From: Gammaproteobacteria bacterium
GTDB lineage: Bacteria; Pseudomonadota; Gammaproteobacteria; Eutrophobiales; Eutrophobiaceae
Direction: 5' to 3'
Assembly (NCBI GenBank): GCA_965221335.1
Contig: CBDCSC010000001.1
Location: 288,519-352,518 of the forward strand
Length of the DNA: 64,000 nt
The position numbers and the translations under genes were made by a program. Within the stretch, counting starts at the first letter, position 1; every line of letters begins with the position of its first letter. Of the stretch, positions 1-64,000 are shown piece by piece. The notes beneath the pieces were generated by a model, which was given only the letters and a program-made list of their open reading frames with translations, made no database searches and had not been told where the DNA came from.

Positions 1-38
1 GCTCCCAGTATCAGAGCAATGGTCAGAGCCTTCTTCAT
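1..38 (-). CDS. 5' end of a minus-strand gene running off the window; N-terminus reads MKKALTIALILG... and looks like a signal peptide
   Basis: Reverse complement of nt 1-38 begins ATG AAG AAG GCT CTG ACC ATT GCT. Only 12 codons are visible. Confidence 0.2.
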   Translation of the reverse strand, partial: MKKALTIALILG

Positions 39-273
39 TCGGCTATCTTACTATCAATCCGCGCCTCTCACCAAGTTATGCTTTCGGTCGCAGGCACGCC
101 GTAGACGTAACATATCCTGCGCGAGCATCTCATTACCTGGAAAGACTTGCGGATTTATCTTTAGAACCCGTGAGGACTAAAGCAGAGGCTCTCTGTTTGT
201 ATTCGACATCGTCCGAAAGTATAATCAGACGCTTATCAAACTTGCTTTTTTCTAATCTTCTCTACAATTCTGC

Positions 274-1152
274 ATGCCCTACAAGCTCGTTTTACTGGAA
301 ACGGCCAGGAAACTCGCCGAACAACATGATTTTGACGGGCAGGCCCTCAGAGAAGCCATTCCCTACCTGGAGGCCTTCCAGGGCAGAAAATTCGTGCTCA
401 AGATCGGCGGTTCGATATTGCAGGACGAGCGGCTGATACCCTCCCTGGTCAGTGATGTTGCGTTTCTCAAGCGCCTGGACATCAGTGTCATCCTGGTGCA
501 TGGCGGCGCCCGGCAACTGGATCGGCGCATGCACGCGCTTGGCTTGCAGCCGAGCAAACTGGACGGATTGCGGGTCACTTCCCGTGAAGTCCTGGACCTC
601 GCGAACGACGTATTCCTGGAAATCAGCCGCGTGATTCGGGATGCGGTGGCCCACCGAGGATACCGGGGTGTTATCTTCGACCGCAGCAGCGGCCTGGTGC
701 GCTCCAGGCAAAAGGACGCCGGATTGGGTTACGTAGGCGAACCGGCCCGGGTGGATACGCCATTGCTGGAGCAATTGCCTGCCGAAGCCGTACCCATTGT
801 CAGCGCGATCACTTCGGGGATGGAGGACGGAGAACCCGGCTACAATGTCAATGCCGATGAAGTCGCCAGCGCCATCGCTGGGGAAATCCGGGCTGAGAAA
901 CTGATCTTGATGACCGACGAGGACGGCGTGCGGGACGCGGATGGTATGTTGCTGCCCACACTCACCCCGCAACAGGCCGGGGAACTGATCAAATCAGGCG
1001 TGATCCACGGCGGCATGATCCCCAAGGTCAAGGCCTGTCTCAGTCCCCTGCAGCGCGGCGTCAGCAAGTCCCACATCATCAGGGGAGACGCCGATTCCTT
1101 CATCAACGAAATCCTCACCGACGCCGGCGTAGGCACCGAATTCGTCAGTTAA
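274..1152 (+). CDS. argB: acetylglutamate kinase (amino-acid kinase family)
   Basis: 292 aa. Motifs KFVLKIGGSIL, VILVHGGARQLD and GLRVTSREVLD are typical of NAGK/ArgB. An antisense ORF of similar length is discounted. Confidence 0.75.
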   Translation: MPYKLVLLETARKLAEQHDFDGQALREAIPYLEAFQGRKFVLKIGGSILQDERLIPSLVSDVAFLKRLDISVILVHGGARQLDRRMHALGLQPSKLDGLRVTSREVLDLANDVFLEISRVIRDAVAHRGYRGVIFDRSSGLVRSRQKDAGLGYVGEPARVDTPLLEQLPAEAVPIVSAITSGMEDGEPGYNVNADEVASAIAGEIRAEKLILMTDEDGVRDADGMLLPTLTPQQAGELIKSGVIHGGMIPKVKACLSPLQRGVSKSHIIRGDADSFINEILTDAGVGTEFVS

Positions 1153-1340
1153 TCCTCTCCGGAGGATAGTCTGCATCTCTATGAAGCAACCAAGCCGGAA
1201 TCAGGCAGGTATTTCATAATTATGTGTTCCTGATAAAGTGCAAGGATTTGTTCCTTGAAATAGATTCTGAACTTCCATAGTATCTATGAGAAATAATATA
1301 CCGATTATGCCCTCAAAAACCGCCTGCCTGACTACTTGAC

Positions 1341-2144
1341 ATGATGAACGACGAACAGATCACAAAGGCCGCTGCGGCCATCCATGCAGCGGAGAAGGAA
1401 CGCAGGCAGGCGCGGGCCATCACCTTGGAGTACCCGGACATGAGTCTGGATGATGCCTACCGGATCCAGGCACAGTGGATGGCGTTGAAACAGGCTGAGG
1501 GCCGTGAGATCAGGGGATACAAGATCGGCCTCACGTCCCGCGCGATGCAGATGAGCATGCACATCGACGAGCCTGATTACGGCACCTTGCTTGATGACAT
1601 GTTCTATGACAACGGGGCTGAGATCGACGCGGCGGAATTTACCGATCCCAGGATTGAGGTGGAATTGGCGTTTGTACTCAAGCAGCGGCTGGAGGGCGAG
1701 GATGTGACCGTGGACGACGTGATGAAGGCGACCGATTACGTGGTGCCGGCGCTGGAACTCATCGCCGCGCGTACTTACCGGGTCGACCCGGATAGTGGAT
1801 ACGTGCGCAGGGTTCACGACACCATCTCCGACAACGCTGCCAGCGCCGGTGTTATCCTCGGGGAACAGCGTATTGAGCCGGAACGCGTGGACCTGCGCTG
1901 GTGCGGCGCGCTGCTCTACCGCAATGGCGTGGTGGAGGAGACCGGCCTGGCCGCAGGCGTGCTCGATCATCCCGCCAACGGCATAGTCTGGATCGCGAGA
2001 CGTTTCGCTCCCCACGGCATCGCATTGGAACCCGGCCAGGTGCTGCTGTCCGGCTCGTTCACCAGGCCCGTGGCCGCCCGCCCGGACGATGTATTCCGGG
2101 CCGATTACGGGAGCCAGGGCAGTATCGAATGCCGATTCAGATGA
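1341..2144 (+). CDS. hpaH: 2-oxo-hept-4-ene-1,7-dioate hydratase (homoprotocatechuate pathway)
   Basis: 267 aa. It aligns along its whole length with recalled E. coli HpaH/HpcG, for example RAITLEYPDMSLDDAYRIQAQW, GYKIGLTSRAMQ, PRIEVELAFVL, DTISDNAASAGVILG and GSFTRPV. It sits directly upstream of the other hpa genes. Confidence 0.85.
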   Translation: MMNDEQITKAAAAIHAAEKERRQARAITLEYPDMSLDDAYRIQAQWMALKQAEGREIRGYKIGLTSRAMQMSMHIDEPDYGTLLDDMFYDNGAEIDAAEFTDPRIEVELAFVLKQRLEGEDVTVDDVMKATDYVVPALELIAARTYRVDPDSGYVRRVHDTISDNAASAGVILGEQRIEPERVDLRWCGALLYRNGVVEETGLAAGVLDHPANGIVWIARRFAPHGIALEPGQVLLSGSFTRPVAARPDDVFRADYGSQGSIECRFR

Positions 2145-2218
2145 TTTTTTTTACTCACAAAATCAATGACATAAAGCCATTGATTTTGACGGCACATCCT
2201 TGTACCGTTGGAACCTCT

Positions 2219-2247
2219 GACTTAATCTCAGAGGCTCCCTATTAAAG
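2219..2247. repeat. Family-A intergenic palindromic element, copy 1 (GGAACCTCTGActtaatcTCAGAGGCTCC)
   Basis: A 29-bp imperfect palindrome 1 nt upstream of the hpaG1 start. Related copies are at 42013, 48255, 49083 and 60009. Confidence 0.6.
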
Positions 2248-3009
2248 ATGAAAACCATCAGGGTTAACCATGATGGCGTGTTACAGACAGCCAAGGTCGA
2301 TGAGCAGGCGCTTATCCACTTGGATGGCAATACTGTAGGGCTGGGAGAAACCCGCTTGCGGCCCGTTACCGATCAGCCGGTGATCTGTGTCGCGCTGAAT
2401 TACGCCGAACATTATCAGCAGTTGGTGGATACGTTGAGCCATCCACCCTACAAGGAACCGCCGCGCCAACCCGTGTTTTTCATCAAGCCCCGGAATACGC
2501 TAGCGGGACACCTGGACCAGGTTGCGTGCCCGGACGGGGTGGATCGGATCAGTACCGGGGCAGGCCTGGCGTTCGTGATTGGCCAAAAGGCCGGCAGGGT
2601 CACGCGGCGGCAGGGGTTTGACTGTGTCGGCGGCTACACCATCTACAATGACTTCAGCCTGGGCGAGGACAGCTATTTCAGGCCGCCGGTAACCACCAAG
2701 TGTCTGGACGGGTACGGCCCTGTCGGCCCTTACATCATGGACCCGGAGGAAATTGCGGACCCCCATGACCTTGCAATATCGACCTACGTAAACAGAGAAC
2801 TGAAACAAACGGCCTCGACCAAGGACCTGAGGCTCAGCATCCCCGCGATTATCGAGAGCTTGACGGAGTTCATGACACTGCCCCCGGGTGCGGTGGTCGT
2901 CACCGGCTTCCCACCGGGCCGGGTAGCCGTGCGGCCGGGCGACGAAGTCAGGGTGGAGATAGCGCAGCTCGGATCATTGGTAAACCATGTAGTAAGGAGC
3001 AAGGATTGA
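2248..3009 (+). CDS. hpaG1: FAH-family protein, HpaG N-terminal-half homologue (OPET decarboxylase / HHDD isomerase)
   Basis: 253 aa with fumarylacetoacetate-hydrolase family features (VICVALNYAEH, CVGGYTIYNDFSL). Its position in the hpa cluster supports the call. Confidence 0.7.
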   Translation: MKTIRVNHDGVLQTAKVDEQALIHLDGNTVGLGETRLRPVTDQPVICVALNYAEHYQQLVDTLSHPPYKEPPRQPVFFIKPRNTLAGHLDQVACPDGVDRISTGAGLAFVIGQKAGRVTRRQGFDCVGGYTIYNDFSLGEDSYFRPPVTTKCLDGYGPVGPYIMDPEEIADPHDLAISTYVNRELKQTASTKDLRLSIPAIIESLTEFMTLPPGAVVVTGFPPGRVAVRPGDEVRVEIAQLGSLVNHVVRSKD

Positions 3010-3028
3010 TGTATGGAATAATTATCAG

Positions 3029-3796
3029 ATGAAATCAGCACGAGTAAAAATCAACGATAAGGTGCAACAGGTCATCGTCAACGACGATTACAGCGTCGTC
3101 GATAAGGATGGCAATACCTGGCAGGAGCATGAAGTCACCTGGTTACCGCCGCCGCACGGTACCGTGCTCGCACTGGGCCTGAATTACGTGGACCACGCGG
3201 CGGAACTTGCGTTCAAGGCGCCCGAGGAGCCGCTGTTGTTCCTGAAGACGCCCAATACATTTACCGGCCACAGGCAGCGCAGCTACCGTCCGGACCATGT
3301 CGAGTACATGCATTACGAGGCGGAACTGGTCGCGGTAATAGGAAAGACGGCCCGCAAGGTAAAACAGGACGAAGCCATGGATTACGTCGGTGGTTATACC
3401 CTGTGCAACGATTACGCGGTGCGGGATTACCTGGAAAATTACTACCGGCCCAACCTGCGGGTGAAATGCCGGGATTCACTCTCCCCGCTGGGGCCGTATA
3501 TCATCGACCGGGATGATATAGACGACCCCCATGACCTGAAGCTCAGCGCCCGCGTCAACGGTGAACTGCGCCAGGAAGGGACGACACGGGACATGGTATT
3601 CAATATCCCGTTCCTGATCGAATATATCTCGGCGTTCATGACCCTGCAGCCGGGCGACATGATATCGACCGGAACGCCGAAAGGGCTCTCGGACGTACAA
3701 CCGGGGGATGAGGTCGTAATAGAAGTTGAACAAGTGGGCTGTTTGATCAATTATGTGATCAGTGAGCAGGACTATTTCGGGGGGCAGACCGTATAA
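3029..3796 (+). CDS. hpaG2: FAH-family protein, HpaG C-terminal-half homologue
   Basis: 255 aa and paralogous to the preceding ORF (GLNYVDHAAE, YVGGYTLCNDYAVRD, FMTLQPGDMISTGTP). E. coli HpaG is a single two-domain protein; here it is two genes. Confidence 0.7.
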   Translation: MKSARVKINDKVQQVIVNDDYSVVDKDGNTWQEHEVTWLPPPHGTVLALGLNYVDHAAELAFKAPEEPLLFLKTPNTFTGHRQRSYRPDHVEYMHYEAELVAVIGKTARKVKQDEAMDYVGGYTLCNDYAVRDYLENYYRPNLRVKCRDSLSPLGPYIIDRDDIDDPHDLKLSARVNGELRQEGTTRDMVFNIPFLIEYISAFMTLQPGDMISTGTPKGLSDVQPGDEVVIEVEQVGCLINYVISEQDYFGGQTV

Positions 3797-3808
3797 CTGG
3801 AAGAAGCA

Positions 3809-5332
3809 ATGACCGGACAACTCCAAGAGAATCTGAAAAAGGCCGAAGGCTATCTGCAACGTTTCAGGGATAACGTCACTGCGCATCATATCAACGGGGA
3901 GAGTCATCCCGGCGTTTCCGACGACACCTTTGACAACCTGACGCCGACTGACAATACTTCGCTGGGCCTTGTTGCCGCAGGTTCAGCACAGGATATCGAC
4001 CGCGCCTGCCGGGCCGCACAGGAGGCCTTTCCCGCCTGGTCAGCCAGCCCCGGGAAGGAACGCAAGCAAATCCTCCACCGTTTTGCTGACCTGGTCGAGC
4101 AAATGGCCGAAGAAATCGCGCTGGTCGAGAGTATGGACTGTGGCCAACCGATCCGCTTCATGCGCGCGGCCGCGGCGCGCGGCGCCGAGAACTTCCGTTT
4201 CTTTGCTGATAAGGCCCCGGAGGCCGGCAACGGCTTGTCATTGCATCAGCAGCAGCACCTGAACTATACGAAACGCACGGCCATCGGCCCGGTAGGTGTG
4301 ATCACGCCCTGGAACACGCCGTTCATGCTGTCTACCTGGAAGATTGCGCCGGCCCTGGCAGCCGGTTGCACGGTGGTGCACAAACCGGCGGAATTCAGTC
4401 CCCTGTCGGCCATGCTGCTGGCAGAGATAAGCAAGCAAGCGGGCCTGCCCGACGGTGTCTGGAACACCGTGAATGGCTTCGGAGAAAGCGCCGGCAAGGC
4501 ATTGACTGAGCATCCCGCGATCAAGGCCATCGGCTTCGTCGGCGAAACAGTGACCGGAACCCACATCATGCGCCAGGCATCTGCCACGCTGAAACGAATT
4601 CATGTGGAACTGGGCGGGAAGAACCCTGTTATCGTTTTTGATGATGCCGATTTCGAGCGCGCCCTGGACGCGGTCGTGTTTATGATCTACAGCCTGAACG
4701 GGCAACGCTGTACTTCGAGCAGCCGCCTGCTGGTACAGGACGGGATCGCCGGCAGGTTCCTCGACGCGCTGGAACAACGGGTCAATAACATCAGGGTGGG
4801 GCATCCGCTGGACCCCGCCACGGAACTGGGACCGCTGATCCATCCCAGCCACCTGGACAAGGTAATGGGTTACGTGGATGCGGCGCGGGATGAAAACGCG
4901 ATCATTGCCGCAGGAGGCATGCGGGTGACTGACCTGGGACCCGGCAATTACCTCAGACCCACCCTGTTCCGCAACGCCGCGAACAATATGAAGATTGCGC
5001 GCGAAGAGATCTTCGGGCCAGTGCTGACTGCGATCCGCTTTACCGATGAAGCGGAAGCCGTGACCCTGGCTAATGATACGTCCTATGGCCTGGCGGGATA
5101 CGTCTGGACCGGAGACTCCGGACGCGGCATCCGCATGGCAGAGGCGCTGGAAGCCGGCATGGTATGGGTCAACTCCGAGAACAACCGTAACCTGCCGTCG
5201 CCCTTCGGCGGCATGAAGCAGAGCGGCATAGGCCGCGACGGCGGCGACTACAGCTTCGAATTTTACATGGAAACCAAGAACATATGCATTGCTCACGGTA
5301 CGCATAAAGTGCCTGTGCTGGGAATGCGATGA
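3809..5332 (+). CDS. hpaE: NAD-dependent aldehyde dehydrogenase (5-carboxymethyl-2-hydroxymuconate semialdehyde dehydrogenase)
   Basis: 507 aa. ALDH motifs are present (ELGGKNP, catalytic Cys in GQRCTSSSR, EEIFGPV) and the gene lies in hpa operon context. Confidence 0.8.
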   Translation: MTGQLQENLKKAEGYLQRFRDNVTAHHINGESHPGVSDDTFDNLTPTDNTSLGLVAAGSAQDIDRACRAAQEAFPAWSASPGKERKQILHRFADLVEQMAEEIALVESMDCGQPIRFMRAAAARGAENFRFFADKAPEAGNGLSLHQQQHLNYTKRTAIGPVGVITPWNTPFMLSTWKIAPALAAGCTVVHKPAEFSPLSAMLLAEISKQAGLPDGVWNTVNGFGESAGKALTEHPAIKAIGFVGETVTGTHIMRQASATLKRIHVELGGKNPVIVFDDADFERALDAVVFMIYSLNGQRCTSSSRLLVQDGIAGRFLDALEQRVNNIRVGHPLDPATELGPLIHPSHLDKVMGYVDAARDENAIIAAGGMRVTDLGPGNYLRPTLFRNAANNMKIAREEIFGPVLTAIRFTDEAEAVTLANDTSYGLAGYVWTGDSGRGIRMAEALEAGMVWVNSENNRNLPSPFGGMKQSGIGRDGGDYSFEFYMETKNICIAHGTHKVPVLGMR

Positions 5333-5374
5333 AACAAGCCTGCTTTTGTGTTGATACATATCTGAGAGAAAAAA

Positions 5375-6223
5375 ATGGGTGAGATCGTCCTGGCCGCGAA
5401 GATAACGCATGTGCCATCCATGTACCTGTCGGAACTCCCCGGCCCCCACCAGGGTTGCCGCAAGGATGCCATCGAAGGCCACCGCGAACTCGGCCGCCGT
5501 GCCCGCGCCCGCGGCGCGGATACCGCGCTGGTGTTTGACGTGCACTGGCTGGTGAACAGCGGTTACCACATCAACAGCGGCAATCATTTCAAGGGCGTCT
5601 ACACCAGCCACGAACTCCCCCATTTCATCAAGGACATGTCCTATGAGTATGACGGCAATCCGGTCTTGGGTGACCTGGTTGCCGAATGCGCGAACGCCCG
5701 CGGGATAAACACCCGGTCGCACCATGTCGACAGCCTGACCCTTGAATACGGCACCCTGGTGCCAATGCGCTACATGAACCAGGATCGCCACTTCAAGGTG
5801 GTGTCGGTGGCGGCCTGGTGTGCCTGGCATGATTTGAATGATTCCCGAATCTTCGGCGAAGCGGTCAGGGAAGCCATAGAAAAAAGTGACAACAAGGTCA
5901 TGGTGCTGGCCAGTGGCTCACTGTCGCACCGTTTCAACGACAACTCCAATGCCGGCGATAAAATCTTCCAGATCAGCGATGAGTTTTACCAGCAGATGGA
6001 CCTGCGCGTGGTGGACTTGTGGAAGCGCGGCGATTTCAAGACCTTCACGGAGATGTTCCACGAATACGCCTACCGCTGCCACGGAGAGGGCTGGATGCAC
6101 GACACCGCGATGTTGCTGGGCATGCTGGGCTGGGACGCCTACGACCGGCCGGTGGAGATTATCAGTGATTATTTTCCCAGTTCCGGCACCGGCCAGATCA
6201 ACGCGGAATTTCCGGTGGGCTGA
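5375..6223 (+). CDS. hpaD: 3,4-dihydroxyphenylacetate 2,3-dioxygenase (class III extradiol, LigB family)
   Basis: 282 aa, very similar along its length to recalled E. coli HpaD (AAKITHVPSMYLSELPG, FDVHWLVNSGYHIN, LASGSLSHRF, YGEGWMHDTAMLLGMLGWD). Confidence 0.85.
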   Translation: MGEIVLAAKITHVPSMYLSELPGPHQGCRKDAIEGHRELGRRARARGADTALVFDVHWLVNSGYHINSGNHFKGVYTSHELPHFIKDMSYEYDGNPVLGDLVAECANARGINTRSHHVDSLTLEYGTLVPMRYMNQDRHFKVVSVAAWCAWHDLNDSRIFGEAVREAIEKSDNKVMVLASGSLSHRFNDNSNAGDKIFQISDEFYQQMDLRVVDLWKRGDFKTFTEMFHEYAYRCHGEGWMHDTAMLLGMLGWDAYDRPVEIISDYFPSSGTGQINAEFPVG

Positions 6224-6225
6224 CT

Positions 6226-6624
6226 ATGCCCCATTTCATCCTGGAGTATTCAGCCAATCTCGATGATGACCTGGACCTGGACGGCTTGTTCAAGGCCTTG
6301 CATGGCACCGCAATGGAGACCGGCGTGTTCGCCCTCGGCGGCGTGCGCTTTCGCGCCCACCGCTGCGAGCATTACCTCGTTGCCGACGGTGATCCGGACA
6401 ATGCTTTCGTGCACCTGACCGCGCGCATCGGCCGCCGGCGCGACCCGGATGTCCGGCGCGAGATCGGTGAGCAGCTATTCAACTCACTGGTGGAGCACCT
6501 TGATGGTCTCTACCGGCAGCGGCCGCTGGCAATCTCGTTCGAGGTGACCGAGCTCACCTTCGGGCTGAGTTTTCGAAAGAACAATATCCACGACAAGATA
6601 AAGCAGAAACAGGGCGCAGGCTGA
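6226..6624 (+). CDS. hpaF: 5-carboxymethyl-2-hydroxymuconate isomerase
   Basis: 132 aa. The N-terminus MPHFILEYSANL matches the CHMI family (MPHFIVECSDN in E. coli). It is separated from hpaD by 2 nt (stop codon 6221-6223, start 6226). Confidence 0.8.
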   Translation: MPHFILEYSANLDDDLDLDGLFKALHGTAMETGVFALGGVRFRAHRCEHYLVADGDPDNAFVHLTARIGRRRDPDVRREIGEQLFNSLVEHLDGLYRQRPLAISFEVTELTFGLSFRKNNIHDKIKQKQGAG

Positions 6625-6634
6625 ACAATCCAAT

Positions 6635-7369
6635 ATGTCCCTGTTTGAACCGTTCGCGATCCTGATCATCCTGGGTTCATTTTTTTCATCGTTTATCAGC
6701 GCAGCCTTTGCGGTGGGCGGTGGTTTCATCATGCTTGCCATTGTCTCCAGCGTGCTGCCGATCACCGCGGCAGTGCCGCTGCACAGTTGCATGATGCTGG
6801 GATTGTCTCTGGGCAGGTCCTGGTATTTCCGCAAAGACATATGCCAGCGCATCGTCTGGCCGTTCCTGCTTGGGGCCTTAATTGGCGTCGCTGTCGGGGG
6901 CAGGCTGTATTTTGACCTGTCGGAATTTTTGCTCAGCCTGGTCATCGGCCTGTTGATTCTTGGCGCGGTGTGGATGCCACAACAGGTAGGATGGGGCATG
7001 CGGTTTCCGGTGCCGTTTTTCTGGGTCGGCATCGCACACGCATTCGTGTCCACGCTGTTTTCGTTCGGCGGCCTGTTTCAGCCGCTGATGATGCGCGCGG
7101 CGTTGTCGAAATTGCAGATCGTCGGCACATTGGCGGCAGGGCTGACGTTCATGAACATACTCAAGATCTGCGCATACAGTTACTACGGCTTTGATTACAG
7201 TCCGTATTTCATGGTCGTCGTGGCCGCCATTCTGGCCGCCGTCCCTGGCGCGTACCTGGGAAAAAAGCTATTGCACCGGATCCCAGAAGACCGGTTCAGG
7301 CTCATATTCAGCCTCATCATGACCTGTTTTGCGCTGAGATTGCTCTACCGCGCATGGATTCTTGTTTAG
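6635..7369 (+). CDS. TSUP-family (TauE/SafE-like) membrane permease
   Basis: 244 aa, highly hydrophobic with multiple predicted TM helices and two internal repeats typical of 4-toluene sulfonate uptake permease proteins. It is the last gene of the hpa cluster. Confidence 0.55.
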   Translation: MSLFEPFAILIILGSFFSSFISAAFAVGGGFIMLAIVSSVLPITAAVPLHSCMMLGLSLGRSWYFRKDICQRIVWPFLLGALIGVAVGGRLYFDLSEFLLSLVIGLLILGAVWMPQQVGWGMRFPVPFFWVGIAHAFVSTLFSFGGLFQPLMMRAALSKLQIVGTLAAGLTFMNILKICAYSYYGFDYSPYFMVVVAAILAAVPGAYLGKKLLHRIPEDRFRLIFSLIMTCFALRLLYRAWILV

Positions 7370-7639
7370 TCCGCATGCCTCAACCCGGACATATTGTTTT
7401 CTAGGATTGTAACTCATTGTTTTATATTAGAATAATTGTTAAACTAGATTGAGCGTAAGCATATAGGAAGCGGATTCAAACAATGCTGTGCGCACTTGGA
7501 CGCGCTAACGGCTGGAAGCATACTCGAATTATTCGTGTGTAGTAGTAGCGTACCAAGTGAGAAAAACAGGTAGGAATGCTCAGCATCCGGACGCTTCGCC
7601 ACGTCAACGCCGATAACACACCTCAACGTATCCAACTTT

Positions 7640-8110
7640 AGGGCTTCACTCCAATTGACACTCCACTGCCTCAGTGCTCGTAGAGCGCGGTGAAGGCGTG
7701 CCGTTGAGGCCGAGTCTACGGGCACTGAGGCCACCTCGAACTGTGGCGCGATGCTACTCGCGGAGCCCGACCGCCGGGTTGATGCCTCATCCTGAGCCAA
7801 GGGGACCTCAACAACCACGGCCGGCTGCAGCTGGACCCCGCGCTGTAGGCGGCTGCAATGCGGGACGGGGTGGTGGCCAGCCCGTCGACGCTGTGCCGGT
7901 TGAAGAGCAAGTCCACGGTTGTGGAGGCGCTGGTGCTGCAGGGAGCTGTTCGATCGGTTCGTGAAGGTCCATACCGTGCCGCCGGTGCCCAGACAAAAGC
8001 ATGAGGGTTGGGAGCGGTGCGCCAGCAGACCGTGTCGGGTCACCGAACACGATAGGCGAGGAACCCAATACGGGGAGATTGACCCAGAGCAGTTAAACCG
8101 AATGTGAACT
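7640..8110 (+). pseudogene. degraded transposase-like remnant (IS4/IS5-type N-terminal region); no intact ORF
   Basis: The ~900-bp stretch between the TSUP gene and the CBASS genes has only short, mutually overlapping ORFs. One frame reads ...LQLDPAL*AAAMRDGVVASPSTLCRLKSKSTVVEALVLQGAVRSVREGP..., which resembles the (A/S)xPSTLxRF region near the N-terminus of IS4/IS5-group transposases and is broken by stop codons. The match is recalled from memory. Confidence 0.3.
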
Positions 8111-8283
8111 CTTCGCGAGACATCATGCACCTAGTTTCCGTAGGGCTTGAAATGAACGGGACAAGTCCCCATTTACTCAAGGAGTAATCAACAGACACGG
8201 GGTAGCTCTATGCTCAGAAAACGCGTGACCGAAAACGGCAAGCTGGAGGGCCCCATTTGGAAATAACCTAGATTAAAGCAGAG

Positions 8284-9150
8284 ATGGGAATCCCGGAGCA
8301 ACAACTTCAAACGTGGTCGCACTTGGGCGCGCAACAGAGCTCCCAGGCCACATATGCCTCGGTTAACAATGCCCTGCAGAACTACGACTGGCCAGTCGAG
8401 ATGGGCAAGCCTGAAGTTTACCTACAAGGCTCTTACCCGAACCACACCAACATCTACGGCGATAGCGACGTAGACGTCGTCGCTGAGACCTCAAGCGTTT
8501 TCTATCACAACGTGCCGGATGATCAGCGCAAACAATTCGGGTTGCCAGAACGCGGTACTGGAGCATATGGATGGCGAGAGTACAAGGATGAAGTGCTCGC
8601 TGCTCTATGTCAATACTACGGACACAACGTCGTCACCCCTCACAACAAGTGCATCAAGATTACTGGTGACAACAATCGCTTGAATGCTGATGTCGTTCCA
8701 TGCGTCCAGTATCGCAAGTACTACACATATAGATCCTTCGCAAAAGGCGTAACGTTCTGGACACGGGATGACAACAATCAAGTGGTCAATTTCCCCAAAA
8801 TCCACCTGTCGAAGGGCGCAGAGAAGAACTCAAGTTGCGACCAGCTCTACAAGCCCAACATCCGCGTCATAAAGAACGCTCGGAACCGTGCCAAGAACGA
8901 TTTCCCGTCTTACTTCCTCGAATGTCTGCTTTACAACGTGCCGAACCAGATATTTACTATCAGCTTCTCCGATACATTCTTCGAGGTGCTGACGTACCTA
9001 AACAACGCAAAAAATGACGGCTCAATGAGCGACTGGTACTGCCAGAATCGCCAGCAGAAGCTATTTGGGCATCGTAAACATCAGATCTCTATCGATGATG
9101 CTTACAAGCTGATTGCTGACCTGATCGACCTTTGGAACGATTGGGAATGA
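8284..9150 (+). CDS. cGAS/DncV-like nucleotidyltransferase (CD-NTase, SMODS) of a CBASS system
   Basis: 288 aa. It has the GS-x12-DxD nucleotidyltransferase motif (QGSYPNHTNIYGDSDVDVV) and a downstream hDhVP third-Asp motif (NADVVPCV). It overlaps the patatin effector gene by 19 nt. Confidence 0.7.
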   Translation: MGIPEQQLQTWSHLGAQQSSQATYASVNNALQNYDWPVEMGKPEVYLQGSYPNHTNIYGDSDVDVVAETSSVFYHNVPDDQRKQFGLPERGTGAYGWREYKDEVLAALCQYYGHNVVTPHNKCIKITGDNNRLNADVVPCVQYRKYYTYRSFAKGVTFWTRDDNNQVVNFPKIHLSKGAEKNSSCDQLYKPNIRVIKNARNRAKNDFPSYFLECLLYNVPNQIFTISFSDTFFEVLTYLNNAKNDGSMSDWYCQNRQQKLFGHRKHQISIDDAYKLIADLIDLWNDWE

Positions 9151-10064
9151 GTAGGCCGCACTTCGTCTTATCTCTTGACGGAGGAGGTTCTCTTGGTGTT
9201 TATACGCTCGGTGTACTCGTCGAAGTAGAACGTATGCTCGACCGCCCCCTTCACGAAGTATTCGAACTCATTTATGGTACGAGCACTGGTGCAATCATCG
9301 CGTCCATGATTGCGCTAGGCGAGGACGTCGAGACTACCATCCAGAATCGCTATTTCGAGATCATTCCTGATGTGATGGGTAAATCTTTCGCTTGGAGTAG
9401 GAGCCGTGCGCTACATCGCCACGCTTCGGAGATATACCAAGGCAAGAAGTTCGATGCGTTCCTTACCAACGTCGGGATCGTTGCGACCCACGTTGAATAC
9501 AACCGGCCGATGGTATTCAAACGAACAGTCAGTCAGGCGCACGGTCGCACGTCGAGCTTCTCACCTGGGTTCGGTTGCACGATCGCTGATGCAGTCATAG
9601 CGTCCTCGGCTGCCTACCCAATCTTTTCAAAGAAGCGTATAGATACGGTAAATAGTGGTGTCCGGACCGTTGTTGACGGTGGGTATTGCGGCAACAATCC
9701 CGCGTTATTCGCCCTAACTGATGCGCTTGGGCCGCTTGGATTCTCTCCGGGTGATGTGCGGCTTCTTAGTATCGGTACAGGGCAGTTCCCTGAGCGCTTT
9801 CGCCTCCTTACACGGGCGCTGACGCTGTTTGCCCCGACGATAATGACGCTTCTTAAGACTAGTTCCAACACCGTTGAAGTTCTAGAACAACTCTTGTTCA
9901 AAGATGTCCGCACTCTACGGATCAATGATGGGCAGACGGGCAGTAGATACAAAACTGACTTAATTGAGAGTGACGTAGCGCTACTGAAACAGATCTTTGA
10001 CCTAGGTCGGGAATCGTTTGCCGTACACGAGAGCGATTTGCGCAAGTTCTTTGATATTTCCTAG
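9132..10064 (+). CDS. capV: patatin-like phospholipase, CapV-type CBASS effector
   Basis: 310 aa. It has the GGGxxG oxyanion motif (LDGGGSLG), the GxSxG nucleophile elbow (GTSTG) and a DGG catalytic Asp motif (VVDGGYCGNNP). Confidence 0.75.
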   Translation: MERLGMSRPHFVLSLDGGGSLGVYTLGVLVEVERMLDRPLHEVFELIYGTSTGAIIASMIALGEDVETTIQNRYFEIIPDVMGKSFAWSRSRALHRHASEIYQGKKFDAFLTNVGIVATHVEYNRPMVFKRTVSQAHGRTSSFSPGFGCTIADAVIASSAAYPIFSKKRIDTVNSGVRTVVDGGYCGNNPALFALTDALGPLGFSPGDVRLLSIGTGQFPERFRLLTRALTLFAPTIMTLLKTSSNTVEVLEQLLFKDVRTLRINDGQTGSRYKTDLIESDVALLKQIFDLGRESFAVHESDLRKFFDIS

Positions 10065-10367
10065 CACATGTCGAAGCAATCATGAGCAACTGCTATCGAG
10101 CCATGCGCCGTCTGTTCTTGGCGGATCTGAACCAATCATATAACGCTCACGTAGTCCGTGTAGGAAGGGACCAGAGTTAGTCAATGCGTAGGCAAATGGA
10201 TCCCAGCAGTTCGGGTGCGTGTTACACGCCAATTCGGCCGCTGATTCCACGGCAAACCGGCCACCCATCCCACGGCAAGCCGGCCGTTCTATGTCGAGAA
10301 TGCTCAAGAGGGATGGAGCAGCAGTGGGTTGCCAGGCTGCAGGCAAGCATGTAGCTCGTCCTCCATT

Positions 10368-10679
10368 TCAGGGTGTGACATTGTGTCCCTCGGCGCACTC
10401 CCGGCGCGGCTTCTCTTTCACGCACCGCCAGATCATCTCGCTGTCGATCCAGATACACTTGGTACATGTGGTATCGACGGCAATGAAATCGGATTCTCTC
10501 CGGTCCACTGGATTCGGCAATGTAGTCGGCATGCTGCCTTCGGTCATTTTCTCGATTCCTTTGTCAATTCTCGAAACATATCCGTGGGCATGATGCCCCT
10601 GCCAAAATGAGTCACGCCAGAACACGAAAATGGTTTTCGTTACTCTATGGTATCCGGGCACCCATCTTGGGAGTGCCAC
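10368..10679 (-). CDS. hypothetical small Cys-containing protein downstream of the OLD-like ATPase
   Basis: 103-aa ORF overlapping the 3' end of the ATPase gene by 40 nt (10640-10679; the two are in different frames, so this may be chance rather than operon structure). It contains CxxC-x10-C-x8-C. I recognise no family, and several other ORFs overlap it. Confidence 0.2.
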   Translation of the reverse strand: MALPRWVPGYHRVTKTIFVFWRDSFWQGHHAHGYVSRIDKGIEKMTEGSMPTTLPNPVDRRESDFIAVDTTCTKCIWIDSEMIWRCVKEKPRRECAEGHNVTP

Positions 10680-12109
10680 AAGCTATTGATGACCTCGTCT
10701 CCTAAGAATTCTGCCAATTGGCCAGTTGGTCTTTGTCGGCCAATTGTCTGAGCAGTTCTGATTGTCCAGTGCACGCTCTTTGGATCCAAAATAGAGTTTA
10801 GTTCACCTATTAGCTCCTTGATGTCCACAATTTGTCGATCCCAGTCCGGAGCCTTCTTCAGCTTTTGTTCCTTATTTCCATATTTGCTAGCATCCTTGAC
10901 AATCTTGGCGGAAGCATCCGCCCAATTAGTCCCCATGGCTATCAAGACCTCATCGGTCAGGTACAGGTTCTCTGTCTCGTGACACGCCAACTGAATGAAC
11001 CGAATGTGGTCTTGCGGGCACTGCGGTGAAGGCATTGGCTTCCCCTTGTCGGCGTCGATCAATGCAAAACCCGACAACTCAGCACCATCCTCTCGCAGAG
11101 CCGCAAACATCTGTTCTAAAGACCGTTGATATCGTTTTATCTCGTTACCGTTGGACGGGAGGACTGCAAACGACACAATATGATGTCTGGGTATCTGACT
11201 CCAAATTCTATAGTCGTCATCACCTTCGACCAGAAGCAATGGCACACCGAATAGAGGTCCCATTAGAGCGTGTCCGCCCAAGACTGCTGAGAGTTCTTTC
11301 GTTACAGCTGTAAAAGGCTGTGCTGCGAAATCCGACTTTGTACGATCAAGATAGAGAACACTTGTGTCGCTGTCCCCGAATTGGCCTAGTGCAGCCATGA
11401 ATGTTGTGCTGTGCGTAGCTACGAGAATTTGGAGACGATATTGTCGTGCCGCCTGAACCAGGAAGTCGGAGAAGCGTACCTGTAGGTCAGGGTGGATATG
11501 GGCGTCAGGTTCGTCAATTAGAATGAGACGTTTGTCTCTTTCGGCAATTTCCCATATCGCCCCCATTGTCAAAACGTCTAGACCAATCGTGAGTAGCTGA
11601 GCTTCACCGCTACTCAACTCATCAATAGATCCAACTTGGCTTTGGTCAACAGACCTCATCAATTTGTATGGGGGGTTTGCGACGCCATCCAAGGCTAACT
11701 CAAAGTCTGGAATTAACTGCCCCATCAATTTCTCTAGGTCTTGCGGGTTGCCCGGAAGTTTGTCGGCCCGAATGTTTCCGCGCGCTGTGAAATATGCTTG
11801 AACTCGCGACACGATATGTTGCCGATACTCGTTTAGGTAGTTCTTCTGGCTAACTTTGCGCCGTTGTAGTGCGCTGAGTTGAGTGCGCAAGTAGTTTGGC
11901 TCGAAATCAAGAGTTCCCGTTCTCTCGGGAACCACATAGTGGATGCTATCACTGTCTTTATCACGAAGTGCGCGCAACATTAGACTTTTCCCCGAGCCAT
12001 TTTTCCCGAAGACGACGGTAATCGTATTTAAGTTCTTCAACATCCAGGGCTTACCGCCTAATGTACCTGGCTGGTCGATTGAAACGTTCTGAAAATATGG
12101 ACTTGTCAT
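10640..12109 (-). CDS. OLD-family ATP-dependent nuclease (ABC-type ATPase with C-terminal TOPRIM-like domain)
   Basis: 489 aa. It has Walker A (GKNGSGKS), an ABC signature-like motif (LSSGEAQLL), Walker B (LILIDEPDAHIHP) and an H-loop (VATHS). The C-terminal region has a TOPRIM-like Glu (LLLVEGDDDYRIW) followed ~60 aa later by DxD (FALIDADKG). Confidence 0.6.
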   Translation of the reverse strand: MTSPYFQNVSIDQPGTLGGKPWMLKNLNTITVVFGKNGSGKSLMLRALRDKDSDSIHYVVPERTGTLDFEPNYLRTQLSALQRRKVSQKNYLNEYRQHIVSRVQAYFTARGNIRADKLPGNPQDLEKLMGQLIPDFELALDGVANPPYKLMRSVDQSQVGSIDELSSGEAQLLTIGLDVLTMGAIWEIAERDKRLILIDEPDAHIHPDLQVRFSDFLVQAARQYRLQILVATHSTTFMAALGQFGDSDTSVLYLDRTKSDFAAQPFTAVTKELSAVLGGHALMGPLFGVPLLLVEGDDDYRIWSQIPRHHIVSFAVLPSNGNEIKRYQRSLEQMFAALREDGAELSGFALIDADKGKPMPSPQCPQDHIRFIQLACHETENLYLTDEVLIAMGTNWADASAKIVKDASKYGNKEQKLKKAPDWDRQIVDIKELIGELNSILDPKSVHWTIRTAQTIGRQRPTGQLAEFLGDEVINSLWHSQDGCPDTIE

Positions 12110-12274
12110 GCGCGAATTCCAGCGATCTGCGCAGAGCTTTCAACAAGGCACTAGTGCACTGATCGCGTTGATTTGATGATTAAAATGTCGCCCGAAATCA
12201 CTACTGTCTGGTCAATAGTTGAGTTAATTCAATTGCGTAGGATTTACATGAACATCACGAGTGTAATTAAATTT

Positions 12275-12900
12275 TGTCATTTTGCACCGTAATAGAGCCG
12301 GCCATTTTCACTTTAATGGAGCCACTTTAAGGCGCTGATTTTCGAGTTCAGACACGGGTATTATTTCTCTGTTTCGGCCTGCTTTGCAAGCGGTTTATCG
12401 ATGGGCCTCGGTGAGCGGTAACTGTTCCCATCCAAGACCACCCGGTAGGCGTTGTGGCGTAACCGGTCAAGGGTGGCGGCGCCAAGCAACCGGTTCGGGA
12501 AGGCATCGCCCCATTCGCCGAAGTCCAGGTTGCTGGTGATGACGGTAGCCGCCCGCTCATAGCGCTCTGCGACCAGGTCATGGAAGTCTTCATCCTGGGG
12601 CGGTCGCAGGGGTTTGAGGCCGAAGTCATCAATAATCAACACGGGCGTTTTGGCCAGGCTCTGGAACTGTCGCTCATAGGAGTCGGTGGCTCGGGCCGCA
12701 TGCAGCGTGCCCAGCAACCGGGATTGCGTCATAAACATCACATCGTGGCCCTGTCGCACGGCAGCATGACCGATGGCTTGGGCGATATGGCTCTTGCCGG
12801 TGCCACAGGGGCCGGCAATCAGGACGGCCACGCGCTCTTCGATGAAGCGACCGGTGACCAACTCATAGGGCAGCGCTGCGTTGATGTTGGGGTTGAAATC
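12275..12900 (-). mobile_element. istB: IS21-family remnant: terminal inverted repeat plus the 3' portion of istB
   Basis: TGTCATTTTGCACCG begins at 12275 and is followed by direct sub-repeats (GAGCCGGCCATTTTCACTTTAATGGAGCCACTTTAAGG), as in IS21-type multi-repeat ends. The ORF segment from about 12361 to 12900 encodes an IstB-like C-terminal ~175 aa (VLIAGPCGTGKSH Walker A, LIIDDFG Walker B). The IstB N-terminus and all of istA are missing. Confidence 0.55.
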
Positions 12901-13791
12901 AACGTCCGCGCTCGAGGCCTGAATGGACTCCCAGAGCAGGTGTGCGTAGCGCGCGGTCGAGTCGACTTTCCGGTGCCCTAGCAGTTTGCCGATCATCGAC
13001 AGGCCCTCGCCAATCGCGATCGCGTAAGAGGCGTAGGCGTGCCGCAGGTCGTGCAACCGCACATCGTCGAGGCCGGCGCGTTCCCGGATCCGGTCCCATA
13101 AAGTGCTGACGTTCACCTGGCGAGTGCTCTTCTTCCTGCCGGGAAACACCCACGGATTGTCGGTTGCCCTCAGAAGATCGGCCAGCACGTCCGCGACGGC
13201 CGGAGGAAGCGGTACGACGCAGGGACCCGTCTTGCTGTCGCGCAGCCGCATTTTGAACCGGCAGATCAGCTTGCATGGGTTTCGCCCCGGTGGACGCATC
13301 TGCCAGAGTTCCGCGAGGTCGAACATCTTCACCAGGATGTTCACGCAACTGTTGGTCGTGGTGGGCACCCGGCGCAACTTGTACTGGAACTCGAAGATGT
13401 CGTTGCGTTCCACCCCGGCCACCTTGAGTTACCCGAGGCGCGGCACGATGTGGTTCCGCAGCATCAGCCAGTAGGTATTGACCGTACCCGGCTTGCAGTG
13501 CGCCGCGACGTGCTCGCGCATGTAGCATCCGGCGAGATCCGAAACGGTCGGATCGGGCGCGGGCGCAATCTCGCCATGGTGGCCCACGGTCACGCGCTTC
13601 GACGTGCCGTTAGCACGCGTCTGAATGACGTACACTTTGCGTCCCGATGGATAGACGCTCACGCCGAAGCCCGGCAACTCGCGGTCCCAGAACACCGCGT
13701 CCTTGCCGTCGACCGCCAGCCGGTCCACGATTCGCTTGGAGAGGGTGAGGTACTGGCGTTGGGGCATGTCGTCGTTCGTCGGCAGGACCAT
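12901..13791 (-). pseudogene. int: P4-type tyrosine integrase, inactivated by an in-frame TAA at 13429-13431 and truncated or fused at the 3' end with the istB fragment
   Basis: The 13429-13791 ORF encodes an N-terminal arm/DUF4102-like domain (LTLSKRIVDRLAVDGKDAVFWDRELPGFGVSV). It continues in the SAME frame after a single TAA into the catalytic region (HDLRHAYASYAIAIGEGLSMIGKLLGHRKVDSTARYAHL), which then runs directly into IstB-like sequence. Confidence 0.6.
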
Positions 13792-13988
13792 TCCAGCCAG
13801 TCCCGACGGGACGTACTTACGTAAGCATACAGAACGCGACTGACTTGAAATCTGAGGGTATTACAGCGTATCGACAGTGTAGATGCAAGGCATACGGCGA
13901 CGGAGATGAAATCAATTTATAGAATATTTACAATGCTTTATGCAAACTCTGCGCACGAGAGCGCACTCGAGTCGGAGAGGTAGAAATA

Positions 13989-14691
13989 TCAAACTCGGTT
14001 AACCCGCAAATCGGACAGATTCCCGGTTGGGAACGGACCAACCCGTCCGTCCACCAGGTTGAGTATATTGTCCGACAATGACTGCGCCCGCAATCGGTCG
14101 TGGGCGCTGAAAATAATAGTTTTGGTCCTGGCATCCCGTTGTTCAGCAATCCAGGTCTCGATTTCAATGACTGTGACCTCATCCAGGTAAGTGAATGGTT
14201 CATCCATGATGACCACCTCGGGTTGTGGAGCCAGGGCCCGGGCCAACGCCACTTTTTGGATTTCACCGCCCGACAGCTTGCCGGCATCCCGAGCCAAAAG
14301 GCCTGTCAGTCCCAGTTCTCCAGCGACGGCATCCACAGCAACGTCGATCGCGCGTCGTGTTGCGCCCCTTAACTTCAGCCCCAGGCCGATATTGTCCCGG
14401 ACGGACATTTTCATCAGGTAGGGTTTCTGCTGCACATACCCCACCTGGCGGCGCAGGCGCGTGCCTAGCGTTGCTGACGCCGGCTTGCCGCGGAACAATA
14501 TCGTGCCCGTGTCCGGCTTTCTCAGGAAAGCCAGCATGTCAAACAGCGTGCTTTTCCCTGAACCGTTGGGCCCGATCACAGCGGTGACCCGGTTGTGGTC
14601 GATATGAAGTTCATCCAGGTCGAGCGCTTTCCTGCTGCCATAGGAAAATGTCAGCCCGGAGATTTGATACAGATGGTCCACCGGCGCGCTA
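13989..14691 (-). CDS. ABC transporter ATP-binding protein (tungstate/molybdate-type, TupC-like)
   Basis: Walker A GPNGSGKS, signature LSGGEIQKV, Walker B VVIMDEP and an H-loop (SAHD). The likely start is the GTG giving VDHLYQISGL, which would overlap the permease stop. The longer listed ORF extension overlaps the permease and is discounted. Confidence 0.6.
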
Positions 14692-14697
14692 TCCCTG

Positions 14698-15387
14698 TCA
14701 ACCCATGGCCTGGAATCGCTGTACCACGAAATTGACCAGAAAGGCTGTTGCCAGCAACAATACTCCCAGAGCCAGCGCAAACTCGAATTCACCCTTGCTG
14801 GTTTCCAGCGCAATCGCAGTCGTCATGGTGCGGGTAAAACCTTCGATATTGCCGCCCAACATCATTGCGATACCCACTTCGCCGATGGCCCGGCCAAAAC
14901 CGGCAACCATTGCGGCAGCCAGCGCATATCTCACTTCGTTCACATAGATTGCGCACTGCTGCAAGGTGGATGCGCCCAGGGCCTGACTGGTGGGCAGCAG
15001 CCGCGGGTCGGCCCCGGAGGCCGCGGCAATGGACAGGTTCCAGATAATCGGCAGTATCAACAGCGTCTGGCCGATGATGATGGCGCTGATCGTATACAAC
15101 AGCCCCAAGTGGCCCAAGGCTCCCTGTCTGGTCAGCAGGCCGTACAGCAACAGGCCCACCACCACCGTGGGCAGGGCCATCAGGGTATTCAGCATCTGCT
15201 GCAACAGGCGCTTGCCGGGAAATTCCTTCAGCACCACCAGGATGCCCAGGGGGATGCCGAAAAGCGATGCCAGCGCCACCGCAACCACCGATATCTGCAG
15301 CGAAGTCCAAACGACCGTATAGATTTCCCGGTCAAAACTGACAATCAGCGCCAGTGCCGCGCTGAACGCCGCGGAAAAGAAATCCAT
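14698..15387 (-). CDS. ABC transporter permease (TupB-like, COG4662-type)
   Basis: 229 aa, multi-pass hydrophobic, with an EAA-like loop region (AMMLGGNIEGF). It is cotranscribed with the ATPase. No substrate-binding protein gene is adjacent. Confidence 0.55.
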   Translation of the reverse strand: MDFFSAAFSAALALIVSFDREIYTVVWTSLQISVVAVALASLFGIPLGILVVLKEFPGKRLLQQMLNTLMALPTVVVGLLLYGLLTRQGALGHLGLLYTISAIIIGQTLLILPIIWNLSIAAASGADPRLLPTSQALGASTLQQCAIYVNEVRYALAAAMVAGFGRAIGEVGIAMMLGGNIEGFTRTMTTAIALETSKGEFEFALALGVLLLATAFLVNFVVQRFQAMG

Positions 15388-15394
15388 CGCAGTT

Positions 15395-15757
15395 TCAGGC
15401 GGCAGTGAGTCCCAGGATCGCCAGCAACAACGCGATCAATGCCAGCACAAAGGCAAACGCAGACCGTTGCTGCGCCCGCTGCAGGGACTCTGCCAGCGCC
15501 TCGTTCTGACGCGCAAGCTGCTCTATGAGTCGGAGTTGCTCGACACTGGCTTGATCCATTGAGTCCAGGCGCGCCTGCAGCCTGCCGATCACTTCTTCCA
15601 GGTTGTCCAGCGTAACCGGCACCTGTTCGGCGGGCGCGGGCCTGTTCTGTTCCCGTTCTCTGATTAAATCGACCAGCTTGCCGGCTGCCTGGATGATCAC
15701 GGGGGCGGAATTCAGCAGCGTACCGATGGTAAAAGGATTCATGAACTTTTTAATCAC
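15395..15757 (-). CDS. hypothetical small protein, coiled-coil with a C-terminal TM helix
   Basis: 120 aa with a Leu/Gln/Arg-rich coiled-coil segment (LDSMDQASVEQLRLIEQLARQNEALAESLQRAQQ) and a hydrophobic tail (AFAFVLALIALLLAILGLTAA). Confidence 0.35.
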   Translation of the reverse strand: MIKKFMNPFTIGTLLNSAPVIIQAAGKLVDLIREREQNRPAPAEQVPVTLDNLEEVIGRLQARLDSMDQASVEQLRLIEQLARQNEALAESLQRAQQRSAFAFVLALIALLLAILGLTAA

Positions 15758-15871
15758 TCTGATTTCTAACTTAAGGAATTACACGCAAGTGCGCTTGAAA
15801 AATTTTATCTCATCCCCATTTTTTATACCAGTAACACAGTTAACCCGAACAACCCCTTTGGAGGTGACAAC

Positions 15872-16297
15872 ATGGTCAGATTATTCACAAGTCCGGTTGA
15901 CAGCCTTTTGTCATTGCAGAAATCGCTGTCGGATACGATGCTGAGCGACTGGTTCGGTTCAGGACTCAGCAGCCGCGGCGGTTTCCCACCGATCAACATT
16001 TTTCAGGTGGACGGCGAGTACGCAATCATTGCTGAACTGCCCGGCGTCAATAAGGACAGTATCGATATTGATGTGCAGCGCAACCGCGTCAGGATTTCAG
16101 GCAATAAGGAAGTAAATTACGGTGAAGGCACCAGCCTGCACCGGCGTGAACGGCAGACCGGTGCGTTTGACCGCACCTTTGCCACGCCGTTTGAAATAGA
16201 TGCTGAAAAGGTCAAGGCCGATTACCGTGACGGTATCCTGGCGCTGTCCTTGCCACGCGCCGAGCAGGACAAGCCGCGCTCGATCAGTATTTCCTGA
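15872..16297 (+). CDS. Hsp20/alpha-crystallin small heat-shock protein
   Basis: 141 aa with an alpha-crystallin domain (FDRTFATPFEIDAEKVKADYRDGILALSLPR). Confidence 0.8.
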   Translation: MVRLFTSPVDSLLSLQKSLSDTMLSDWFGSGLSSRGGFPPINIFQVDGEYAIIAELPGVNKDSIDIDVQRNRVRISGNKEVNYGEGTSLHRRERQTGAFDRTFATPFEIDAEKVKADYRDGILALSLPRAEQDKPRSISIS

Positions 16298-16302
16298 AGC
16301 GT

Positions 16303-16322
16303 TATTTCAGCAAGCTCTGAAC
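16303..16322. repeat. Family-B half-element (AAGCTCTGAACAAGTCCATA), lacking the inverted partner
   Basis: It shares 18/19 nt with the left half of the other family-B copies and sits 6 nt after the first hsp20 stop. Confidence 0.4.
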
Positions 16323-16364
16323 AAGTCCATAACTACGATCCAATATTTCAGTTAGGAGGATATC

Positions 16365-16763
16365 ATGGCAAAGAATCAAGATTTAACTCCGCAAGAGAAG
16401 AAAGAACTCGATGCAAAGGAGGAAAAGACCTATGCCGGCAAATTTTACATTCCCGGCACCGACATTTTCGAGAGTGGTGATGCAATCACCATGGCGATGG
16501 AAATGCCCGGCGTGAGCCGAGACAATATCGACATCAAACTGGAGAAGCGCCAGCTTTCGGTCCAGGGCCAAATCGATTTCGATAACTATACCGACTTCAA
16601 GCCGGTCTACACGGAATACAATGTCGGCCACTTCAGCCGCAATTTTACCCTGTCAAGCGAGATCGACACGGATAATATCAAGGCAAATGTCGCCGACGGT
16701 GTACTGACCCTGATACTTCCGAAAGCGAAGGAAACCCAGCTCAGGAAGATCCAGGTCAACTAG
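16365..16763 (+). CDS. Hsp20/alpha-crystallin small heat-shock protein (paralogue)
   Basis: 132 aa (FSRNFTLSSEIDTDNIKANVADGVLTLILPK). Confidence 0.8.
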   Translation: MAKNQDLTPQEKKELDAKEEKTYAGKFYIPGTDIFESGDAITMAMEMPGVSRDNIDIKLEKRQLSVQGQIDFDNYTDFKPVYTEYNVGHFSRNFTLSSEIDTDNIKANVADGVLTLILPKAKETQLRKIQVN

Positions 16764-16781
16764 AAATAACCCACCCAACCG

Positions 16782-16814
16782 ACGGCGGCTATATTCGACA
16801 GGGATAGCCGCCGT
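16782..16814. terminator. candidate bidirectional intrinsic terminator between the hsp20 pair and vsr
   Basis: Perfect 11-bp inverted repeat ACGGCGGCTAT / ATAGCCGCCGT with an 11-nt loop, then TTAAATCATT. It lies between convergent genes. Confidence 0.45.
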
Positions 16815-16892
16815 TAAATCATTGTGTGAGTCTAGGAAGGTTAAACGGGGATGCCTGGAGATAGAACCCAGATCCCGTTTAGAAATTATATT

Positions 16893-17351
16893 TCAATGTG
16901 TCCTTTGTAGTAGTTTTCCAAGACGATTAATTTTTCTTCTGCTAATTTCATTATCCTTTAGTTCACATTCCCAAATTCGCAATACTTTCCATCCCCTTTT
17001 TTTAATCGTCCTATTAACCAATTTATCGCGTTTTTTATTGGCATTTATTTTTTTTATCCAAAACTCGTTGTTGTTTTCTGGAATTTGACCATGCTTTGGA
17101 CAATCATGCCAAAAACAGCCGTCGACAAATATCGCTACTTTACTATTTGGAAATGTAATATCTGGTTTGCCAAAAATAGGATATCTCCGACGCCAGCCTA
17201 CCAATCGTTTCTGTTTTAATAGTTCGATCAATTTCCCTTCGGTTGATTTATTTCCAGAGGAACGCACTCTACCCATCAGCCATGAGCGTTTTTCCTTTGA
17301 ATAAACATCAACCATTGTTTTGATGAGGGGCTTTTTTCTCGCACATATCAA
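16893..17351 (-). CDS. vsr: very-short-patch repair endonuclease
   Basis: 152 aa with the diagnostic Vsr motif FVDGCFWHDCPKHG. It overlaps the upstream GHKL gene by 44 nt and lies inside the low-GC block. Confidence 0.8.
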   Translation of the reverse strand: MICARKKPLIKTMVDVYSKEKRSWLMGRVRSSGNKSTEGKLIELLKQKRLVGWRRRYPIFGKPDITFPNSKVAIFVDGCFWHDCPKHGQIPENNNEFWIKKINANKKRDKLVNRTIKKRGWKVLRIWECELKDNEISRRKINRLGKLLQRTH

Positions 17352-18963
17352 CTCTGCGTAACAGAAAAGAAATCAAGCTCAATACGTCCAGGCAGTCGTC
17401 TTCATTGAAGTATCTTTTGGTCTCTGCTTTTACATGGTGAGATGTTGGATTTCTGAAAGATTCCGCAAGACCAACGGAGAGAGATCTCTGACCTCTTTGA
17501 ATGCTTTGTTTTGTTTCAGAGTTATTGAAAAAATCCGGGAGCTCCAAAATCGGATTATCGGCAGAAAAAACCTTGTTAAACAAGCTCGTCATATCGCTTT
17601 CTTGTCCTGATTTTTTTCTAACCAGATCACTGTATATCTTTGTGCCTTCTTGTGCAGCTTCTAAATATTGAGCGTTTTTATAGTATTCAATTAGTGGATT
17701 TTTTAATTTATTATCCAGATGTCTCCAGTGATAAAGAGGGTAGGGAGGTATGACCTCCTCCAGTTTAGTTAAAATAAGTGTTGATTTTTCAGAGTCGATT
17801 TCTTCAGAATTTGTAAATTCATCAATGAGAGAGACTACATTATCCCGCATACCTTCAGGGAGAGAATCCTGCCAAGATTGTATATCAATTTCAGTTCTCT
17901 GTTGGATATGTTCTTGTTTTTTCTCTTTGCGTTTTTTGCGCCAGTCTGACTGCACAAATTTGATACATTCCTCAAGATATCTATGAAGTTTACCGGTTTG
18001 TTCATGTCCCCAGTTTAGGCTTTGTCTATTAGTGGAAATCACATCTTCTGAAAAATCTTCAATGAAATCAACTTCGAGCCAACCCGTAAGATAAGAAAAG
18101 AAATGACTGGATGTGCTATCTGAAAATTGATACGGAGCTTGTACGAGTTTGCCCCTGGAAAATAATGATATTCCCCTTGAATTATATTTGGGTGGAATAG
18201 GTTTTTCTGACGTGATGATTTTTCCTTGGATATTGTGACGATATTCGTGATCAAGATCGATGTTTTTGAAATCCTCAGGGAATTTCCAGGAAAATTCCTC
18301 GCCAAATGCCGAAAAATGCATTTCATTCGAAAGCTTTATGGGTTTCTCATTATTGCGGCGAATTGAGACATTAAAATCTTCATCAAAAATAAAAAACTTC
18401 GCTATGTTATTAGCTAGAAGTTCGTCTGAGAAATCAGTTGATCGGGTTATGTTTTTCAGCGTTATTTTGGTTCCTTTCTGATCATCTTCAACAATTTCGT
18501 CCACAACATCAGGAATCATCTGGTACTGTCCTCCCGTTGAATTCATCAGATCATTCCAATCCATGGTAAATATATTCCTTTTTCCTTGGTTGACAGTATT
18601 GATGGTTATGGTCTGAACAATTCCAAAGAATGAAAGTTTTCCCAGACCTTTTTTACCAATTACTTTCCTTCCTCCTGGAGTTGTATGTTCCGTTTCTCTA
18701 CGGTTGCGGCCAATGACAAGAAATTTTTGATTGATATCGTCAAACGACATCCCTAACCCATTGTCTTTTATTACTATTTTTTTCTCTTCTATATCATAAA
18801 GTTCAATATCTACTTTTGTGGCATCAGCATCGTAAGCATTCGCAATAAGCTCTCCAAGGACTGGTGGAACTGTAGAATACATACGTACCCCCAGGTGCTC
18901 TATAACCTTTGGGTCAAATTTCATTAGCAATGGTTTATCGGGCATAAAATTTTCAGTTCGCAC
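17308..18963 (-). CDS. GHKL-superfamily ATPase (MORC/MutL-like; HATPase_c_3-type), R-M associated
   Basis: 551 aa. It has Bergerat-fold motifs: N-box ELIANAYDA, G1 IKDNGLGM, G2 GKKGLGKLSFFG. The long C-terminal region is of unknown function and contains an Rx4H segment (SFRNPTSHH) reminiscent of HEPN. It overlaps the MTase stop by 11 nt. Confidence 0.6.
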   Translation of the reverse strand: MRTENFMPDKPLLMKFDPKVIEHLGVRMYSTVPPVLGELIANAYDADATKVDIELYDIEEKKIVIKDNGLGMSFDDINQKFLVIGRNRRETEHTTPGGRKVIGKKGLGKLSFFGIVQTITINTVNQGKRNIFTMDWNDLMNSTGGQYQMIPDVVDEIVEDDQKGTKITLKNITRSTDFSDELLANNIAKFFIFDEDFNVSIRRNNEKPIKLSNEMHFSAFGEEFSWKFPEDFKNIDLDHEYRHNIQGKIITSEKPIPPKYNSRGISLFSRGKLVQAPYQFSDSTSSHFFSYLTGWLEVDFIEDFSEDVISTNRQSLNWGHEQTGKLHRYLEECIKFVQSDWRKKRKEKKQEHIQQRTEIDIQSWQDSLPEGMRDNVVSLIDEFTNSEEIDSEKSTLILTKLEEVIPPYPLYHWRHLDNKLKNPLIEYYKNAQYLEAAQEGTKIYSDLVRKKSGQESDMTSLFNKVFSADNPILELPDFFNNSETKQSIQRGQRSLSVGLAESFRNPTSHHVKAETKRYFNEDDCLDVLSLISFLLRRVDMCEKKAPHQNNG

Positions 18964-19993
18964 GAATGGCTTCTGCTATCCTGTAGGCAAGCTGTGGAGG
19001 TACTGCATTGCCAATTAGTTTGGCTACGATTGTTGGGTATTGATGCTTAAATTTATAATTTTCAAACGTTTGGAGAGCAGCGCCTTCTCTAAGAGACAGC
19101 CCTCTGTCTTCTTCGGGATGGGCAAACCTGCCATTAGAGATCCCATTAAATCTGGTTGTAATGGTTGAAGATGGCTTATCCCATCTCAGTCTTCCGTAAA
19201 CGTCACAAAATGATTCATCTTTATCTTTGTAAGCATCAATTTGAAGTTCCGGGTCATCTTTCCATGCTTTTCTTGTACCACCATTTTTGGGTGTAAGTAT
19301 TAGTCGTCTTAAATTTTTCTCAGATAAGGTTGCTACCGTATCCATAAAGTTATTTTCATCTCTGTGACCAGCCTGAAGAGTTGGGAATCCATTATGTGTT
19401 CCAATAAAATCTTTGAGAATCGATTCTCCTTCCGGATTTGGAAAGCTGATCAATTTTTGCACTCTGTTGGCAATTAAAATGAATCTCTTTCTACCCTGTG
19501 GTACTCCGTAATTCTTTGCGTTTATGATATTGCTGACAATTGCGTATTGATTATTTTTAAGTTTCTCACAAAACTTGTCAAGGCCGCTTTCTGAGGCCCG
19601 TCTTTTTATTCCAGGGACATTTTCAATAACCACATAGCCGGGTTTGTAGTAACTGACAAAGCGCCAAAAATCTTCGAGTAGCCCTTTGGTTCCTTTGGAT
19701 GAAGTTTTGTCAGAATTAAGATTGCTCCAGTATTGGCAGGGGCTGCAACCAATGAAGATTAAGGAATCATCATTGCGTTTAATTTCGCATTCATGTTCCA
19801 AAAAAGTCCGAGGCAGTTTCCGGATATCTTTCAGAAGAAACTTTGTGTCGGGATGATTCGCTTTGTATGTGTCTTTGCAATCCTTATCTTTATCTATGCC
19901 GACAAGAACCTTCATTCCAGACATTTTCATCCCTTGAGACATTCCGCCCGCGCCACAGAAAAAATCAACAACTTTTAAATCTTCATCTTTCAT
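18953..19993 (-). CDS. dcm: DNA (cytosine-5)-methyltransferase
   Basis: 346 aa with motif I FCGAGG, the PC motif (GCSPCQYWS) and ENV motif IV (VVIENVPGI). It overlaps the upstream GHKL gene by 4 nt. Confidence 0.85.
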   Translation of the reverse strand: MKDEDLKVVDFFCGAGGMSQGMKMSGMKVLVGIDKDKDCKDTYKANHPDTKFLLKDIRKLPRTFLEHECEIKRNDDSLIFIGCSPCQYWSNLNSDKTSSKGTKGLLEDFWRFVSYYKPGYVVIENVPGIKRRASESGLDKFCEKLKNNQYAIVSNIINAKNYGVPQGRKRFILIANRVQKLISFPNPEGESILKDFIGTHNGFPTLQAGHRDENNFMDTVATLSEKNLRRLILTPKNGGTRKAWKDDPELQIDAYKDKDESFCDVYGRLRWDKPSSTITTRFNGISNGRFAHPEEDRGLSLREGAALQTFENYKFKHQYPTIVAKLIGNAVPPQLAYRIAEAIRAN

Positions 19994-22338
19994 TTATCAC
20001 CACCGAGCTGATCAATGAGCGTCACTACATGAGTCGCAATTGCAGATGAGGCAATTCGCAAAACTTTATCTCCATCATATTCTTCCTGCTGGTTGAGAAT
20101 TTGCTCATTTTCAGTATCGTGGATAAGTTTTTTGTACATCGCCAAGGTAAGAATACCCACACCAAACCTAAAGCGATGTCTGATAATCTCTCGTTTATCC
20201 TCATCATTTTCACCAGACAGTAAAGACAATAGATACTTGTTGGCTTTGTTCACATATACAACTAATTCGTCTCCGCTGGCAACATGACCGCCTGATTCTT
20301 CATTATAATCATGCTCAGTCCAATCCTCTTTTTCCACCCATTCAATGTCAGGAAAATTTCGAGAAGGTTCGTTTTTCTTCTTTGTATCCGTTTCATCTCC
20401 GGGGGGATTTGTCTTTGTTTTCTCAGCACCTATAATTTTGACGATCACGTCAAAAACCAAAGGAGTAGTTCTGTTGGGATTTGAATCATTAAAGCCAAAC
20501 TGGACAAAGATTTCATCATCCTCTTTGGCTCCTGATGGAGGACTTATCTTTATGCGCAATTTTCCATTACGTAAAGAACCGGAATTTGGCAACGCCTCGG
20601 CTGGCGGGTGCAAAAATTCTCCTCGGTTATCTTCTCTCACCAAGTAGTCGTTTTGGGCGTCCGTTTTACACTCAATCCACCTGTAAGTATTGATGGGAAT
20701 AGTCTTGGTGTTGCCATCCTCAAGGTTGATAGGCGTCAAGTACGATGGAAATTGCTTCCCTTGATATTTTTCCTTTTTGCCGGGTATTTGTTTCGGGCTG
20801 TCAACAATACTTCCGATGTCAAAAAGCTCTTGGAGGTCGGGATTATTTTTAATGAGATTGGCAAGGAAATCTTTGCTGGTTTCATCCTTTATTTTTTCGC
20901 TAATACGACGACTTCTTATTTCTCTCGCATATGTTCTAAGCTCCCCATCATTTTTTAACGTATCTATAACAATCTCTCTCAATTCTCTTGTGAGTTGAAT
21001 TTGTGCCATTCTTTCCCTGTCAGGTTTAAATACAGCGGAGCGAGCAGTATTATCCATAGCATTGCAATCGATTTGGACAATCAAATGATTCCTCAAATCA
21101 TCCAGCCGTGCTTTTCGTAAAATACTCGCCCTTTCTTTTGCCTGAGTCTGTCCGTTAATTGTATAAAACATCCTGTAAGGATAATTTCGCAAGTAATCTT
21201 TCATTTTATCCAAGCCATAATAAGATATGCGAATTGTTCCCAGACTCGGGTTTTCGGAATTTTCTATTACCCCTTCAAATTCCATTTTACTTGTTTCACC
21301 AGCTTCGTTATCAGCTTTGATTACCGTCTTCATACCTGAAAATGTCCTTGCTGCAATGCCTTCTCCTCTTAGACCTCCTTTCGTGGGTTGGGCGTCAAAA
21401 TCATATAGACGAAGAGGTAATGCACAGTCAATAAGATTTGTTGTGAGTGCGTCATATAATCCAATATCAACTGCGCGGGCGCCCGGACCTATGTCATATT
21501 CATATAGCTTTACGATACTACCACCATGTTTGACAATACCAATGTCATCTCTGTTCAAAGCTCTGATTTCTTTGGACTCAAAGCAGGGAATGTCACCATT
21601 AGGACAAAAATATTCAACCACGGGCAAAACCTCTCTCAGGCGCGCCTCCCTTACTCTTATCAATGTCCATCCCCATAGACCATCGGAGGCAGTAGTCGTT
21701 TTTTTGGAAAGAATAAACTTGTACATGCCACTTCTGATTTCGGCGCGAGTACAGAAGGTAATGGAACCGGTACTGCCCATATTAAATCGGCCTTGAACAA
21801 ACCGGATGCCTTCCTTGTTTTTTTCCCCAAGAGACAGGAATGTTTTTTCAAAGTCCCCATGATTCTGACCCTCGCCAAAATCAACTATTGTGTAGCTTGG
21901 ACAAGTATTGTCTTTTCTTCCAGCACGTTTAATTCCAATTAAAACGCTTTTTTCTGCAAGTTTAGTTCTCTCCTCGCGGTCTAACAGAGTCAACCTGCCT
22001 TCTTGAACTTCAGGGAAGAAGCGTTTGACTGCTTCTGTCATGTTATTAGGAGTTGTTTCGCTTAGTATGTCTATTTCCTCTTCAAGTGCTTTTCGCATGA
22101 GGATTGCATCAATAGAATTTATTATCAGTTCCGCGAGCGCACCGACTGGCTCACTTGTTTGTACACCTACTCTATCCCAGTTCTTGTCGGCTCCTCCGTA
22201 AGGTCTCCAATTGTTGTCATCACAAAATTCAGGCCAAGTTGTCAAAATCTGCTTAACTTCCTTGGTTGAATGTGCACGAATAAATTTTTGTGATATTAAT
22301 TTGGCATTTTCATTATTCATATATTTCAATATTATCAT
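19990..22338 (-). CDS. large GHKL-superfamily ATPase (second paraMORC-like protein)
   Basis: 782 aa. N-box ELIINSIDA, G1 TIVDFGEGQ, G2 GRFNMGSTGS. The ~450-aa C-terminal extension is Lys/Glu/Asp-rich with no nuclease motif I can recognise. It is the first gene of the low-GC operon, with an AT-rich putative promoter region at 22340-22460. Confidence 0.55.
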   Translation of the reverse strand: MIILKYMNNENAKLISQKFIRAHSTKEVKQILTTWPEFCDDNNWRPYGGADKNWDRVGVQTSEPVGALAELIINSIDAILMRKALEEEIDILSETTPNNMTEAVKRFFPEVQEGRLTLLDREERTKLAEKSVLIGIKRAGRKDNTCPSYTIVDFGEGQNHGDFEKTFLSLGEKNKEGIRFVQGRFNMGSTGSITFCTRAEIRSGMYKFILSKKTTTASDGLWGWTLIRVREARLREVLPVVEYFCPNGDIPCFESKEIRALNRDDIGIVKHGGSIVKLYEYDIGPGARAVDIGLYDALTTNLIDCALPLRLYDFDAQPTKGGLRGEGIAARTFSGMKTVIKADNEAGETSKMEFEGVIENSENPSLGTIRISYYGLDKMKDYLRNYPYRMFYTINGQTQAKERASILRKARLDDLRNHLIVQIDCNAMDNTARSAVFKPDRERMAQIQLTRELREIVIDTLKNDGELRTYAREIRSRRISEKIKDETSKDFLANLIKNNPDLQELFDIGSIVDSPKQIPGKKEKYQGKQFPSYLTPINLEDGNTKTIPINTYRWIECKTDAQNDYLVREDNRGEFLHPPAEALPNSGSLRNGKLRIKISPPSGAKEDDEIFVQFGFNDSNPNRTTPLVFDVIVKIIGAEKTKTNPPGDETDTKKKNEPSRNFPDIEWVEKEDWTEHDYNEESGGHVASGDELVVYVNKANKYLLSLLSGENDEDKREIIRHRFRFGVGILTLAMYKKLIHDTENEQILNQQEEYDGDKVLRIASSAIATHVVTLIDQLGGDK

Positions 22339-22466
22339 AGTGTTGTATGTTTATTTTATGGCCATCACAAATTTCTCAGTGATTTCAAATACTGTTATTG
22401 CGCCCAATTGAATTTTCCTGCAAAGTAAAGGTCATAGTTGATATTTTGTCGAAAACAATATAAAAA

Positions 22467-23429
22467 ATGTCGAACAAATCCGAGATTCTCAGGCTCAAGT
22501 CCTTTATCTCACGTCATATCATAGGCCAGCAGAAGCTGGTGGACAGGCTGCTCTTGGCGCTGCTTGCAGACGGACACCTGCTGGTCGAGGGTGCGCCGGG
22601 GCTGGCCAAGACCCGCGCCATCAAGGTGCTGGGTGACGCTATTGAGGCCGATTTCCACCGGGTGCAGTTCACGCCCGACCTGCTGCCCGCCGACCTGACC
22701 GGCACCGAGATCTACCGGCCCCAGGACGGTTCATTCCAGTTCCAGCGCGGACCGCTGTTCCACAACCTTGTGCTGGCAGATGAAGTGAACCGGGCGCCGG
22801 CCAAGGTCCAATCCGCATTGCTGGAAGCCATGGCCGAGCGGCAGGTCACCGTAGGCAGAGAAACCTACCCGCTGCCGCAGTTGTACCTGGTGATGGCAAC
22901 CCAGAATCCCATTGAGCAGGAAGGCACGTATCCCCTGCCGGAGGCGCAGCTCGACCGGTTCCTGCTGCACGTGGAAATCACCTACCCGGAAGCGGCTGAA
23001 GAGCGCGCAATCCTGGAGCTCGCCCGGCAGGAGGCCCGGCAGGGTTACGAACCGGCGCAATCCTCGGCGGTATCACAGGACGCAATTTTTGCCGCCCGTG
23101 ACGAGGCCCTGAATACCTACATGGCGGAGAACCTGGAACAATACCTGGTCCAATTGGTGCTGGCCACACGCAGTCCGGATGCATACGGGGACGACCTGGC
23201 CCGCTGGCTGCAATATGGCGCCAGCCCGCGGGCAACCATTGCCCTGGACCGTTGCGCCCGCGTCCATGCGTGGCTTGATGATCGGGATTTTGTCGGGCCG
23301 GAGGATGTCCAGGCCGTGGCCGGAGATGTGTTACGCCACCGGCTTATCCTGAACTACGAGGCGGAAGCCGAAGGCATCACCACCGACCATGTGACCGGCG
23401 AGTTGATCAGCCGTATCGCAGTCCCCTGA
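22467..23429 (+). CDS. MoxR-family AAA+ ATPase
   Basis: 320 aa. Walker A GAPGLAKT, Walker B LLADEVNRAP and sensor regions typical of MoxR. It is the first gene of the Bat-like operon. Confidence 0.8.
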   Translation: MSNKSEILRLKSFISRHIIGQQKLVDRLLLALLADGHLLVEGAPGLAKTRAIKVLGDAIEADFHRVQFTPDLLPADLTGTEIYRPQDGSFQFQRGPLFHNLVLADEVNRAPAKVQSALLEAMAERQVTVGRETYPLPQLYLVMATQNPIEQEGTYPLPEAQLDRFLLHVEITYPEAAEERAILELARQEARQGYEPAQSSAVSQDAIFAARDEALNTYMAENLEQYLVQLVLATRSPDAYGDDLARWLQYGASPRATIALDRCARVHAWLDDRDFVGPEDVQAVAGDVLRHRLILNYEAEAEGITTDHVTGELISRIAVP

Positions 23430-23436
23430 CAGCATT

Positions 23437-24390
23437 ATGCAGGCTATCCCCCCTGCCTCCGTTGCAGACCCGGTGCGGGTATCCGTGCCGGACCTGGTGG
23501 GTCTGAGCCAGGCCGCCGCCTCTATCCGGATGGGGCGCGGCAGGATATTGTCCAGACAAAGCGGAGATTACCAGTCACCGTTCCGGGGCCGGGGCATGGA
23601 GTTCGACGAGTCCAGGTTATACCAACCCGGCGACGATATCCGTAATATTGACTGGCGGGTGACGGCCAGGACCGGCAAGACCCACACGAAACTCTTTCGC
23701 GAGGAGCGCGAGCGCCCGGTATTTGTCTGGATTGACTTGCGCAGGCCCATGCACTTCGCCACCCGCGGCAGGTATAAATCGGTCCTGGCCGCACAACTCG
23801 CAGCGCTGATTGCCTGGAGCGCGCTGAACAATGGGGATCGGGTCGGGGGAGTAATATTTTCCGAACAGGAACACCATGAACTGAAACCCCAGCGCGGCAG
23901 AACCGCGGTGCTGCGCTTGATCAACCGTATTGTCAATGATGTGGCCTGGTCGCCGCAAGCAACAGCAGGGGGCGACCGGCAGTCGCTGGAGCATGCCTTG
24001 CAGCGCCTGCAGCGGGTGGCGCGGCCGGGCAGCCTGATCTTCCTGATCAGCGATTTTCGCGAACTGGAATCCGACGCGGAGATTCCCCTGGCGAGACTGT
24101 GCCGGCACAACGAGGTTGGAATGCTGTTCGTGTACGACCGGCTAGAGCAGGAGTTGCCGCCGCCCGGCCGTTACCGGGTCAGCGATGCCGGTCGGGAGTT
24201 CATGCTGGATACCTCGGACAATCACCTGGCAAAACACCATATGGAACAGTTCCGCGAACGTATGCACAGGTTGCGCCAGCTTGCGGTCGCCAACAGGATG
24301 CTGCTGCTGCCCTGCAGGACTGACGCCGAACCACTGACCTTATTGATGAGTGGCCTGAAAGCGGGAAAACTCAAAACCCCCGCAGCGTGA
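23437..24390 (+). CDS. DUF58 protein (MoxR-associated, VWA-like)
   Basis: 317 aa with the conserved DUF58 segment QSPFRGRGMEFDESRLYQPGDDIRNIDWRVTAR. Confidence 0.7.
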   Translation: MQAIPPASVADPVRVSVPDLVGLSQAAASIRMGRGRILSRQSGDYQSPFRGRGMEFDESRLYQPGDDIRNIDWRVTARTGKTHTKLFREERERPVFVWIDLRRPMHFATRGRYKSVLAAQLAALIAWSALNNGDRVGGVIFSEQEHHELKPQRGRTAVLRLINRIVNDVAWSPQATAGGDRQSLEHALQRLQRVARPGSLIFLISDFRELESDAEIPLARLCRHNEVGMLFVYDRLEQELPPPGRYRVSDAGREFMLDTSDNHLAKHHMEQFRERMHRLRQLAVANRMLLLPCRTDAEPLTLLMSGLKAGKLKTPAA

Positions 24391-24394
24391 TCCG

Positions 24395-24928
24395 ATGCAG
24401 ACTCCCTTTCTTCCGACTGATCCATCGACCCTGCCGCTGAGGGAAATCCATCTGCCCGAGAGTGTCGGCTGGTGGCCGCCGGCGCCCGGATGGTGGCTCC
24501 TGCCGGTGCTGCTGTTACTGGGGCTGGCCGCAGCCTGGTACGGCCGTCACCTGTACCGGCAACACAAGTATTCCGCGATCAGCATGGCCAGAGAGCAACT
24601 GGCCGAAATCCGTTCCCGTTATGCCTTCGACCAGGATGCCGGACATTGTGTCCGGGCCGTTTCCGGCCTGTTGCGGCGCGTGAGCATCAGTGTCTTCCCC
24701 AGGGTACAGAGCGCCGGACTCACGGGCGCCGACTGGCTCGCATTTTTGCGTTCGGAACATGAAGAACGGAACAGACAGGTTGAGATACCGGATCATATCG
24801 GCAAGTTGTTGCTCGAAGCGCCATACCGCCGGCAGGTAGCTCATGAGGAGGTTGAAGACCTGATCGGCTTCTGCTCGGACTGGATCGAAGCCGTGCCCCG
24901 AAATTCTCGCCGGGTGCTGCGATGTTAG
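24395..24928 (+). CDS. DUF4381-like membrane protein
   Basis: 177 aa with a single TM helix (WWLLPVLLLLGLAAAWY). Typical position between DUF58 and BatA. Confidence 0.5.
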   Translation: MQTPFLPTDPSTLPLREIHLPESVGWWPPAPGWWLLPVLLLLGLAAAWYGRHLYRQHKYSAISMAREQLAEIRSRYAFDQDAGHCVRAVSGLLRRVSISVFPRVQSAGLTGADWLAFLRSEHEERNRQVEIPDHIGKLLLEAPYRRQVAHEEVEDLIGFCSDWIEAVPRNSRRVLRC

Positions 24929-25914
24929 GGTTTGAATGGCCCTGGCTGGCGCTGCTGTTGCCGTTGCCATATTTGGTTTACCGTTACGCGCGGCCCTGGA
25001 ATGCGGCAACGGGTTCTGCATTACGGGTGCCGTTTCTTGATGATTTTGTCGAACCCGAACCGGATACGGTAAAACAAGTCCGCACCTGGCCCCTGTGGCT
25101 GGCGCTGGCGGTATGGATCCTGCTGGTGCTGTCCGCGATGCGCCCGCAATGGCTGGGTGAACTGGTCGAGGTCCCAATCAGCGGCCGGGAACTGATGCTG
25201 GCAATCGACCTGTCCGGCAGTATGGAACAGCAGGATTTTGTCCTCGGCGGCAGGCGTATTGACCGGCTCACGGCCACCAAGCGGGTTGCCGGTGATTTCA
25301 TTGAGCGCCGGGTAGGCGACCGCATCGGCCTCATCCTGTTCGGGGAACAGGCCTACTTGCAGGCGCCGCTCACGTTTGACCGTAAAACAGTCAGCACGCT
25401 GTTGTCCGAAGCCGTGATCGGGCTTGCCGGCAAGGCGACCGCCATCGGCGATGCGATTGGGCTGGCGGTGAAGCGCCTGCGTGAGCGCGCCGCAAGCCAG
25501 CGGGTGCTGGTACTGTTGACGGACGGCGCCAACACCGCCGGCGTGGTGGACCCGCTATCCGCGGCGCAACTGGCTAGCCGCGAGGGCCTGAAAATTTATA
25601 CTGTCGGCATCGGCGCAACGGAACTGCTTGAACGCACACTGTTCGGGACCCGCAGGACCAATCCGTCGGCGGACCTTGATGAAGCGGCCCTGAAGGAGAT
25701 CGCAGAATTGACCGGCGGCGCTTATTTTCGCGCCCGCGACCTGGACGAGCTGGAACGCATCTATGCCCTCATAGATGAAATGGAACCCGTCGAACAGGAA
25801 CCCAAGCAGTACCGGCCGCGTAAAGCCCTGTACTATTGGCCCCTGGCCGCGGCGCTTGTGCTCGGCGCGATCCTGGGACTGGCCCGGGTTTCCCACAGGT
25901 CGGCTTGGAGATAA
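24922..25914 (+). CDS. batA: VWA-domain protein BatA
   Basis: 330 aa. N-terminal TM, VWA with MIDAS (DLSGSM) and a C-terminal TM. Confidence 0.7.
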   Translation: MLGFEWPWLALLLPLPYLVYRYARPWNAATGSALRVPFLDDFVEPEPDTVKQVRTWPLWLALAVWILLVLSAMRPQWLGELVEVPISGRELMLAIDLSGSMEQQDFVLGGRRIDRLTATKRVAGDFIERRVGDRIGLILFGEQAYLQAPLTFDRKTVSTLLSEAVIGLAGKATAIGDAIGLAVKRLRERAASQRVLVLLTDGANTAGVVDPLSAAQLASREGLKIYTVGIGATELLERTLFGTRRTNPSADLDEAALKEIAELTGGAYFRARDLDELERIYALIDEMEPVEQEPKQYRPRKALYYWPLAAALVLGAILGLARVSHRSAWR

Positions 25915-25980
25915 GCCGGATGGTGAGGCCTTCGGACACGCGAAACTGGTATGAAATCCGGGGCTTGAACCGGGTAGTCT

Positions 25981-27774
25981 TTGAATATGATTGATTTGGA
26001 CTTGTTTCACTTTTTGCGGCCGCAATGGTTCATTGCCCTGGCGCCGCTGGCGTTGCTGATTTGGTTCATGTTCTTCAGGAAAGGCGCGCAGAGCAACTGG
26101 GAAACCGTAGTCGACCCGCGTCTGCTGCCGCACATCCTGGTCCGTGGCGCGGGCAAACCGCGGCGCACGGCGATCATACTGACCCTGACAGGCGGACTGT
26201 TGGGCATTTTCGCACTGGCAGGCCCGGCCTGGGACAAATTGCCGCAACCGGTATTCACCTCTCAGGATGCGCTGGTTATCGCATTGGACCTGACGCGTTC
26301 GATGAATGCCAACGATGTGTCCCCGAGCAGGCTGGAGCGGGCGCGCTACAAGATCAGCGATATCCTGGATCAGCGCCGGGAAGGACAGACGGCCTTGCTG
26401 GTTTATGCCGGGGACGCGTTTACCGTTACACCACTGACCGATGACGCGGCAACCATCAAGTCGCAGTTGAACGCGCTCAGCCCCGGCATTATGCCGGCAA
26501 CCGGCAACCGCGCCGACAAGGCCGTTGCCCTGGCGTCGAACCTGCTCAAACAAGCCGGCATGCGCCGCGGCCATGCGCTGTTGATCACCGATGATGCGAA
26601 CGTGGATGACGCCGGGGCCCGCGTGGCAGCGCTGCGCAACGCAGGTTATCGCCTGTCTGTACTGGGTGTCGGCACGCGCCATGGCGCGCCGGTGTTGTTG
26701 CCTGACGGTGGCTTCCTGCAAGACGGAAGCGGCAACATCGTGATCCCCGTTCTTGATGAGCGAGCGTTGCGCGCGCTGGCTGACTCCGGTGGCGGTATTT
26801 ATGCGCGTGTGAGCAAGGATGATCAAGACATTACGCGCTTGAGCGGGTTCTTCGCCGCCGCGCGCCCCGGCGGCGAGCAGGCAGACTCCGATATCACTGC
26901 CGATGTTTGGCGTGAGCAAGGCCCCTGGCTGGTATTGGGTCTGCTGCCCCTGGGCGCGTTACTGTTCCGGCGTGGCATGGTCCTGGCGCTGGCGTTGTTT
27001 TTATTCCCCTCCATTGACCCGGCTCATGCGTTCGATTGGGAGAGTTTGTGGTTGCGCAAAGACCAGCAGGGACAGCGCGCGATGGTTGACGGAGATTACG
27101 CAACCGCCGCCGGTTTGTTCAGTGACCCTGCGTGGAAAGCTGCCGCGCAACACCGGAGCGGGAATTACCAGGGTGCCATCGATAGTCTGGAGGCGCTTGA
27201 CGATACGCTAAGCCATTACAACAGGGGCAACGCGCTGGCCCGCTTGGGACGCTACCAGGAGGCCATTGCCGCTTACGACCGGACCCTGGCCGAGCAGCCG
27301 GATCACGCCGACGCATTATTCAACAAAGAATTGCTGGAACAAGAGCTGGCGCAGCAACAGCAACAACCGCAACAGAATCAGGGACAGCAGGACCAGGAAG
27401 CGAGCCAACAGACCGGACAACAACCCGAAGCGGAGGACGGCGAGCAAGAACAACAACAAGCCGGGCAGGATCAGCAACAACAGTCACGGTCTCCTCAGGC
27501 AGGGGAAAAGCAGGAGCACGAACGTCAGAATGAAACCCCGCAACCGGAAACAGGTGAGCAGGCGCAACAGCAGCCACAACCTGAACAGGGCCAACAGGGG
27601 AGGGAGCAAACCATGGCCGCGGCCGCGGCGCAGAAGACTGCCGAGGAACAGCAGGCCACCGAGCAGTGGTTACGGCGGATACCGGACGACCCCTCGGGGC
27701 TGTTGCGGAGAAAATTCCGTTACCAGTACCAGCAGCGCAACTATGAAAACAACGGCGATGAACAGAGCTGGTAA
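25981..27774 (+). CDS. batB: VWA + TPR protein BatB-like, with a long Gln/Glu-rich low-complexity tail
   Basis: 597 aa. TM, VWA (DLTRSM), a TPR-like segment (YNRGNALARLGRYQEAIAAYDRTLAEQPDHADALFNK), then ~120 aa of QQQQQPQQNQGQQDQ...-type low complexity. Confidence 0.65.
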   Translation: MNMIDLDLFHFLRPQWFIALAPLALLIWFMFFRKGAQSNWETVVDPRLLPHILVRGAGKPRRTAIILTLTGGLLGIFALAGPAWDKLPQPVFTSQDALVIALDLTRSMNANDVSPSRLERARYKISDILDQRREGQTALLVYAGDAFTVTPLTDDAATIKSQLNALSPGIMPATGNRADKAVALASNLLKQAGMRRGHALLITDDANVDDAGARVAALRNAGYRLSVLGVGTRHGAPVLLPDGGFLQDGSGNIVIPVLDERALRALADSGGGIYARVSKDDQDITRLSGFFAAARPGGEQADSDITADVWREQGPWLVLGLLPLGALLFRRGMVLALALFLFPSIDPAHAFDWESLWLRKDQQGQRAMVDGDYATAAGLFSDPAWKAAAQHRSGNYQGAIDSLEALDDTLSHYNRGNALARLGRYQEAIAAYDRTLAEQPDHADALFNKELLEQELAQQQQQPQQNQGQQDQEASQQTGQQPEAEDGEQEQQQAGQDQQQQSRSPQAGEKQEHERQNETPQPETGEQAQQQPQPEQGQQGREQTMAAAAAQKTAEEQQATEQWLRRIPDDPSGLLRRKFRYQYQQRNYENNGDEQSW

Positions 27775-29518
27775 AGCAAGCGGTGCAAGTAACATTGGCG
27801 CGCAGTTGCAACGCAGCCTGTGCCTGCTGCTGCTTGTATTGCCGGTATTCTCCGGCTGGGTGGGCGCGGCAACCATTACCGTCCAAACAGACCGGAACCC
27901 GGCCGTGTTGCAGGAATCCTTCCGGCTGATCTTCGAAGCGAGCGGCGATGTGGACGGCGACCCCGATTTCACCCCACTGGATAAAGATTTCCAGGTGCTG
28001 TCCACAAGTACCAGCACCAGCATGAGTATCGTCAATACCCGAATCACCCGTACCAAGCAGTGGCAACTGACCCTGATGCCGCGAACCGCCGGCAACCTGA
28101 TCATCCCCGCGATCGCTTTCGGCAAGGATGAAAGCCCGCAAACTTCGCTGACGGTCATACAGGCGGGCGCCGGTGCGGCAGGTCAGGACGCGCCGGATAT
28201 ATTCATGGAGGTAGAGGCAGTTCCCGCTTCGGTTTACGTCCAATCGCAAGTGATTTATACGCTAAAGCTGTATCGCGCTGTCGCCACGTCCAATGATACC
28301 TTATCCGAACCCGTGTTCAGCCGGGGTAGCGCGATCATTGAACTGCTGGATGCGGGCCGGAGTTATGATACGTTTGTTGAAGGCAGGCGTTACCGCGTAT
28401 TTCAAAGAAGCTTCGCAATCTATCCGCAGGTCAGCGGCAACCTGCTGATCGAACCTCTGCGCTTTCAGGGACAATTGGCGCCTGCTTCGCAGTTCAGTCT
28501 CGATCCCTTCGGCGCCGGAGCAAGGACGGTGGTAAGGCAATCGGAAGCTGTCGAGTTGCAGGTCAAGCCAGTCCCAACCACTTATCAGGCCAGGCACTGG
28601 TTGCCTGCGACTGACGTGAAAATCACCGAGAAGTGGTCAAAAAACCCGCTTGAGTTGTTGTCCAATGAACCGGCAACCCGCACTTTGACGTTGACTGCGC
28701 AGGGATTGACCGGAAGCCAGTTGCCGGAGCTCCGGGATCTGCTGCCTGACAGTTTCAGACAATATCCCGACCAGCCGGCGCTGGATAATTGGAGGACGGC
28801 CGGCGGCATAACAGGGGTGAGGGTACAGAAAAATGCGATCATTCCGGGGCAGCCTGGCGAATACATGCTGCCGGAACTCTCGCTGCCATGGTGGAACACG
28901 GCGACGCAGACACTGGAATATGCGGTACTGCCGGAACGGCGCGTGCAGGTCGCGGCAGCCGCTCCCGATGCCGCTCTGGACATGCCGGAATTGCCTGCCA
29001 CGGATATCGGCGCCCAGGTACCAGGGCAGGCGGCGCCGGAATCGCAAACGTCCGGCGCTGATGCAACGGACGCCTCTCCCGGCATATCGACCTGGCAATG
29101 GCTTGCCGGCATCCTGGCGATTGGCTGGCTGGTTACCGTTGGTTATTTTCTGAAAGACCGCAGGCGCGCGCGGGCAGCGAGTCCCCAGCCGCACACAGAG
29201 CACCTCAGAACCGCGCGCAGAGCTTTCAAACAGGCCTGCCGGGATAATGATCCGCAACAGGCAAAAACAGCGCTGTTGAACTGGGCGCGTGTACGCCCGG
29301 ATGGGCCGCCAGCCGCGAGCCTGGGCGAGCTCGAACGGCAAAGCGGCGGCAGGTTGGCAACTGAAATACGCGTACTGTCGCGCCGGCTGTATTCCCGTGA
29401 CGCTGAGGAGACCTGGCGCGGCGATGCGCTGTGGCAGGCATTTCTGGAAGAAGAAAAGTCGACCGTTGCCAAAACGGCCCCGGAGCGCGGCAAGCTGGAA
29501 CCGTTGTTCAGGTTATAG
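27743..29518 (+). CDS. batD: BatD-like protein
   Basis: The start is placed at MKTTAMNRAGK, with signal peptide LCLLLLVLPVFSGWVGA. The upstream part of the 750-aa ORF overlaps batB in another frame and is discounted. A C-terminal TM is present. Confidence 0.6.
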   Translation: MKTTAMNRAGKASGASNIGAQLQRSLCLLLLVLPVFSGWVGAATITVQTDRNPAVLQESFRLIFEASGDVDGDPDFTPLDKDFQVLSTSTSTSMSIVNTRITRTKQWQLTLMPRTAGNLIIPAIAFGKDESPQTSLTVIQAGAGAAGQDAPDIFMEVEAVPASVYVQSQVIYTLKLYRAVATSNDTLSEPVFSRGSAIIELLDAGRSYDTFVEGRRYRVFQRSFAIYPQVSGNLLIEPLRFQGQLAPASQFSLDPFGAGARTVVRQSEAVELQVKPVPTTYQARHWLPATDVKITEKWSKNPLELLSNEPATRTLTLTAQGLTGSQLPELRDLLPDSFRQYPDQPALDNWRTAGGITGVRVQKNAIIPGQPGEYMLPELSLPWWNTATQTLEYAVLPERRVQVAAAAPDAALDMPELPATDIGAQVPGQAAPESQTSGADATDASPGISTWQWLAGILAIGWLVTVGYFLKDRRRARAASPQPHTEHLRTARRAFKQACRDNDPQQAKTALLNWARVRPDGPPAASLGELERQSGGRLATEIRVLSRRLYSRDAEETWRGDALWQAFLEEEKSTVAKTAPERGKLEPLFRL

Positions 29519-30313
29519 CTTGACGAACTTCATCGTCATCCGGTCACTTTCGCCGATGGCGGAATACTTCTCCCTGTCTTCGTCGCCCAGACGATAGGTC
29601 GGCGGCAAGGTCCAGACGCCTTCAGGATGGTCTTTGGTGTCCTTCGGGTTGGCGTTGATCTCTGATTTGTCGACCAGTTCGAAACCGGTGCCTTCCAGCA
29701 GCCGGATCAGGTAACTTTCCGGTACATAGCCGCGTTCGGCGGTTTCTTTTGCATCACTCCCGGCCTCGGCGCGGTGCTGCACTACTCCCAGGATGCCGCC
29801 GGGCTTCAATACCCGGTACAGCGCCTGGTATACGTCCTCGACCCCACCAAACCGGATCCAGTTGTGGGTGTTGCGGAACGTGAGCACCATGTCGAAACTC
29901 TCATCCTCGAAGTCCTCCAGGTAACCCTCTCCCTGGAACTGGCCGAGCACGACCTTGCCGTAGTTGTCCGGATCGGCGTTAAATTTCTCCACCAGCCCGT
30001 TATGGATGTTGCGCAGGTATTCAACGGGATGTTCAGGGCCGAAGCTGGCGACTGCAAGCAGGCCGTCATCCCTCAGGTACGGCGCCAGTATCTCCGTGTA
30101 CCAGCCGCCGCCGGGCAGGATTTCCAGCACCTCCATATCCGCGCTGATACCGAAAAATGTCAGGGTTTCTCCGGGATGGCGCTGGACATCCCGGGCCACG
30201 TTCTTCGCATCCCGGTGTGCCCCGGAGATGGCTGCGCCCAGCGGGTCCTGGCCGTTATCGGCGCATCCCGATAGCGCCAGCGCGAAAAATAAAATGGTAG
30301 TCAGACTGCGCAT
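29513..30313 (-). CDS. class I SAM-dependent methyltransferase, probable lipoprotein
   Basis: Start taken at MRSLTTILFFALALSGC (lipobox). Contains a methyltransferase fold segment (LEILPGGGWYTEILAPYL...VLKPGGILGVV). The ORF could extend to 30355. Confidence 0.55.
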   Translation of the reverse strand: MRSLTTILFFALALSGCADNGQDPLGAAISGAHRDAKNVARDVQRHPGETLTFFGISADMEVLEILPGGGWYTEILAPYLRDDGLLAVASFGPEHPVEYLRNIHNGLVEKFNADPDNYGKVVLGQFQGEGYLEDFEDESFDMVLTFRNTHNWIRFGGVEDVYQALYRVLKPGGILGVVQHRAEAGSDAKETAERGYVPESYLIRLLEGTGFELVDKSEINANPKDTKDHPEGVWTLPPTYRLGDEDREKYSAIGESDRMTMKFVKL

Positions 30314-30387
30314 GATTGGTTTCTCCACGAGATATCCACGACCAGAGAATAACATGCCTGGCCAAGATAAAAAAGACGCGGGTCGGG

Positions 30388-30699
30388 TCAGGCCGTCCAG
30401 CGGTATTCCAACAGGTCAACCGTATCATTTCCTGAGAAAACAATACCCTCTGCTTCCAGCAATATCCGTTGCAACAGGTGCCCCTCCGTACCGGTGCGCA
30501 AGCTGATTCGTCCCTGGCTGTTGATAATACGGTGCCAGGGCACATCTGTGCCATCCCGCAACGCGGCCATGGCATAGCCCACCTGCCTGGCGGAACATTT
30601 CCCTGCCAGCCCGGCTATCTGCCCGTAAGTGGCGACTTTTCCTTCCGGTACCCGGCGCACCCACGCGTATATTTCATCATAGACACTATCGCCCTTCAT
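30388..30699 (-). CDS. atl: alkyltransferase-like protein (MGMT-family DNA-binding domain, Cys replaced by Trp)
   Basis: 103 aa with PWHRII in place of the Ogt PCHRV active site, as in Atl/YbaZ proteins. Confidence 0.6.
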   Translation of the reverse strand: MKGDSVYDEIYAWVRRVPEGKVATYGQIAGLAGKCSARQVGYAMAALRDGTDVPWHRIINSQGRISLRTGTEGHLLQRILLEAEGIVFSGNDTVDLLEYRWTA

Positions 30700-32153
30700 C
30701 AGGCATTCTGACTCCGCAACCGGGCCGCAGTTTCCGTGATCAGGCGCCAGGCCTGTTTAACATGCTCCAGTTCGGTGTGGGACTGGCCGATACAGATGCG
30801 CAGTACGAAGCGGCCGTTAAGCTTCGTGTGGGTGAGGAACATAGCGCCGCTCCCATTCAGTTCATCCATCAGCCGCTTGTTCAGTTCGTCACTGTCACGG
30901 TGGCGAAAACAGACCAGGTTGAACGGCGCCGGCGCGACGATTTCGAACTGTTCATCGGCTTCTATCCATCCGGCCAGTTGCCGGGTCAGTTCGATATGCC
31001 GGCGGATGTGGTGCTGCAGCCCCTCCACCCCGTAGTAACGCAGCACGAACCAGAGCTTGAGCGCGCGGAAGCGGCGCCCCAGCGGTACCTGCCAGTCCCG
31101 GTAATCGAACACCGCGCCGCTGGTCGTCGCCTCGTTCAGCAGGTACTCCGGCAGGATCGACAACGCGTTGATCAGCGCGGCCCGGTCGGCCACCCAGAAA
31201 CACGAGCAATCGAAATTGGTGAACATCCATTTATGCGGATTAAAGCTGTAGCTGTCGGTGTATTCGATACCGTCATGCAGGTAATGGTATTCAGGGCAGA
31301 TGACCGCCGTGCCGGACATCGCCGCGTCCACGTGGAACCACAAGCCTTCGTCCGCACAAATCCTGCCGATCTCCGCGATCGGGTCAAGCGCATTCGATGA
31401 GGTGGTGCCCAGGGTGGCGCAGGCGAATATGGGCCGCAGTCCGGCAGCCTTGTCGGCCTTGATTTGCTGTGCCAGCCTGCCCGCGTCCAGCGCAAAGTGC
31501 GCATCTGTTTCAATCTGCCGCAGGTTGGCGCGCCCCAGGCCGGCGATACCCATGGCCTTCTCCAGGGAGGAATGGGTCTGGGTTGAGCAATACGCAACCT
31601 GCTTGCCGTCGCAGCCCTCGCGGTTGGTGCGCAGGTCGGAGTCCCGCTCGCGCGCAGCCAGCAGTGCGCACAGGATCGCGCTGGAGGCAGTGTCCTGGAT
31701 TACACCGCCGCCCGCGGCCGTTGAACGGTACTTGTCAGGCAGTCCCAGCAGGTCCGCCAACCAGTCCAGCACCCGGGTCTCAAGCTCGGTGCAGGCTGGG
31801 CTTGTGGACCATAACATGCCTTGCACGCCGAGTCCGGAGGACAGCAAATCGCCCAGGATCGCCGGCCCTGAGGTGTTGGCCGGAAAATACGCATAAAAGT
31901 GGGGGGACTGCCAATGGGTGACACCGGGCAGGACTTTGTCCTCCACATCCCGCAGGATCGCCGCGAACTCTTCGCCTAGTACCGGCGCGGCGGTCGGAAG
32001 CGACTTTTCGATCTCACCTGGCTGCACTCGTGACAGCACCGGGTAACGCTCCACTTTTTCGTAGTAATCGGCTATCCAGTCGATCATCTCCTTGCCATGG
32101 CGGCGGAAGTCCTCCACGGACATGTGGTAACCGGATTTACTCATCGGTAACAC
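30699..32153 (-). CDS. PLP-dependent aromatic-L-amino-acid (group II) decarboxylase
   Basis: 484 aa. DDC-family motifs are present, including the PLP lysine region [19 protein letters not shown]. Confidence 0.75.
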
Positions 32154-33816
32154 AGCCGAGCGAGGCGGACTTCACGCTGCGGATATACTTGTATAAAGTG
32201 CCGCGTTTCGTCTTGTACTCGGGCATAACCCAGTCCGCCTTGCGCTGAGCCAGCTCCTCGTTGCTCAGGTCTACGTTTATCTGGTTGGTTTTGGCGTTGA
32301 TGGTAATCATATCCCCGTTCTTGATCAGTGCAAGAGGCCCGCCTTCCTGTGCCTCCGGCACCACGTGGCCGATGATAAACCCGTGGGAACCGCCGGAAAA
32401 ACGGCCGTCGGTGATCATCGCGACATCATTTCCCAGACCGGCGCCCATGATGGCCGAGGTCGGGGTCAGCATTTCAGGCATGCCGGGCCCTCCTTTCGGA
32501 CCTTCGTAACGAATAACGACGGCATCGCCCTTGTCGATTTGATCCTGTTCCAGCGCAGCCAGCATGTCTTCTTCCGAGTCGAACACTTTGGCGGGCCCGC
32601 TGAAGAGCTCGCCTTCCTTGCCGGTGATCTTGGCCACCGCGCCGCCCGGCGCCAGGTTGCCTTTCAGGATGCGGATATGGCCGGAGCGCTTGAAAGGCTT
32701 GTCCAACGGCCGTAACACGTCCTGCCCCGCGTCCAGCGGCGGCAGTCCGGCCAGGTTTTCAGCAATAGTCTTTCCCGTCACGGTCATGCAACTCCCGTCG
32801 ATCAGGTCATGCTCCAGCAGGTATTTCATGACCCCCGGTACGCCGCCGACCTTGTGCAGGTCTTCCATCACGTAGCGGCCGCTGGGTTTGAGGTCCGCCA
32901 GGTATGGGGTGCGGTCGCTGACGGCCTGGAATGCGTCGATATCCAGTGTTACGTCGACGGATCGGGCCATCGCAATCAGGTGCAACACCGCGTTGGTCGA
33001 ACCGCCGAGCACCGTGACCACAACCATCGCGTTCTCGAACGCGGCGCGGGTCATGATGTCGCGCGGTTTAAGGTCCACTTCCAGCAAATGTTTTATCGCC
33101 GCGCCGGCCTGCAGGCATTCTTCGAGCTTCTGCGGGTCAACCGCGGGCGTGGAAGAACTGTACGGTAACGACATTCCCAGCGCCTCGATTGCAGAGGCCA
33201 TGGTATTGGCGGTGTACATGCCGCCGCAGGCGCCTGGCCCGGGACAGGCGGAACGTACTATCGCACTGCGGTTACCGTCGTCAATGCGCCCGGAGATGAA
33301 TTCGCCGTAGCTTTGGAACGCGGAAATGATATCCACTTTATTGCCATCGTGGTAGCCGGGCTTGATGGTGCCGCCGTAGATCATCAGCGCAGGACGGTTA
33401 AGTCGGCCCATGGCCATGATGCAGCCGGGCATGTTCTTATCGCAACCCGGGATGGAGATGTTGGCGTCGTACCACTGGGCACTCATAATGGTTTCGATGG
33501 AATCTGCGATCAGGTCCCGCGACTGCAGCGAAAAACTCATGCCTTCCGTGCCCATCGAAATCGCATCGCTGACGCCGACTGTATTGAAGCGCATCCCCAC
33601 CAGGTCCTGGGCATCCACGCCCTGTTTGGCCTTGGCCGCGAGGTCGAGCAGGTGCATATTACAGGTATTGCCCTCAAACCAGACACTGGCAATGCCCACC
33701 TGGGCCTTGGCCATATCTTTTTCTGTCATACCGGTGCCGTACAACATGGCCTGTGACGCGCCCTGGGATTTTTCTTGGGTTACCCTTGCGCTGTAACGAT
33801 TCAATGGTTCAGACAT
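32137..33816 (-). CDS. ilvD: dihydroxy-acid dehydratase
   Basis: 559 aa with IlvD/Edd family motifs ([30 protein letters not shown]). Confidence 0.85.
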
Positions 33817-33933
33817 TATGCTATTCCTGTATATGTATTAATACTGTAGTTATTTTATGGCTTCGGTTTAGGGTGAGTGTGAACGGGAAAAGTCTATTAA
33901 ATTATATTTATCTGCGTTACTCTGCACCCTATT

Positions 33934-35082
33934 ATGATAACACTCCCTGCATTCAAAGAGTCCTTTGCCGCGCTGGTGGCGGCGCCGACAGTCAGCAGCA
34001 TCGACCCGGCTTATGATCAAAGCAACGCGCCGGCAGTGGATTTGCTTGCGAACTGGTTTGCCGACCTGGGCTTTCGCATTGAGATCATGCCGGTTGACAA
34101 GTCAGCCGGCAAGGTCAACCTGATCGCCAGCCTGGGCAGCGGAAGTGGCGGCCTGGTGTTGTCCGGGCATACCGACACGGTGCCGTTTACGGAAGCGGCG
34201 TGGCGCCAGGACCCGTTCCGGCTGACGGAAAAGGACGGGCGGTATTATGGTCTGGGTGTGACGGATATGAAATGTTTTTTCCCGATCATCATGCAGGCGC
34301 TGCAAGCGCTGGACCTGAAAAAGATCAAGCGGCCGCTGCTGCTGCTGGCTACCTGCGATGAAGAAAGTACGATGGCCGGCGCCAGGGCGCTGGTGGATAT
34401 GGACCGGGGTTTTGGTCGCTACGCGCTGATCGGCGAGCCAACGGGTTTGCAGCCGATCAACATGCACAAGGGCGGGTTTACCGAGGCCATCACCCTGAAG
34501 GGCCAGGCCGGACATGCCAGCGACCCGTCCCTGGGCAATAATGCGATAGAAGGCATGCATCAGGTCATCGCCGCCCTGTTTTCCTGGCGAGAACACTTGC
34601 AGGACGCGTATGTTAACGACCGTTTCAACGTGGCGACACCGACGCTGAATTTTGGCGTCATTCGAGGTGGCGACAACCCCAATCGCATCTGCGCCGAATG
34701 TGAGCTGAAGGTGGATATCCGGATATTGCCGGGCATGAGCATTGATGACATGCGCAAGCGGCTGCGCCTAACAGTCAGCGATGCGGTGGCGGACAGCGGC
34801 CTTGAATTGGCGTTCGGGCGCAGCTTTGCCGGCATTGCGCCGTTTCAGACTGACCCCGACAGCGAGATTGTCAAGGTCGCGGAAAAACTCACCGGCCATG
34901 CCGTCGGGTCAGTCAATTTCGGTACGGAAGGGCCATTTCTGAATTCCATGGGGATGGACACCGTGGTGCTGGGTCCGGGGGATATCGACCAGGCGCACCA
35001 GGCGAATGAATATATAGAGCAAAGCCGCATCCCGGTGATGCAGCGCGTGTTGCAACAGGTAATTACGCATTTCTGTATGTAA
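33934..35082 (+). CDS. argE: acetylornithine deacetylase (M20 peptidase family)
   Basis: 382 aa. M20 metal ligands (HTDTVP, ATCDEES) and ArgE-like termini. Confidence 0.75.
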   Translation: MITLPAFKESFAALVAAPTVSSIDPAYDQSNAPAVDLLANWFADLGFRIEIMPVDKSAGKVNLIASLGSGSGGLVLSGHTDTVPFTEAAWRQDPFRLTEKDGRYYGLGVTDMKCFFPIIMQALQALDLKKIKRPLLLLATCDEESTMAGARALVDMDRGFGRYALIGEPTGLQPINMHKGGFTEAITLKGQAGHASDPSLGNNAIEGMHQVIAALFSWREHLQDAYVNDRFNVATPTLNFGVIRGGDNPNRICAECELKVDIRILPGMSIDDMRKRLRLTVSDAVADSGLELAFGRSFAGIAPFQTDPDSEIVKVAEKLTGHAVGSVNFGTEGPFLNSMGMDTVVLGPGDIDQAHQANEYIEQSRIPVMQRVLQQVITHFCM

Positions 35083-35091
35083 CAGTGATGT

Positions 35092-36426
35092 ATGCACAGG
35101 GTTATCATGGATAAGGCGCAATTCGTAAACTGGTTTCGTTCGGCTTCGCCGTACATTCGTATACACCGGGACAAGACTTTTGTTGTGCAGGTGGGCGACC
35201 CGGTATTGCGCGGCCCGGGCTTTGTTTCCCTCGCACATGATCTGGCGTTGCTGAGCAGCCTGGGTATCCGGTTGGCGCTGGTTTACGGCGCGCGCACCGC
35301 GATTGATGCCGGTCTTGCCGGCAGAAAACTGGCCTCCAACTACCACGAAGGAATCCGGATTACCGATACGAACGCGATGGATGTGGTCAAGGAGACGGCC
35401 GGACGCCTGCTGCTGGAGATCCAGGCCAAGCTGTCCATGGGTATGGGCAATACGCCCATGTCCAATGCCGCGATCAGGGTGAATACCGGCAATTATGTGA
35501 CGGCCAAACCGTTGGGAGTAATCGGCGGGGTGGACTATCAGCTCACCGGTAAAGTCCGCAGCATTGATACGCAGGCCATGAGCGCCGGGCTGAACGGCGG
35601 TGAAATCATCATCCTGCCCCCGCTCGGCTACTCTGTTACCGGGGAAGCCTACAACCTGTCCGCCGCCGCGCTCGCCGCGGACGCGGCCGTTGCCTTGCAG
35701 GCGGACAAGCTGATCTACCTGGTGGAAGCCGGTGACCTGTCCTCACTGACGGACGGGGGCCAGGTCAGCCAGTTGAACCGGGATCAGGCCCGGGCATTGT
35801 TGGACCGCTCGGATGACCATTCGGCTGCCTGCGAATACCTGCAACACGCGTTGGAAGTGAGCATCAACGGTGTAGACCGGGTGCACCTGCTCAACCGGGA
35901 CGAAGACGGCGCGCTGCTCAATGAATTGTTTACCCGTGATGGTTCGGGTCTGATGATCAGCGCGTCCGCATACGATGAGATGCGTCGGGCCGGTAGCGAT
36001 GACATTGCGGGCATCCTGGACTTGATCAAACCGCACGAGCTGCAAGGCGTGTTGGTCACACGCTCCAGGGAAAAACTGGAACTGGAGGTGGATCGTTTTA
36101 CCATCCTGTTGCGCGATGGGGTCATCATCGGCTGTGTCGGCCTGTATCCCTACCCCGATGACGGCGTGGCGGAGCTGGCCTGCCTGGTGGCGCACCCGGA
36201 GTATCATGGACGCGGTCTGGGAGACAGCTTGCTTGACGCGGCGGTGAAAGAAGCGCAACAGCAGGAGATAAACCGCTTGTTCGTGCTGACCACACAGACA
36301 ACGCAGTGGTTTGTGGAGCGGGGTTTTACCGAGACCTCGCTGGAAAGCCTGCCGGTAGAAAAACAGGCGTTGTACAACTACCAGCGTAACGCCAGGATTC
36401 TGATCAGAGAGTTAGGGAAACTCTGA
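35092..36426 (+). CDS. argA: amino-acid N-acetyltransferase (N-acetylglutamate synthase)
   Basis: 444 aa with an N-terminal amino-acid kinase fold and a C-terminal GNAT domain (HPEYHGRGLGDSLL). Confidence 0.8.
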   Translation: MHRVIMDKAQFVNWFRSASPYIRIHRDKTFVVQVGDPVLRGPGFVSLAHDLALLSSLGIRLALVYGARTAIDAGLAGRKLASNYHEGIRITDTNAMDVVKETAGRLLLEIQAKLSMGMGNTPMSNAAIRVNTGNYVTAKPLGVIGGVDYQLTGKVRSIDTQAMSAGLNGGEIIILPPLGYSVTGEAYNLSAAALAADAAVALQADKLIYLVEAGDLSSLTDGGQVSQLNRDQARALLDRSDDHSAACEYLQHALEVSINGVDRVHLLNRDEDGALLNELFTRDGSGLMISASAYDEMRRAGSDDIAGILDLIKPHELQGVLVTRSREKLELEVDRFTILLRDGVIIGCVGLYPYPDDGVAELACLVAHPEYHGRGLGDSLLDAAVKEAQQQEINRLFVLTTQTTQWFVERGFTETSLESLPVEKQALYNYQRNARILIRELGKL

Positions 36427-36451
36427 ACAAGTCCATCCTGGACTTGTCAGT
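36417..36451. repeat. Family-B palindromic element (GGAAACTCTGAACAAGTCCATCCTGGACTTGTCAG), hybrid with the family-A left arm
   Basis: It overlaps the argA stop. The hairpin is ACAAGTCCA-tcc-TGGACTTGT, and the left flank GGAAACTCTGA is identical to the family-A arm. Confidence 0.55.
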
Positions 36452-36455
36452 CGCT

Positions 36456-36650
36456 TCATCTCACCGGGCCGATCGCAGTTTTGCTGCCGTCCGGGTGCAG
36501 GCGCATAATCGTGTCATTTTCCACGATGATCGCGTCATAGCCCAGCTTGCGTTTTCGTTCCAGTTCGTTGGTGACTGCCCGATGCAGGCAATCCATTATG
36601 AATATTGTATGCTCGTCCAGCTCTCCAGGAGATGCGATGTTATAGGACAT
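36456..36650 (-). CDS. hypothetical small protein (64 aa)
   Basis: The ORF sits in a 490-bp gap. It has no canonical upstream extension, because the in-frame upstream sequence runs to a stop with no ATG/GTG/TTG. I assign no family. Confidence 0.2.
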   Translation of the reverse strand: MSYNIASPGELDEHTIFIMDCLHRAVTNELERKRKLGYDAIIVENDTIMRLHPDGSKTAIGPVR

Positions 36651-36919
36651 TTCCTGTTCTGAGATTTTGTCAATACCATCAGGCGGTTCTTCGAATATGG
36701 TTTGCTCAGAAATATTGGCTTCTCCCTTGATTGCTGTGAACAGTGCTTGATTTTTGATTATAACATTTTCTTCCAGTCGCCGAAATATCAGTTTTCTCTC
36801 CGGCGCTGAATTGTCATGACACCTGACTTCAGTGCAAACCGGGCTGATATCCCTGTTTTTTTGATCAAACTACAATTGCGCGCGCTGAATAGCAACTCTC
36901 TTCTGGCAAGCAATCCGCG

Positions 36920-37936
36920 CTACTTTTCTGATGAAAAGCGGGTGAATAAAGGTGTGGTTTTTTCCTCGAAACCGGCGCCGGTGCGGCGTATGAAACAGGC
37001 GGCGAGGCCTTGCTGCAAGGCCAGTGCAAAACCCTCGTCCGGCCCTAGCACCAGCAGGCCGGTTGCCCAGGCATCAGCCAGCATGGCCGATGGGTGCAGC
37101 ACCGTCACCGACGCGAGTTCGTGACTGACCGGGCGGCCGCTGCGCGGGTCGATCGTATGCGAATAACGGTTTCCATCGTGCTCGAAAAAATTCCGGTAAT
37201 CGCCGGAAGTCGCCATGGCCATGTTGTCCAGTCGGATCACCCGGTTCAGGCCGCGTTGCCCGGCAATGGGTTGTTCGATACCGATTCGCCACGGTACTTG
37301 TGCGCTGTTCACGCCGCGAGCGCGTATTTCCCCACCGATTTCCACCAGGTAGTTGTCCAGTTGCAGCCCGTCCAGGTACTCGGCAACCCGATCCACACCG
37401 TAGCCTTTGGCAATCGCGGAGAGGTCGATATAAATCCCGTCATGGGCTTTATTCAGGGTCAAAGCCGACGGGTCCAATTGCAGTTTTTCATAGCCGACCA
37501 GGGCTGATGCCAGGCGAACCTGTTCATCCGTCGGCACAGTGAAATCCTGGTCGGGACCGAAGCCCCACAGGTTGACCAGGGGACCGATGGTGACGTCGAA
37601 TGCGCCCTGCGTCAATCGGCTGATCCTGCTGGCCGCGTGTAACACGTGCATCAGTGACGGACTCACCGGGGTCCGGCTGCCGCTGCGCGCCGCGTTAATC
37701 ATTGACAGCTCGGAATCCGGCAGGTAAGTGGACATCTCCCGGTTGACCCGGTCGAGAATGGCCCTGATTTGCGCCTGCAGTTGCCGCCTCGGCTGTGGCA
37801 GCGCGTCGGCATTCACCAGCACGGACCAGCTTGTGCCCATCGTGAGGCCGGTGAATTCATGGGGTTCAGGCGGCCGCTCGGACCCGCATGAGGCCGTCAG
37901 CAGTAAACAGGCAATGATCAGCAGGAAATAACGCAA
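36920..37936 (-). CDS. apbE: FAD:protein FMN transferase (ApbE family lipoprotein)
   Basis: 338 aa with a lipoprotein signal (LLTASCGS) and ApbE family similarity (TMGTSWSV, DLSAIAKGYGVD). Confidence 0.75.
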   Translation of the reverse strand: MRYFLLIIACLLLTASCGSERPPEPHEFTGLTMGTSWSVLVNADALPQPRRQLQAQIRAILDRVNREMSTYLPDSELSMINAARSGSRTPVSPSLMHVLHAASRISRLTQGAFDVTIGPLVNLWGFGPDQDFTVPTDEQVRLASALVGYEKLQLDPSALTLNKAHDGIYIDLSAIAKGYGVDRVAEYLDGLQLDNYLVEIGGEIRARGVNSAQVPWRIGIEQPIAGQRGLNRVIRLDNMAMATSGDYRNFFEHDGNRYSHTIDPRSGRPVSHELASVTVLHPSAMLADAWATGLLVLGPDEGFALALQQGLAACFIRRTGAGFEEKTTPLFTRFSSEK

Positions 37937-37949
37937 CGGGACGACCCCG

Positions 37950-39743
37950 TTACATCGCGGCTGAGTTCCGCTCGCTGTTATCCGTTCGCCGGCGCGCCGG
38001 CATTGAGTGCCGGAAGTAGGGAATCACCAGTTCAATATCTCCCTTCAGATGTTTGCGCTTCACACGGTTCCAGTAGTCGGCCGTAAGCAGGTCGCCATGA
38101 ACCTCCAGGAACAAGGCACGCAACTGCGCGTCCATGGACAGGAACTTGATGAATTCTTCCGGGAATATATCGTTCTTGTTGACGTGAAACCACACGTCTG
38201 AACGCATCAGGTTTTCGTCATCGTCGCTGTCGGGGATATCGCGGAAGTCGCACTCGGTAACCAGCGCCACTTCATCGTAATCGTAGAAGACGACTCGCCG
38301 GTGCCGGGTCACGCCGAAGTTCTTGAGCAGCAGGTCACCGGGGAAGATATTGGTATTGGCCAGGTCCTTGATGGTCTGACCGTAGTCCAGTATGGCTTCG
38401 TTGGCGTCCGCACTCGTGACTTCCTTCAGGTACAGGTTCAGTGGCCGCACGCGACGCTCGATATAGACGTGATCGATAATTAACTTATCCTTGTCGATGC
38501 GCACGGTCTCCGCCGCTTCACTGAGCAGCTCTTCCAGCAAGGCAGCATCGAAACGGTTTACCGGGAACTCCAGGTTGCGGAATTCCTGGGTATCGATCAA
38601 GCGGCCGGCCCGGTCATGCTGGGACACCAGCCGGTACTTGTTCTGCACCTCCTCCCTGGTAATGGTCTTGGGATAGCCGAAATTGTCGCGGATAATCTTG
38701 AACACCAGGTCGTATGAAGGCAGGGTGAATACCAGCATCACCAGACCCTTATCGCCCTCGGCATGCACAAACCGGTCATCCGTTTGCTGCAGGTGGTGCG
38801 AGAAGATGCGGTGACGTTCGGTCTTGCCCTGGCGCAGCCTGCCCAATACCGTGTACAGTTCGTCGATCGGCTTGGCCGGCAGGATGGAGTTCAGGAAATG
38901 TACTGCGCCGATAACCGAATGCGGGTTGGCAAAGTAATAGGATCGGGTATAACTGAATACGATACTGACTTCTTCCTCAGACAACAGCACCGCGTCCACC
39001 TCGATGCCGCGGGCGGAATTTTTCAGGGCGATGATAATGGGGTTAACATGGTCCTGTTGGATGGTGCGCCCGATGAGATAGGCCCGGGCGGATTGAAAAA
39101 ACGCTGAATTGATGAATTCAAATCTCAGAAAGTCACCGTGATGCTTCAGGTTCGCCTGAAAATAGCGCTGGATATGCTGGCTGATGCTTGCGGAATCCGC
39201 GTTGATGTCCCTGTAGGGGACTTTGAATGCGAAGTCATCAAGAATGGTTTTGAACGTCTTGTCAAGTGAACCCCAGTAGGGGTAGCGGTTCAGGGTCAGG
39301 GTCTCCAGCGGGTTGAAGCCCTCGTCCGGCGCCGAGGATACGAATTCGAGATCCGGGTCTATGCCCACCGTGTCGAATATGCGCCGGATGATGGAATTGA
39401 AGAATGTCTTCATGAACCCGGCATCCGGCACGTTATACAGGCGCTCACCAAAATACCTGCGGGCGCTGTTCCAGAGCCGGCGGTCTGTTACCCTCGGTCC
39501 CAGGTTCTTGCGCAGCGAGATGACGATGCGGCGAACGGATTTTTCATAGAGTTCGACCCGTTCGGATATATCCTGTTGGTGCCCTCCCCAGTCCTGCTGT
39601 TCGAAGCGGCGTCGGGCGCGTTCCGTGATGCGCGTGAAGTTCTCGTTATATTTCAGGAATCCTTCGTAAATAAATTCCGAGATGCGGGCGATGGTCTGTT
39701 TGCGTTGCTCGGACAAGGGACGTGCCTGGTTACATGTTGGCAA
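37950..39743 (-). CDS. aceK: isocitrate dehydrogenase kinase/phosphatase
   Basis: 597 aa with AceK-family similarity throughout. It lies adjacent to icd. Confidence 0.8.
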
Positions 39744-41028
39744 TCATTGCCTGGCCAAATTCGCTGCAGCTTACCTTGTTCGCGCCCTCCATCAACCGGG
39801 CAAAGTCATAGGTCACGGTTTTGGAGGATATGGTATTGTCCATACCGGAAATCACCAGGTCCGCCGCTTCCGTCCAGCCCATGTAGCGCAGCATCATCTC
39901 GCCGGAGAGAACCAGGGACCCCGGGTTGACCTTGTCCTGGTTCGCATACTTGGGCGCGGTGCCGTGCGTTGCTTCGAATACCGCGTGGCCGGTGTCGTAG
40001 TTGATGTTGCCGCCCGGCGCGATGCCGATGCCGCCGACCTGTGCCGCCAGCGCGTCGGACAGGTAGTCGCCGTTGAGGTTCATGGTCGCGATCACGTCAA
40101 ATTCTCTGGGTCGGGTAAGCACCTGTTGCAGGGTGATGTCGGCAATCGCGTCCTTGATGAGTATTTTGCCGCCTGCCAGCGCCTCCTCCTGCTCCTTGTT
40201 GGCCGCCTCCGAGCCTTTTTCCGCGCGGGTGCGTTCCCATTGGTCCCAGATATAGGTCTGCTGCGGAAAGGTGTTTTCAGCCAGTTCATACCCCCAGTTG
40301 CGAAACGCCCCCTCGGTGTATTTCATGATGTTGCCCTTGTGGACGAACGTTACGCTTTTGCGCTTGTTATCCATCGCATAGCGGATTGCGGCCTGGACCA
40401 GACGCCCTGTGCCTTCCCGGGAGATCGGCTTGATGCCGATGCCGGTGGTATCCGGGAAACGGATTTTCCGGTAATAGTTCGGAAACGCCTCTTGCAGGAG
40501 CTCGAGAAACTTTCGGTTGTCTTCGCTGCCTTGCTCGAATTCTATGCCGGCATAGATGTCTTCGGTATTTTCCCGGAAGATCACCATGTCCACATCCTGC
40601 GGGTTCCTGGTCGGCGATGGCACGCCCTTGAACCAGCGCACCGGGCGCAGGCATACATACAGGTCCAGGATCTGGCGCAGGGCGACATTAAGCGAGCGAA
40701 TACCGCCACCGATAGGGGTGGTCAGCGGCCCCTTGATGGCGACCAGGTACTCCCGGCAGCGGTCAAGCGTATCCTCGGGCAGCCAGGAACCGGTGAGTTC
40801 GTTGGCCTTCTCCCCGGCGAGTACCTCCAGCCAGCAGATTTCACGCTTGCCGCCGTAGGCTTTGGCCACCGCGGCGTCAAGCACCTGTTTGGATGCCCGC
40901 CAGACATCCGGACCGATGCCGTCGCCTTCGATGAATGGTATCACCGGGTTGTCGGGGACCTGTAATCGGCCGTTCTCAATGGTTATTTTTTGCCCTTCGG
41001 GGGATAGCGAACTCGCTGCGGTAGCCAC
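39730..41028 (-). CDS. icd: NADP-dependent isocitrate dehydrogenase
   Basis: 432 aa with Icd motifs ([30 protein letters not shown]). Confidence 0.85.
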
Positions 41029-41152
41029 TTCTTTAAATCTCCTTAGTCTGTAAATTTTTGCTATAGCTTATCATATCTTTATGCAATGCTGCTTACGCCA
41101 GCGGCGGCGGGTTTGGCATGAATGGCACAGCGCTCAAGTTGGTTAGTACGAT

Positions 41153-41887
41153 TTACCGGAATTCCCGAGGCTGAAAATCCGCCTGGTTGATGATACTGGC
41201 GCTGCTCCCCGTTGCCCGGATAACAAACAATCCCTGCCGCTCCGCATGAACATCGGCGGATTGCTCCACCCGCAGGTATGCGAGTGCGCCATATATCTGT
41301 TTGCCCCGAAAAACCGGTTCGTGTTCCGTAAATTTCGCCAGCTTATCCAGAAAGTGGGTTACATCCCGGGCATACATCGTAGTCTTTACTTCCACTACGA
41401 CCACCACCCCGCTGTTGATAGCGAGGATGTCATACTCGTAATGTTCTCCATTGCGCCGGCCTTTTATGTTGTTGTACGTCGACCTTACGTCTATCTGCCG
41501 CGCTTTTAACAAGGCCACCAGGTCGCCCTCCACCAGGCTCTCCATCAGCTTGCCCCATTGCCCGGTGAACAAGCCTTCCAGCTTTTTCATCCGTTTATCT
41601 ATACGGCGGTCAGTTTCCTTCATTTGCAGGTCAGTTTCTTTGATCGATTCTCGGGTTTCTTTGATTGATTCCCTGGTATCCTTGATAGACTGCCTGGTTT
41701 CTTTGAATAACTGCTCGGTTTTCCGCATCTCCCGGGAAACTTCCCTCTGCTCTTCAGATACCGTTCGCAGGATTTTCCAGATCTCTTCGGATGCGGGAGG
41801 TTGTTGATTCGGGTTGGATTCCATGAGTACCTTCTCCTGTTCAGAAATGACAGGATCGAGAATAACAGGAAGTCCGGAAGCCGTCAA
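41153..41887 (-). CDS. DUF3782-like protein: coiled-coil N-terminal region with 7-aa tandem repeats plus a C-terminal PD-(D/E)xK-like domain
   Basis: 244 aa. The N-terminal half contains SIKDTRESIKETRESIKET repeats. The C-terminal half has a restriction-endonuclease-like E...D...EVK pattern (LMESLVEGD ... YDILAINSGVVVVVEVK). Confidence 0.5.
   Translation of the reverse strand: MTASGLPVILDPVISEQEKVLMESNPNQQPPASEEIWKILRTVSEEQREVSREMRKTEQLFKETRQSIKDTRESIKETRESIKETDLQMKETDRRIDKRMKKLEGLFTGQWGKLMESLVEGDLVALLKARQIDVRSTYNNIKGRRNGEHYEYDILAINSGVVVVVEVKTTMYARDVTHFLDKLAKFTEHEPVFRGKQIYGALAYLRVEQSADVHAERQGLFVIRATGSSASIINQADFQPREFR
41610..41725. repeat. about five copies of a 21-nt coding tandem repeat (GGTTTCTTTGATTGATTCCCT-like) inside the DUF3782-like gene
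   Basis: On the minus strand it encodes the (S/E)IK(D/E)TRE heptad repeats. Confidence 0.55.
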
Positions 41888-41957
41888 AGTTATTTGTTGC
41901 TAACAATGGCTGGTAGGATTCATGTTGAATAGTTCCCCGATAAGATATAATCAAGAA

Positions 41958-41990
41958 AGCTCTGAACAAGTCCATCCAGGACTTGTCAGC
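41958..41990. repeat. Family-B palindromic element, copy 2
   Basis: AAGCTCTGAACAAGTCCATCCAGGACTTGTCAGCG, upstream of the DUF3782-like gene and adjacent to family-A copy 2. Confidence 0.55.
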
Positions 41991-42012
41991 GACGGGACAT
42001 CCCTGTAACGCT

Positions 42013-42041
42013 GGAACTTCTGACTTAATCTCAGAGGTTCC
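42013..42041. repeat. Family-A palindromic element, copy 2
   Basis: GGAACTTCTGACTTAATCTCAGAGGTTCC, ~55 nt upstream of the amidase start and 23 nt after a family-B copy. Confidence 0.6.
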
Positions 42042-42098
42042 TTAACCCGTAACGCAAATTCTTCAACTGAAGAATCACAAAACCGGGAACTACAGACC

Positions 42099-43607
42099 AT
42101 GACATTCGAACTTCCTGATATTGATGGGTTGAAACGCCTGGCCGCCGAGCTGAATCTGCGCCTGGATGAACCCAAAGGACGGCTGTTACTGGACTATCTC
42201 AAACCGTTTGCTGCGGGTTATAACTATATTGACCAGCGCCAGGATGAACTACCGGTCTCGCCTTGGGGAGGACGGGATTACCGCTACCCGCGTGCGGATG
42301 AGAATCCGTTCGGTGCCTGGCTCCTGAAATGCCATATTCAAGGTGCGCCCACAGGCCCGCTGTCCGGCAGAAAAGTGGCAGTGAAGGACAATATCTTTGT
42401 CGCGGACCTGCCGTTGACCAACGGCTCCGACGCGCTGTCCGACCTGGTGGCCGATTTCGATGCCACCACAGTAGACAGGTTGCTCAATGCCGGCGCGGAC
42501 ATAGTCGGCAAGACAGTATGTGAATACATGTGTCTGTCGGGCGGTAGCGCCACCTCGGCTAACGGTATTGTGCAGAACCCGCGCAAACCGGGCTATTCCA
42601 CCGGCGGTTCATCTTCGGGTAGCGCGGCGCTGGTCGCGGCCGGGGCAGTGGACATGGCCTTGGGGACCGACCAGGGCGGTTCGGTGCGCATACCCGCCAG
42701 TTGGACGGGTGTGGTCGGCATGAAGGCAACCCGTGGCGTGGTTCCCTTCAGCGGCGGCATACCCATGGAGTCGTCCATAGAATACATCGGCCCATTGACA
42801 CACAATGTGGCCGATAATGCTTTGTTCCTGGAAGTCCTGGCCGATGCCGGGGAGGGTGAACCGCATGATTTTAGCAGCAACCTGGGGAAAAGCGCGTCGG
42901 GACTGAAGATCGCCGTTCTGAAGGAAGGTTTCGGTTGGCCGTCTTCCATGGCCGAAGTAGATCGCTGTGTCAGGTCCGCGGGGACCCATTTCGCCGCCCT
43001 GGGGGCGACTGTGGAGGAGGTTTCGATCCCTGATCACCTGGATGGCCCGGCTCTCTGGGGCGCCGTGGTCACAGATGGCTTCTGGCAGACCTTGAGACTG
43101 AACGGGGTGGGATACAACCATGAGGATATTTACTCTCCGGCCCTGTTTCGGGCCATGCAGGATTGGACTGCCCGCGTTACTGACGCCCCGATCAACGCGC
43201 AGCTACTCTGGCTGCTGGGCCGGCACGTGGAAAGCTATGAAGGGCGCTACTATGCCAAGGCAAAAAATCTGGTCAGCAAGCTGCGGACAAGCTATGACCA
43301 GCCCTTGCAGGAATATGACCTGCTCCTGATGCCCACCACGGTGGCGACTGCCGCCGGCAATCCCGGTTCACAGCAAAATGCCAGCGCCGATGACATCATG
43401 GCTGCCGCATTCGGCAACACCTTGAACACTTGCCAGTTCAATGCCACCGGTCATCCGGCCATCTCCATTCCCTGCGGCCGCATCGATGGCCTGCCGGTGG
43501 GTCTGATGCTGGTGGGTCGCTATTTTGCCGAAAAAACCCTGTACCAGGCCGCTCACGCTTTTGAACAATCATTCGACTGGCGGGCTGGTTCAGCGTTGCC
43601 CCGCTAA
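42099..43607 (+). CDS. amidase-signature family amidase
   Basis: 502 aa with the AS signature GGSSSGSAALVAAG and the Ser-cisSer-Lys region. Confidence 0.8.
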   Translation: MTFELPDIDGLKRLAAELNLRLDEPKGRLLLDYLKPFAAGYNYIDQRQDELPVSPWGGRDYRYPRADENPFGAWLLKCHIQGAPTGPLSGRKVAVKDNIFVADLPLTNGSDALSDLVADFDATTVDRLLNAGADIVGKTVCEYMCLSGGSATSANGIVQNPRKPGYSTGGSSSGSAALVAAGAVDMALGTDQGGSVRIPASWTGVVGMKATRGVVPFSGGIPMESSIEYIGPLTHNVADNALFLEVLADAGEGEPHDFSSNLGKSASGLKIAVLKEGFGWPSSMAEVDRCVRSAGTHFAALGATVEEVSIPDHLDGPALWGAVVTDGFWQTLRLNGVGYNHEDIYSPALFRAMQDWTARVTDAPINAQLLWLLGRHVESYEGRYYAKAKNLVSKLRTSYDQPLQEYDLLLMPTTVATAAGNPGSQQNASADDIMAAAFGNTLNTCQFNATGHPAISIPCGRIDGLPVGLMLVGRYFAEKTLYQAAHAFEQSFDWRAGSALPR

Positions 43608-43631
43608 GGCAATAAGGTAAAATGGCGTTCC

Positions 43632-44036
43632 ATGAAAGCAATCTGCATACCCTATGGCGGATACTGGAGCACGCCGTTTGCCAAGTGGCAGGGCAGTCTG
43701 GCCCACTTGCAGTTTACCGGGGGCACTACCGGCAGACCCAAAGGCGCTGGTATCAGCCACCATTCCCTGTCCGTCAACCTGAGCCAGCGCGAGGCGATTT
43801 TTCCCACCCGAGACGATGTGGAACGGATGTTCTGCATCATGCCGCTTTTTCATTGTTATGCGGTGTCCATGTGCCTGCATGCCATGGTATATCGGCGCTG
43901 CGCCCTGGTAATCCTGCCGCGTTATCATCCCACAGAGGTCGTTGCCGCCCTGGTCAACGAGAAGATCAGCGTGTTCGCCGGCAGCCCCACGGTTTTTACC
44001 GGACTGCTGAATTATCCGGACTTTGCCGGGCTCTGA
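43632..44036 (+). pseudogene. fragment of an AMP-dependent synthetase/ligase (N- and C-terminally truncated)
   Basis: A 134-aa ORF with the AMP-binding motif FTGGTTGRPKG at residues 28-38; in intact enzymes this motif lies at about residue 150-200. It is followed by typical PLFH...GSPTVF segments. The expected ~300 aa of C-terminal domain are missing. Confidence 0.5.
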
Positions 44037-44054
44037 TAACAGGGAAAAACCTGT

Positions 44055-44435
44055 ATGGAGAGACACATGCAAAATAATCAGAATAACACCAACCCGGAAG
44101 TCTATCACCACCAGGCGGACAACCTGCCGGCCCATAGTTCCCATGACGACGATATCCTGTCGGAGGAGAAAGTCAATGCCTATTGGAGCGCCAATCTTCG
44201 TCTGTTGCTGATATTGTTGGCGATCTGGTTCACCGTCTCCTACGGTTTCGGCATCCTGCTTGTCGACTGGTTGAACCGCTTCAGCCTGTTCGGTTTCCGG
44301 CTGGGCTTCTGGTGGGCGCAACAAGGGTCGATATATACATTTGTGATCCTCATTTTCGTCTACGTGGCGCTGATCGGCAGGATCGACCGCAGGTTCGGCG
44401 TGGATGACGATGACACCCAGGGAGACAAACAGTGA
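44055..44435 (+). CDS. DUF4212 small membrane protein (SSS-transporter-associated)
   Basis: 126 aa with two TM segments. It overlaps the start of the following SSS symporter by 4 nt, the characteristic arrangement. Confidence 0.65.
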   Translation: MERHMQNNQNNTNPEVYHHQADNLPAHSSHDDDILSEEKVNAYWSANLRLLLILLAIWFTVSYGFGILLVDWLNRFSLFGFRLGFWWAQQGSIYTFVILIFVYVALIGRIDRRFGVDDDDTQGDKQ

Positions 44436-46204
44436 CGCCCCAGATGCTGATCTATATCGTAGTCGCTTTTACGTTTGCCCTGTATATCGCGATTGCCATC
44501 TGGTCGAAAGCCGCGTCAACCAGGGATTTCTACGTCGCGGGCGCAGGGGTGCATCCGCTGACCAACGGTATGGCGACTGCGGCGGATTGGATGAGCGCCG
44601 GTTCGTTCATTTCCATTGCCGGAATGATCGCCTTCTCGGGTTACGACGGTTCGGTGTACCTGATGGGCTGGACCGGTGGCTATGTCCTGCTGGCGCTGTT
44701 GCTGGCTCCGTACCTGCGCAAGTTCGGCCAGTACACCGTGCCGGATTTCATCGGTGAACGCTATTATTCCAGTTCAGCCCGCGTGGTGGCCGTGATCTGC
44801 CTGGTATTCATCTGCTTTACGTATGTTGCCGGCCAGATGCGCGGGGTAGGGGTTGTGTTCTCCCGTTTTCTGGAAGTGGAGATCACGACCGGCGTGATCA
44901 TCGGTATGGCGGTGGTCTTCTTCTATGCGGTGTTGGGCGGAATGAAAGGCATCACCTATACCCAGGTCGCGCAGTATTGCGTGATGATTTTTGCGTACAT
45001 GGCGCCGGCGATCTTTGTCTCGTTGCTGGTCACCGGCAACCCGGTGCCGCAACTGGGCCTGTCCTCCGAAGTGCTGGACGGATCCGGCCTCAGGGTGTTG
45101 GAAAAACTGGACCAGGTGCTGGTGGAGCTGGGCTTTGCCCCCTACACGGAGGGCAGCAAAAGCACCATCGATGTATTTGCGATTACCCTGGTACTCATGG
45201 CCGGCACAGCCGGATTGCCCCATGTTATCGTGCGTTTTTTCACCGTACCCAAGGTGTCCGATGCGCGCAAGTCCGCGGGTTATGCCCTGGTCTTCATTGC
45301 GCTGCTATACACGACCGCGCCGGCTCTCGCGGCGTTCTCGCGACTGAACTTCATTGATACGGTGAACAATACAACCTACCAGGAGGCACCGTCTTGGGTG
45401 AAGACCTGGGAAGATATCGGCCTGGTTGCCTGGCTCGATAAAAACGGGGACGGCAGGATTCAGTATGCCGCCGGCGATGCTTTTGAGGGCGCGCCGGTGT
45501 TTATCGAAGGGCAGGGAGAGCATGGTCAGAAACTGGTGGACAACGCGCCGCTGGACAATGTCAACGAGGTTTATGTGGACCGCGATATCATCATGCTGGC
45601 CAGCCCCGAAATTGCGGCATTGCCGCCCTGGGTGCTGGCGCTGGTCGCAGCCGGCGCGCTGGCCGCGGCGTTGTCCACCGCGGCCGGCCTGCTGCTGGTG
45701 GTGTCGGCATCCGTATCCCATGACCTGCTCAAGAAAACCCTTATGCCGGCTATCAGCGAAAAACAGGAATTGTTCTATGCCCGTACTGCGGCCGCGCTGG
45801 CCATCTGTTGTGCCGGCTACCTGGGCATCAATCCGCCGGGTTTCGTTGCCCAGGTGATCGCGTTCGCATTCGGACTTGCCGCCGCATCCCTGTTCCCGGC
45901 CATTTTCCTCGGCATTTTTGTGCGCAATATGAACCGGGAGGGCGCGATTGCCGGCATGTTGAGTGGCCTGCTGTTCACTTCGGCGTACATCGTATACTTC
46001 AAGTTCGTCAACCCCGCGGCCAGCCATCCGGATAACTGGTGGTTCGGTATCTCGCCGGAGGGCATAGGCTGCCTGGGAATGGCGATCAACTTCGCCGTCG
46101 CGTTGGCGGTAAGCCGCTTCAGCGCCCCGCCGCCGGGCCAGGTCAAAGCCCTGGTCGACGATGTGCGCATTCCCAGCGGCGCCGGGGTTGCGCATAAACA
46201 TTAA
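44432..46204 (+). CDS. sodium:solute symporter family (cation/acetate-type) transporter
   Basis: 590 aa with ~13 TM segments, SSS family. Confidence 0.75.
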   Translation: MTPQMLIYIVVAFTFALYIAIAIWSKAASTRDFYVAGAGVHPLTNGMATAADWMSAGSFISIAGMIAFSGYDGSVYLMGWTGGYVLLALLLAPYLRKFGQYTVPDFIGERYYSSSARVVAVICLVFICFTYVAGQMRGVGVVFSRFLEVEITTGVIIGMAVVFFYAVLGGMKGITYTQVAQYCVMIFAYMAPAIFVSLLVTGNPVPQLGLSSEVLDGSGLRVLEKLDQVLVELGFAPYTEGSKSTIDVFAITLVLMAGTAGLPHVIVRFFTVPKVSDARKSAGYALVFIALLYTTAPALAAFSRLNFIDTVNNTTYQEAPSWVKTWEDIGLVAWLDKNGDGRIQYAAGDAFEGAPVFIEGQGEHGQKLVDNAPLDNVNEVYVDRDIIMLASPEIAALPPWVLALVAAGALAAALSTAAGLLLVVSASVSHDLLKKTLMPAISEKQELFYARTAAALAICCAGYLGINPPGFVAQVIAFAFGLAAASLFPAIFLGIFVRNMNREGAIAGMLSGLLFTSAYIVYFKFVNPAASHPDNWWFGISPEGIGCLGMAINFAVALAVSRFSAPPPGQVKALVDDVRIPSGAGVAHKH

Positions 46205-46224
46205 CCCGGCTCTATTAAAGAGTA

Positions 46225-47148
46225 ATGAGCGAAACAACCAACAGGTTCACTGTTGCCGCGTTATATAAGTTCGTGCGCTTGCCGGATTTTCGCGAGCTGA
46301 AACAGCCGTTGCTGGAACGCTGCCGGGCGCTGGAGCTGAAGGGAACCTTCCTGTTGGCTCCCGAAGGCATCAATGGCACCGTGGCCGGCAGCAAGGAAGG
46401 TATTGATGCCATCCTGGACCACCTGCGTTCAGATACCCGTTTTACCGACCTGCTGCATAAGGAGTCGCGCGCTGCCAGGATTCCTTTTCACCGCATGAAG
46501 GTCAAGCTCAAGCAGGAAATTGTCTCGCTGGGTATCGCGGGTGTTGACCCGATACAACGCCAGGGCAGGCATGTGGAGCCGGAAGACTGGAATGCGGAGG
46601 TCTCCCGTCCTGACACATTGGTTCTCGACGTTCGCAACGACTATGAAACCGATATTGGCAGTTTTAAAAATGCGGAAAAACCGAATACCGGGACGTTTCG
46701 TGAGTTTCCGGATTACGTCAAAAAAAACCTCGACCCGGCGCAATACCCCCGTATCGCGATGTACTGCACCGGCGGGATTCGCTGCGAAAAAGCCTCCTCG
46801 TATCTGCTCTCGCAGGGGTTCACGGAAGTCGTGCAGTTGCAAGGAGGCATTCTCAACTACCTGGAAAAAGTTGACCACGACAACAGCCGCTGGGAGGGAG
46901 AGTGTTTTGTCTTCGATAGCCGGGTCGCGGTCGATCATGAGCTTGCGGAGGGGGATTATGAACAGTGTTACGCCTGCCGCCGACCGCTGAACCAGGATGA
47001 CATGGCCTCGGAAAAATACCAGCCCGGGGAATCTTGCCCCCGTTGTTTCGATGCTTTGACGCCGGAACAACGGCAGCGCTTCGGCGAGCGCCAGCGCCAG
47101 GTCGAGCTGGCGGAGAGTCGCGGCGAGCAGCATATCGGCACAGCCTGA
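46225..47148 (+). CDS. trhO: rhodanese-domain tRNA U34 hydroxylase (UPF0176/YceA family)
   Basis: 307 aa. The N-terminus FTVAALYKFVRLPD...LLAPEGINGT, the rhodanese Cys loop (YCTGGIRCEKA) and a C-terminal Cys cluster are present. Confidence 0.7.
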   Translation: MSETTNRFTVAALYKFVRLPDFRELKQPLLERCRALELKGTFLLAPEGINGTVAGSKEGIDAILDHLRSDTRFTDLLHKESRAARIPFHRMKVKLKQEIVSLGIAGVDPIQRQGRHVEPEDWNAEVSRPDTLVLDVRNDYETDIGSFKNAEKPNTGTFREFPDYVKKNLDPAQYPRIAMYCTGGIRCEKASSYLLSQGFTEVVQLQGGILNYLEKVDHDNSRWEGECFVFDSRVAVDHELAEGDYEQCYACRRPLNQDDMASEKYQPGESCPRCFDALTPEQRQRFGERQRQVELAESRGEQHIGTA

Positions 47149-47179
47149 CGGAATCCCCGTCGTTCAATGTGACGCGCGC

Positions 47180-48241
47180 GTGGTGAACCGGATATCAGCA
47201 CAGCCCGGCGAAAACCCGCAGATTTTCTCCGCGCGCCTGGCGCGCCTCTATGACCATGTGAACCATGGCGATTTCTCCGACTGGATTGACGCCATCAATA
47301 ACCTGCCTGAAATCAGCCCGTCGGTCATCGGCCTTGATGCGGATACCATTTGTATAGGCGCCGCGACCGATTGCAGCGCAGCCCAACGGGAAACCATACG
47401 CCGGCAACTGCGGCGCTTGCTGCCCTGGCGCAAAGGTCCGTTCAAGCTGTTTGGCGTGAACATCGACGCAGAATGGCGCGCCGACATGAAATGGCGCCGT
47501 TTGCAGGACAGTATAGCCCCATTGTGCGGACGTACCATCCTGGATGTGGGCTGCGGCAACGGCTATTACGGCTGGCGTATGCTGGGGGCTGGCGCTGAGC
47601 GGGTGGTGGGAACCGACCCGACGCTGCGTTATGTCATGCAACAGCGCGCTGTCGCAAAATACCTGCCGGATGCTTCGTTCGATATATTGCCGTTCACGCT
47701 GGAGACGCTGGCAGAGGCTGTAAACGATTCCATCCCGGCAGAAACAGGCAGGCGCTCCCATACTGCACGCGCCGCCCTTCCCGCAAACCCGGCGCCCGCA
47801 TCTTTCCTGCAACAACTCGGAATCAGACAAGCATGCTTCGACACGGTTTTCTCCATGGGTGTGATCTATCATCGGCGCGACCCCGCAGAGCATATCCATG
47901 ACCTGCTGAGATTCTTGCGCCCCGGCGGCGAACTGGTACTGGAATCGTTGATCATCGATGAGAAGCATGGCGATATGCTGAAACCCCGGGGTCGCTATGC
48001 CAGGATGAGGAACATTTGGGCCATCCCTTCCATCGCCACGCTCAAAAGCTGGTTGTCCGACGCCGGCCTCGGATCCATCAAGGTCGCAGATGTGTCTGTC
48101 ACAACACCAGCCGAACAACGGGTCTCCGACTGGACCTTCGAGCAATCACTGTCAGAGTTCCTGGACCCGGAAAACCCCCGCCTCACCATTGAAGGCTACC
48201 CGGCCCCGCAGCGCGCGATCGTGATTGGCGCAAAATCCTGA
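47180..48241 (+). CDS. cmoB: tRNA U34 carboxymethyltransferase
   Basis: 353 aa. It is collinear with recalled E. coli CmoB (LMPWRKGPF, GVNIDTEWRSD, RTILDVGCG, FDTVFSMGV(I/L)YHRR, ADVSVTT, EGYPAP). It carries an ~40-aa insertion (TLETLAEAVNDS...QLGIRQ) relative to E. coli. Confidence 0.8.
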   Translation: MVNRISAQPGENPQIFSARLARLYDHVNHGDFSDWIDAINNLPEISPSVIGLDADTICIGAATDCSAAQRETIRRQLRRLLPWRKGPFKLFGVNIDAEWRADMKWRRLQDSIAPLCGRTILDVGCGNGYYGWRMLGAGAERVVGTDPTLRYVMQQRAVAKYLPDASFDILPFTLETLAEAVNDSIPAETGRRSHTARAALPANPAPASFLQQLGIRQACFDTVFSMGVIYHRRDPAEHIHDLLRFLRPGGELVLESLIIDEKHGDMLKPRGRYARMRNIWAIPSIATLKSWLSDAGLGSIKVADVSVTTPAEQRVSDWTFEQSLSEFLDPENPRLTIEGYPAPQRAIVIGAKS

Positions 48242-48254
48242 TTGAGATAAAGTC

Positions 48255-48290
48255 TCACAAGAACTCTGACTTAATCAAGAACTCCGACGA
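48255..48290. repeat. Family-A-related degenerate copy 3
   Basis: CAAGAACTCTGACTTAATCAAGAACTCCGAC. It shares CTCTGACTTAATC with family A but has direct rather than inverted arms. Confidence 0.35.
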
Positions 48291-48409
48291 TGTGAAACAG
48301 CGCCAGGCTTGCGCGCTGACAGGATCAGCGCTGAGAGAATGTTTGAAGCCCTGCAGTTTTTGCTATAATTGCACCGAAATGGCAACAACGCGCCCGCAGG
48401 AGGAATAAC

Positions 48410-49069
48410 ATGCCTTTACGAATTGGCGATGAAGCGCCGAACTTCACTGTTGACACCACAGAGGGAACGATCAATTTTCATGACTGGATTGGCGACGGTT
48501 ACGCGATCCTGTTTTCCCATCCGAAGGATTTTACGCCTGTCTGTACCACGGAACTGGGATATATGGCCGGGCTCAAGCCGGAATTTGATAAACGCAACTG
48601 TAAAATTATCGGTTTGAGTATCGATTCCGTCAATGATCATAACGCCTGGTTGAACGATATCGAGGAAACCCAGGGCCACGCGGTGAATTACCCGCTGATA
48701 GGCGACAGCAATCTTGAGGTGGCAAAGCTCTATGACATGATCCATCCGAATGCCAGCGGTACCGCAAAGGAGAGGACCCCGGCGGACAATGCCACTATCC
48801 GTTCCGTGTTCGTCATCGGTCCGGATAAGCTGATCAAACTGATCATTACTTATCCGATGAGCACCGGCAGAAATTTCGACGAGGTGCTGCGGGTACTGGA
48901 TTCCATCCAGTTGACCGCCAGGCACAAGGTGGCCACGCCCGTCAACTGGCGCCAGGGCGAGGATGTGATCATCGTGCCCGCAGTATCGGATGAAGCCGCG
49001 AAGGAGAAATTCCCCGACGGCTGGAAGGCCCCGAAACCCTACTTGAGGATCGTGCCGCAACCGGAGTAG
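48410..49069 (+). CDS. 1-Cys peroxiredoxin (Prx6-like, AhpC/TSA family)
   Basis: 219 aa with the peroxidatic Cys motif DFTPVCTTE. Confidence 0.8.
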   Translation: MPLRIGDEAPNFTVDTTEGTINFHDWIGDGYAILFSHPKDFTPVCTTELGYMAGLKPEFDKRNCKIIGLSIDSVNDHNAWLNDIEETQGHAVNYPLIGDSNLEVAKLYDMIHPNASGTAKERTPADNATIRSVFVIGPDKLIKLIITYPMSTGRNFDEVLRVLDSIQLTARHKVATPVNWRQGEDVIIVPAVSDEAAKEKFPDGWKAPKPYLRIVPQPE

Positions 49070-49082
49070 TCAATATACTTTG

Positions 49083-49112
49083 GGAAACTCTGAGACTTAA
49101 TCAGAGAGTCCT
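49083..49112. repeat. Family-A palindromic element, copy 4
   Basis: GGAAACTCTGAGACTTAATCAGAGAGTCC, between prx and the PNPOx-like gene. Confidence 0.55.
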
Positions 49113-49134
49113 TAGGAAAAACGAGGAAAAACTT

Positions 49135-49791
49135 ATGAGCAGATTATACGGTGATAACCACCGGGCATTGCAGGAACAGTTTGAAACACGCCGACTGGCC
49201 GACGCGATCGAGCATGTTGCGATGGAGACCGAGGTGGTCGGTCCACACAAGGGTTTCATCGAAAGCCGGGACATGTTTTTTCTCAGTACGGTGGACCACA
49301 AAGGCAGGCCCACCGTGTCCTATAAGGGCGGCGATCCGGGTTTCGTCAAGGTGGTTGATGACAACACGGTCGTATTTCCCAGCTATGACGGAAACGGCAT
49401 GTTCCTGTCCATGGGGAATATCAAGGGCAACAAACATATCGGCATGTTGTTCATCAGTTTCGAAGTCCCGCACCGGTTGCGGTTGCAGGGCGAGGCCACG
49501 TTGCATGACGATGACCCGGCCATGGACTGGTACAAGGAAGCCGACTTGATTGTCAGGGTCAACGTATCCGAGATCTTCGTCAACTGCCCGCGTTACGTCC
49601 ATAAGTATGAGAAGGTCGATCCTTCCAAGTATGTGCCCCGCACCGAATGCGCGACACCGCTGGCCGGCTGGAAACACATTGACAAGATCCAGGAGGTTCT
49701 TCCTGCCAGAGACCAGGGGCGCGCGCAGAAAGAAGGCGGCATTATCACCGAGGATGAATGGAAGATGAAAGTCGCGCAGGGCGACGGATAG
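49135..49791 (+). CDS. pyridoxamine 5'-phosphate oxidase-like FMN-binding protein
   Basis: 218 aa with a PNPOx-like split-barrel signature (MFFLSTVDHKGRPTVSYKGG). Confidence 0.6.
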   Translation: MSRLYGDNHRALQEQFETRRLADAIEHVAMETEVVGPHKGFIESRDMFFLSTVDHKGRPTVSYKGGDPGFVKVVDDNTVVFPSYDGNGMFLSMGNIKGNKHIGMLFISFEVPHRLRLQGEATLHDDDPAMDWYKEADLIVRVNVSEIFVNCPRYVHKYEKVDPSKYVPRTECATPLAGWKHIDKIQEVLPARDQGRAQKEGGIITEDEWKMKVAQGDG

Positions 49792-49796
49792 CTGTT

Positions 49797-51182
49797 TTAA
49801 AAGCCCTCTGTTGACAGTGTAAGAGCCTGGCGCATCGCCGCGCTTTTTGACAGCACTTCCTCATGTTCCGTCGCCGGGTCGCTGTCGGCCACGATTCCGG
49901 CGCCGGCATGATAGCTGTAACCGCCGTTTTCGAAGACGATAGTGCGTATCGCGATAGCCTGGTCCATATTGCCGTAATGGTCAAAATACCCCACCGTCCC
50001 GCCGTACAGGCCGCGCCGCACCGGCTCGAAGCCGTTCAGCAGTTCGATGGCGCGGATTTTCGGCGCGCCAACCAGGGTCCCGGCGGGGAAGGATGCCGCA
50101 AATAAATCAAACGCATCCTTGTCCGGCCGTGGCGCGCCGCTGACGCCACTGACGATGTGCATGACATGGCTGTAACGTTCTATGGACAGGTAAGGTTCAA
50201 CCCGAACCGAACCGGTCGCCGCGATGCGCCCCAGGTCGTTGCGGGCAAGGTCCACCAGCATTACATGCTCGGCGGTTTCTTTGGGGTCGTTGAGCAGGTC
50301 TTGTTCCAGTTCCCGGTCTTGTTCAGGCGAACTCCCGCGTGCACGGGTGCCGGCAATAGGCCGCAGCGCGGCCTTGCCGTCCTGTAACTTCACCATGGCT
50401 TCGGGCGAGGAACCGGCTATCGTGCGGTCGCCTATCTCGATATAATACATGTAAGGTGATGGGTTAATCAGGCGCAGCGCGCGATAAACCGTGAACGGCT
50501 CGAGCTCGGATTCACCGTAAAACCGGTTTGCCAGCACAACCTGGAAGATATCTCCGTCACGTATTTTGTGCTTGGCATCATAGACCAGTTGCATATAGTC
50601 ATTCCTGGTCAGACTTGCCTTCGCGATGGAACAGGTGTTATTCGAGTTGGACGCAGGGATCGAGCCGCGCAATGCTGTACTGATCTCCTTCTGCAGGGCC
50701 AGCCGTTCCGATTCCGGCCCGGCATGGAGCAACGCCACCCGCCGGGTCAGGTGGTCGAACACGAGCAGGGAGCGCGGCGACATGTAACCGGCGCGGGGCT
50801 TGAAATCCCTGGCGCTCGTGTTATCGGGAAACTGTTCCAGTTCGTGGACCAGGTCAAAATCGGCATAGCCCACCAGGCCGCCCTGGAACGGGATCTCATC
50901 CACCTGGGGGAATAATTTCGGCGTAGCTTGTAATGCCTCCCGCAATGCAGCCAAAACCCCGGCGCGGCCCGAAAGCCGTGATTGCGTCTTGCCGTTAACG
51001 GTCAGGGATTGCGGCTCAAGATGCAAGTCCAGCACGCTACCCAGCCCCAGGAAAGAAAAACGCGCAACTTGCTCGCCGCGCTCCACGCTTTCCAGCAGGA
51101 AGCGCGCATCCAGCGGTTTCAGTTTAAGAAAGGCGGATACCGGCGTATCCAGGTCTGCTACTATGTCAAAAGGCGGTTTCAT
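49797..51182 (-). CDS. chorismate-utilising enzyme, aminodeoxychorismate/anthranilate synthase component I
   Basis: 461 aa with a chorismate-binding domain (GYFDHYGNMDQAIAIRT, AGAGIVADSDP). No adjacent glutamine amidotransferase subunit is present. Confidence 0.7.
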   Translation of the reverse strand: MKPPFDIVADLDTPVSAFLKLKPLDARFLLESVERGEQVARFSFLGLGSVLDLHLEPQSLTVNGKTQSRLSGRAGVLAALREALQATPKLFPQVDEIPFQGGLVGYADFDLVHELEQFPDNTSARDFKPRAGYMSPRSLLVFDHLTRRVALLHAGPESERLALQKEISTALRGSIPASNSNNTCSIAKASLTRNDYMQLVYDAKHKIRDGDIFQVVLANRFYGESELEPFTVYRALRLINPSPYMYYIEIGDRTIAGSSPEAMVKLQDGKAALRPIAGTRARGSSPEQDRELEQDLLNDPKETAEHVMLVDLARNDLGRIAATGSVRVEPYLSIERYSHVMHIVSGVSGAPRPDKDAFDLFAASFPAGTLVGAPKIRAIELLNGFEPVRRGLYGGTVGYFDHYGNMDQAIAIRTIVFENGGYSYHAGAGIVADSDPATEHEEVLSKSAAMRQALTLSTEGF

Positions 51183-51488
51183 GGGTTCCCCGTGGTTCTT
51201 TAATCACCCGTAGCCGGGGACGCGGGCACAAAAAAACCCACCCCTGGCTCAGAGGTGGGTTTGAAAACATTAAACAATAGCGATTAAGCCGTTATCCACC
51301 TCCGGATGTGCGGCCACCACCATTGTTTGCGGTTAATTTTCATCATGCCCGCATCATAACCGCAGTTCCGAAACAGGTCAAGTTCAAGCGAAATAAGCGC
51401 ACCCTTATCTTAAATCGGATAAAATCGAGACACCCACGTTTCAAATCAGGATAACCATACACAGCACAGCAAACAGGGGTGCCCCTCC

Positions 51489-52271
51489 ATGCAGGAAACA
51501 CATAATGATTTACTGAGCCTGAACGGCAAGACCGCCGTGGTAACAGGCGGCGCCGGCGGCATCGGCGCGGCGATATGCCAGACGCTGGCGCGGGCCGGCG
51601 CCCATGTCTTCATTCATTACCACTCCAGCGAGACCGGCGCTGCGGAACTGAAAGAGCGGATTAACAAGTCGGGAGGCGCCGCAACCACCGCCTATGCCGA
51701 CGTGACCAGCAAGGCGGATGTGGAGAGCCTGTTCGACTCCGTTATCGCGCAAACCGGCAGGGTAGACCTGTTGATTAACAACGCCGGGGTCTACCCGTTG
51801 TCACCCTTTCTTGAGATCAGCGAGGCAGAGTATGAACAGATGATGGACTCTAATGTACGTTCCGTCATGTTGTGCACCCAGGCGTTTGCCGGGCACGTGA
51901 TAAAGCGAGGAACCGGCGGCGCAGTCGTCAATATCGCGTCGATTGCCGCCAGCGGCGTGATGGATATGCACAGTCATTATTGCGCGTCCAAGAGCGCGGT
52001 CGTGATGTTCAGCCGGGCTTCCGCCAGGGAACTGGGCGCGCATAACATCCGTGTCAATACCGTATCCCCCGGCCTCATCTGGCGCGACGGGCTGGATCAG
52101 GACTGGCCTGAAGGTGTGGCCCGATACAAACAGGCCGCGGCCCTGAACTCTGTAGGCCAGGCGGAAGACGTCGCCAATGCCTGCCTGTTCCTGGTTTCTC
52201 CGGCTAGCAAGTGGATAACCGGGATTGACCTGATCGTGGACGGCGGCGTGATGACAGACAAACTGTTTTAG
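51489..52271 (+). CDS. SDR-family oxidoreductase
   Basis: 260 aa. TGGAGGIG cofactor motif, NNAG and the YxxxK catalytic pair (YCASK). Confidence 0.8.
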   Translation: MQETHNDLLSLNGKTAVVTGGAGGIGAAICQTLARAGAHVFIHYHSSETGAAELKERINKSGGAATTAYADVTSKADVESLFDSVIAQTGRVDLLINNAGVYPLSPFLEISEAEYEQMMDSNVRSVMLCTQAFAGHVIKRGTGGAVVNIASIAASGVMDMHSHYCASKSAVVMFSRASARELGAHNIRVNTVSPGLIWRDGLDQDWPEGVARYKQAAALNSVGQAEDVANACLFLVSPASKWITGIDLIVDGGVMTDKLF

Positions 52272-52401
52272 TGTTGTATTTCGGAACCACGGAGAATGCT
52301 GAGGTTAAAAGTGTATGAGGCCGGGCTGACGCCCGCGATCCCAAGGCAGGCGCAGTAAACACTGAGTAAGGGTTTACCCCGTAATCTATCGCAAGTCTGT
52401 T

Positions 52402-53061
52402 ATGAAGATTAAAGTAGAGCATATTGCAGCGATTATCGATCACACGCTGCTGGCGCCCGACGCGACACCGGATAAGGTAACGCGGCTGTGCCGTGAGGCG
52501 GATGAACATCGGTTTTATTCCGTTTGCGTGGCGCCGGTATACGTCAGCCTGGCCCGCGAGAATCTGGCCGGGTCGCCGGTAAAGGTATGCACGGTAGCCG
52601 GTTTCCCCAGTGGCATGAGTGAACCGGAAGTGAAGGCGCTGGAGGCGCAACTGGCAATCCGGCAAGGCGCCGACGAAGTGGACATGGTGATGCATATCGG
52701 CGCGGCAAAAGCGGGCAACTGGCAACAGGTGGCTGAAGATGTGAAAACCGTGGTCGACCACGCCGCGGGACGGCCGATCAAGGCGATCCTGGAGACCTGC
52801 TTGTTAACCGACGCGGAAAAGCAACGAGCCTGCGAGGTCTGCGTTGCCGCAGGCGTCGCTTTTGTTAAGACCTCCACCGGCTTCAGCCATGGCGGCGCCA
52901 CCGAGGCGGATGTCAGGTTGTTACGCGCCGCAGTAGGACCGGACATCGGGGTCAAGGCCAGCGGCGGGATCAGGGATTACGCAACCGCCTGCAGGATGAT
53001 AGAGGCGGGCGCCGCCCGCCTAGGCACCAGTTCAAGCGTCAAAATCATGGAGAGACTGTGA
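52402..53061 (+). CDS. deoC: deoxyribose-phosphate aldolase
   Basis: 219 aa. DeoC family, with the Schiff-base lysine region (FVKTSTGF). Confidence 0.8.
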   Translation: MKIKVEHIAAIIDHTLLAPDATPDKVTRLCREADEHRFYSVCVAPVYVSLARENLAGSPVKVCTVAGFPSGMSEPEVKALEAQLAIRQGADEVDMVMHIGAAKAGNWQQVAEDVKTVVDHAAGRPIKAILETCLLTDAEKQRACEVCVAAGVAFVKTSTGFSHGGATEADVRLLRAAVGPDIGVKASGGIRDYATACRMIEAGAARLGTSSSVKIMERL

Positions 53062-53164
53062 ATACGCCCATTCCCGTAGCGGGCGCATAATCAGTTCCAC
53101 GCTACTCAGCGCTGTACAATTTACTTCTTCCTGGAGCGAACTGCTGGAAGATAATACGAGATAC

Positions 53165-53884
53165 TCAATACTCCCACTCAGCATAAGCAAGCGGTGCGCG
53201 CTTGAGTGCTTCTTTATGCAAGCGCCACTGTGGCATGAATCTGTCCATCAGTTCCCGAAAGCGCGCATTATGGCGGCGCTCGATCAGGTGCGTGAGTTCG
53301 TGAACGAGGACGTATTCAAGACATGAGGTTGGTTTCTTGATCAATTCCAGGTTCAGCCAGATTCGGCCGGCCTTGATGTTGCACGAACCCCAGCGGGTTT
53401 TCATCTTCTTGATGCGGACCTCGCGCGCACGCACACCGATCTCGGTTTCCCACTTCGCCAACAATGCCGGCAATCGGGCCTGAAGTTGGCGCCGATACCA
53501 TCGATCAAGCAACGTCTCCCGCACCGCTCTATCTGAACCGTGACGAACCTGTAACGTCATCGTCTTGTTGTTCATCAGGCACACACCTGGTCTACCGGCG
53601 CTTACAAGCACATCCAGCCGATAACGTCGTCCTTCAAAGTAATGGCTTTCACCAGTGACAAACTCGCGCTGGGACTGGCGCTCCTGCCCGGCAAGTTCCA
53701 CTTGCTTTCTGTGAATCCATCCCAAGCGATCAACCACGGCCAACCTGATGGCATCGTCATCAAGGCGTAGCGGCGCCGCCACCCGCACCCGACCGGATGG
53801 CGGGTATACCCCTACATACAGGTGTTTGATGTCCTTGCGGACAACCTCCACAGGTATCCCGCTGATGTCGATGTGCTGGCTCAT
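53165..53884 (-). CDS. DUF45/YgjP-like metal-dependent hydrolase (M48-like HExxH)
   Basis: 239 aa ending with RWGSCN...LVHELTHLIERRHN. Confidence 0.65.
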   Translation of the reverse strand: MSQHIDISGIPVEVVRKDIKHLYVGVYPPSGRVRVAAPLRLDDDAIRLAVVDRLGWIHRKQVELAGQERQSQREFVTGESHYFEGRRYRLDVLVSAGRPGVCLMNNKTMTLQVRHGSDRAVRETLLDRWYRRQLQARLPALLAKWETEIGVRAREVRIKKMKTRWGSCNIKAGRIWLNLELIKKPTSCLEYVLVHELTHLIERRHNARFRELMDRFMPQWRLHKEALKRAPLAYAEWEY

Positions 53885-54170
53885 TGCTTTAGCCCGAAAA
53901 TCTCACCGATTGATGCGATGATCGCTGAGGATTTTTTGTGTTAGCGGGTGCTCGCGACCGAAAGCATAGTGGTTCTTCTGGTTGAGGGAGCATGTGCCCG
54001 CTAACGCAAAAAAGACCAGCGAGGGCGCATCAAGCGCAGTGTGTAATGGCAGCATACTCGACAGATTACCATAACTCATTGACAGCAAACATCTATCCGA
54101 TGCTGACAAGCGAATTGGTGAGATATTCGGGTTAGTACTCACCTTGCATCTTCACGCTCGCCGGCGGTGG

Positions 54171-54491
54171 TCATATCCGTGCGCTCCGACTGAGTGTCCG
54201 AAACGCAGCCCGTCCCTTGTAGGTAAGTTGATACTTCTGTAGCAGACTTCGCGGTTTGTCATGAAGGGTCATTTTCAAGAATCCTACATGCTGGAGTCGG
54301 TCAAGCCACTTTCTGAAGTTTCCTGTTCGAGTCGCAAAACCTGCGGCGGCCAGCAACACTTTACTCGGAACTGCGCCCTGGGCGCATGCTTGCAGGATTG
54401 TGAACTCTTTGAGTGATAATGCAGCATGGCCCCCTTCTTGGCCCCTCGCATGGCCCCCCACTTGGCCCCCCACTTGGCCCCCAACTTGCAT
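54171..54491 (-). pseudogene. fragment paralogous to the C-terminal wHTH region of the adjacent COG2865 regulator, fused to a (GGQV)n tandem repeat
   Basis: A 106-aa ORF. Residues MTLHDKPRSLLQKYQLTYKGRAAFRTL parallel MTIPDKPRSKKQKYRLTAKGKELQAHL at the C-terminus of the 54849-56315 protein. Its N-terminal GGQVGGQVGG is encoded by the dodecanucleotide tandem repeat at 54425-54490. Confidence 0.4.
54425..54490. repeat. tandem repeat of TTGGCCCC(C)CAC (about 4-5 units)
   Basis: ...cttggcccctcgcatggccccccacttggccccccacttggcccccaacttg. On the minus strand it translates to GGQVGGQVGGQVGG. Confidence 0.55.
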
Positions 54492-54848
54492 ATCTGCTTA
54501 TTGGGTAGTGGCGCCGTGGTCGGTTGTGCGGGCGGTGGTCAGGTAGTCTGCTAAAAACGGGATAGTCAACCAAAGACCATTACCGGTAGATTGCAACTCC
54601 CACTCCGGCGGCGTATTGACGGCTTCCGGTTTCAGATTTTCGTCAACCATAATATCGAGTAGCGATAGAGCTTTGTTCTACGTACCTCGGAAGACGAACA
54701 TTGAAAACAGTGTTTGCGATTTTAGGGGTTTGTGGTGCCATCCTCTCGATTCGCAGGTAGAAGCGTCGGAACTGCTTGATTTCTTACAGCGGGCTCGCAT
54801 GGCGATCTTCGGATATCAAGGTGGAAAAGACAACCCGTCGGGTCAGAC

Positions 54849-56315
54849 TTACCATTCGCCTTGCCTCAAATGCGCTTGTAATTCCTTTCCCTTAGCGGTC
54901 AGGCGGTACTTCTGCTTCTTGCTGCGGGGTTTGTCCGGGATGGTCATCTCGATAAGCCCATCAGTGATGGCAGGCCGCAGGTACTCATTGGCCAAGTGAT
55001 CACGATGCCGGAGTTCCAGCCGCTCAAGGATTTCGTCTCTTGTTTGCTCTCCCTCAAGGCAACGGACAAGTTTTTTGACCTGCCAGGGACATGTCCGGCT
55101 CATGTCCGGTTCATGCCCGGCACATGTCCGGTTCATGCCCGGTACTCGGGATATACTTGGTTCCAACTTTTCACGTACTTGCGGGTAGTCCTGATTAATA
55201 ACATGCTCGACTTGCCGCGTGAATGTGGTCGTAACCCAATCTTCGGAGATGTCGATTATCGGCTCTGTGACCCCGTAGTCGCGGCACAATTCTCGTATGC
55301 GACGAACGCCGCTGCCGATCTGTTCAACAAGCCCCATGCGGTAGAACATCCCGAACAGGAGCGGGTTTCGGGGGACGCTTTTCAACCCTAGGTATTCTTC
55401 ACGCATACCGGCCGGCAGGCCGCCAGGGGTGACAATTTCGACACGGTCGTGGAAAATATGTGCTTGGACGTTGGCGGTGGATCGATAGTCCCGGTGGGCG
55501 ATGGCGTTCACCAGCGCTTCCCGTAAGGCGTCTTCCGGTAGCTCGAGTCGTTCGTCTCTTCCGCGTGCGTGGGGAATCAGCGCGGTGTTCAGTTTGGCCT
55601 GCAAATAAGCGACGCAATCCTCGAAGATGGAATAGAGATCTCCTACAAAGTCCTTGCGATCGATGATGTAGGTGTTGGTAACGCCGCGAAATAATGCACA
55701 AGTCACCCCGGCTCGCAAGGTGTAACGTGTAATGTCGTCCGCCAGCAGCCAAGCTCCAGCGTGTGTCATGTGCCCGTCTTTGACCAGGTGCAGGTTTTCC
55801 AAGGTCGGAAGTGGTGCAAGGTTCGAAGGCAGCCGCGCTCGGTGGGCGAATCGTTGCCAACGCTCGTCCGTCAGGTCTCTTTCCAACTCGAACGCGGGGC
55901 AGGGCGTTTCATCGAATCGGATCAAGCCTTCCTTGAAGAAAAATTCGCGAATCTCTTCGCGCTTCATCTGTTGGCTGCTTGCGCCTTCGCGGATGAAGAA
56001 TTTGCCGCCGAACGAATAGGGTTTGCTGTGCTGGGCAGGCACTCGCACGCAGAGAGCTTCATCCACACTCTCGATTTCCACCGCAATGGGTGGATCAGCA
56101 TTTCGGGCAACGGATTGAACCTCGGACTTTAGCCGGTTGTGTCCGGCGATTCCGCACACCTCTCCATTGTCCGTTACTCCAAGCAGAATTACTCCGCCGG
56201 TTGCGTTAGCGAAGGCGCACAGCTCGCGTCCTAGTCTGCTTGTGCCGGACCGTTTGAATTCCGTAGTAAATCCTTCGCCAAGCGCGATAATATCCGCTAG
56301 CTCTTCCCGGTTCAT
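54849..56315 (-). CDS. COG2865-type regulator (AlbA_2/Schlafen-like DNA-binding domain plus HATPase_c_4-like domain plus C-terminal wHTH)
   Basis: 488 aa. The N-terminal AlbA_2-like region is ELADIIALGEGFTTEFKRS...ELCAFANATGGVILLGVTDNGEVCGI. The central region has ALREALVNAIAHRDY. Internal 20-nt tandem repeats lie at 55081-55145. Confidence 0.6.
   Translation of the reverse strand: MNREELADIIALGEGFTTEFKRSGTSRLGRELCAFANATGGVILLGVTDNGEVCGIAGHNRLKSEVQSVARNADPPIAVEIESVDEALCVRVPAQHSKPYSFGGKFFIREGASSQQMKREEIREFFFKEGLIRFDETPCPAFELERDLTDERWQRFAHRARLPSNLAPLPTLENLHLVKDGHMTHAGAWLLADDITRYTLRAGVTCALFRGVTNTYIIDRKDFVGDLYSIFEDCVAYLQAKLNTALIPHARGRDERLELPEDALREALVNAIAHRDYRSTANVQAHIFHDRVEIVTPGGLPAGMREEYLGLKSVPRNPLLFGMFYRMGLVEQIGSGVRRIRELCRDYGVTEPIIDISEDWVTTTFTRQVEHVINQDYPQVREKLEPSISRVPGMNRTCAGHEPDMSRTCPWQVKKLVRCLEGEQTRDEILERLELRHRDHLANEYLRPAITDGLIEMTIPDKPRSKKQKYRLTAKGKELQAHLRQGEW
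55081..55145. repeat. about three copies of a ~20-nt tandem repeat (CATGTCCGGYTCATGYCCGG) inside the COG2865 gene
   Basis: gacatgtccggctcatgtccggttcatgcccggcacatgtccggttcatgcccgg. It encodes PGMNRTCAGHEPDMSRTCPW on the minus strand. Confidence 0.5.
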
Positions 56316-56375
56316 AACGACAACCTCACCCGCTCATCGCAGCTTTGCCACAACGACGAATAGAGCTGCGACTTC

Positions 56376-57140
56376 TTAAGAGCCATCAGTCTCTTCTGAT
56401 GACGGTGGAGAATTCTGCGGCGATGCCTGGGTTTCGCTTATCGCGGTCTCAAGCGCCAGTTCTATCATTTCCGCAAAGCCGGATTGCCGTTCCTCTGCGC
56501 TCAATCTTTTTTCAAGGGTGATATGGTCGCTGACGGTGCAAATGGTCAATGCCCTGGCGCCGAGTTCTGCGGCCAGGCCGTATATGCCGGCGGCCTCCAT
56601 TTCCACACCCAGTACATTGTATTTTTCCATCAGTTCGAAGACTTCAGGCTCAGGCGTGTAGAACAGGTCGGACGAGAACACATTGCCGGCATGGAATGCA
56701 AGCTTTCTTTGTTCGGCAAGGTCTACCGCGGCGCGCAGCATGCGGTAATCTGCGATGGCGGCAAAGTCATGGTCTCTGAAGCGGATGCGATTCACCTTTG
56801 AATCGGTGCAGGCGCCCATTGCGATAATGATATCCCGCAGTTGCACCGACTTCAGCACGGCGCCGCAACTGCCGACCCGTATCAAGCGTTTTACTCCGAA
56901 CTCGTTGATCAGTTCGGCACAGTAAATCGAGCAAGAGGGGATGCCGACGCCATGGCCCATCACCGACAGGCGCTGTCCCTTGTAGCTGCCGGTATAGCCC
57001 AGCATGCCCCGGACATCATTCACCAAGCGCGGGTTGTCCAGGTAGTTTTCGGCGATGAATTTTGCCCGGAGCGGGTCGCCCGGCATCAGCACGGTCTCGG
57101 CAAAATCCCCGGGTTCGGCATTGATATGAGGTGTGGCCAT
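56376..57140 (-). CDS. deoD: purine nucleoside phosphorylase (PNP/UDP family 1)
   Basis: 254 aa with DeoD-like motifs ([29 protein letters not shown]). It has an Ala/Ser/Pro-rich C-terminal tail. Confidence 0.8.
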
Positions 57141-57182
57141 GTCTTCACTCGTGTCGTCGTAATCGGACCTGGTTGATCTTCA

Positions 57183-58409
57183 TTAAACCTGCAGGGAGAC
57201 GAACAGGACTGCCAGCACCGCGCTCATCAGGTTCGACAGGGTGCCGGCAAGCACCGACATGAAGCCGAGCGCGGCAATGTCCTGGCGCCGTTCCGGGACC
57301 AGGCTGCCCATGCCGCCCAGCAAGATGGCGATGGAGGTGAGGTTGGCGAAACCGCACAGGCCGAACGTGATCAATACCTGGGTCTGCGGGCTTAAGGTAT
57401 CCCTGATTTCACTGAAGCTCAGGTAGGCGATGAATTCACTCATAATGAATTTCTGGCCGATCAAGCTGCCGGCCGCGGCGGCCTCGTGCCAGGGCACGCC
57501 CAGCAGCCAGGCCAGCGGCGCCAGCAGTTTGCCGAGAATACCCTGCAAGGTCAGGTCCTCGAGCCCGAACCATGCGCCAACCCCGCCCAGCAGGCCGTTG
57601 ACCAGCGCGATCATCGCCACGAACGCGATCAGCATCGCGCCGACATTGGCCGCAAGTTTGAGTCCGTCCAGGGTGCCGTTGCCGATGGCTTCAAAGACAT
57701 TCACCACTTTTGCCGGCCCGCTGAATTGTACGTGTTCTATGTCCTGCTCAGCATCTTCGGTCTCGGGCTTGATGATCTTGGCCATCAGCAGGCCGCCTGG
57801 CGCGGCCATGAAACTGGCCGCAATCAGGTAGCCCAGGTTAATCCCCATCGCAGCGTAGGCCGCCATGATGGCGCCGGAGATGGCCGCCATGCCGCCGGTC
57901 ATCACCGCGAACAGCTCCGATCGGGTCAGGTTCTTCAGGTAGGGCCGGATGACCAGTGGCGATTCGCTGTGACCGATGAAGATGTTGGCAACCGCGCACA
58001 TGGATTCAGTCTTGCTGGTGCCGAGCAGTTTATGAATGGCGCCGCCCAGTATCGTTACCAGTTTCTGCATGATGCCCAGGTAATACAGCGTGGACATCAG
58101 CGCGGAGAAAAAGATGATCACCGGCAACAGGTGAAAGGCGATGGAAAATCCGCCTTCCTGCTTGGCCAGGTCGCCGAACACGAATTCGCTGCCGACGCGG
58201 CCGTAATCGATGACGTTCTGAACGCCCGCGACCATGGTATTGAGAAATGCCTGGCCCGGCGGGAAATAAAGGATCAGGCAGGCGATCGCGGCCTGGGTCA
58301 AGAACGCGGGGATAACGGTTTTCAACCTGATTGCGCGCCGGTTTTCGGACAGCAGCAAGGCCAGGGAGATTATCACCGCGATCCCGACAAAACTCATCAG
58401 AAACTGCAT
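57183..58409 (-). CDS. nupC: NupC-family concentrative nucleoside transporter
   Basis: 408 aa, multi-TM, CNT family. Confidence 0.75.
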   Translation of the reverse strand: MQFLMSFVGIAVIISLALLLSENRRAIRLKTVIPAFLTQAAIACLILYFPPGQAFLNTMVAGVQNVIDYGRVGSEFVFGDLAKQEGGFSIAFHLLPVIIFFSALMSTLYYLGIMQKLVTILGGAIHKLLGTSKTESMCAVANIFIGHSESPLVIRPYLKNLTRSELFAVMTGGMAAISGAIMAAYAAMGINLGYLIAASFMAAPGGLLMAKIIKPETEDAEQDIEHVQFSGPAKVVNVFEAIGNGTLDGLKLAANVGAMLIAFVAMIALVNGLLGGVGAWFGLEDLTLQGILGKLLAPLAWLLGVPWHEAAAAGSLIGQKFIMSEFIAYLSFSEIRDTLSPQTQVLITFGLCGFANLTSIAILLGGMGSLVPERRQDIAALGFMSVLAGTLSNLMSAVLAVLFVSLQV

Positions 58410-58470
58410 TTTTATTATTGTCCCCTTTGGTAATTGTTATAAGATACGGGACAATTGGAGGTAAGGCAAA

Positions 58471-60009
58471 ATGAAATCAGCGCAATCCTTAGGTCTCGCA
58501 ATACTGGTTTGGCTCATTATTGCAGGAAACGGCAACCTATTCGCAGGTGAAATGGACGCCCGGCTGTATTTTCAGTCGGTGCGGCGCGACCCGGCGTTGC
58601 TGAGAAATTTCCTGTACGGGTTCCCGAAGGGAGGCGAACTGCACAATCACCTGGACGGCGCCATCTATGCGGAAAACTACATCCGCTGGGCAGCCGAGGA
58701 CGGCAAGTGCATTGACCTTCAAACCCACAGGATGACGTTACCGCCCTGTGACGCGGCAGCCGGACGGCCTGCGGTCAGTGAGATCAGCGATAACGCAGAT
58801 GTGGTAAACCGGATTATCGACGCGTTCTCGATACGCAACTATGAACGCCGTGAGGTATCCGGCCACAACCAGTTTTTTTCAACCTTTGAGCGCTTTGTCC
58901 CTGCGGGCTTCGGCCGCGAGGGGCATATGCTGGCTGAATCCAGCGCCCGGTCCGCGCGCCAGAATGTTATCTACCTGGAGCTGTTGCAGTCATGGGGCAT
59001 GGAAAAGGCCCGGCAACTGGGAGCAGATAGCGTGGAATTCGATCCCGGGCGACCCTTGCAGGAGCTGGCCCGTCACCCGGAGATCGAAAAACTGGCTGCA
59101 GAGACCATTACCAGGCTGGACGCGATTGAGCAGCAGTGGCGCACAGTCCTGGCCTGCGAGCAGGAACAAGCGGACCCCGGTTGTGACGTGACCGTCCGCT
59201 ACCTGGCCCAGGTGATCCGCACCTTTCCGCGCTCGCAAGTATTGGCGCAAACGCTACTCGCTTATCATCTCATCGAGAAGGATGCGCGCTACGTGGGACT
59301 GAATTTCGTGGCGCCGGAAGACGACCCCATCACCCTCAGAGACTACCGCTGGCAGATGGAAATGATCGGCGAACTGGCAGGTTATTTCCCCTCGGCAAAG
59401 AACGGCATCACGCTGCACGCCGGTGAACTCGACCTCGGGCTGGTCCCCCCCGAACACCTGGGCTGGCACATCCGTGCGGCGCTGGACCTTGCCGGCGCCC
59501 GGCGCATCGGTCACGGCACCGATATCTTCCACGACCCGCAGGCAACGCAACTCATGCAACGAATGGCCGCAGAAGGCATCCTGGTAGAGATCAACCTGAC
59601 CAGCAGCGAAGCCATCCTGGGCATAACCGATGAGCGGCATCCGATTCGGGCTTATCTCAAGTATAACGTGCCCGTTGCCCTGTCCACGGACGATGAAGGC
59701 GTCGCCCGCATCGACCTGACCCACGAATACCAGCGAGCGGTGGAAACCTACAAACTCACTTATGACGATCTCAAGTACCTGTCCCGCAACGCGCTGGCCT
59801 ACAGCTTCTTGCCGGGAGAAAGCCTGCTGGAGTCGACCTATACGGGGAAAATCGTTGAGCAGTGCGATTACGGCATCGCCGGGGCCGATGAGAGCATACA
59901 GGAAGACAAGGTGCAGACCTGTCTTGAATTCATGTTCCGGAATGAAAAAGCCAAGTTACAGGCGGAACTGGAAAGGCGCTTCCGGGTTTTCGAAAGTGGC
60001 TATGATTAA
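58471..60009 (+). CDS. adenosine/AMP deaminase-family protein with signal peptide
   Basis: 512 aa. Metal-binding motifs ELHNHLDGA, HAGE and SLSTDDEG, plus an N-terminal signal peptide. Confidence 0.65.
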   Translation: MKSAQSLGLAILVWLIIAGNGNLFAGEMDARLYFQSVRRDPALLRNFLYGFPKGGELHNHLDGAIYAENYIRWAAEDGKCIDLQTHRMTLPPCDAAAGRPAVSEISDNADVVNRIIDAFSIRNYERREVSGHNQFFSTFERFVPAGFGREGHMLAESSARSARQNVIYLELLQSWGMEKARQLGADSVEFDPGRPLQELARHPEIEKLAAETITRLDAIEQQWRTVLACEQEQADPGCDVTVRYLAQVIRTFPRSQVLAQTLLAYHLIEKDARYVGLNFVAPEDDPITLRDYRWQMEMIGELAGYFPSAKNGITLHAGELDLGLVPPEHLGWHIRAALDLAGARRIGHGTDIFHDPQATQLMQRMAAEGILVEINLTSSEAILGITDERHPIRAYLKYNVPVALSTDDEGVARIDLTHEYQRAVETYKLTYDDLKYLSRNALAYSFLPGESLLESTYTGKIVEQCDYGIAGADESIQEDKVQTCLEFMFRNEKAKLQAELERRFRVFESGYD

Positions 60010-60037
60010 GGAAACTCTGATTAACTCTTAGAGCTTC
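60009..60037. repeat. Family-A palindromic element, copy 5
   Basis: GGAAACTCTGATTAACTCTTAGAGCTTCC, beginning within the last codon/stop codon of the deaminase gene (stop 60007-60009). Confidence 0.5.
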
Positions 60038-60066
60038 CCTCATGATCAGCGCGCGGCCCGCCCCGA

Positions 60067-62142
60067 TTGCATGTAACTGTTGGTACAGGATATAGGATTA
60101 TGAAATTATACTCACTACCGCTTGTACTATGCTTAAGCCTGCTAGCCTCCGGTATTGAACAGGAAGTTCATGCGGCAGGCATTGGCGACGCGACGAGCAA
60201 AACCATCACGCAATTTACCCGTCATTTAACGCCAACGCCCAGCGCGGGACCGGCCGGCGCCGCCGCGAGAAGCGCCGCCAGGCCGCCGTCAAGACCGGCG
60301 CAACGCCGGCGAGCCGCCAAACCTGCGCCAACCCCGGCGCGCAATGCCTATTTTGGCGACCTGCACATCCACACTTCCTGGTCGCTGGACGGCTATATTA
60401 TCTTCAACCGGACAACGCCGGATGATGCGTATGCGTTTGCACAGGGCGATGCAATCGAGTTTTACGGTCGCCCACCCGCAAAACTGGCTGTGCCGCTGGA
60501 TTTTGCCGCGGTGACTGACCATGGGGAATTTCTCGGCGAGACGCGGCTGTGCTCGGACCCGGCCGCGACGGCCTATCACACGCAGTTATGCGCTGATATC
60601 AGAAACGAACAGCAAGACCCGGTCGTAGAGAACCGGATCTTCGTTAACGTATTGCTGAAAATTCTGCGCGCGGAAAAACCGGAACGGCCGGCGTTCTGTG
60701 GCGAGCAGGGCCAGGATTGTGACGCCGCGTCACGCCACCGTTGGCGCGAGCTGCAACAGGTTGCGGATAAACATTATCGGCCCGGCGAGTTCACCACGTT
60801 CATCGCTTACGAATGGACCGGTGAGCAGGGTGGCAATCGGCACCGCAACGTGATCTTCCGCAACAGCACGGTACCCGACAAGGCCTGGAGCATGATCGAA
60901 ATCCCCACCGTGGAGGGCTTATGGAAAAAACTGGATGAGCAATGCGCACCGCCTTGCGATGTGCTGACGATCTCGCACAGTTCCAATCAAAGCAAAGGGC
61001 TGCGCTTTGCCGGCATGAATACGGACGGCGCCCCGTTAACGCCGGCAGAGGCCGTATACCGGGCCGCGCGTGAACCCTTGGTTGAAATCATGCAATTTGC
61101 CGGCGATTCCGAATGCCGCGTCGGCCTGGGCACAGAAGACGAATATTGTGATTTTGAAAAATTCGACCTGCGCCCCGTATGCCCCAACCCGCCGCGTCCC
61201 GGTTCCACGCTGCAATGCGCGCCTGTCTGCGACGAAGCGGGCGGTCCGGAAGGATGCGTATCAGCAACCAGCTATGTGCGCAACGGCCTCAAGGCAGGAC
61301 TCACGTTGCAGCAGAAGCTGGGCGTCAATCCATACAAACTCGGTTTTGTCGGCAGCACGGATACGCACAATGCCAACCCGGGCGACACCGACGAGGAGGA
61401 TCACCAGGGCCACTTCGGTTACCTGGACGCAGAACCGGAGGACCGGCTGTTGCTGGCTTTAAAAACCGGTTTCAAGCAATTGCCGCGTAACCCGGGCGGC
61501 TTGGCCGCGGTCTGGGCTGAAGAAAACACCCGAGACAGCATTTTTGACGCGTTGCGCCGGCGGGAGACCTTCGGCACCAGCGGCAACCGCATTCTTATCC
61601 GTTTCTTCGGCGGCTGGGAGTTCCCGGCTCGGCTGAACCCGAGCACAGACCTGGCGCAGTTGGGTTACCGGGATGGCGTGCCGATGGGCGCCGACCTGCC
61701 AAAAGCCAAAACCGGCGCCGCGCCCCGTTTCCTGGTCTGGGCGATGCAGGCCGTGGATGGAGAGAGGCTGCAGCGTTTACAGGTGGTCAAGGGTTGGCTG
61801 GAAGACGGCAAGCCGCAGGAGCGGGTCTATGACGTGGCCTGCTCCGATGGCCTGGTCCCGGATCCGGTTACTCACCGTTGCCCCGATAACGGCGCGCGGG
61901 TCAGCCCCAGGGATTGCAGAGTCACCGCCGATGCGGGCGCGACGCAGTTGCGGGGCGTGTGGGAAGACCCCGATTTCGACGCATCGGAGCAGGCATTTTA
62001 CTACCTGCGGGCGCTGGAAAACCCGCGCTGTCGCTGGAGTACTTTTGACGCGCTGCGCCTGGCACGCCCGCTACCGCCGAATACGCCGCCAATCATACAG
62101 GAACGCGCCTGGTCATCGCCTATCTGGCACATAAGTGATTAG
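60067..62142 (+). CDS. DUF3604 family protein (PHP-like predicted metal hydrolase), secreted
   Basis: Motif YFGDLHIHTSWSLDGY. The probable true start is MKLYSLPLVL at 60100 (signal peptide). There is a Pro/Ala/Arg-rich linker near the N-terminus. Confidence 0.6.
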   Translation: MHVTVGTGYRIMKLYSLPLVLCLSLLASGIEQEVHAAGIGDATSKTITQFTRHLTPTPSAGPAGAAARSAARPPSRPAQRRRAAKPAPTPARNAYFGDLHIHTSWSLDGYIIFNRTTPDDAYAFAQGDAIEFYGRPPAKLAVPLDFAAVTDHGEFLGETRLCSDPAATAYHTQLCADIRNEQQDPVVENRIFVNVLLKILRAEKPERPAFCGEQGQDCDAASRHRWRELQQVADKHYRPGEFTTFIAYEWTGEQGGNRHRNVIFRNSTVPDKAWSMIEIPTVEGLWKKLDEQCAPPCDVLTISHSSNQSKGLRFAGMNTDGAPLTPAEAVYRAAREPLVEIMQFAGDSECRVGLGTEDEYCDFEKFDLRPVCPNPPRPGSTLQCAPVCDEAGGPEGCVSATSYVRNGLKAGLTLQQKLGVNPYKLGFVGSTDTHNANPGDTDEEDHQGHFGYLDAEPEDRLLLALKTGFKQLPRNPGGLAAVWAEENTRDSIFDALRRRETFGTSGNRILIRFFGGWEFPARLNPSTDLAQLGYRDGVPMGADLPKAKTGAAPRFLVWAMQAVDGERLQRLQVVKGWLEDGKPQERVYDVACSDGLVPDPVTHRCPDNGARVSPRDCRVTADAGATQLRGVWEDPDFDASEQAFYYLRALENPRCRWSTFDALRLARPLPPNTPPIIQERAWSSPIWHISD

Positions 62143-62247
62143 CCCTCGAATTTGAACCTGCTGGCTAGCTCAGGTACGAAGTCTTTGGCTGTAGTCCAGC
62201 GCTTGCAAGAATCATGTTTCCGATAACGACAAATGGCTGGGTGAGGA

Positions 62248-64000
62248 ATGTGGGTTAGTCGTCTTCTGCGGATAGTAGTGTTGCTGTTGCCGGTAGCGCT
62301 GGCGGCGCAGGAGTCCGGACCGCGCTTTCCGTTCTTCGGCGACCTGCATGTACACACTGCCTGGTCGCTGGACAGTTACGTCAACTTCAACCGAGTTGGT
62401 CCCCGGGATGCCTACCGCTTTGCCCTGGGGGAGCCTGTCAGGCTGTCAGGCGGCAGGGTGGCGCGCATAGACCGGCCACTGGATTTTGCCGCGGTCACGG
62501 AGCACGCGGAATACCTGGGCGAGTTGCGCATCTGCACGGATGAAACCGATGCCCGCTATGCGTTGGATATCTGCCGGGACATCCGCAACGAGGCCGGGCA
62601 GCAGTCTTTGATAGACCGGATTTACAAGGAATTGATCATACGCGATGTGCTGTCTCCGAACCCGCGACGCGAGTCCGACTTGTGTGGGGCGGATGATGCC
62701 CGCTGCCTGGCAAGGGCAAAATCAGTTTGGCGGGAACTGCGCGACATCGCCGCTGAGTTCAATCGCCCCGGCCGGTTCACCACCTTCGTGGGTTACGAGT
62801 GGACGGGTAACACCAACGGCAACAACCTGCACCGGAACATCATCTACGGTAACGACCGGGTACCGGCGTTACCAATCAGCTATTTCGAGGCGAACACGCC
62901 GGAGAAATTATGGCGCCAACTGCAGGACACCTGCGCGCCGCCGTGCGAAGTCCTGGCCATTCCGCACAACTCCAACCAGAGCAATGGCCGGCAATTCCCG
63001 GCCATGGAAGCAGACGGCAGTCCGTTGCGCGCCGAGTGGGCGGCGCTGCGGGCCAAAACGGAGCCCCTGGTGGAGATTATCCAGGCCAAGGGCGAGTCCG
63101 AATGCCATACCGGGGTGGGCACGGTGGATGAACTGTGCCGTTACGAAAAGATCGAGCGCCGGCCTCTGTGTGGGGAACAGGGCGTTGGGGAGGACTGCGT
63201 ACCGGTTTGTACCGGTCATAGCAGCGGGCCGGGTTGCGTCGCGCCCAATAACTACCTGCGCAATGCCCTGAAAACGGGACTGGAACTGGAACAGGAACTG
63301 GGCGTAAATCCTTACCGGCTGGGTTTTATAGGCAGCACCGACACCCATAACGGCGCCCCCGGCGCGGTTGACGAGAGCGATTTCCAGGGCCATCACGGCG
63401 TCGAGGACGGCACGCCTGAACAGCGTGCGCGCATGCCTGAAATAAAGGAGTTCACGGCCAACCGGGTCAAAGGTTCCGGCGGGCTGACCGGCCTCTGGGC
63501 GGAGCAGAACACCCGCGCCGCCCTGTTTGACGCGCTGCAACGCCGGGAAGCCTTCGCCACCAGTGGCACGCGCATCACGCTGCGCTTTTTTGCCGGCTGG
63601 GAGTTCCCCGACGATATCAATGGCATCGATGATCCGGCTGCGCTGGGCTACGCATACGGGACACCGATGGGCGGCGAACTGCCACCGGCGCATGATGGGG
63701 CACAACCCGGTTTCATCATCTGGGCCATGAAGGACCCGCAAGGGGTCAACCTGCAGCGCGTGCAGGTTATCAAGGGCTGGTTGGAGCAGGGCGGCGGAAC
63801 TAAGGAACAGGTCTATGACGTGGTCTGCGCCGGCGACCTGACCCCTGACCCGGCCACCCGCCGCTGCCCGGATAACGGCGCCCGCGTTGACCTGAGCGAT
63901 TGCAGTGTGGACATGCGCAAGGGCGCCGTGGAACTGAAAACCCTGTGGCGCGATCCGGAGTTCAACCCGCGCCAACCCGCGTTCTATTACCTGAGAGTAC
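62248..64000 (+). CDS. DUF3604 family protein, paralogue (3'-partial, runs off the window)
   Basis: The start is ATG at 62248 followed by a signal peptide. FFGDLHVHTAWSLDSY is collinear with the upstream paralogue throughout. It is absent from the ORF track because no stop lies within the window. Confidence 0.6.
   Translation, partial: MWVSRLLRIVVLLLPVALAAQESGPRFPFFGDLHVHTAWSLDSYVNFNRVGPRDAYRFALGEPVRLSGGRVARIDRPLDFAAVTEHAEYLGELRICTDETDARYALDICRDIRNEAGQQSLIDRIYKELIIRDVLSPNPRRESDLCGADDARCLARAKSVWRELRDIAAEFNRPGRFTTFVGYEWTGNTNGNNLHRNIIYGNDRVPALPISYFEANTPEKLWRQLQDTCAPPCEVLAIPHNSNQSNGRQFPAMEADGSPLRAEWAALRAKTEPLVEIIQAKGESECHTGVGTVDELCRYEKIERRPLCGEQGVGEDCVPVCTGHSSGPGCVAPNNYLRNALKTGLELEQELGVNPYRLGFIGSTDTHNGAPGAVDESDFQGHHGVEDGTPEQRARMPEIKEFTANRVKGSGGLTGLWAEQNTRAALFDALQRREAFATSGTRITLRFFAGWEFPDDINGIDDPAALGYAYGTPMGGELPPAHDGAQPGFIIWAMKDPQGVNLQRVQVIKGWLEQGGGTKEQVYDVVCAGDLTPDPATRRCPDNGARVDLSDCSVDMRKGAVELKTLWRDPEFNPRQPAFYYLRV

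Follow-up and report, generated by a model that had tools for sequence, protein, structure and literature searches.

Intergenic palindromes of an uncultured gammaproteobacterial clade as probable remnants of an IS5-family MITE

Correia elements (CREE) of Neisseria are abundant intergenic MITEs of ~100–150 bp, with 26-bp repeats and a TA target duplication, that form a long hairpin when transcribed and cause incidental expression changes in neighbouring genes. We know of no tiny derivative of them that consists of two ends. MITEs derived from the IS5 family are already known from Porphyromonas gingivalis (BrickBuilt, MITE293 and MITE700) and Neisseria (ATR/ISNme1); they are non-coding and multi-copy, and their terminal repeats are identical or nearly identical to those of IS5-family ISs (PMC4596501).

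Here we analyse a palindrome family in a 64-kb stretch of gammaproteobacterial DNA (the window). We propose that the palindromes very probably derive from a non-autonomous IS5-family transposon (a MITE), either as its terminal hairpin or as solo forms cut down from it, and that they are ordinary selfish DNA rather than a dedicated regulatory signal.

Pieces of the element in the window

A degenerate pattern search with the consensus GGAAnCTCTGA-loop-TCAGAGnTTCC identified four clear copies, at 2210–2238, 42013–42041, 49083–49111 and 60010–60038, with 0, 1, 0 and 3 mismatches respectively. None of 100 dinucleotide-preserving shuffles contained any match; the family is therefore genuine and much more frequent than chance would allow. 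An earlier, sequence-only reading had listed five ~29-bp palindromes, of which the one at 48255 proved to be a degenerate half; it had placed the start of the first at 2219 instead of 2210, and had overlooked two further fragments (16310–16329 and 36416–36450). Two of its palindromes are the right ends of longer repeats (2143–2238 and 41955–42041). The window contains seven pieces in 64 kb, all on the + strand:

2143–2238, +: c1, a 5'-truncated MITE copy (family-profile positions 56–151; nhmmer E 3.9e-23), comprising the right half of hairpin H0, H1 (2157–2189), H2 (2190–2207) and H3, the terminal palindrome (2210–2238, GGAACCTCTGACTTAATCTCAGAGGCTCC)
16310–16329, +: fragment of the left terminal repeat, GCAAGCTCTGAACAAGTCCA, lying between two HSP20 genes (profile positions 3–21; nhmmer E 0.14)
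36412–36450, +: left-end hairpin module alone, a TTAG flank followed by GGAAACTCTGAACAAGTCCATCCTGGACTTGTCAG (profile positions 1–35; nhmmer E 1.6e-8; fold z -3.2)
41955–42041, +: c2, an 87-bp MITE that lacks profile positions 36–102 through an internal deletion and keeps the left-end hairpin, H2 and H3 (palindrome 42013–42041)
48255–48283, +: c3, a degenerate half copy, AACTCTGACTTAATC, with the 5' arm and loop and without the 3' arm
49083–49111, +: c4, a solo palindrome, GGAAACTCTGAGACTTAATCAGAGAGTCC, with flanks TTTG/TTAG
60010–60038, +: c5, a solo palindrome, GGAAACTCTGATTAACTCTTAGAGCTTCC, with flanks TTAA/CTCA, the left TTAA occupying 60006–60009

The assignment of c1 is further based on BLAST matches to copies in seven loci, on alignment and on its fold (z -6.0). 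The gap that it occupies runs from the stop of ORF 1341–2144 to the hpaG1 start (2248); relatives have an hpaI aldolase gene there, and 9 nt, not the single nucleotide once claimed, separate the end of its palindrome from the hpaG1 ATG. As a separate observation, c1 marks the site of hpaI loss, within a 1.2-kb divergent patch.

In c2, which scores nhmmer E 7e-8 and 3e-9 and fold z -5.2, the flanks are TCAA and TTAA. It occupies a divergent gap between ORF 41153–41887 (-) and an amidase gene starting at 42099 (+), and a similar form of 83 bp is present in the MAG OZ244905.1 (locus L062). Of the window proteins encoded close to c1 and c2, four were looked up by exact sequence and none is on record.

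The left-end module at 36416–36450 overlaps an ORF (35092–36426, AA_kinase and GNAT) whose stop codon is the TGA within the terminal repeat, so that the element gives this ORF its last codons and its stop. The 16310–16329 fragment is a remnant only; locus L089 has the same fragment. For c3 there is no fold (z +0.65) and no significant match to the family profile (nhmmer E 2.9), and its loop is CCAAATC in the 97%-identical locus L088. It lies 12 nt upstream of ~48295, where L081 and L088 have an extra HicB segment, and is at best a decayed remnant of doubtful family membership.

The two solo copies are placed close to genes. c4 lies 13 nt past a peroxiredoxin stop and 23 nt ahead of a PNPOx-like start; its site is also occupied in L081 and L088, and in OZ252091.1 (L024) by a full copy of 153 bp. 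c5 had been described as beginning inside the stop codon of a deaminase gene; it begins directly after the TAA (60007–60009), which is part of the TTAA flank. It is present in L088, and L098, L099 and L100 have no copy at the same site.

Every one of the seven pieces is truncated, solo, decayed or internally deleted, and we regard them as mostly inert relics. Effects on neighbours, if any, would be incidental; examples are the stable hairpin that ends 9 nt ahead of the hpaG1 ATG and the stop donated to ORF 35092–36426. We also looked for MITEs at the island borders 7365/14054 and 16761/22465 and saw none.

The intact element and its kinship with IS5

Alignment of the copies extends the palindrome into a non-coding repeat of 151–153 bp with conserved ends; the other size classes are 75–87 bp and 27–29 bp (solo). 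The full element is composed of five back-to-back hairpins, four of which fold with z -9.1, and both of its strands fold equally well. Compensatory Watson–Crick changes were found in 9 of 58 stem pairs, with very few G-U intermediates. Rfam gave no hits to the window in gathering mode and, in E-value mode on a full copy, a best score of 22.5 bits against a threshold of 42.

The left terminal repeat is GGAA(A/G)CTCTGAACAAG and the right one, read inward, is GGAACCTCTGATTAAG. The right end is a complete small palindrome in itself, and its 5' arm consequently repeats the left terminal repeat in direct orientation. The loop CTTAATC, reported earlier as conserved, holds for c1 and c2; it is replaced by GACTTAA in c4 and TTAACTC in c5. 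Judged by eye, this loop is better interpreted as the inner portion of the transposon terminal repeat. We considered inversion of the loop relative to the arms and rejected it: CTTAATC, GACTTAA and CTTAA all have the same CTTAA orientation, with a 2-nt GA/TC slip.

Except for a variable fifth base, the left end of the MITE, GGAAnCTCTGAACAAGTCC, is shared with an autonomous IS5-family element of 1196 bp, whose end it also forms. This IS was found in two IMG/VR contigs (L094 and L095), where it starts GGAACCTCTGAACAAGTCC and is flanked by CTAG/CTAG and TTAG/TTAG. The two sequences agree over the first 19 nt, apart from the fifth base, and the likeness continues to ~nt 38 (..TGTCAGA.TA). The 321-aa product of the IS aligns with IS5 InsH over 312 aa at 57% identity, and contains the Pfam domains DDE_Tnp_1 and DUF772; it matches NCBIfam transpos_IS5_4 at 349 bits (cutoff 140).

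Unlike the MITE, this IS is autonomous and has a transposase, and it was not found in the MITE-carrying clade. The named closest relatives of the L094 transposase are from Alcaligenaceae (Achromobacter, Castellaniella and Bordetella), a different family from the MITE hosts, which counts against the MITE reading; no protein from the OZ244905.1 contig was among the best 120 matches in a homologue search. Also against it, a tblastn search with InsH as query detected no IS5-family transposase gene in the window or in the ~0.75 Mb of clade loci sampled. A source of the cognate transposase was thus not seen in the part of each genome that was searched. A resident IS with GGAAnCTCTGAACAAG ends would mark the mobilising source; its absence would point to a fossil family, or to a lost or foreign IS.

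Escherichia coli IS5 itself reads GGAAGGTGCGAACAAGTCC...CCTTCC between CTAA and CTAA. It shares with the MITE the terminal repeat GGAA....GAACAAGTCC (15 of 19 end positions match the MITE left end) and the 4-bp YTAR target duplication, CTAA in the copy read. Compared by eye, the inward right end of the MITE matches IS5 IRR, GGAAGGTGCGAATAAG, at 11 of 16 positions, and the difference between IS5 IRL and IRR (GAACAAG and GAATAAG) is mirrored by that between the MITE left and right ends (GAACAAG and GATTAAG). In contrast to the 1.2-kb IS5, the MITE has no transposase gene, is 151–153 or 27–29 bp long and has an unrelated interior of stacked hairpins. As expected of an IS5-family MITE, it is small, non-coding and multi-copy and has terminal inverted repeats that match those of an IS5-family insertion sequence.

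Target sites, abundance and genomic placement

Most full copies are flanked directly by TTAA/TTAA, and others by CTAA/CTAA, TTAT/TTAT, TTAC/TTAC, TTAG/TTAG or CTAG/CTAG, so the 4-bp duplication at YTAR-like sites is seen here too. Among 45 solos with at least one non-palindromic 4-nt flank, direct repeats outnumbered inverted ones by 10 to 2, and YTAR was present in 31–32 of 58 solo flanks. The duplications of the window copies are imperfect (TTTG/TTAG, TCAA/TTAA and TTAA/CTCA), which counts against the MITE reading. Copies abut stop codons in 9 of 50 cases, where 2.6 are expected (P=0.0015); they often adjoin stop codons because the YTAR target includes TAA or TAG.

A scan of species-representative genomes returned at least 86 stretches, 30 of them from OZ244905.1, a 3.54-Mb MAG that is 97% identical to the window over 48.3–58.1 kb. 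The 30 8-kb blocks of OZ244905.1 and the window together contain 50 intergenic copies with up to two mismatches. Copy density is ~1 per 9–16 kb, and we infer several hundred palindromes per genome. Among relatives, the element is common both in OZ244905.1 and in other uncultured Gammaproteobacteria. A blastn search of a plasmid collection with a full copy gave no match, and a literature search for the arm sequences returned unrelated primer matches only.

The sequence-only reading had likened the palindromes to small MITEs or to REP/BIME elements, the extragenic palindromes that a RAYT (IS200/IS605-like Y1) transposase spreads, maintains and builds into mosaics. The MITE half of this stands, as an IS5-family element with 4-bp YTAR duplications; the REP/BIME half extends to outward shape only, namely imperfect intergenic palindromes of 27–29 bp, at high copy number, in mosaics with other hairpin modules. 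One palindrome-carrying MAG (L056) does contain a RAYT-like gene, the single match among the sampled loci in a tblastn search with an E. coli RayT query. That gene (5246–5821), however, is bracketed by an unrelated REP, ACTGGGACCGCGGACGTCTCGTCCGC, with the nearest family copy 1.3 kb away, and no RAYT association was seen. The copies start with GGAA and have no conserved GTAG head; they have direct 4-bp target duplications, which REPs do not make, and their termini match a DDE element of the IS5 family. A REP/BIME origin is largely refuted and in our judgement very improbable.

The earlier reading had also raised a regulator binding site or a translational RNA element. Placement bears on the first of these, in the form of an operator for a dimeric transcription factor whose regulon is the downstream genes. 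The 11-bp half-sites of the palindrome would suit such a factor, every window copy is on the + strand and is followed by a gene on that strand, and c4 is kept ahead of the same PNPOx-like gene in a ~80%-identical genome. A density of ~1 per 9–16 kb is nevertheless hard to reconcile with an operator. Gene contexts, assigned with a crude home-made gene caller, were co-directional in 13 and 5 cases, divergent in 12 and convergent in 10, proportions that are roughly random and show no positional logic. Copies were said to lie consistently just upstream of starts; their distance to start codons ranges from 9 to about 400 nt, and stop codons are often touched. Both orientations occur (22 + and 23 - in OZ244905.1, unlike the all-+ window), with no replichore bias. 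The ten copies in convergent gaps and the nine abutting stop codons also argue against an operator, and the target duplications and the 153-bp parent account for the sequence without a regulator.

Positional conservation was found for c4 alone. At the c1 site L091 has no copy and L090 a degenerate one in opposite orientation; no copy occupies the c1 or c5 site in other species, where the flanks have diverged, and c4 and c5 are fixed among 97%-identical relatives. By sequence comparison, c1 and c5 appear lineage-specific, and a more distant genome also has c4. We consider an operator extremely unlikely. Two of these results also count against the MITE reading: no clean filled/empty pair with an exact empty site was recovered between near-identical genomes, and c4 is found in the same position in a genome of only ~80% identity, which could reflect functional retention, an insertion hot-spot or simple persistence.

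It is also conceivable that the palindrome is a cis-acting RNA hairpin selected for function (occlusion of initiation, 3'-end stabilisation or termination), with the transposon origin secondary. Folding is stable (-32 kcal/mol and z -6 in the c1 region, z -9 in the full element), the GAGG nearest the hpaG1 start falls in the 3' arm of c1, copies show a mild excess of co-orientation with flanking genes (13 versus 5), and stems are kept by compensatory changes. These changes, though, are Watson–Crick-only with few G-U pairs, and both strands fold, so that a DNA palindrome fits as well. T-tracts and terminator-like and promoter-like signals do not exceed those in shuffles, twelve copies are in divergent, promoter-only gaps, and there is no Rfam match. 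Selection as an RNA hairpin thus seems to us a very unlikely explanation.

A sigma-54 or sigma-E promoter (TGGAAC/GGAACTT...TCTGA) was considered separately and rejected, as the spacings misfit and consensus promoter and terminator scans were not above shuffles.

Origin of the solo palindromes and comparison with known elements

Under the IS5-family MITE reading, an IS5-type DDE transposase acting in trans would bind the ends and insert the element at YTAR, mostly TTAA, duplicating 4 bp; because such targets contain TAA or TAG, insertion would frequently occur on or beside stop codons. Deletion between the two 11-bp direct repeats, a route to which we give about even chances, would then leave a 27–29 bp solo with the original duplication kept. 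Alternatively, the palindrome was possibly mobilised alone.

With the loop CTTAA used to orient them, ~13 solos combine a 5' arm of left-repeat type, GGAA[A/G/T]C, with GGTTCC as the 3' arm, and solos with the arms the other way round are essentially lacking. Full copies are fewer than solos; among solos the most frequent 5' arm is GGAAGC, as against GGAAAC in most full copies of the same genome. The excess and the arm difference are compatible with separate amplification, and do not prove it. We think it rather unlikely, if worth stating, that the 27–29 bp palindromes, two IS5-type ends 5–7 nt apart, are themselves mobilised by the transposase and seed stop-adjacent hairpins that the host has perhaps co-opted. 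If they were, no smaller transposable unit would have been described in bacteria, and the genome-wide stop-adjacent hairpins could serve the host in translational coupling or in stabilising mRNA 3' ends.

Genome annotation should mask these motifs as repeats instead of calling them operators, riboswitch-like leaders or terminators. The element densely marks transposon activity, and also local rearrangement, in this gammaproteobacterial clade, which is uncultured and partly associated with sponges. It offers a clear case of a YTAR-targeting transposon that sits on, and even donates, stop codons, and its two-end mini-palindrome is a small curiosity in transposon mechanics.

The element is very probably a new IS5-family MITE, and it leaves current understanding of MITEs unchanged. 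Correia elements are similar MITEs in size, abundance and intergenic location; their repeat sequence is unrelated and their duplication is TA, not 4 bp. The described IS5-family MITEs differ in terminal sequence (GAGACCTTTGCA type) and in their hosts, and are reported at 10–20 copies per genome (PMC4596501), whereas here copy density is much higher and the 27–29 bp two-end palindrome predominates.

Palindromes in the window and the full-length element

We searched the window with the degenerate pattern GGAAMYTCTGA-N7-TCAGAGRSTCC, allowing up to three mismatches, and obtained four matches; none of 100 dinucleotide-preserving shuffles contained any match. The sequence-only reading had listed five copies with a conserved CTTAATC loop. 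Four of these were recovered by the search, whereas that at 48255 lacks a 3' arm, and the loop is as described in the first two copies but not in those at 49083 and 60010. The first copy starts at 2210, 9 nt from the 2219 previously assigned, and the gap of 1 nt reported between it and the hpaG1 start codon is in fact 9 nt. Two additional pieces of the family were found.

Pieces of the palindrome family in the window
2210-2238, +, pattern match, loop CTTAATC, 9 nt from the hpaG1 ATG (2248)
16310-16329, +, left-repeat fragment
36416-36450, +, left-end hairpin
42013-42041, +, pattern match, loop CTTAATC
48255, +, 5' arm and loop only, no fold, family-profile E 2.9 (not significant)
49083-49111, +, pattern match, loop GACTTAA
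60010-60038, +, pattern match, loop TTAACTC

BLAST and alignment identified the copies at 2210 and 42013 as right ends of longer repeats, and leftward extension of the palindrome gave an element of 151-153 bp, laid out as TTAA, then GGAAACTCTGAACAAGTCCATCCTGGACTTGTCAGAGTACGG - AAAACAAAAATGCGATTTTTGTTTT - CCTCACAATATCAATGCCTTACAGTCATTGATATTGA - CGATACATCCTTGTATCG - TA - GGAACCTCTGA(loop)TCAGAGGTTCC, then TTAA. The element begins with GGAAnCTCTGA and finishes with TCAGAGGTTCC, its terminal inverted repeats; the palindrome first noticed is its right-terminal hairpin. The fold and covariation analysis envisaged for the copies predicted five hairpins in succession, four of which, folded jointly, gave z scores of -9.1 for one strand and -7.6 for its complement. 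Among 16 copies drawn from several genomes, two-sided changes that keep Watson-Crick pairing occurred in 9 of 58 pairs, with very few G-U pairs.

The palindrome had been likened to either REP/BIME-like or small MITE-like elements. The length, terminal repeats and duplications agree with the latter. A REP-RAYT origin is very unlikely: the sole RAYT-like gene found in the comparison loci (5246-5821 in L056) is bracketed by a different REP. The gene and its own REP, ACTGGGACCGCGGACGTCTCGTCCGC, repeated in inverted orientation on either side (L056 5121-6027), resemble a classical REP-RAYT unit; they belong to a Bdellovibrionales MAG and are unrelated to the IS5-type MITE family.

IS5-type ends and target-site duplications

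IS5 is characterized by a YTAR target and a 4-bp duplication. The IS5 end used as query matched more than 1500 E. coli genomes at 100% identity, beside an annotated IS5 transposase. E. coli IS5 reads CTAA, GGAAGGTGCGAACAAGTCC...CGCACCTTCC, CTAA. The MITE left end shares 15 of 19 anchored positions with this sequence, and a by-eye comparison of the IS5 IRR GGAAGGTGCGAATAAG with the MITE right end read inward, GGAACCTCTGATTAAG, gave 11 of 16. The loop CTTAA would then be the inward portion of the terminal repeat, which would account for its conservation.

Most full copies are flanked by TTAA/TTAA, and non-palindromic direct flanks also occur (CTAA/CTAA, TTAT/TTAT twice, TTAC/TTAC, TTAG/TTAG and CTAG/CTAG). 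Among solos, the 27-29 bp terminal palindromes standing alone, YTAR flanks were present in 31-32 of 58 on each side. In the 45 with a non-self-complementary flank, direct repeats outnumbered inverted ones by 10 to 2, and we therefore regard the flanks as duplications rather than extensions of the palindrome; the direct repeats include non-YTAR cases (CTCT/CTCT, CTGA/CTGA, TGAG/TGAG).

Scanning viral contigs for GGAANCTCTGAACAAGTCC revealed, in L094 and L095, a 1196-bp element beginning exactly with this sequence and flanked by CTAG/CTAG and TTAG/TTAG. Its 321-aa product is 57% identical to E. coli InsH over a 312-aa alignment, carries DDE_Tnp_1 and DUF772 domains, and scores 349 bits against NCBIfam transpos_IS5_4 (cutoff 140). 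Those homologues of the L094 transposase that carry names belong to Alcaligenaceae. An 86-bp MITE in L093 has the same ends, flanked by CTAA/CTAA. The clade DNA sampled here yielded no IS5-type transposase.

MITEs with the same ends (GGAAnnTCTGAACAAGTCC ... TCAGAGnnTCC) and different interiors were seen in L016 (5379-5530), L028 (6506-6657), L006 (865-1072), L004 (3584-3702) and L082 (1529-1703). Because their hosts are Luteimonas, other Gammaproteobacteria, one Acidobacteria MAG and one Bdellovibrionales MAG, the end sequence marks a broad cross-phylum superfamily. Window 53891-54131 holds another MITE-like repeat, about 240 bp long and unrelated to the first, with terminal inverted repeats CCCGAAAATCTCACCGATT... 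and ...AATTGGTGAGATATTCGGG and TTAG/TTAG flanks; 90-96% identical copies occur in blocks L047 (two), L060 and L053 of OZ244905.1, a relative's MAG.

Solo palindromes and window sites in relatives

Oriented by CTTAA, solos show a left-repeat-type 5' arm (GGAA[A/G/T]C) together with a GGTTCC 3' arm in about 13 cases; the opposite arrangement is essentially never seen. The 5' arm of the terminal hairpin is an 11-bp direct repeat of the full element's left terminal repeat, and deletion between the two would leave a solo that keeps the original duplication as its flanks. Alternatively, the 29-bp unit may be mobilized directly. The site at 49083 holds a solo in the window, L081 (OZ244905.1, 97% identical to the window across 48.3-58.1 kb) and L088, whereas in OZ252091.1 (L024) a full copy of 153 bp stands there, its right flank orthologous. 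This fits in-situ reduction of a full copy; independent insertions are possible, as the loop forms of the solo and the full copy differ.

Three other sites differ between relatives. The copy at 60010, downstream of a deaminase gene, is present in L088, reduced to a right-arm remnant in L097, and missing from the corresponding position in L098, L099 and L100. There, L099 (3046-3180) has about five tandem repeats of about 25 nt containing CCTAATTTGGGACAACCATCAAT, then inverted partial copies, and in L098 and L100 motifs of the CCGCAGATGA type recur on either side of the region upstream of the next gene; the site is thus taken up by other repeat families. The loop of the 48255 piece differs in L088, and the piece sits 12 nt upstream of a breakpoint at about 48295, where OZ244905.1 (L081 1-247) and L088 (9302-9886) have 584 bp, including a HicB antitoxin gene, that the window lacks.

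At the 2210 site, L091, from another species, has no copy, only a gap of about 25 nt before the hpaI aldolase gene. L090, from the OZ244905.1 strain, has a degenerate copy, turned the other way, upstream of its hpaI. In the window, and in L089 (98.5% identical), hpaI is lacking and a 5'-truncated copy stands in its place, in a 1.2-kb patch 77% identical to L090 between flanks of 95-97%. In L090 and L091 this HpcH/HpaI aldolase gene sits between hpaG1 and a 267-aa gene, and window 1145-2352 lacks it; the 267-aa gene is itself 77% identical to that of L090, against 95-97% in the flanks. Together these features suggest that recombination has replaced 1145-2352 within the homoprotocatechuate cluster.

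Three further segments of the window vary between relatives. A 6.7-kb segment (7365-14054) is absent from L089, where its flanks are joined with 33 nt between; no MITE lies at its borders. A low-GC (about 40%) minus-strand island at 16761-22465 is probably a strain-specific restriction or defence island, since it is absent from L089 (there 98-99% identical) and from L020. Segment 54243-56367 is an insertion relative to L081 and L088.

Genes of the island and the insertion
17308-18963, -, HATPase_c_3/Hypoth_Ymh protein (island)
18953-19993, -, C-5 cytosine DNA methylase (island)
19990-22338, -, HATPase-like protein, 782 aa (island)
54171-54491, Fic-like_C fragment, near the 488-aa protein gene
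54849-56315, -, SLFN/AlbA_2 - HATPase_c_4 - Fic-like_C protein, 488 aa (insertion)

Distribution, gene context and known systems

Species-representative genomes, scanned with GGAANNTCTGA-N7-TCAGAGNNTCC, gave at least 86 stretches carrying the palindrome. Of those listed, 30 come from OZ244905.1, a single 3.54-Mb MAG, and the rest from other uncultured Gammaproteobacteria, some of them bins with isolate names that point to sponges, plus a few from Xanthomonadales and from other phyla; scattered chance matches account for some. Further copies within a genome were abundant: a fuzzy scan (at most two mismatches) of 30 8-kb OZ244905.1 blocks and the window found 50 intergenic copies, which suggests, by extrapolation corrected for block choice, about one per 9-16 kb and a few hundred per genome.

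Gene contexts, taken from a self-trained ORF caller, place the copies in intergenic DNA. The impression of a consistent position just upstream of starts did not survive: spacing to the downstream start ranges from 9 to about 400 nt, and relative to the element 13 contexts are co-directional, 5 opposed, 12 divergent gaps and 10 convergent gaps. Tabulated by strand, OZ244905.1 copies are balanced (22 + and 23 -) with no replichore pattern, so the + orientation of all seven window pieces is not a family property. Copies abut stop codons in 9 of 50 cases against 2.6 expected from uniform placement inside their own gaps (P=0.0015), as would be expected of a target that contains TAA or TAG; the ORF at 35092-36426 is terminated by a TGA belonging to the left-end hairpin at 36416-36450.

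No promoter-like or terminator-like signals rose above shuffles. The window gave no Rfam match and no tRNA, and a full copy of the element matched no Rfam family; neither the plasmid collection nor a literature search for the family sequence yielded a match.

We conclude that the family is an IS5-family MITE along with remnants of it, some truncated, some internally deleted and some solo. That a two-end palindrome of 27-29 bp predominates, and that copies systematically touch stop codons, is mildly interesting. The finding is real but ordinary, as IS5-derived MITEs were previously known (PMC4596501).

What the first reader, a model, noticed from the sequence alone, without database searches (positions are those of the whole stretch)
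7380..13800. Decayed mobile/defense island: transposase remnant, IS21 end, and a P4-type integrase killed by a single in-frame TAA and 3' fusion to an istB fragment
Several IS and integrase remains flank the CBASS and OLD genes. First, a frame-broken transposase-like stretch lies at 7640-8110. Second, an IS21-family terminus at 12275 (TGTCA... with internal direct sub-repeats) is followed only by the 3' ~60% of istB. Third, the integrase ORF is interrupted by one TAA at 13429-13431 in an otherwise continuous frame, and its catalytic C-terminus (HDLRH...ARYAHL) reads straight into IstB-like sequence. No tRNA or att repeat is visible next to the integrase. The picture is of an integrative element that delivered the defense genes and was then immobilised by IS insertion and deletion.
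Basis: partly seen in the sequence, partly recalled or inferred. Interest (0 to 1): 0.5.

Follow-up and report, generated by a model that had tools for sequence, protein, structure and literature searches.

The report
Decayed defence island with dead integrase
A 6.7-kb horizontally acquired island carrying two intact anti-phage gene sets is littered with wrecked mobility genes (a multiply broken integrase fused to a piece of an IS21 element, and a stub of an IS1380 transposase), which is an ordinary example of how defence islands become stranded in a chromosome.

Summary
Window 7370-14053 (6,684 bp) is absent from a 95-96% identical genome, where TauE and an ABC-ATPase gene lie 17 nt apart.

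The island holds:
- an IS1380-family transposase stub (7694-7990);
- an intact two-gene CBASS-like cassette;
- an intact ABC-ATPase with Toprim-like motifs;
- the last 632 bp of a 2.6-kb IS21-family element, with its right terminus exactly at 12275;
- an integrase pseudogene (12901-13791).

The integrase is not killed by "a single TAA". Against ~390-aa homologues it also lacks 25 aa and 65 aa through two in-frame deletions. The second deletion removes the first catalytic arginine. It has also lost its last ~12 codons at the istB junction. In all 10 homologue contexts this integrase type is followed by a second, paralogous recombinase, which is missing here. No tRNA gene and no att repeat were found.

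Whether the integrase element delivered the defence genes is unproven. The CBASS cassette is 87% identical in DNA to one in an unrelated genome that has no such integrase nearby, so the island looks like a mosaic. This is ordinary biology and of low novelty.

The parts
7370..14053 (.). The island. It is a 6,684-bp insertion/deletion difference from a 95-96% identical genome (L004, OZ244905.1). It lies between the convergent TauE (6635-7369, +) and ABC-ATPase (-) genes.
   Evidence: blastn: L004 10731 matches window 7365 and L004 10764 matches window 14054. Sequences read. The 28 nt present at the empty site do not occur in the island.
7452..7610 (+). Non-coding segment 'X', shared with the region upstream of the CBASS cassette in another genome (L017/L018). 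It contains a weak second copy of a 19-nt motif (7454-7472) that is otherwise found upstream of the integrase.
   Evidence: blastn: 78% identity over 95 nt; alignment A5. The motif was found and is not significant against a profile (E = 16).
7694..7990 (+). IS1380-family transposase stub covering roughly aa 16-147 of a protein of about 450 aa. It has at least two frameshifts, a TAG at a Gln codon and about 33 codons deleted. The DDE catalytic region is absent.
8081..10216 (+). CBASS-like two-gene cassette: nucleotidyltransferase/cyclase at 8284-9150 and patatin phospholipase effector at 9132-10064. Both ORFs are intact.
   Evidence: PADLOC cyclase E 5e-94 and phospholipase effector E 2e-102. 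NCBIfam DS2_2 and DS2_1 anti-phage models, both below their cut-offs. 87% DNA identity to L017/L018.
10640..12109 (-). Intact 489-aa ABC-type ATPase (AAA_21/AAA_15). Its C-terminal half carries Toprim-like motifs (VEGDDD and DAD), giving an OLD- or fused-PARIS-like architecture.
   Evidence: Pfam. The best PADLOC match is AriAB, E 6e-22, covering aa 84-389. PDB AriA and OLD match only at E ~2e-3. Motifs read. The C-terminal half has no Pfam hit.
12275..12906 (-). The right-hand 632 bp of an IS21-family element. It comprises the terminal repeat region with sub-repeats (12275-12360) and the 3' ~70% of istB (12361-~12900). There is no istA and no left end anywhere in the 64 kb.
12901..13791 (-). 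Pseudogene of a P4-type (arm-binding) tyrosine integrase with four lesions: a 25-aa in-frame deletion at ~13563/13564, a TAA at 13429-13431, a 65-aa in-frame deletion at 13251/13252 that removes catalytic Arg I, and loss of the last ~12 codons at the junction with istB (12900-12906).
13792..13995 (-). Conserved non-coding region upstream of the integrase. It is homologous to the int1-upstream region of related elements and includes the 19-nt motif at 13820-13838.
   Evidence: Alignment A4. nhmmer profile built from 7 homologue loci: E 3e-27 at 13762-13986. The motif is present in 10 of 10 homologue loci.
13989..14053 (-). Island-encoded tail of 21 codons (VDGRVGPFPTGNLSDLRVNRV*). It replaces the last three codons (ARC*) of the ABC-ATPase gene seen at the empty site.

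Best explanation
Window 7370-14053 is a mosaic, horizontally acquired defence island that can no longer move. It sits between the convergent ends of a TauE gene and an ABC-ATPase gene.

Its two defence modules have intact reading frames:
- a CBASS-like cyclase plus patatin effector;
- an OLD/PARIS-like ATPase with Toprim-like motifs.

All three mobility genes are remnants.

Inferred history (steps inferred, order uncertain):
1. An element carrying a P4-type integrase arrived at the 3' end of the ABC gene. In relatives this integrase is the first gene of a tandem int1-int2 pair.
2. An IS21-family element inserted downstream of it, in the same orientation.
3. An illegitimate deletion, with at most about 3 nt of microhomology, joined integrase codon ~297 to IS21 position ~1971. 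It removed the integrase C-terminus, any int2, istA and the 5' 30% of istB.
4. The integrase remnant then decayed further: a 75-nt deletion, a 195-nt deletion and one nonsense substitution.
5. On the other side, an IS1380-family element inserted between the CBASS cassette and its upstream segment, and was reduced to a frameshifted N-terminal stub.

With no catalytic Arg I, no partner recombinase and no att repeats, excision by the island's own machinery is not possible. The defence genes are therefore fixed in place.
For: - Empty site in a 95-96% identical genome.
- Four integrase lesions relative to eight ~390-aa homologues at 65-72% identity. Pfam PF00589 matches only model positions 67-168. 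Lesions seen at the DNA level.
- The IS21 fragment is mapped against an intact 2,602-bp relative, and its terminus is confirmed by three independent flanks. There is no istA or left end in 64 kb.
- IS1380 stub.
- Tandem int1-int2 in 10 of 10 homologue contexts. Only one integrase remnant is present in the window.
- Intact defence ORFs with strong PADLOC matches.
- An independent low-coverage assembly (L027) reproduces window 3904-12557 with no substitutions.
- No tRNA gene and no direct repeat of 8 nt or more at the island edges.
Against: - Only one assembly covers the int/istB junction, the TAA and the two deletions. L027 stops at 12557.
- Polarity is not established, because there is no outgroup. 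The island could be ancestral and lost in L004. The other relatives found share only 36-42% TauE identity.
- The island edges are not clean: 28 nt of the empty site are missing and the ABC gene's 3' end is replaced. The present edges may therefore be secondary deletion endpoints.
- All three large integrase lesions keep the reading frame (about 1/27 by chance). I cannot explain this.
- That an int2 was ever present here is inferred from relatives only.
Confidence: 0.85

Rival explanations
1. The defence genes were not cargo of the integrase element. The CBASS block, the ATPase module and the integrase/IS21 block arrived separately and accumulated at one permissive intergenic site, a defence-island hotspot. 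In this reading the integrase remnant is only a neighbour.
For: - The CBASS cassette plus its upstream segment X is 78-87% identical in DNA to L017/L018. There it sits beside TIR/Thoeris-like genes with no integrase and no OLD-like ATPase.
- A 71%-identical cyclase sits on a small plasmid.
- G+C is about 49% for the defence genes and about 60-65% for the IS21 and integrase blocks.
- A second, unrelated R-M island lies 2.7 kb away and is also absent from L004.
Against: - The whole 6.7 kb is a single insertion/deletion difference from L004, with no intermediate state seen.
- Cargo of integrative elements is commonly mosaic, so different G+C does not exclude joint delivery.
Confidence: 0.4
2. The integrase-istB junction, or the TAA and the deletions, are artefacts of a long-read metagenome assembly: a chimeric join or consensus errors.
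For: - The source looks like a long-read MAG. The sister contig L027 has 1.75x coverage and 14 indels against the window.
- No second assembly covers 12557-14053.
Against: - L027 shows indels only and no substitutions, whereas the TAA is a substitution.
- Deletions of 75 and 195 nt and a junction inside two unrelated genes are not typical consensus errors.
- The flanks on both sides of the junction are collinear with the rest of the island and with L004 beyond it.
Confidence: 0.05
3. The 353-aa chimeric ORF (12361-13422) is expressed and has been co-opted. It combines a partial integrase catalytic domain with the IstB AAA+ domain, and the lesions are in frame because the reading frame is under selection.
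For: - All three large lesions keep the frame.
- The IstB part keeps its Walker A (GPCGTGKS) and Walker B (IIDDFG) motifs and has no internal lesion.
- The source annotation calls a 350-aa ORF here (P0074).
Against: - The TAA splits off the DNA-binding N-terminus.
- Catalytic Arg I is gone.
- IstB lacks its N-terminal 82 aa.
- P0074 is a cluster of one sequence, so there is no conservation to show selection.
- In-frame by chance is about 4%, which is not negligible.
Confidence: 0.03

Closest known systems
IS21-family insertion sequences (istA-istB; the nearest annotated plasmid copies are 'ISBmu1 family' IstB genes at ~71% nt identity; the nearest unannotated intact copy is L001, 2,602 bp, at 89.6%)
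   Same: - The terminus has the TGTCA...TGACA form, with repeated ~20-nt sub-sites inside the end.
- The IstB AAA+ helper is present (Pfam E 9e-44).
- The stop codon of istB lies about 86 nt from the terminus, as in L001.
   Different: - Only 24% of the element is present (positions 1971-2602).
- istA, the left end and the first ~30% of istB are missing.
- No target-site duplication can be assessed.
- The NCBIfam IS21_help_AAA score (190.6) falls just below its cut-off (200) because of the truncation.
P4-type (arm-binding domain) tyrosine integrases of genomic islands and ICEs (Pfam Arm-DNA-bind_3 + Phage_int_SAM_3 + Phage_integrase)
   Same: - Same three-domain architecture.
- HxxR, the second His and the Tyr nucleophile (HDLRH...GH...ARYAHL) are retained.
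- The gene sits near the edge of an island.
   Different: - It is a pseudogene: Arg I is deleted, part of the arm-binding/linker region is deleted, there is a stop codon and the C-terminus is lost.
- There is no tRNA target. The island lies at the 3' end of a protein-coding gene.
- Its closest homologues occur as tandem int1-int2 pairs, which is not the classical single-integrase P4 arrangement.
Multi-recombinase elements: GInts (ginABCD, PMC5385486), RIT trios and Tn554-like pairs (PMC3414803)
   Same: - Relatives of this integrase carry more than one tyrosine recombinase in tandem near the start of the element.
   Different: - GInts have three recombinases plus GinD, and RITs have three.
- Tn554 has TnpA and TnpB, per PMC3414803, and also TnpC, from my own knowledge.
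- The relatives seen here have exactly two paralogous P4-type integrases. In three of the ten contexts a divergent vapBC-like operon lies next to them.
- None of this survives in the window.
IS1380-family insertion sequences
   Same: - The N-terminal ~130 aa of the transposase are recognisable (GGAMLLAEADRR..., EDLNDH..., ASPSTLCRFE motifs).
   Different: - The DDE catalytic part is absent.
- No inverted repeats were identified.
- The stub is frameshifted and interrupted by a stop codon.
Type I CBASS with a patatin (CapV-like) effector
   Same: - A cyclase and a patatin phospholipase lie in a two-gene operon with overlapping ORFs.
- No Cap2/Cap3-like ORF is present.
   Different: - The best NCBIfam models are 'DS2_1/DS2_2 anti-phage' proteins, and both scores are below their cut-offs.
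- The Pfam SMODS score is just below its threshold.
- Function was not tested.

Membership tests
IS21 family | Terminal inverted repeats of the form 5'-TG...CA-3' with multiple internal sub-repeats | tested here: met
   The right end is met. Similarity to two independent copies stops at ...TGACA, window 12275. Two sub-repeats are present where 0.04 are expected by chance. The left end is absent from the 64 kb.
IS21 family | istA (DDE transposase) followed by istB (AAA+ helper) | tested here: not met
   The 3' 70% of istB is present (Pfam E 9e-44; NCBIfam 190.6 bits against a cut-off of 200). tblastn with IstA of L001 finds nothing in the window. This is a fragment derived from a member, not an element.
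IS21 family | Target-site duplication flanking both ends | not testable with these tools
   Only one end survives.
P4-type tyrosine integrase | Arm-binding + core-binding (SAM-like) + catalytic domain architecture | tested here: met
   PF13356 E 4.9e-4, PF14659 E 4e-3, PF00589 E 1.2e-11. 65-72% identity to ~390-aa proteins with that architecture.
P4-type tyrosine integrase | Complete catalytic set R-K-H-R-H/W + Y in an uninterrupted ORF | tested here: not met
   Arg I (TGCRRNE) lies inside the 65-aa deletion, the TAA is at codon 121 and the last ~12 aa are lost. It is a pseudogene of the family.
P4-type tyrosine integrase | Integration next to a tRNA/tmRNA gene with att direct repeats | tested here: not met
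   ARAGORN finds 0 genes in 64 kb. No Rfam hit. No direct repeat of 8 nt or more at the island edges.
IS1380 family | DDE_Tnp_1_4 transposase with a catalytic DDE region, bounded by short inverted repeats | tested here: not met
   Only profile positions ~4-150 of 435 are represented, in broken frames. Nine of the 22 phmmer hits were scanned and all nine are PF13701. Inverted repeats were not identified.
CBASS (type I, patatin effector) | CD-NTase cyclase adjacent to a nucleotide-activated effector | tested here: met
   PADLOC cyclase E 5e-94 and phospholipase effector E 2e-102; the ORFs overlap. Signalling and defence activity were not tested.
OLD-family nuclease / PARIS AriAB | ABC ATPase fused to a Toprim (or DUF4435) nuclease domain | tested here: inconclusive
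   The ATPase domain is clear (AAA_21 E 4e-17). The C-terminal half has VEGDDD and DAD motifs and is partly covered by the PADLOC AriAB model. It has no Pfam hit, and PDB OLD/AriA match only at E ~2e-3.
GInt / RIT multi-recombinase elements | Three tandem tyrosine recombinases (plus GinD in GInts) | tested here: not met
   Relatives carry two recombinases, not three. The window holds one remnant.

The most novel reading that the evidence does not exclude
The integrase remnant may derive from an integrative element family that has not been described. Such a family would be defined by two tandem, paralogous P4-type integrases (int1-int2, ~50% identical, 3-40 nt apart), a conserved ~200-nt upstream region with a 19-nt motif (CGCTTTCGGNNNGCTTACG) and, in some members, a divergent vapBC operon. 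It would insert at sites other than tRNA genes. The window would hold a decayed copy. I found no named element of this type in three literature searches, which is weak evidence of absence.
Probability: 0.25. Interest if true: 0.4.

Novelty: new member of a known kind. Interest (0 to 1): 0.22.

Why it matters
It is a clean, well-delimited example of how anti-phage genes become stranded. The cargo stays intact while every mobility gene around it is destroyed by IS insertion and deletion. The empty site in a 95-96% identical genome gives the boundaries. For annotation, the 350/353-aa 'integrase-IstB' ORF should be flagged as a chimeric pseudogene rather than a protein. The only point that might repay further work is the tandem-integrase family seen in the relatives, not this locus itself.

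Tried and rejected
- **Left-edge motif as the element's other att arm.** A second direct copy of the 19-nt int-upstream motif lies 85 nt inside the left island edge (7454-7472). Local shuffles gave p ~0.01. The consensus finds 3 hits in the window against 0.62 expected. A profile of seven homologue upstream regions scores it only E = 16. The segment also travels with the CBASS block in an unrelated genome. I rejected it as evidence for an att arm.
- **Right island edge as the true element terminus.** I considered this because the similarity between L009 and L010 starts 276 nt upstream of int1, against 262 nt here. That break lies inside a divergent vapC-like gene, so it is not a proven end. 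Claim dropped.
- **DNA searches of the transposase region and the IS21 region against plasmids.** No match for 7380-8280. Only ~70% identity for istB.
- **tblastn with one arbitrary IS1380 transposase** found nothing at 7694-7990. Closer fragments were needed.
- **Exact-protein look-ups** for P0074 and for TauE returned nothing.
- **Metagenome scans** with the cyclase and with TauE gave nothing, or only relatives at 36-42% identity. There is therefore no outgroup for polarity.
- **Search for the 28 nt of the empty site inside the island**: absent.
- **Structure prediction of the ATPase C-terminus**: not attempted. I had no alignment depth left to support it.

Full report
**What is at the coordinates**

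ORF listing, translation and Pfam/PADLOC scans show the following layout between a TauE-family gene (6635-7369, +) and an ABC-transporter ATPase gene (-):
- a G+C-rich stretch without a credible ORF (7640-8110);
- a cyclase (8284-9150; PADLOC E 5e-94) overlapping a patatin phospholipase (9132-10064; E 2e-102);
- a 489-aa AAA_21/AAA_15 ATPase on the minus strand (10640-12109);
- one long minus-strand frame from 13791 to 12361, broken only by a TAA at 13429-13431.

The N-terminal part of that long frame is a tyrosine integrase. Its Pfam matches are Arm-DNA-bind_3, Phage_int_SAM_3 and Phage_integrase (E 1.2e-11). Its C-terminal part is IstB (PF01695, E 9e-44, model positions 46-232 of 238). ARAGORN finds no tRNA or tmRNA gene in the whole 64 kb. 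Rfam finds nothing in 6000-23000.

**The island and its empty site**

A scan of one-genome-per-species contigs with the TauE protein returned L004, a 3.54-Mb gammaproteobacterial MAG chromosome (OZ244905.1). It is 95-96% identical to the window in DNA.

Collinearity breaks at window 7365/7370 and resumes at 14054. In L004 the TauE stop and the ABC-gene stop are 17 nt apart. The island is therefore 7370-14053, 6,684 bp.

The edges are not clean:
- The 28 nt that lie between the two breakpoints in L004 are absent from the window.
- The last three codons of the ABC gene (ARC*) are replaced by 21 island-encoded codons.
- No direct repeat of 8 nt or more links the two edges.

The other TauE relatives I could find share only 36-42% identity. 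The direction of the change, gain here or loss in L004, therefore rests on the mobile-element content and not on an outgroup.

An independent 8.7-kb contig from another sample (L027, 1.75x coverage) equals window 3904-12557 with no substitutions and 14 indels. It confirms the left junction, the transposase stub, both defence modules and the IS21 end. It stops short of the integrase.

**The IS21 fragment**

The closest full-length IstB (P0121, 90% identical) lies on L001. L001 carries a complete 2,602-bp IS bounded by TGTCA...TGACA, with three ~20-nt sub-repeats at the left end and two at the right.

Window 12906-12275 matches IS positions 1971-2602 at 89.6% identity without gaps. In a three-way alignment the window, L001 and L002 are alike up to ...AAAATGACA and unrelated beyond it. 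The IS terminus is therefore exactly at 12275.

The sub-repeat consensus occurs twice in the window, both times here, against 0.04 expected by chance. No istA and no left end exist anywhere in the 64 kb. About 70% of istB survives.

**The integrase**

A search of 5.8 billion proteins gave thousands of ~390-aa homologues. The best are 65-72% identical once aligned. Against eight of them the window copy shows four lesions:
1. A 25-aa in-frame gap after ...GEIA, with its junction at ~13563/13564.
2. The TAA, at a position where homologues have Glu, Asp or Lys. The one homologue DNA that I read correctly at this position (L008) has AAG (Lys); the other three rows fell on a different site. A single substitution from GAA or AAA would give TAA.
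3. A 65-aa in-frame gap after ...CRFK, with its junction at 13251/13252. It removes the Box I segment LTGCRRNE with the first catalytic arginine. This is why Pfam's catalytic-domain model matches only from position 67.
4. Replacement of the last ~12 residues (...AKVADSIGADILE) by IstB sequence.

The junction reads GCG GAC GTT | GAT TTC AAC and can be placed at 12900-12906, with at most a few nucleotides of microhomology. The integrase would be dead even if the TAA were a sequencing error.

All three large lesions preserve the frame. By chance this would happen about once in 27, and I have no explanation for it beyond chance.

**A missing partner**

In every genomic context I retrieved for close homologues (four proteins, ten places), the integrase is followed 3-40 nt downstream by a second, paralogous integrase of ~400 aa. 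The two share about 68% nt identity in L009/L010 and roughly 40-57% aa identity between int2 and the window remnant. The window has only the one remnant, which is clearly of the int1 type.

The ~200 nt upstream of int1 are conserved across these loci and in the window (alignment A4; nhmmer E 3e-27). They include a 19-nt motif that is present in all ten loci. I could not match the pair arrangement to a named element type:
- GInts have three recombinases plus GinD (PMC5385486).
- RITs have three recombinases (PMC3414803).
- Tn554-like elements have two recombinases (TnpA and TnpB) per PMC3414803, and also TnpC from my own knowledge.
- BIMs have one recombinase plus an SMC-like protein (PMC3414803).

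Three literature searches are not proof of novelty.

**The transposase stub**

Pfam alone is weak here: PF13701 scores E 3.8e-4 and 0.016 in two frames. One arbitrary IS1380 transposase found nothing.

An exhaustive phmmer search of 1.84 billion representatives with the 73-aa frame-1 stretch gave 22 hits, the best at E 1.8e-13. Nine were scanned with Pfam and all nine are PF13701 N-terminal fragments.

tblastn with three of them places:
- aa 16-44 at 7694-7780 (frame 2);
- aa 78-132 at 7786-7950 (frame 1, with a TAG at a Gln codon).

A further FDQFVKVH-like piece at 7943-7990 was placed by eye, from the window translation and the P0249 sequence.

This is an IS1380-family stub without the DDE region.

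**Is the defence cargo linked to the integrase?**

The nearest cyclase relatives, at 83% and 71% identity, sit in other settings. One is beside TIR/Thoeris-like genes on a 2.5-Mb chromosome that also encodes GcrA and MucR (L017). The other is on a ~17-kb plasmid-like contig carrying replication, relaxase and coupling-protein genes (L020/L021). Neither has this integrase or the ATPase nearby.

Window 8081-10216 is 87% identical in DNA to L017. A further segment (7452-7546, extending to about 7610 in the alignment) is 78% identical to the region upstream of L017's cassette. The IS1380 stub occupies the variable gap between the two.

G+C is about 49% across CBASS and the ATPase gene, against about 60-65% across the IS21 and integrase blocks. 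The island is therefore a mosaic. Joint delivery by the integrase element is possible but not shown.

**The ATPase**

The N-terminal half is an ABC-type ATPase. The C-terminal half has Toprim-like VEGDDD and DAD motifs. The best PADLOC model is the fused PARIS AriAB (E 6e-22, covering aa 84-389). Pfam sees nothing in the C-terminal 240 aa, and solved OLD/AriA structures match only at E ~2e-3. 'OLD-like' describes the architecture and is not a tested family membership.

**Verdict**

This is a real, well-delimited and thoroughly decayed defence island. It is ordinary in kind: an IS-mediated wreck of an integrative element around intact defence genes. It is of low interest apart from the tandem-integrase family seen in the relatives.

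Noticed in passing
window 16762-22464: A second island of about 5.7 kb, absent from the 95-96% identical genome L004 (87 nt lie there instead). It encodes a BbrUII/HgiDII-family restriction enzyme with a C-terminal Ymh domain (17308-18963), a Dcm-type C5 cytosine methylase (18953-19993) and a 782-aa protein with a weak GHKL-ATPase match (19990-22338). All three are on the minus strand, just downstream of two Hsp20 genes. No mobility gene was seen in it.
   Followed up: partly
L007-L016 (loci of integrase homologues): Close homologues of the integrase always occur as a tandem pair of paralogous P4-type integrases (int1-int2, 3-40 nt apart), seen in 10 of 10 contexts. A conserved ~200-nt region lies upstream of int1 and contains the motif CGCTTTCGGNNNGCTTACG. 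In L007 and L009 a divergent PIN gene with a small upstream ORF (vapBC-like) lies next to the pair, and L010 has a vapC-like gene start there. I could not match this to a named element type.
   Followed up: partly
window 12361-13791 (-): All three large lesions of the integrase keep the reading frame: a 75-nt deletion, a 195-nt deletion and the junction with istB. About 1 in 27 would be expected by chance. This is unexplained.
   Followed up: partly
window 7454-7472 and 13820-13838: A direct repeat matching at 16 of 19 positions (CGTAAGCATAnAGnAnGCG) lies near both ends of the island. The right copy is the conserved int1-upstream motif. The left copy lies in a segment that is shared with the CBASS locus of an unrelated genome (L017 9130-9224). 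It is locally suggestive (p ~0.01) but not significant against a profile (E = 16).
   Followed up: yes
window 10065-10640: About 575 nt between the convergent patatin and ATPase genes have no recognisable gene. A 103-aa minus-strand ORF (10368-10679) overlaps the end of the ATPase gene, contains four Cys, and has no Pfam or PADLOC hit. A short imperfect direct repeat (CCACGGCAArCCGGCC) lies at about 10250-10290.
   Followed up: partly
window 1332-2140: This FAA-hydrolase-family gene (1341-2144) is only 77% identical in DNA to L004, while its flanks are 96-97% identical. Two further FAA-hydrolase paralogues follow it (2248-3009 and 3029-3796). This may reflect gene replacement or fast evolution.
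   Followed up: no
window 2188-2241 / 41991-42044 and 36418-36450 / 41957-41989: Short dispersed repeats of 33-54 nt at 87-94% identity, each containing a palindromic core. They look like REP-type intergenic repeats.
   Followed up: no
window 60338-63908: Two tandem paralogous genes about 1,983 nt apart, 73-77% identical over several blocks (repeat families D1-D4).
   Followed up: no

What the first reader, a model, noticed from the sequence alone, without database searches (positions are those of the whole stretch)
8284..10064. Minimal type-I CBASS: CD-NTase immediately followed by, and overlapping, a patatin-like CapV effector
The 288-aa protein has GS-x12-DxD and hDVVP motifs diagnostic of cGAS/DncV-like nucleotidyltransferases. 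The downstream 310-aa protein has the patatin GGGxxG/GxSxG/DGG triad. Two genes with no Cap2/Cap3 or HORMA/TRIP13 accessory genes make this the simplest CBASS architecture. It is embedded in a decayed mobile region. The cyclase is short, so its product nucleotide is unknown.
Basis: partly seen in the sequence, partly recalled or inferred. Interest (0 to 1): 0.55.

Follow-up and report, generated by a model that had tools for sequence, protein, structure and literature searches.

The report
Two-gene CdnE–CapE type I CBASS
This is an intact but ordinary two-gene bacterial anti-phage alarm system: a clade-E cGAS-like cyclase coupled to a CapE-type membrane-destroying phospholipase, carried on a small decayed mobile island.

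Summary
Window 8284-9150 (+) encodes a 288-aa CD-NTase. It is followed by a patatin phospholipase whose likely start is the ATG at 9147 (305 aa, ATGA overlap), not the TTG at 9132.

The cyclase belongs to clade E. It is 44% identical over its full length to Rhodothermus marinus CdnE, a 3'3'-cUMP-AMP synthase. The predicted fold matches that structure at TM 0.84, and the 50 best PDB fold matches listed are all CD-NTases. The catalytic residues G49/S50/D62/D64/D136 are invariant in 106 homologues.

The effector is 45% identical over its full length to CapE (PDB 9IOM, "cUMP-AMP-activated phospholipase"). It is only remotely related to CapV. No Cap2/Cap3, HORMA/TRIP13 or diadenylate cyclase gene lies nearby, so this is a type I CBASS.

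3'3'-cUA is most likely: the uracil-selecting Asn169 is kept, and the (R/Q)xW di-pyrimidine motif is absent.

The pair forms a 2.1-kb cassette that is 87% identical in DNA to one in an alphaproteobacterial MAG. It sits in a roughly 6.4-kb island with a broken integrase and an IS21 remnant, in a variable hotspot of a gammaproteobacterial chromosome.

It is a new member of a known kind, of low interest.

The parts
8081..8283 (+). Conserved 203-bp region upstream of the cyclase gene. Presumed promoter and 5' leader of the cassette; function not shown.
   Evidence: It is part of the 2137-bp block that is 87% identical to L001/L006. It includes a 23-nt invariant stretch at 8118-8140. No sigma-70 consensus promoter was found above chance.
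8284..9150 (+). cdnE: clade-E cGAS/DncV-like nucleotidyltransferase, 288 aa. Catalytic G49, S50, D62, D64, D136; lid-1 Asn169.
   Evidence: PADLOC cyclase PDLC00788 E = 5e-94. RmCdnE (6E0K/6E0L) E = 4e-68 and 44% identity over the full length. AlphaFold model pLDDT 82; Foldseek best match 6E0L at TM 0.84. Catalytic and lid-1 residues are invariant in 106 homologues.
9147..10064 (+). capE-like patatin phospholipase effector, 305 aa from ATG 9147. Oxyanion GGGSLG, nucleophile Ser46 in GTSTG, Asp177 in DGG. ATGA overlap with the cdnE stop.
   Evidence: Pfam Patatin E = 2e-23. PADLOC phospholipase effector PDLC00755 E = 2e-102. PDB 9IOM 'cUMP-AMP-activated phospholipase' E = 1.5e-73 and 45% identity over 298 aa. 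Motifs are conserved in the alignment. Start codon.
10065..10216 (+). Conserved 3' flank of the cassette. Homology with the alphaproteobacterial copy ends here.
   Evidence: blastn block 8081-10216, 87% identical to L001; alignment.
7454..7472 (+). Candidate left att-like direct repeat of the island (CGTAAGCATATAGGAAGCG).
   Evidence: It matches 13820-13838 at 16 of 19 positions. Homology to L001 starts here. It lies inside the variable region 7368-14055 defined against syntenic L096. Weak evidence: the repeat is short and has only two copies.
13820..13838 (+). Candidate right att-like direct repeat, 29 nt beyond the integrase start codon.
12361..13791 (-). Decayed mobility genes. The tyrosine integrase has an N-terminal arm/SAM domain at 13429-13791, then a frameshift. 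The C-terminal part of its catalytic domain is fused in frame to an IS21 IstB fragment (12361-13422).
   Evidence: Pfam hits Arm-DNA-bind_3, Phage_int_SAM_3, Phage_integrase (profile positions 67-168 of 172) and IstB_IS21 (profile positions 46-232 of 238).
10640..12109 (-). Neighbouring cargo gene of the island, convergent with the CBASS pair: a 489-aa ABC-type (AAA_21/AAA_15) ATPase resembling the ATPase core of AriA/OLD/GajA. It is not part of the CBASS cassette.
   Evidence: It is absent next to the pair in every homologous locus.

Best explanation
This is a self-contained type I CBASS anti-phage operon of the CdnE-CapE kind.

Shown: two intact, translationally coupled genes encode a clade-E CD-NTase of the Rhodothermus marinus CdnE sub-lineage and a CapE-type patatin phospholipase. 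All catalytic residues are present, both genes are under purifying selection, and no accessory CBASS genes are nearby.

Inferred mechanism:
1. On phage infection the cyclase is activated by an unknown cue. For other clade-E or type I systems, a structured phage RNA or late virion-assembly events have been reported.
2. The cyclase condenses UTP and ATP into 3'3'-cUMP-AMP.
3. The dinucleotide binds CapE dimers and drives them into membrane-associated filaments, which switches on the Ser-Asp lipase.
4. The lipase degrades the inner membrane and kills the cell before phage release (abortive infection).

The pair travels as a roughly 2.1-kb cassette. Here it lies in a roughly 6.4-kb integrase-borne island, now immobilised, inserted between the TauE-family gene and an ABC-transporter operon of a gammaproteobacterial chromosome.
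For: Identity of the cyclase:
- PADLOC full-length match to a CBASS cyclase model, E = 5e-94.
- A PDB sequence search at E <= 1 returns only clade-E CD-NTases, led by RmCdnE at 233 bits.
- 44% identity to RmCdnE over residues 1-287.
- The predicted fold matches 6E0L, 'R. marinus CdnE c-UMP-AMP synthase', at TM 0.84, and the 50 best PDB fold matches listed are all CD-NTases.
- G49, S50, D62, D64 and D136 are invariant in 106 homologues.

Identity of the effector:
- PADLOC match E = 2e-102.
- 45% identity over 298 aa to 9IOM, 'cUMP-AMP-activated phospholipase'.
- The GGGxxG, GxSxG and DGG motifs are conserved.

Type I architecture:
- No PADLOC hit for any of the flank ORFs, and no Pfam hit for the three largest of them.
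- The DNA homology block with L001 covers only the two genes plus about 200 bp upstream and 150 bp downstream.
- The same cyclase-then-patatin pair, with a 1-4 nt overlap, recurs in five unrelated contexts at 51-83% cyclase identity: a TIR island, a 16.8-kb plasmid with an XhoI R-M system, next to Lhr, near a DAC gene, and in a Dnd/GmrSD island.

Selection: dN/dS is 0.21 for the cyclase and 0.17 for the patatin, measured against L001.

Product:
- Lid-1 Asn169 aligns with RmCdnE Asn166 and is invariant in the family. That Asn hydrogen-bonds the acceptor uracil, and N166S switches the product from cUA to cAA (PMC10442399).
- The donor-pocket pair is Cys253/His266, like RmCdnE Cys252/Glu265. The (R/Q)xW motif that restricts the donor to pyrimidines is absent; here it reads H-Q-I (PMC10442399).
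- The effector's closest solved relative is activated by cUA. [quoted passage not shown]

Island:
- Synteny with L096 breaks at 7368 and resumes at 14056.
- Integrase pseudogene and IstB fragment.
Against: - No activity was measured. The product assignment rests on 44-45% identical relatives and on three specificity positions.
- The lid-3 positions (H-Q-I) differ from RmCdnE (E-Q-W), so the donor preference (A versus G) and the linkage type are uncertain.
- The best NCBIfam models are those of DS-2 (CBASS-DAC), a system in which a third gene, a diadenylate cyclase, is essential and mutation of the cGAS-like catalytic residues had only minor effects (PMC13069673, PMC13092281). One relative, L093, has a DS2_3 DAC gene 3 kb away.
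- No promoter or terminator was detected above chance.
- The phage cue is unknown.
Confidence: 0.85

Rival explanations
1. Same architecture, different signal. The cyclase makes another dinucleotide (cUG, cAA, cUU or a 2'-5'-linked species), and the CapE-like effector is tuned to that molecule rather than to 3'3'-cUA.
For: Identity to the characterised enzymes is only 44-45%. The lid-3 triplet is H-Q-I here, with H in 86 of 106 family members and I/T/V at the third position, against E-Q-W in RmCdnE. Single residue changes are known to reprogramme clade-E products (PMC10442399).
Against: Lid-1 Asn is invariant, so a uracil acceptor is expected. The Glu...Arg/Gln clamp and the Trp of the di-pyrimidine enzymes are absent, so a purine donor is expected (PMC10442399). 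The effector independently points to cUA.
Confidence: 0.3
2. It is a CBASS-DAC (DS-2) type system or its remnant. The real signal would come from a diadenylate cyclase encoded elsewhere or lost, and the CD-NTase would be dispensable or regulatory.
For: The top NCBIfam hits are DS2_2 (264 bits) and DS2_1 (350 bits). In DS-2 the DAC is essential, and cGAS-like catalytic mutations have minor effects (PMC13069673, PMC13092281). Relative L093/L094 carries a DS2_3 equivalog (698 bits against a cutoff of 630) 3 kb upstream of its pair.
Against: Both scores fall below the curated cutoffs of 350 and 400. True DS2-type pairs such as L010 pass them, have the opposite gene order, and have a patatin 69% identical to 9IOM. 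tblastn with the DS2_3 protein finds nothing in the 64-kb window (best E = 1.7). Five of the six distinct contexts, counting the window, have no DAC. The cyclase catalytic residues are invariant and dN/dS is 0.21.
Confidence: 0.06
3. The genes are a decaying, non-functional relic of the dead mobile island.
For: The island's integrase is frameshifted and fused to an IS21 IstB fragment. No consensus promoter was found.
Against: Both ORFs are full length relative to solved homologues. All catalytic motifs are intact. dN/dS is about 0.2 against the 87%-identical copy, and the flanks are conserved.
Confidence: 0.05
4. The first gene is a non-CBASS Pol-beta nucleotidyltransferase (MNT-type antitoxin or similar), sitting next to an unrelated housekeeping patatin lipase.
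For: The Pfam SMODS hit is weak, 25.9 bits against a cutoff of 26.5, and covers only residues 18-71.
Against: Full-length matches to CD-NTase models and structures. The 50 best fold matches listed are all CD-NTases. Homologues carry Pfam CD_NTase_C. The gene pairing is conserved across unrelated contexts.
Confidence: 0.01

Closest known systems
Rhodothermus marinus CdnE (PDB 6E0K/6E0L), a clade-E CD-NTase and 3'3'-cUMP-AMP synthase
   Same: 44% identity over the full length and about the same size (288 versus 296 aa). The fold matches at TM 0.84. The catalytic GS, DxD and D residues are shared. So are the uracil-selecting lid-1 Asn (N169 = N166) and the open donor pocket with Cys (C253 = C252) (PMC10442399).
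   Different: The lid-3 triplet is H-Q-I instead of E-Q-W. No biochemical data exist for this protein.
E. coli CdnE-CapE system (CapE structure 9IOM, 'cUMP-AMP-activated phospholipase'; cUA-induced CapE filaments)
   Same: A two-component cyclase plus patatin lipase system. The effector is 45% identical over residues 22-319 of CapE, including the C-terminal non-catalytic region. The presumed mechanism is the same (PMC12804361, PMC13434031).
   Different: The E. coli-type lineage is represented here by L010, whose patatin is 69% identical to 9IOM. In it the effector gene lies upstream of the cyclase, and its cyclase is only 36% identical to the window's. In the window the order is cyclase then effector, and the cyclase is closer to RmCdnE.
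DS-2 / Liu-DS2 = CBASS-DAC (NCBIfam NF053870-NF053872)
   Same: These are the best-scoring NCBIfam models for both proteins. The system also has a phospholipase and a cGAS-like enzyme.
   Different: Both scores are below the curated cutoffs. No DAC (DS2_3) gene is present in the window. The gene order is reversed. In DS-2 the DAC, not the cGAS-like enzyme, is essential (PMC13069673, PMC13092281).
Vibrio cholerae DncV-CapV (type II CBASS, 3'3'-cGAMP)
   Same: The same logic: a CD-NTase signal activates a patatin phospholipase that destroys the membrane.
   Different: DncV is clade A and matches the model only weakly (Foldseek E about 1e-6, TM about 0.5). CapV matches only at E about 1e-8 over the N-terminal 210 residues. 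The NCBIfam CBASS_lipase model scores 105 bits against a cutoff of 200. There are no Cap2/Cap3 genes here.

Membership tests
CD-NTase (cGAS/DncV-like nucleotidyltransferase) | Pol-beta NTase catalytic signature: GS followed by [DE]x[DE], and a third acidic residue on a later strand | tested here: met
   G49-S50, D62-V-D64 and D136 in NADVVP. All are invariant in 106 homologues and aligned with RmCdnE G47/S48/D60/D62/D129.
CD-NTase (cGAS/DncV-like nucleotidyltransferase) | Bilobed fold: NTase core plus C-terminal helical bundle | tested here: met
   AlphaFold model pLDDT 82. In Foldseek against the PDB, the 50 best matches listed are all CD-NTases; the best is 6E0L at TM 0.84. Homologues carry Pfam CD_NTase_C.
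CD-NTase clade E (RmCdnE-like) | Closest sequence relatives are clade-E enzymes | tested here: met
   The PDB phmmer search at E <= 1 returns only the CdnE proteins Rm, Ef, Em, Cl and Lp. RmCdnE scores 233 bits against 127 bits or less for the others. A formal tree with all clades was not built.
CD-NTase clade E (RmCdnE-like) | Synthesis of a cyclic dinucleotide (3'3'-cUMP-AMP) | not testable with these tools
   Only specificity residues could be checked: lid-1 Asn169 is present and the (R/Q)xW motif is absent (rules from PMC10442399).
CapE-type patatin CBASS effector | Patatin catalytic apparatus: GGGxxG oxyanion hole, GxSxG nucleophile, DGG aspartate | tested here: met
   GGGSLG at 12-17, GTSTG with Ser46, DGG with Asp177. 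All are conserved in the alignment with 9IOM and eight homologues.
CapE-type patatin CBASS effector | Full-length homology to CapE, including the C-terminal regulatory part | tested here: met
   45% identity over 298 aa of 9IOM, E = 1.5e-73.
CapE-type patatin CBASS effector | cUA binding, filament assembly and lipase activation | not testable with these tools
   The primary paper (Wang et al., Cell 2025) is not held, so ligand-contact residues could not be checked.
CapV (cGAMP-activated phospholipase, NCBIfam NF041079) | Score at or above the curated equivalog cutoff | tested here: not met
   104.7 bits against a cutoff of 200, and only residues 12-218 align. CapV structures match at E about 1e-8.
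Type I CBASS (cyclase plus effector only) | Cyclase and effector adjacent and co-oriented | tested here: met
   4-nt ATGA overlap. The order and overlap are conserved in five other contexts.
Type I CBASS (cyclase plus effector only) | Absence of Cap2/Cap3 (E1/E2/JAB), HORMA/TRIP13 and QueC/TGT/OGG genes | tested here: met
   No PADLOC hit for any flank ORF tested in 7444-8130 and 10080-10679 (nine, of 62-228 aa), and no Pfam hit for the three largest of them. The neighbours are a TauE-family gene and an ABC-type ATPase on the opposite strand. Conservation of the cassette stops about 200 bp and 150 bp outside the pair.
CBASS-DAC / DS-2 | DS2_1 and DS2_2 equivalog scores at or above the cutoffs | tested here: not met
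   350.4 bits against 400 and 264.4 bits against 350. The control pair L010 passes with 500 and 407 bits.
CBASS-DAC / DS-2 | Associated diadenylate cyclase gene (DS2_3) | tested here: not met
   tblastn of a verified DS2_3 protein (L093, 698 bits) against the whole window gives a best E of 1.7.
Anti-phage defence system | Protection against phage, abortive-infection phenotype | not testable with these tools
   Only context could be examined. Relatives sit beside TIR/Thoeris-like, R-M, Dnd and GmrSD genes.

The most novel reading that the evidence does not exclude
The cyclase-first cdnE-capE lineage found here differs from both characterised relatives. Its lid-3 is H-Q-[I/T/V], its effector is 45% identical to CapE, and one member lies next to a DS2_3 diadenylate cyclase. 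It could therefore signal with a molecule other than 3'3'-cUA, or, as in CBASS-DAC, it might not rely mainly on the CD-NTase for its signal. Either case would make it a functionally distinct CBASS subtype.
Probability: 0.15. Interest if true: 0.4.

Novelty: new member of a known kind. Interest (0 to 1): 0.15.

Why it matters
The finding adds one more intact CdnE-CapE type I CBASS to a family that already has well over a thousand members and a solved mechanism, so it changes little.

Three minor points of value:
- It gives a clean example of a 2.1-kb defence cassette shared at 87% DNA identity between an alphaproteobacterial MAG and a gammaproteobacterial genome.
- It shows a chromosomal hotspot (TauE | ABC transporter) that holds different defence or toxin-antitoxin cargo in related genomes.
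- The RmCdnE-like, cyclase-first lineage has no biochemically characterised cyclase-effector pair. It would be a convenient test of the published lid-residue rules for product prediction.

Tried and rejected
- Exact-sequence look-ups of the window's cyclase, patatin, HpaE, ATPase and the 100%-identical TauE protein found no contig. The source genome itself could not be retrieved.
- Megablast of 7300-12400 against plasmids found no match.
- tRNA and Rfam scans of the whole window found nothing, so there is no tRNA integration site and no riboswitch or ncRNA near the operon.
- The promoter and terminator scan of 7370-12400 found nothing above shuffled expectation.
- The genome-contig scan returned only one relative, the alphaproteobacterial MAG.
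- JGI metagenome relatives at 40-48% identity mostly lack a patatin neighbour, so they say nothing about this pair. Their effectors were not identified.
- The idea that the 489-aa ATPase is a CBASS accessory gene (TRIP13-like) was rejected. It is ABC-type (AAA_21/AAA_15), lies on the opposite strand, and is absent from all homologous loci.
- The MNT/Pol-beta rival was rejected.
- Papers that would give CapE ligand contacts (Wang et al. 2025) and the original clade definitions (Whiteley et al. 2019) are not held. A search for 'DS-2' with four terms found nothing. The meaning of DS2 was recovered through PMC13069673 and PMC13092281.
- The 19-nt direct repeat as an att site is kept only as a weak candidate, because the search pattern was derived from the two copies themselves.
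Full report
**Observation.** The sequence at the junction reads ...TGGGAATGAGT... An ATG at 9147-9149 overlaps the cyclase stop codon (9148-9150) as ATGA. Homologous effectors begin MS(R/K)P.F..LSLDGGG, and their genes are called with a 1-4 nt overlap on the cyclase gene. The real effector is therefore most likely the 305-aa product of 9147-10064. In the cyclase they are G49-S50, D62-x-D64 (11, not 12, residues after the GS) and NADVVP with D136. In the patatin they are GGGSLG, GTSTG (Ser46) and DGG (Asp177).

**What the cyclase is.** Pfam alone is uninformative: the SMODS hit scores 25.9 bits, just under its cutoff. Other evidence is clear.
- PADLOC's CBASS cyclase model PDLC00788 matches end to end at E = 5e-94.
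- A sequence search of the PDB at E <= 1 finds only clade-E CD-NTases. Rhodothermus marinus CdnE (6E0K/6E0L) leads with E = 4e-68 over residues 1-287, ahead of EfCdnE, EmCdnE, ClCdnE and LpCdnE.
- BLASTP identity to RmCdnE is 44%.
- An AlphaFold2 model built on 28 homologues (pLDDT 82) matches 6E0L, "R. marinus CdnE c-UMP-AMP synthase", at TM 0.84.
- The 50 best PDB fold matches listed are all CD-NTases, in the order clade E, then CdnD, CdnC, CdnB, DncV and CdnG. No MNT or other Pol-beta enzyme appears among them.
- The family is large: 1910 proteins at E <= 1e-10, the closest 120 of them mostly 280-290 aa. A length of 288 aa is normal for clade E, not "short".
- In an alignment of 106 homologues plus RmCdnE, residues G49, S50, D62, D64 and D136 are invariant.

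**What the effector is.**
- Pfam Patatin matches at E = 2e-23 and PADLOC's CBASS phospholipase effector PDLC00755 at E = 2e-102.
- The closest solved structure is 9IOM, "cUMP-AMP-activated phospholipase" (CapE). It matches at E = 1.5e-73 with 45% identity across residues 22-319, including the C-terminal non-catalytic part.
- CapV structures match only at E about 1e-8, over the N-terminal 210 residues.
- NCBIfam's cGAMP-activated lipase model scores 105 bits against a cutoff of 200.
- The oxyanion loop, the nucleophile Ser and the Asp are conserved in every aligned homologue.

The effector is CapE-type, not CapV-type.

**Architecture.** The nine ORFs tested in the 914-bp upstream gap and the 575-bp downstream gap (62-228 aa) have no PADLOC hit, and the three largest of them have no Pfam hit. 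The next genes are a TauE-family permease upstream and a convergent ABC-type ATPase downstream. There is no Cap2/Cap3, HORMA/TRIP13 or QueC/TGT/OGG gene. This is type I in the Millman classification.

The same cyclase-then-patatin pair, with overlapping stop and start codons, recurs at 51-83% cyclase identity in unrelated settings:
- beside TIR-domain genes in an alphaproteobacterial MAG (L001);
- on a 16.8-kb plasmid next to an XhoI-type R-M system (L004);
- next to Lhr (L092);
- in a Dnd/GmrSD island (L095);
- near a DAC gene (L093).

Against L001, DNA identity is 87% over window 8081-10216. This block covers the two genes plus 203 bp upstream and 152 bp downstream. dN/dS is 0.21 for the cyclase and 0.17 for the patatin, so both genes are maintained by selection.

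**The DS-2 lead.** The best NCBIfam models for the two proteins are DS2_2_antiphage (264 bits, cutoff 350) and DS2_1_antiphage (350 bits, cutoff 400). DS-2, also published as Liu-DS2 or CBASS-DAC, is a three-gene system: a phospholipase, a cGAS-like enzyme and a diadenylate cyclase. The DAC is essential, and mutating the cGAS-like catalytic residues has little effect (PMC13092281; PMC13069673). I tested whether the window holds such a system.
- Both scores are below the cutoffs.
- A verified DS2_3 protein from locus L093 (698 bits against a cutoff of 630) finds nothing in the 64-kb window by tblastn (best E = 1.7).
- A pair that does pass the DS2 cutoffs (L010: 500 and 407 bits) has the opposite gene order. 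Its patatin is 69% identical to 9IOM, against 45% for the window. Its cyclase is only 36% identical to the window's.

The window's pair is therefore a sister lineage of the E. coli CapE/DS-2 lineage. It has a cyclase nearer to RmCdnE and no DAC. That one relative (L093/L094) has a DS2_3 gene 3 kb upstream, with an IS3 element in between, is noted but not explained.

**Predicted product and mechanism (inferred).** RmCdnE makes 3'3'-cUMP-AMP. Its lid-1 Asn166 hydrogen-bonds the acceptor uracil, and N166S converts the product to cAA. Di-pyrimidine CdnEs carry an (R/Q)xW motif whose Arg/Gln pairs with a Glu to narrow the donor pocket. In RmCdnE the equivalent residues, Cys252 and Glu265, stay apart and admit adenine (PMC10442399).

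In the window protein, Asn169 aligns with Asn166 and is invariant in the family. Cys253 aligns with Cys252. The triplet aligned with E265-Q266-W267 is H266-Q267-I268, so there is neither a clamp nor a Trp. This predicts a uracil acceptor and a purine donor.

Independently, the effector's closest characterised relative is activated by cUA. E. coli CdnE makes cUA, and CapE dimers then assemble into filaments at the membrane and disrupt it (PMC12804361; PMC13434031).

I therefore commit to the following chain: phage cue, then CdnE synthesises 3'3'-cUA, then CapE forms filaments and becomes an active lipase, then the membrane is destroyed and infection is aborted. I put about 0.6 on cUA specifically and about 0.85 on the system as a whole.

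The cue is unknown. A clade-E cyclase in Staphylococcus senses a structured phage RNA (PMC10686824), and type I systems have been linked to virion-assembly proteins (bioRxiv 10.1101/2023.05.21.541620); I cite both from their titles and abstracts. Neither could be tested here.

**Context.** The window is chromosomal and gammaproteobacterial.
- It carries ilvD, argE, argA, aceK and a VC_2705-type symporter.
- Its IlvD is up to 93% identical to proteins from MAGs, and the named hits, at 87-88%, are labelled Gammaproteobacteria.
- Compared with the syntenic locus L096 (TauE 87% identical), homology stops at 7367, the end of the TauE-family gene, and resumes at 14056 inside an ABC-transporter ATPase gene.
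- L096 carries different cargo at that site: an M78 peptidase, a Gp49/HTH pair and an AAA_14/DUF4143 ATPase.

Inside the window's variable segment lie the CBASS cassette and a convergent 489-aa AAA_21/AAA_15 ATPase. That ATPase resembles AriA, OLD and GajA only in the ATPase core. The segment also holds a tyrosine integrase broken by a frameshift. Its catalytic-domain remnant is fused in frame to an IS21 IstB fragment.

An imperfect 19-nt direct repeat (7454-7472 and 13820-13838, 16 of 19 positions) brackets a 6.4-kb unit, with the integrase start 29 nt from the right copy. Homology with the alphaproteobacterial locus also begins at the left copy. This is a plausible att pair but weak evidence. 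"Embedded in a decayed mobile region" is supported.

**Verdict.** It is an intact, minimal type I CBASS. More precisely, it pairs an RmCdnE-like clade-E cyclase with a CapE-type phospholipase, and its predicted signal is 3'3'-cUMP-AMP. It is a new member of a well-characterised kind, so interest is low (0.15). The only non-trivial residual possibility is that this cyclase-first lineage uses a different signal or has a DAC connection. I put that at about 0.15.

Noticed in passing
window 16762-22464: A low-GC (0.37-0.42) insertion of about 5.7 kb between the HSP20 and MoxR genes, relative to syntenic L096. It carries a Vsr nicking endonuclease (16893-17351, -), a 551-aa HATPase_c_3 + Hypoth_Ymh protein matching PADLOC 'REase_II' models (17308-18963, -), a Dcm-type C5 methylase (18953-19993, -) and a 782-aa ORF with no Pfam or PADLOC hit (19990-22338, -). 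It is probably a horizontally acquired restriction-modification or defence island.
   Followed up: partly
window 10640-12109 (-): A 489-aa ABC-type ATPase (AAA_21/AAA_15) in the same island as the CBASS pair and convergent with it. It matches AriAB, NsnB, AriA, GajA and PtuA models only weakly, mainly in the ATPase core, and no partner gene is evident. It may be a stand-alone or orphaned defence ATPase.
   Followed up: partly
window 12361-13791 (-): A tyrosine integrase pseudogene. The N-terminal arm/SAM domains lie at 13429-13791, followed by a frameshift. The catalytic-domain remnant is fused in frame to an IS21 IstB fragment. No IstA is present.
   Followed up: partly
window 7368-14055 versus L096 10733-14828: The interval between the TauE-family gene and the ABC-transporter operon is a variable hotspot. 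The window holds the CBASS island. The related genome holds an M78 peptidase, a Gp49/HTH (HigBA-like) pair, an AAA_14/DUF4143 ATPase and a formate/nitrite transporter.
   Followed up: partly
window 15857-16068 and 16500-16761: The small heat-shock (HSP20) gene looks interrupted or partly duplicated. Two separate window segments match one continuous L096 gene, with about 430 bp of unmatched sequence between them.
   Followed up: no
L093 1265-3022 (also L094 1028-2785): A 585-aa DACNG/DACNH/DAC protein that passes the NCBIfam DS2_3 equivalog cutoff lies 3 kb upstream of a cyclase-first cdnE-capE pair (cyclase 54% identical to the window's). Small ORFs and an IS3-family transposase lie in between. 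This suggests that the CBASS-DAC association may extend beyond the E. coli-type, patatin-first lineage.
   Followed up: partly
window 8081-10216 versus L001/L006 9799-11933 (OZ244896.1): The cassette is 87% identical in DNA between this gammaproteobacterial chromosome and an alphaproteobacterial MAG, with dS of only 0.3-0.4. This implies fairly recent transfer across classes. A 23-nt stretch upstream of the cyclase gene (8118-8140) is invariant between the two.
   Followed up: partly
L012-L091 (JGI metagenome loci): Cyclase relatives at 40-48% identity mostly have no patatin gene within reach, so this cyclase sub-lineage is paired with other effector types. Those effectors were not identified.
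   Followed up: no
window 7444-8130 (-): A 228-aa ORF fills most of the gap upstream of the cassette. It has no Pfam or PADLOC hit and an odd Ser/Arg/His-rich composition. The DNA there is not conserved with L001. It is probably not a gene.
   Followed up: partly
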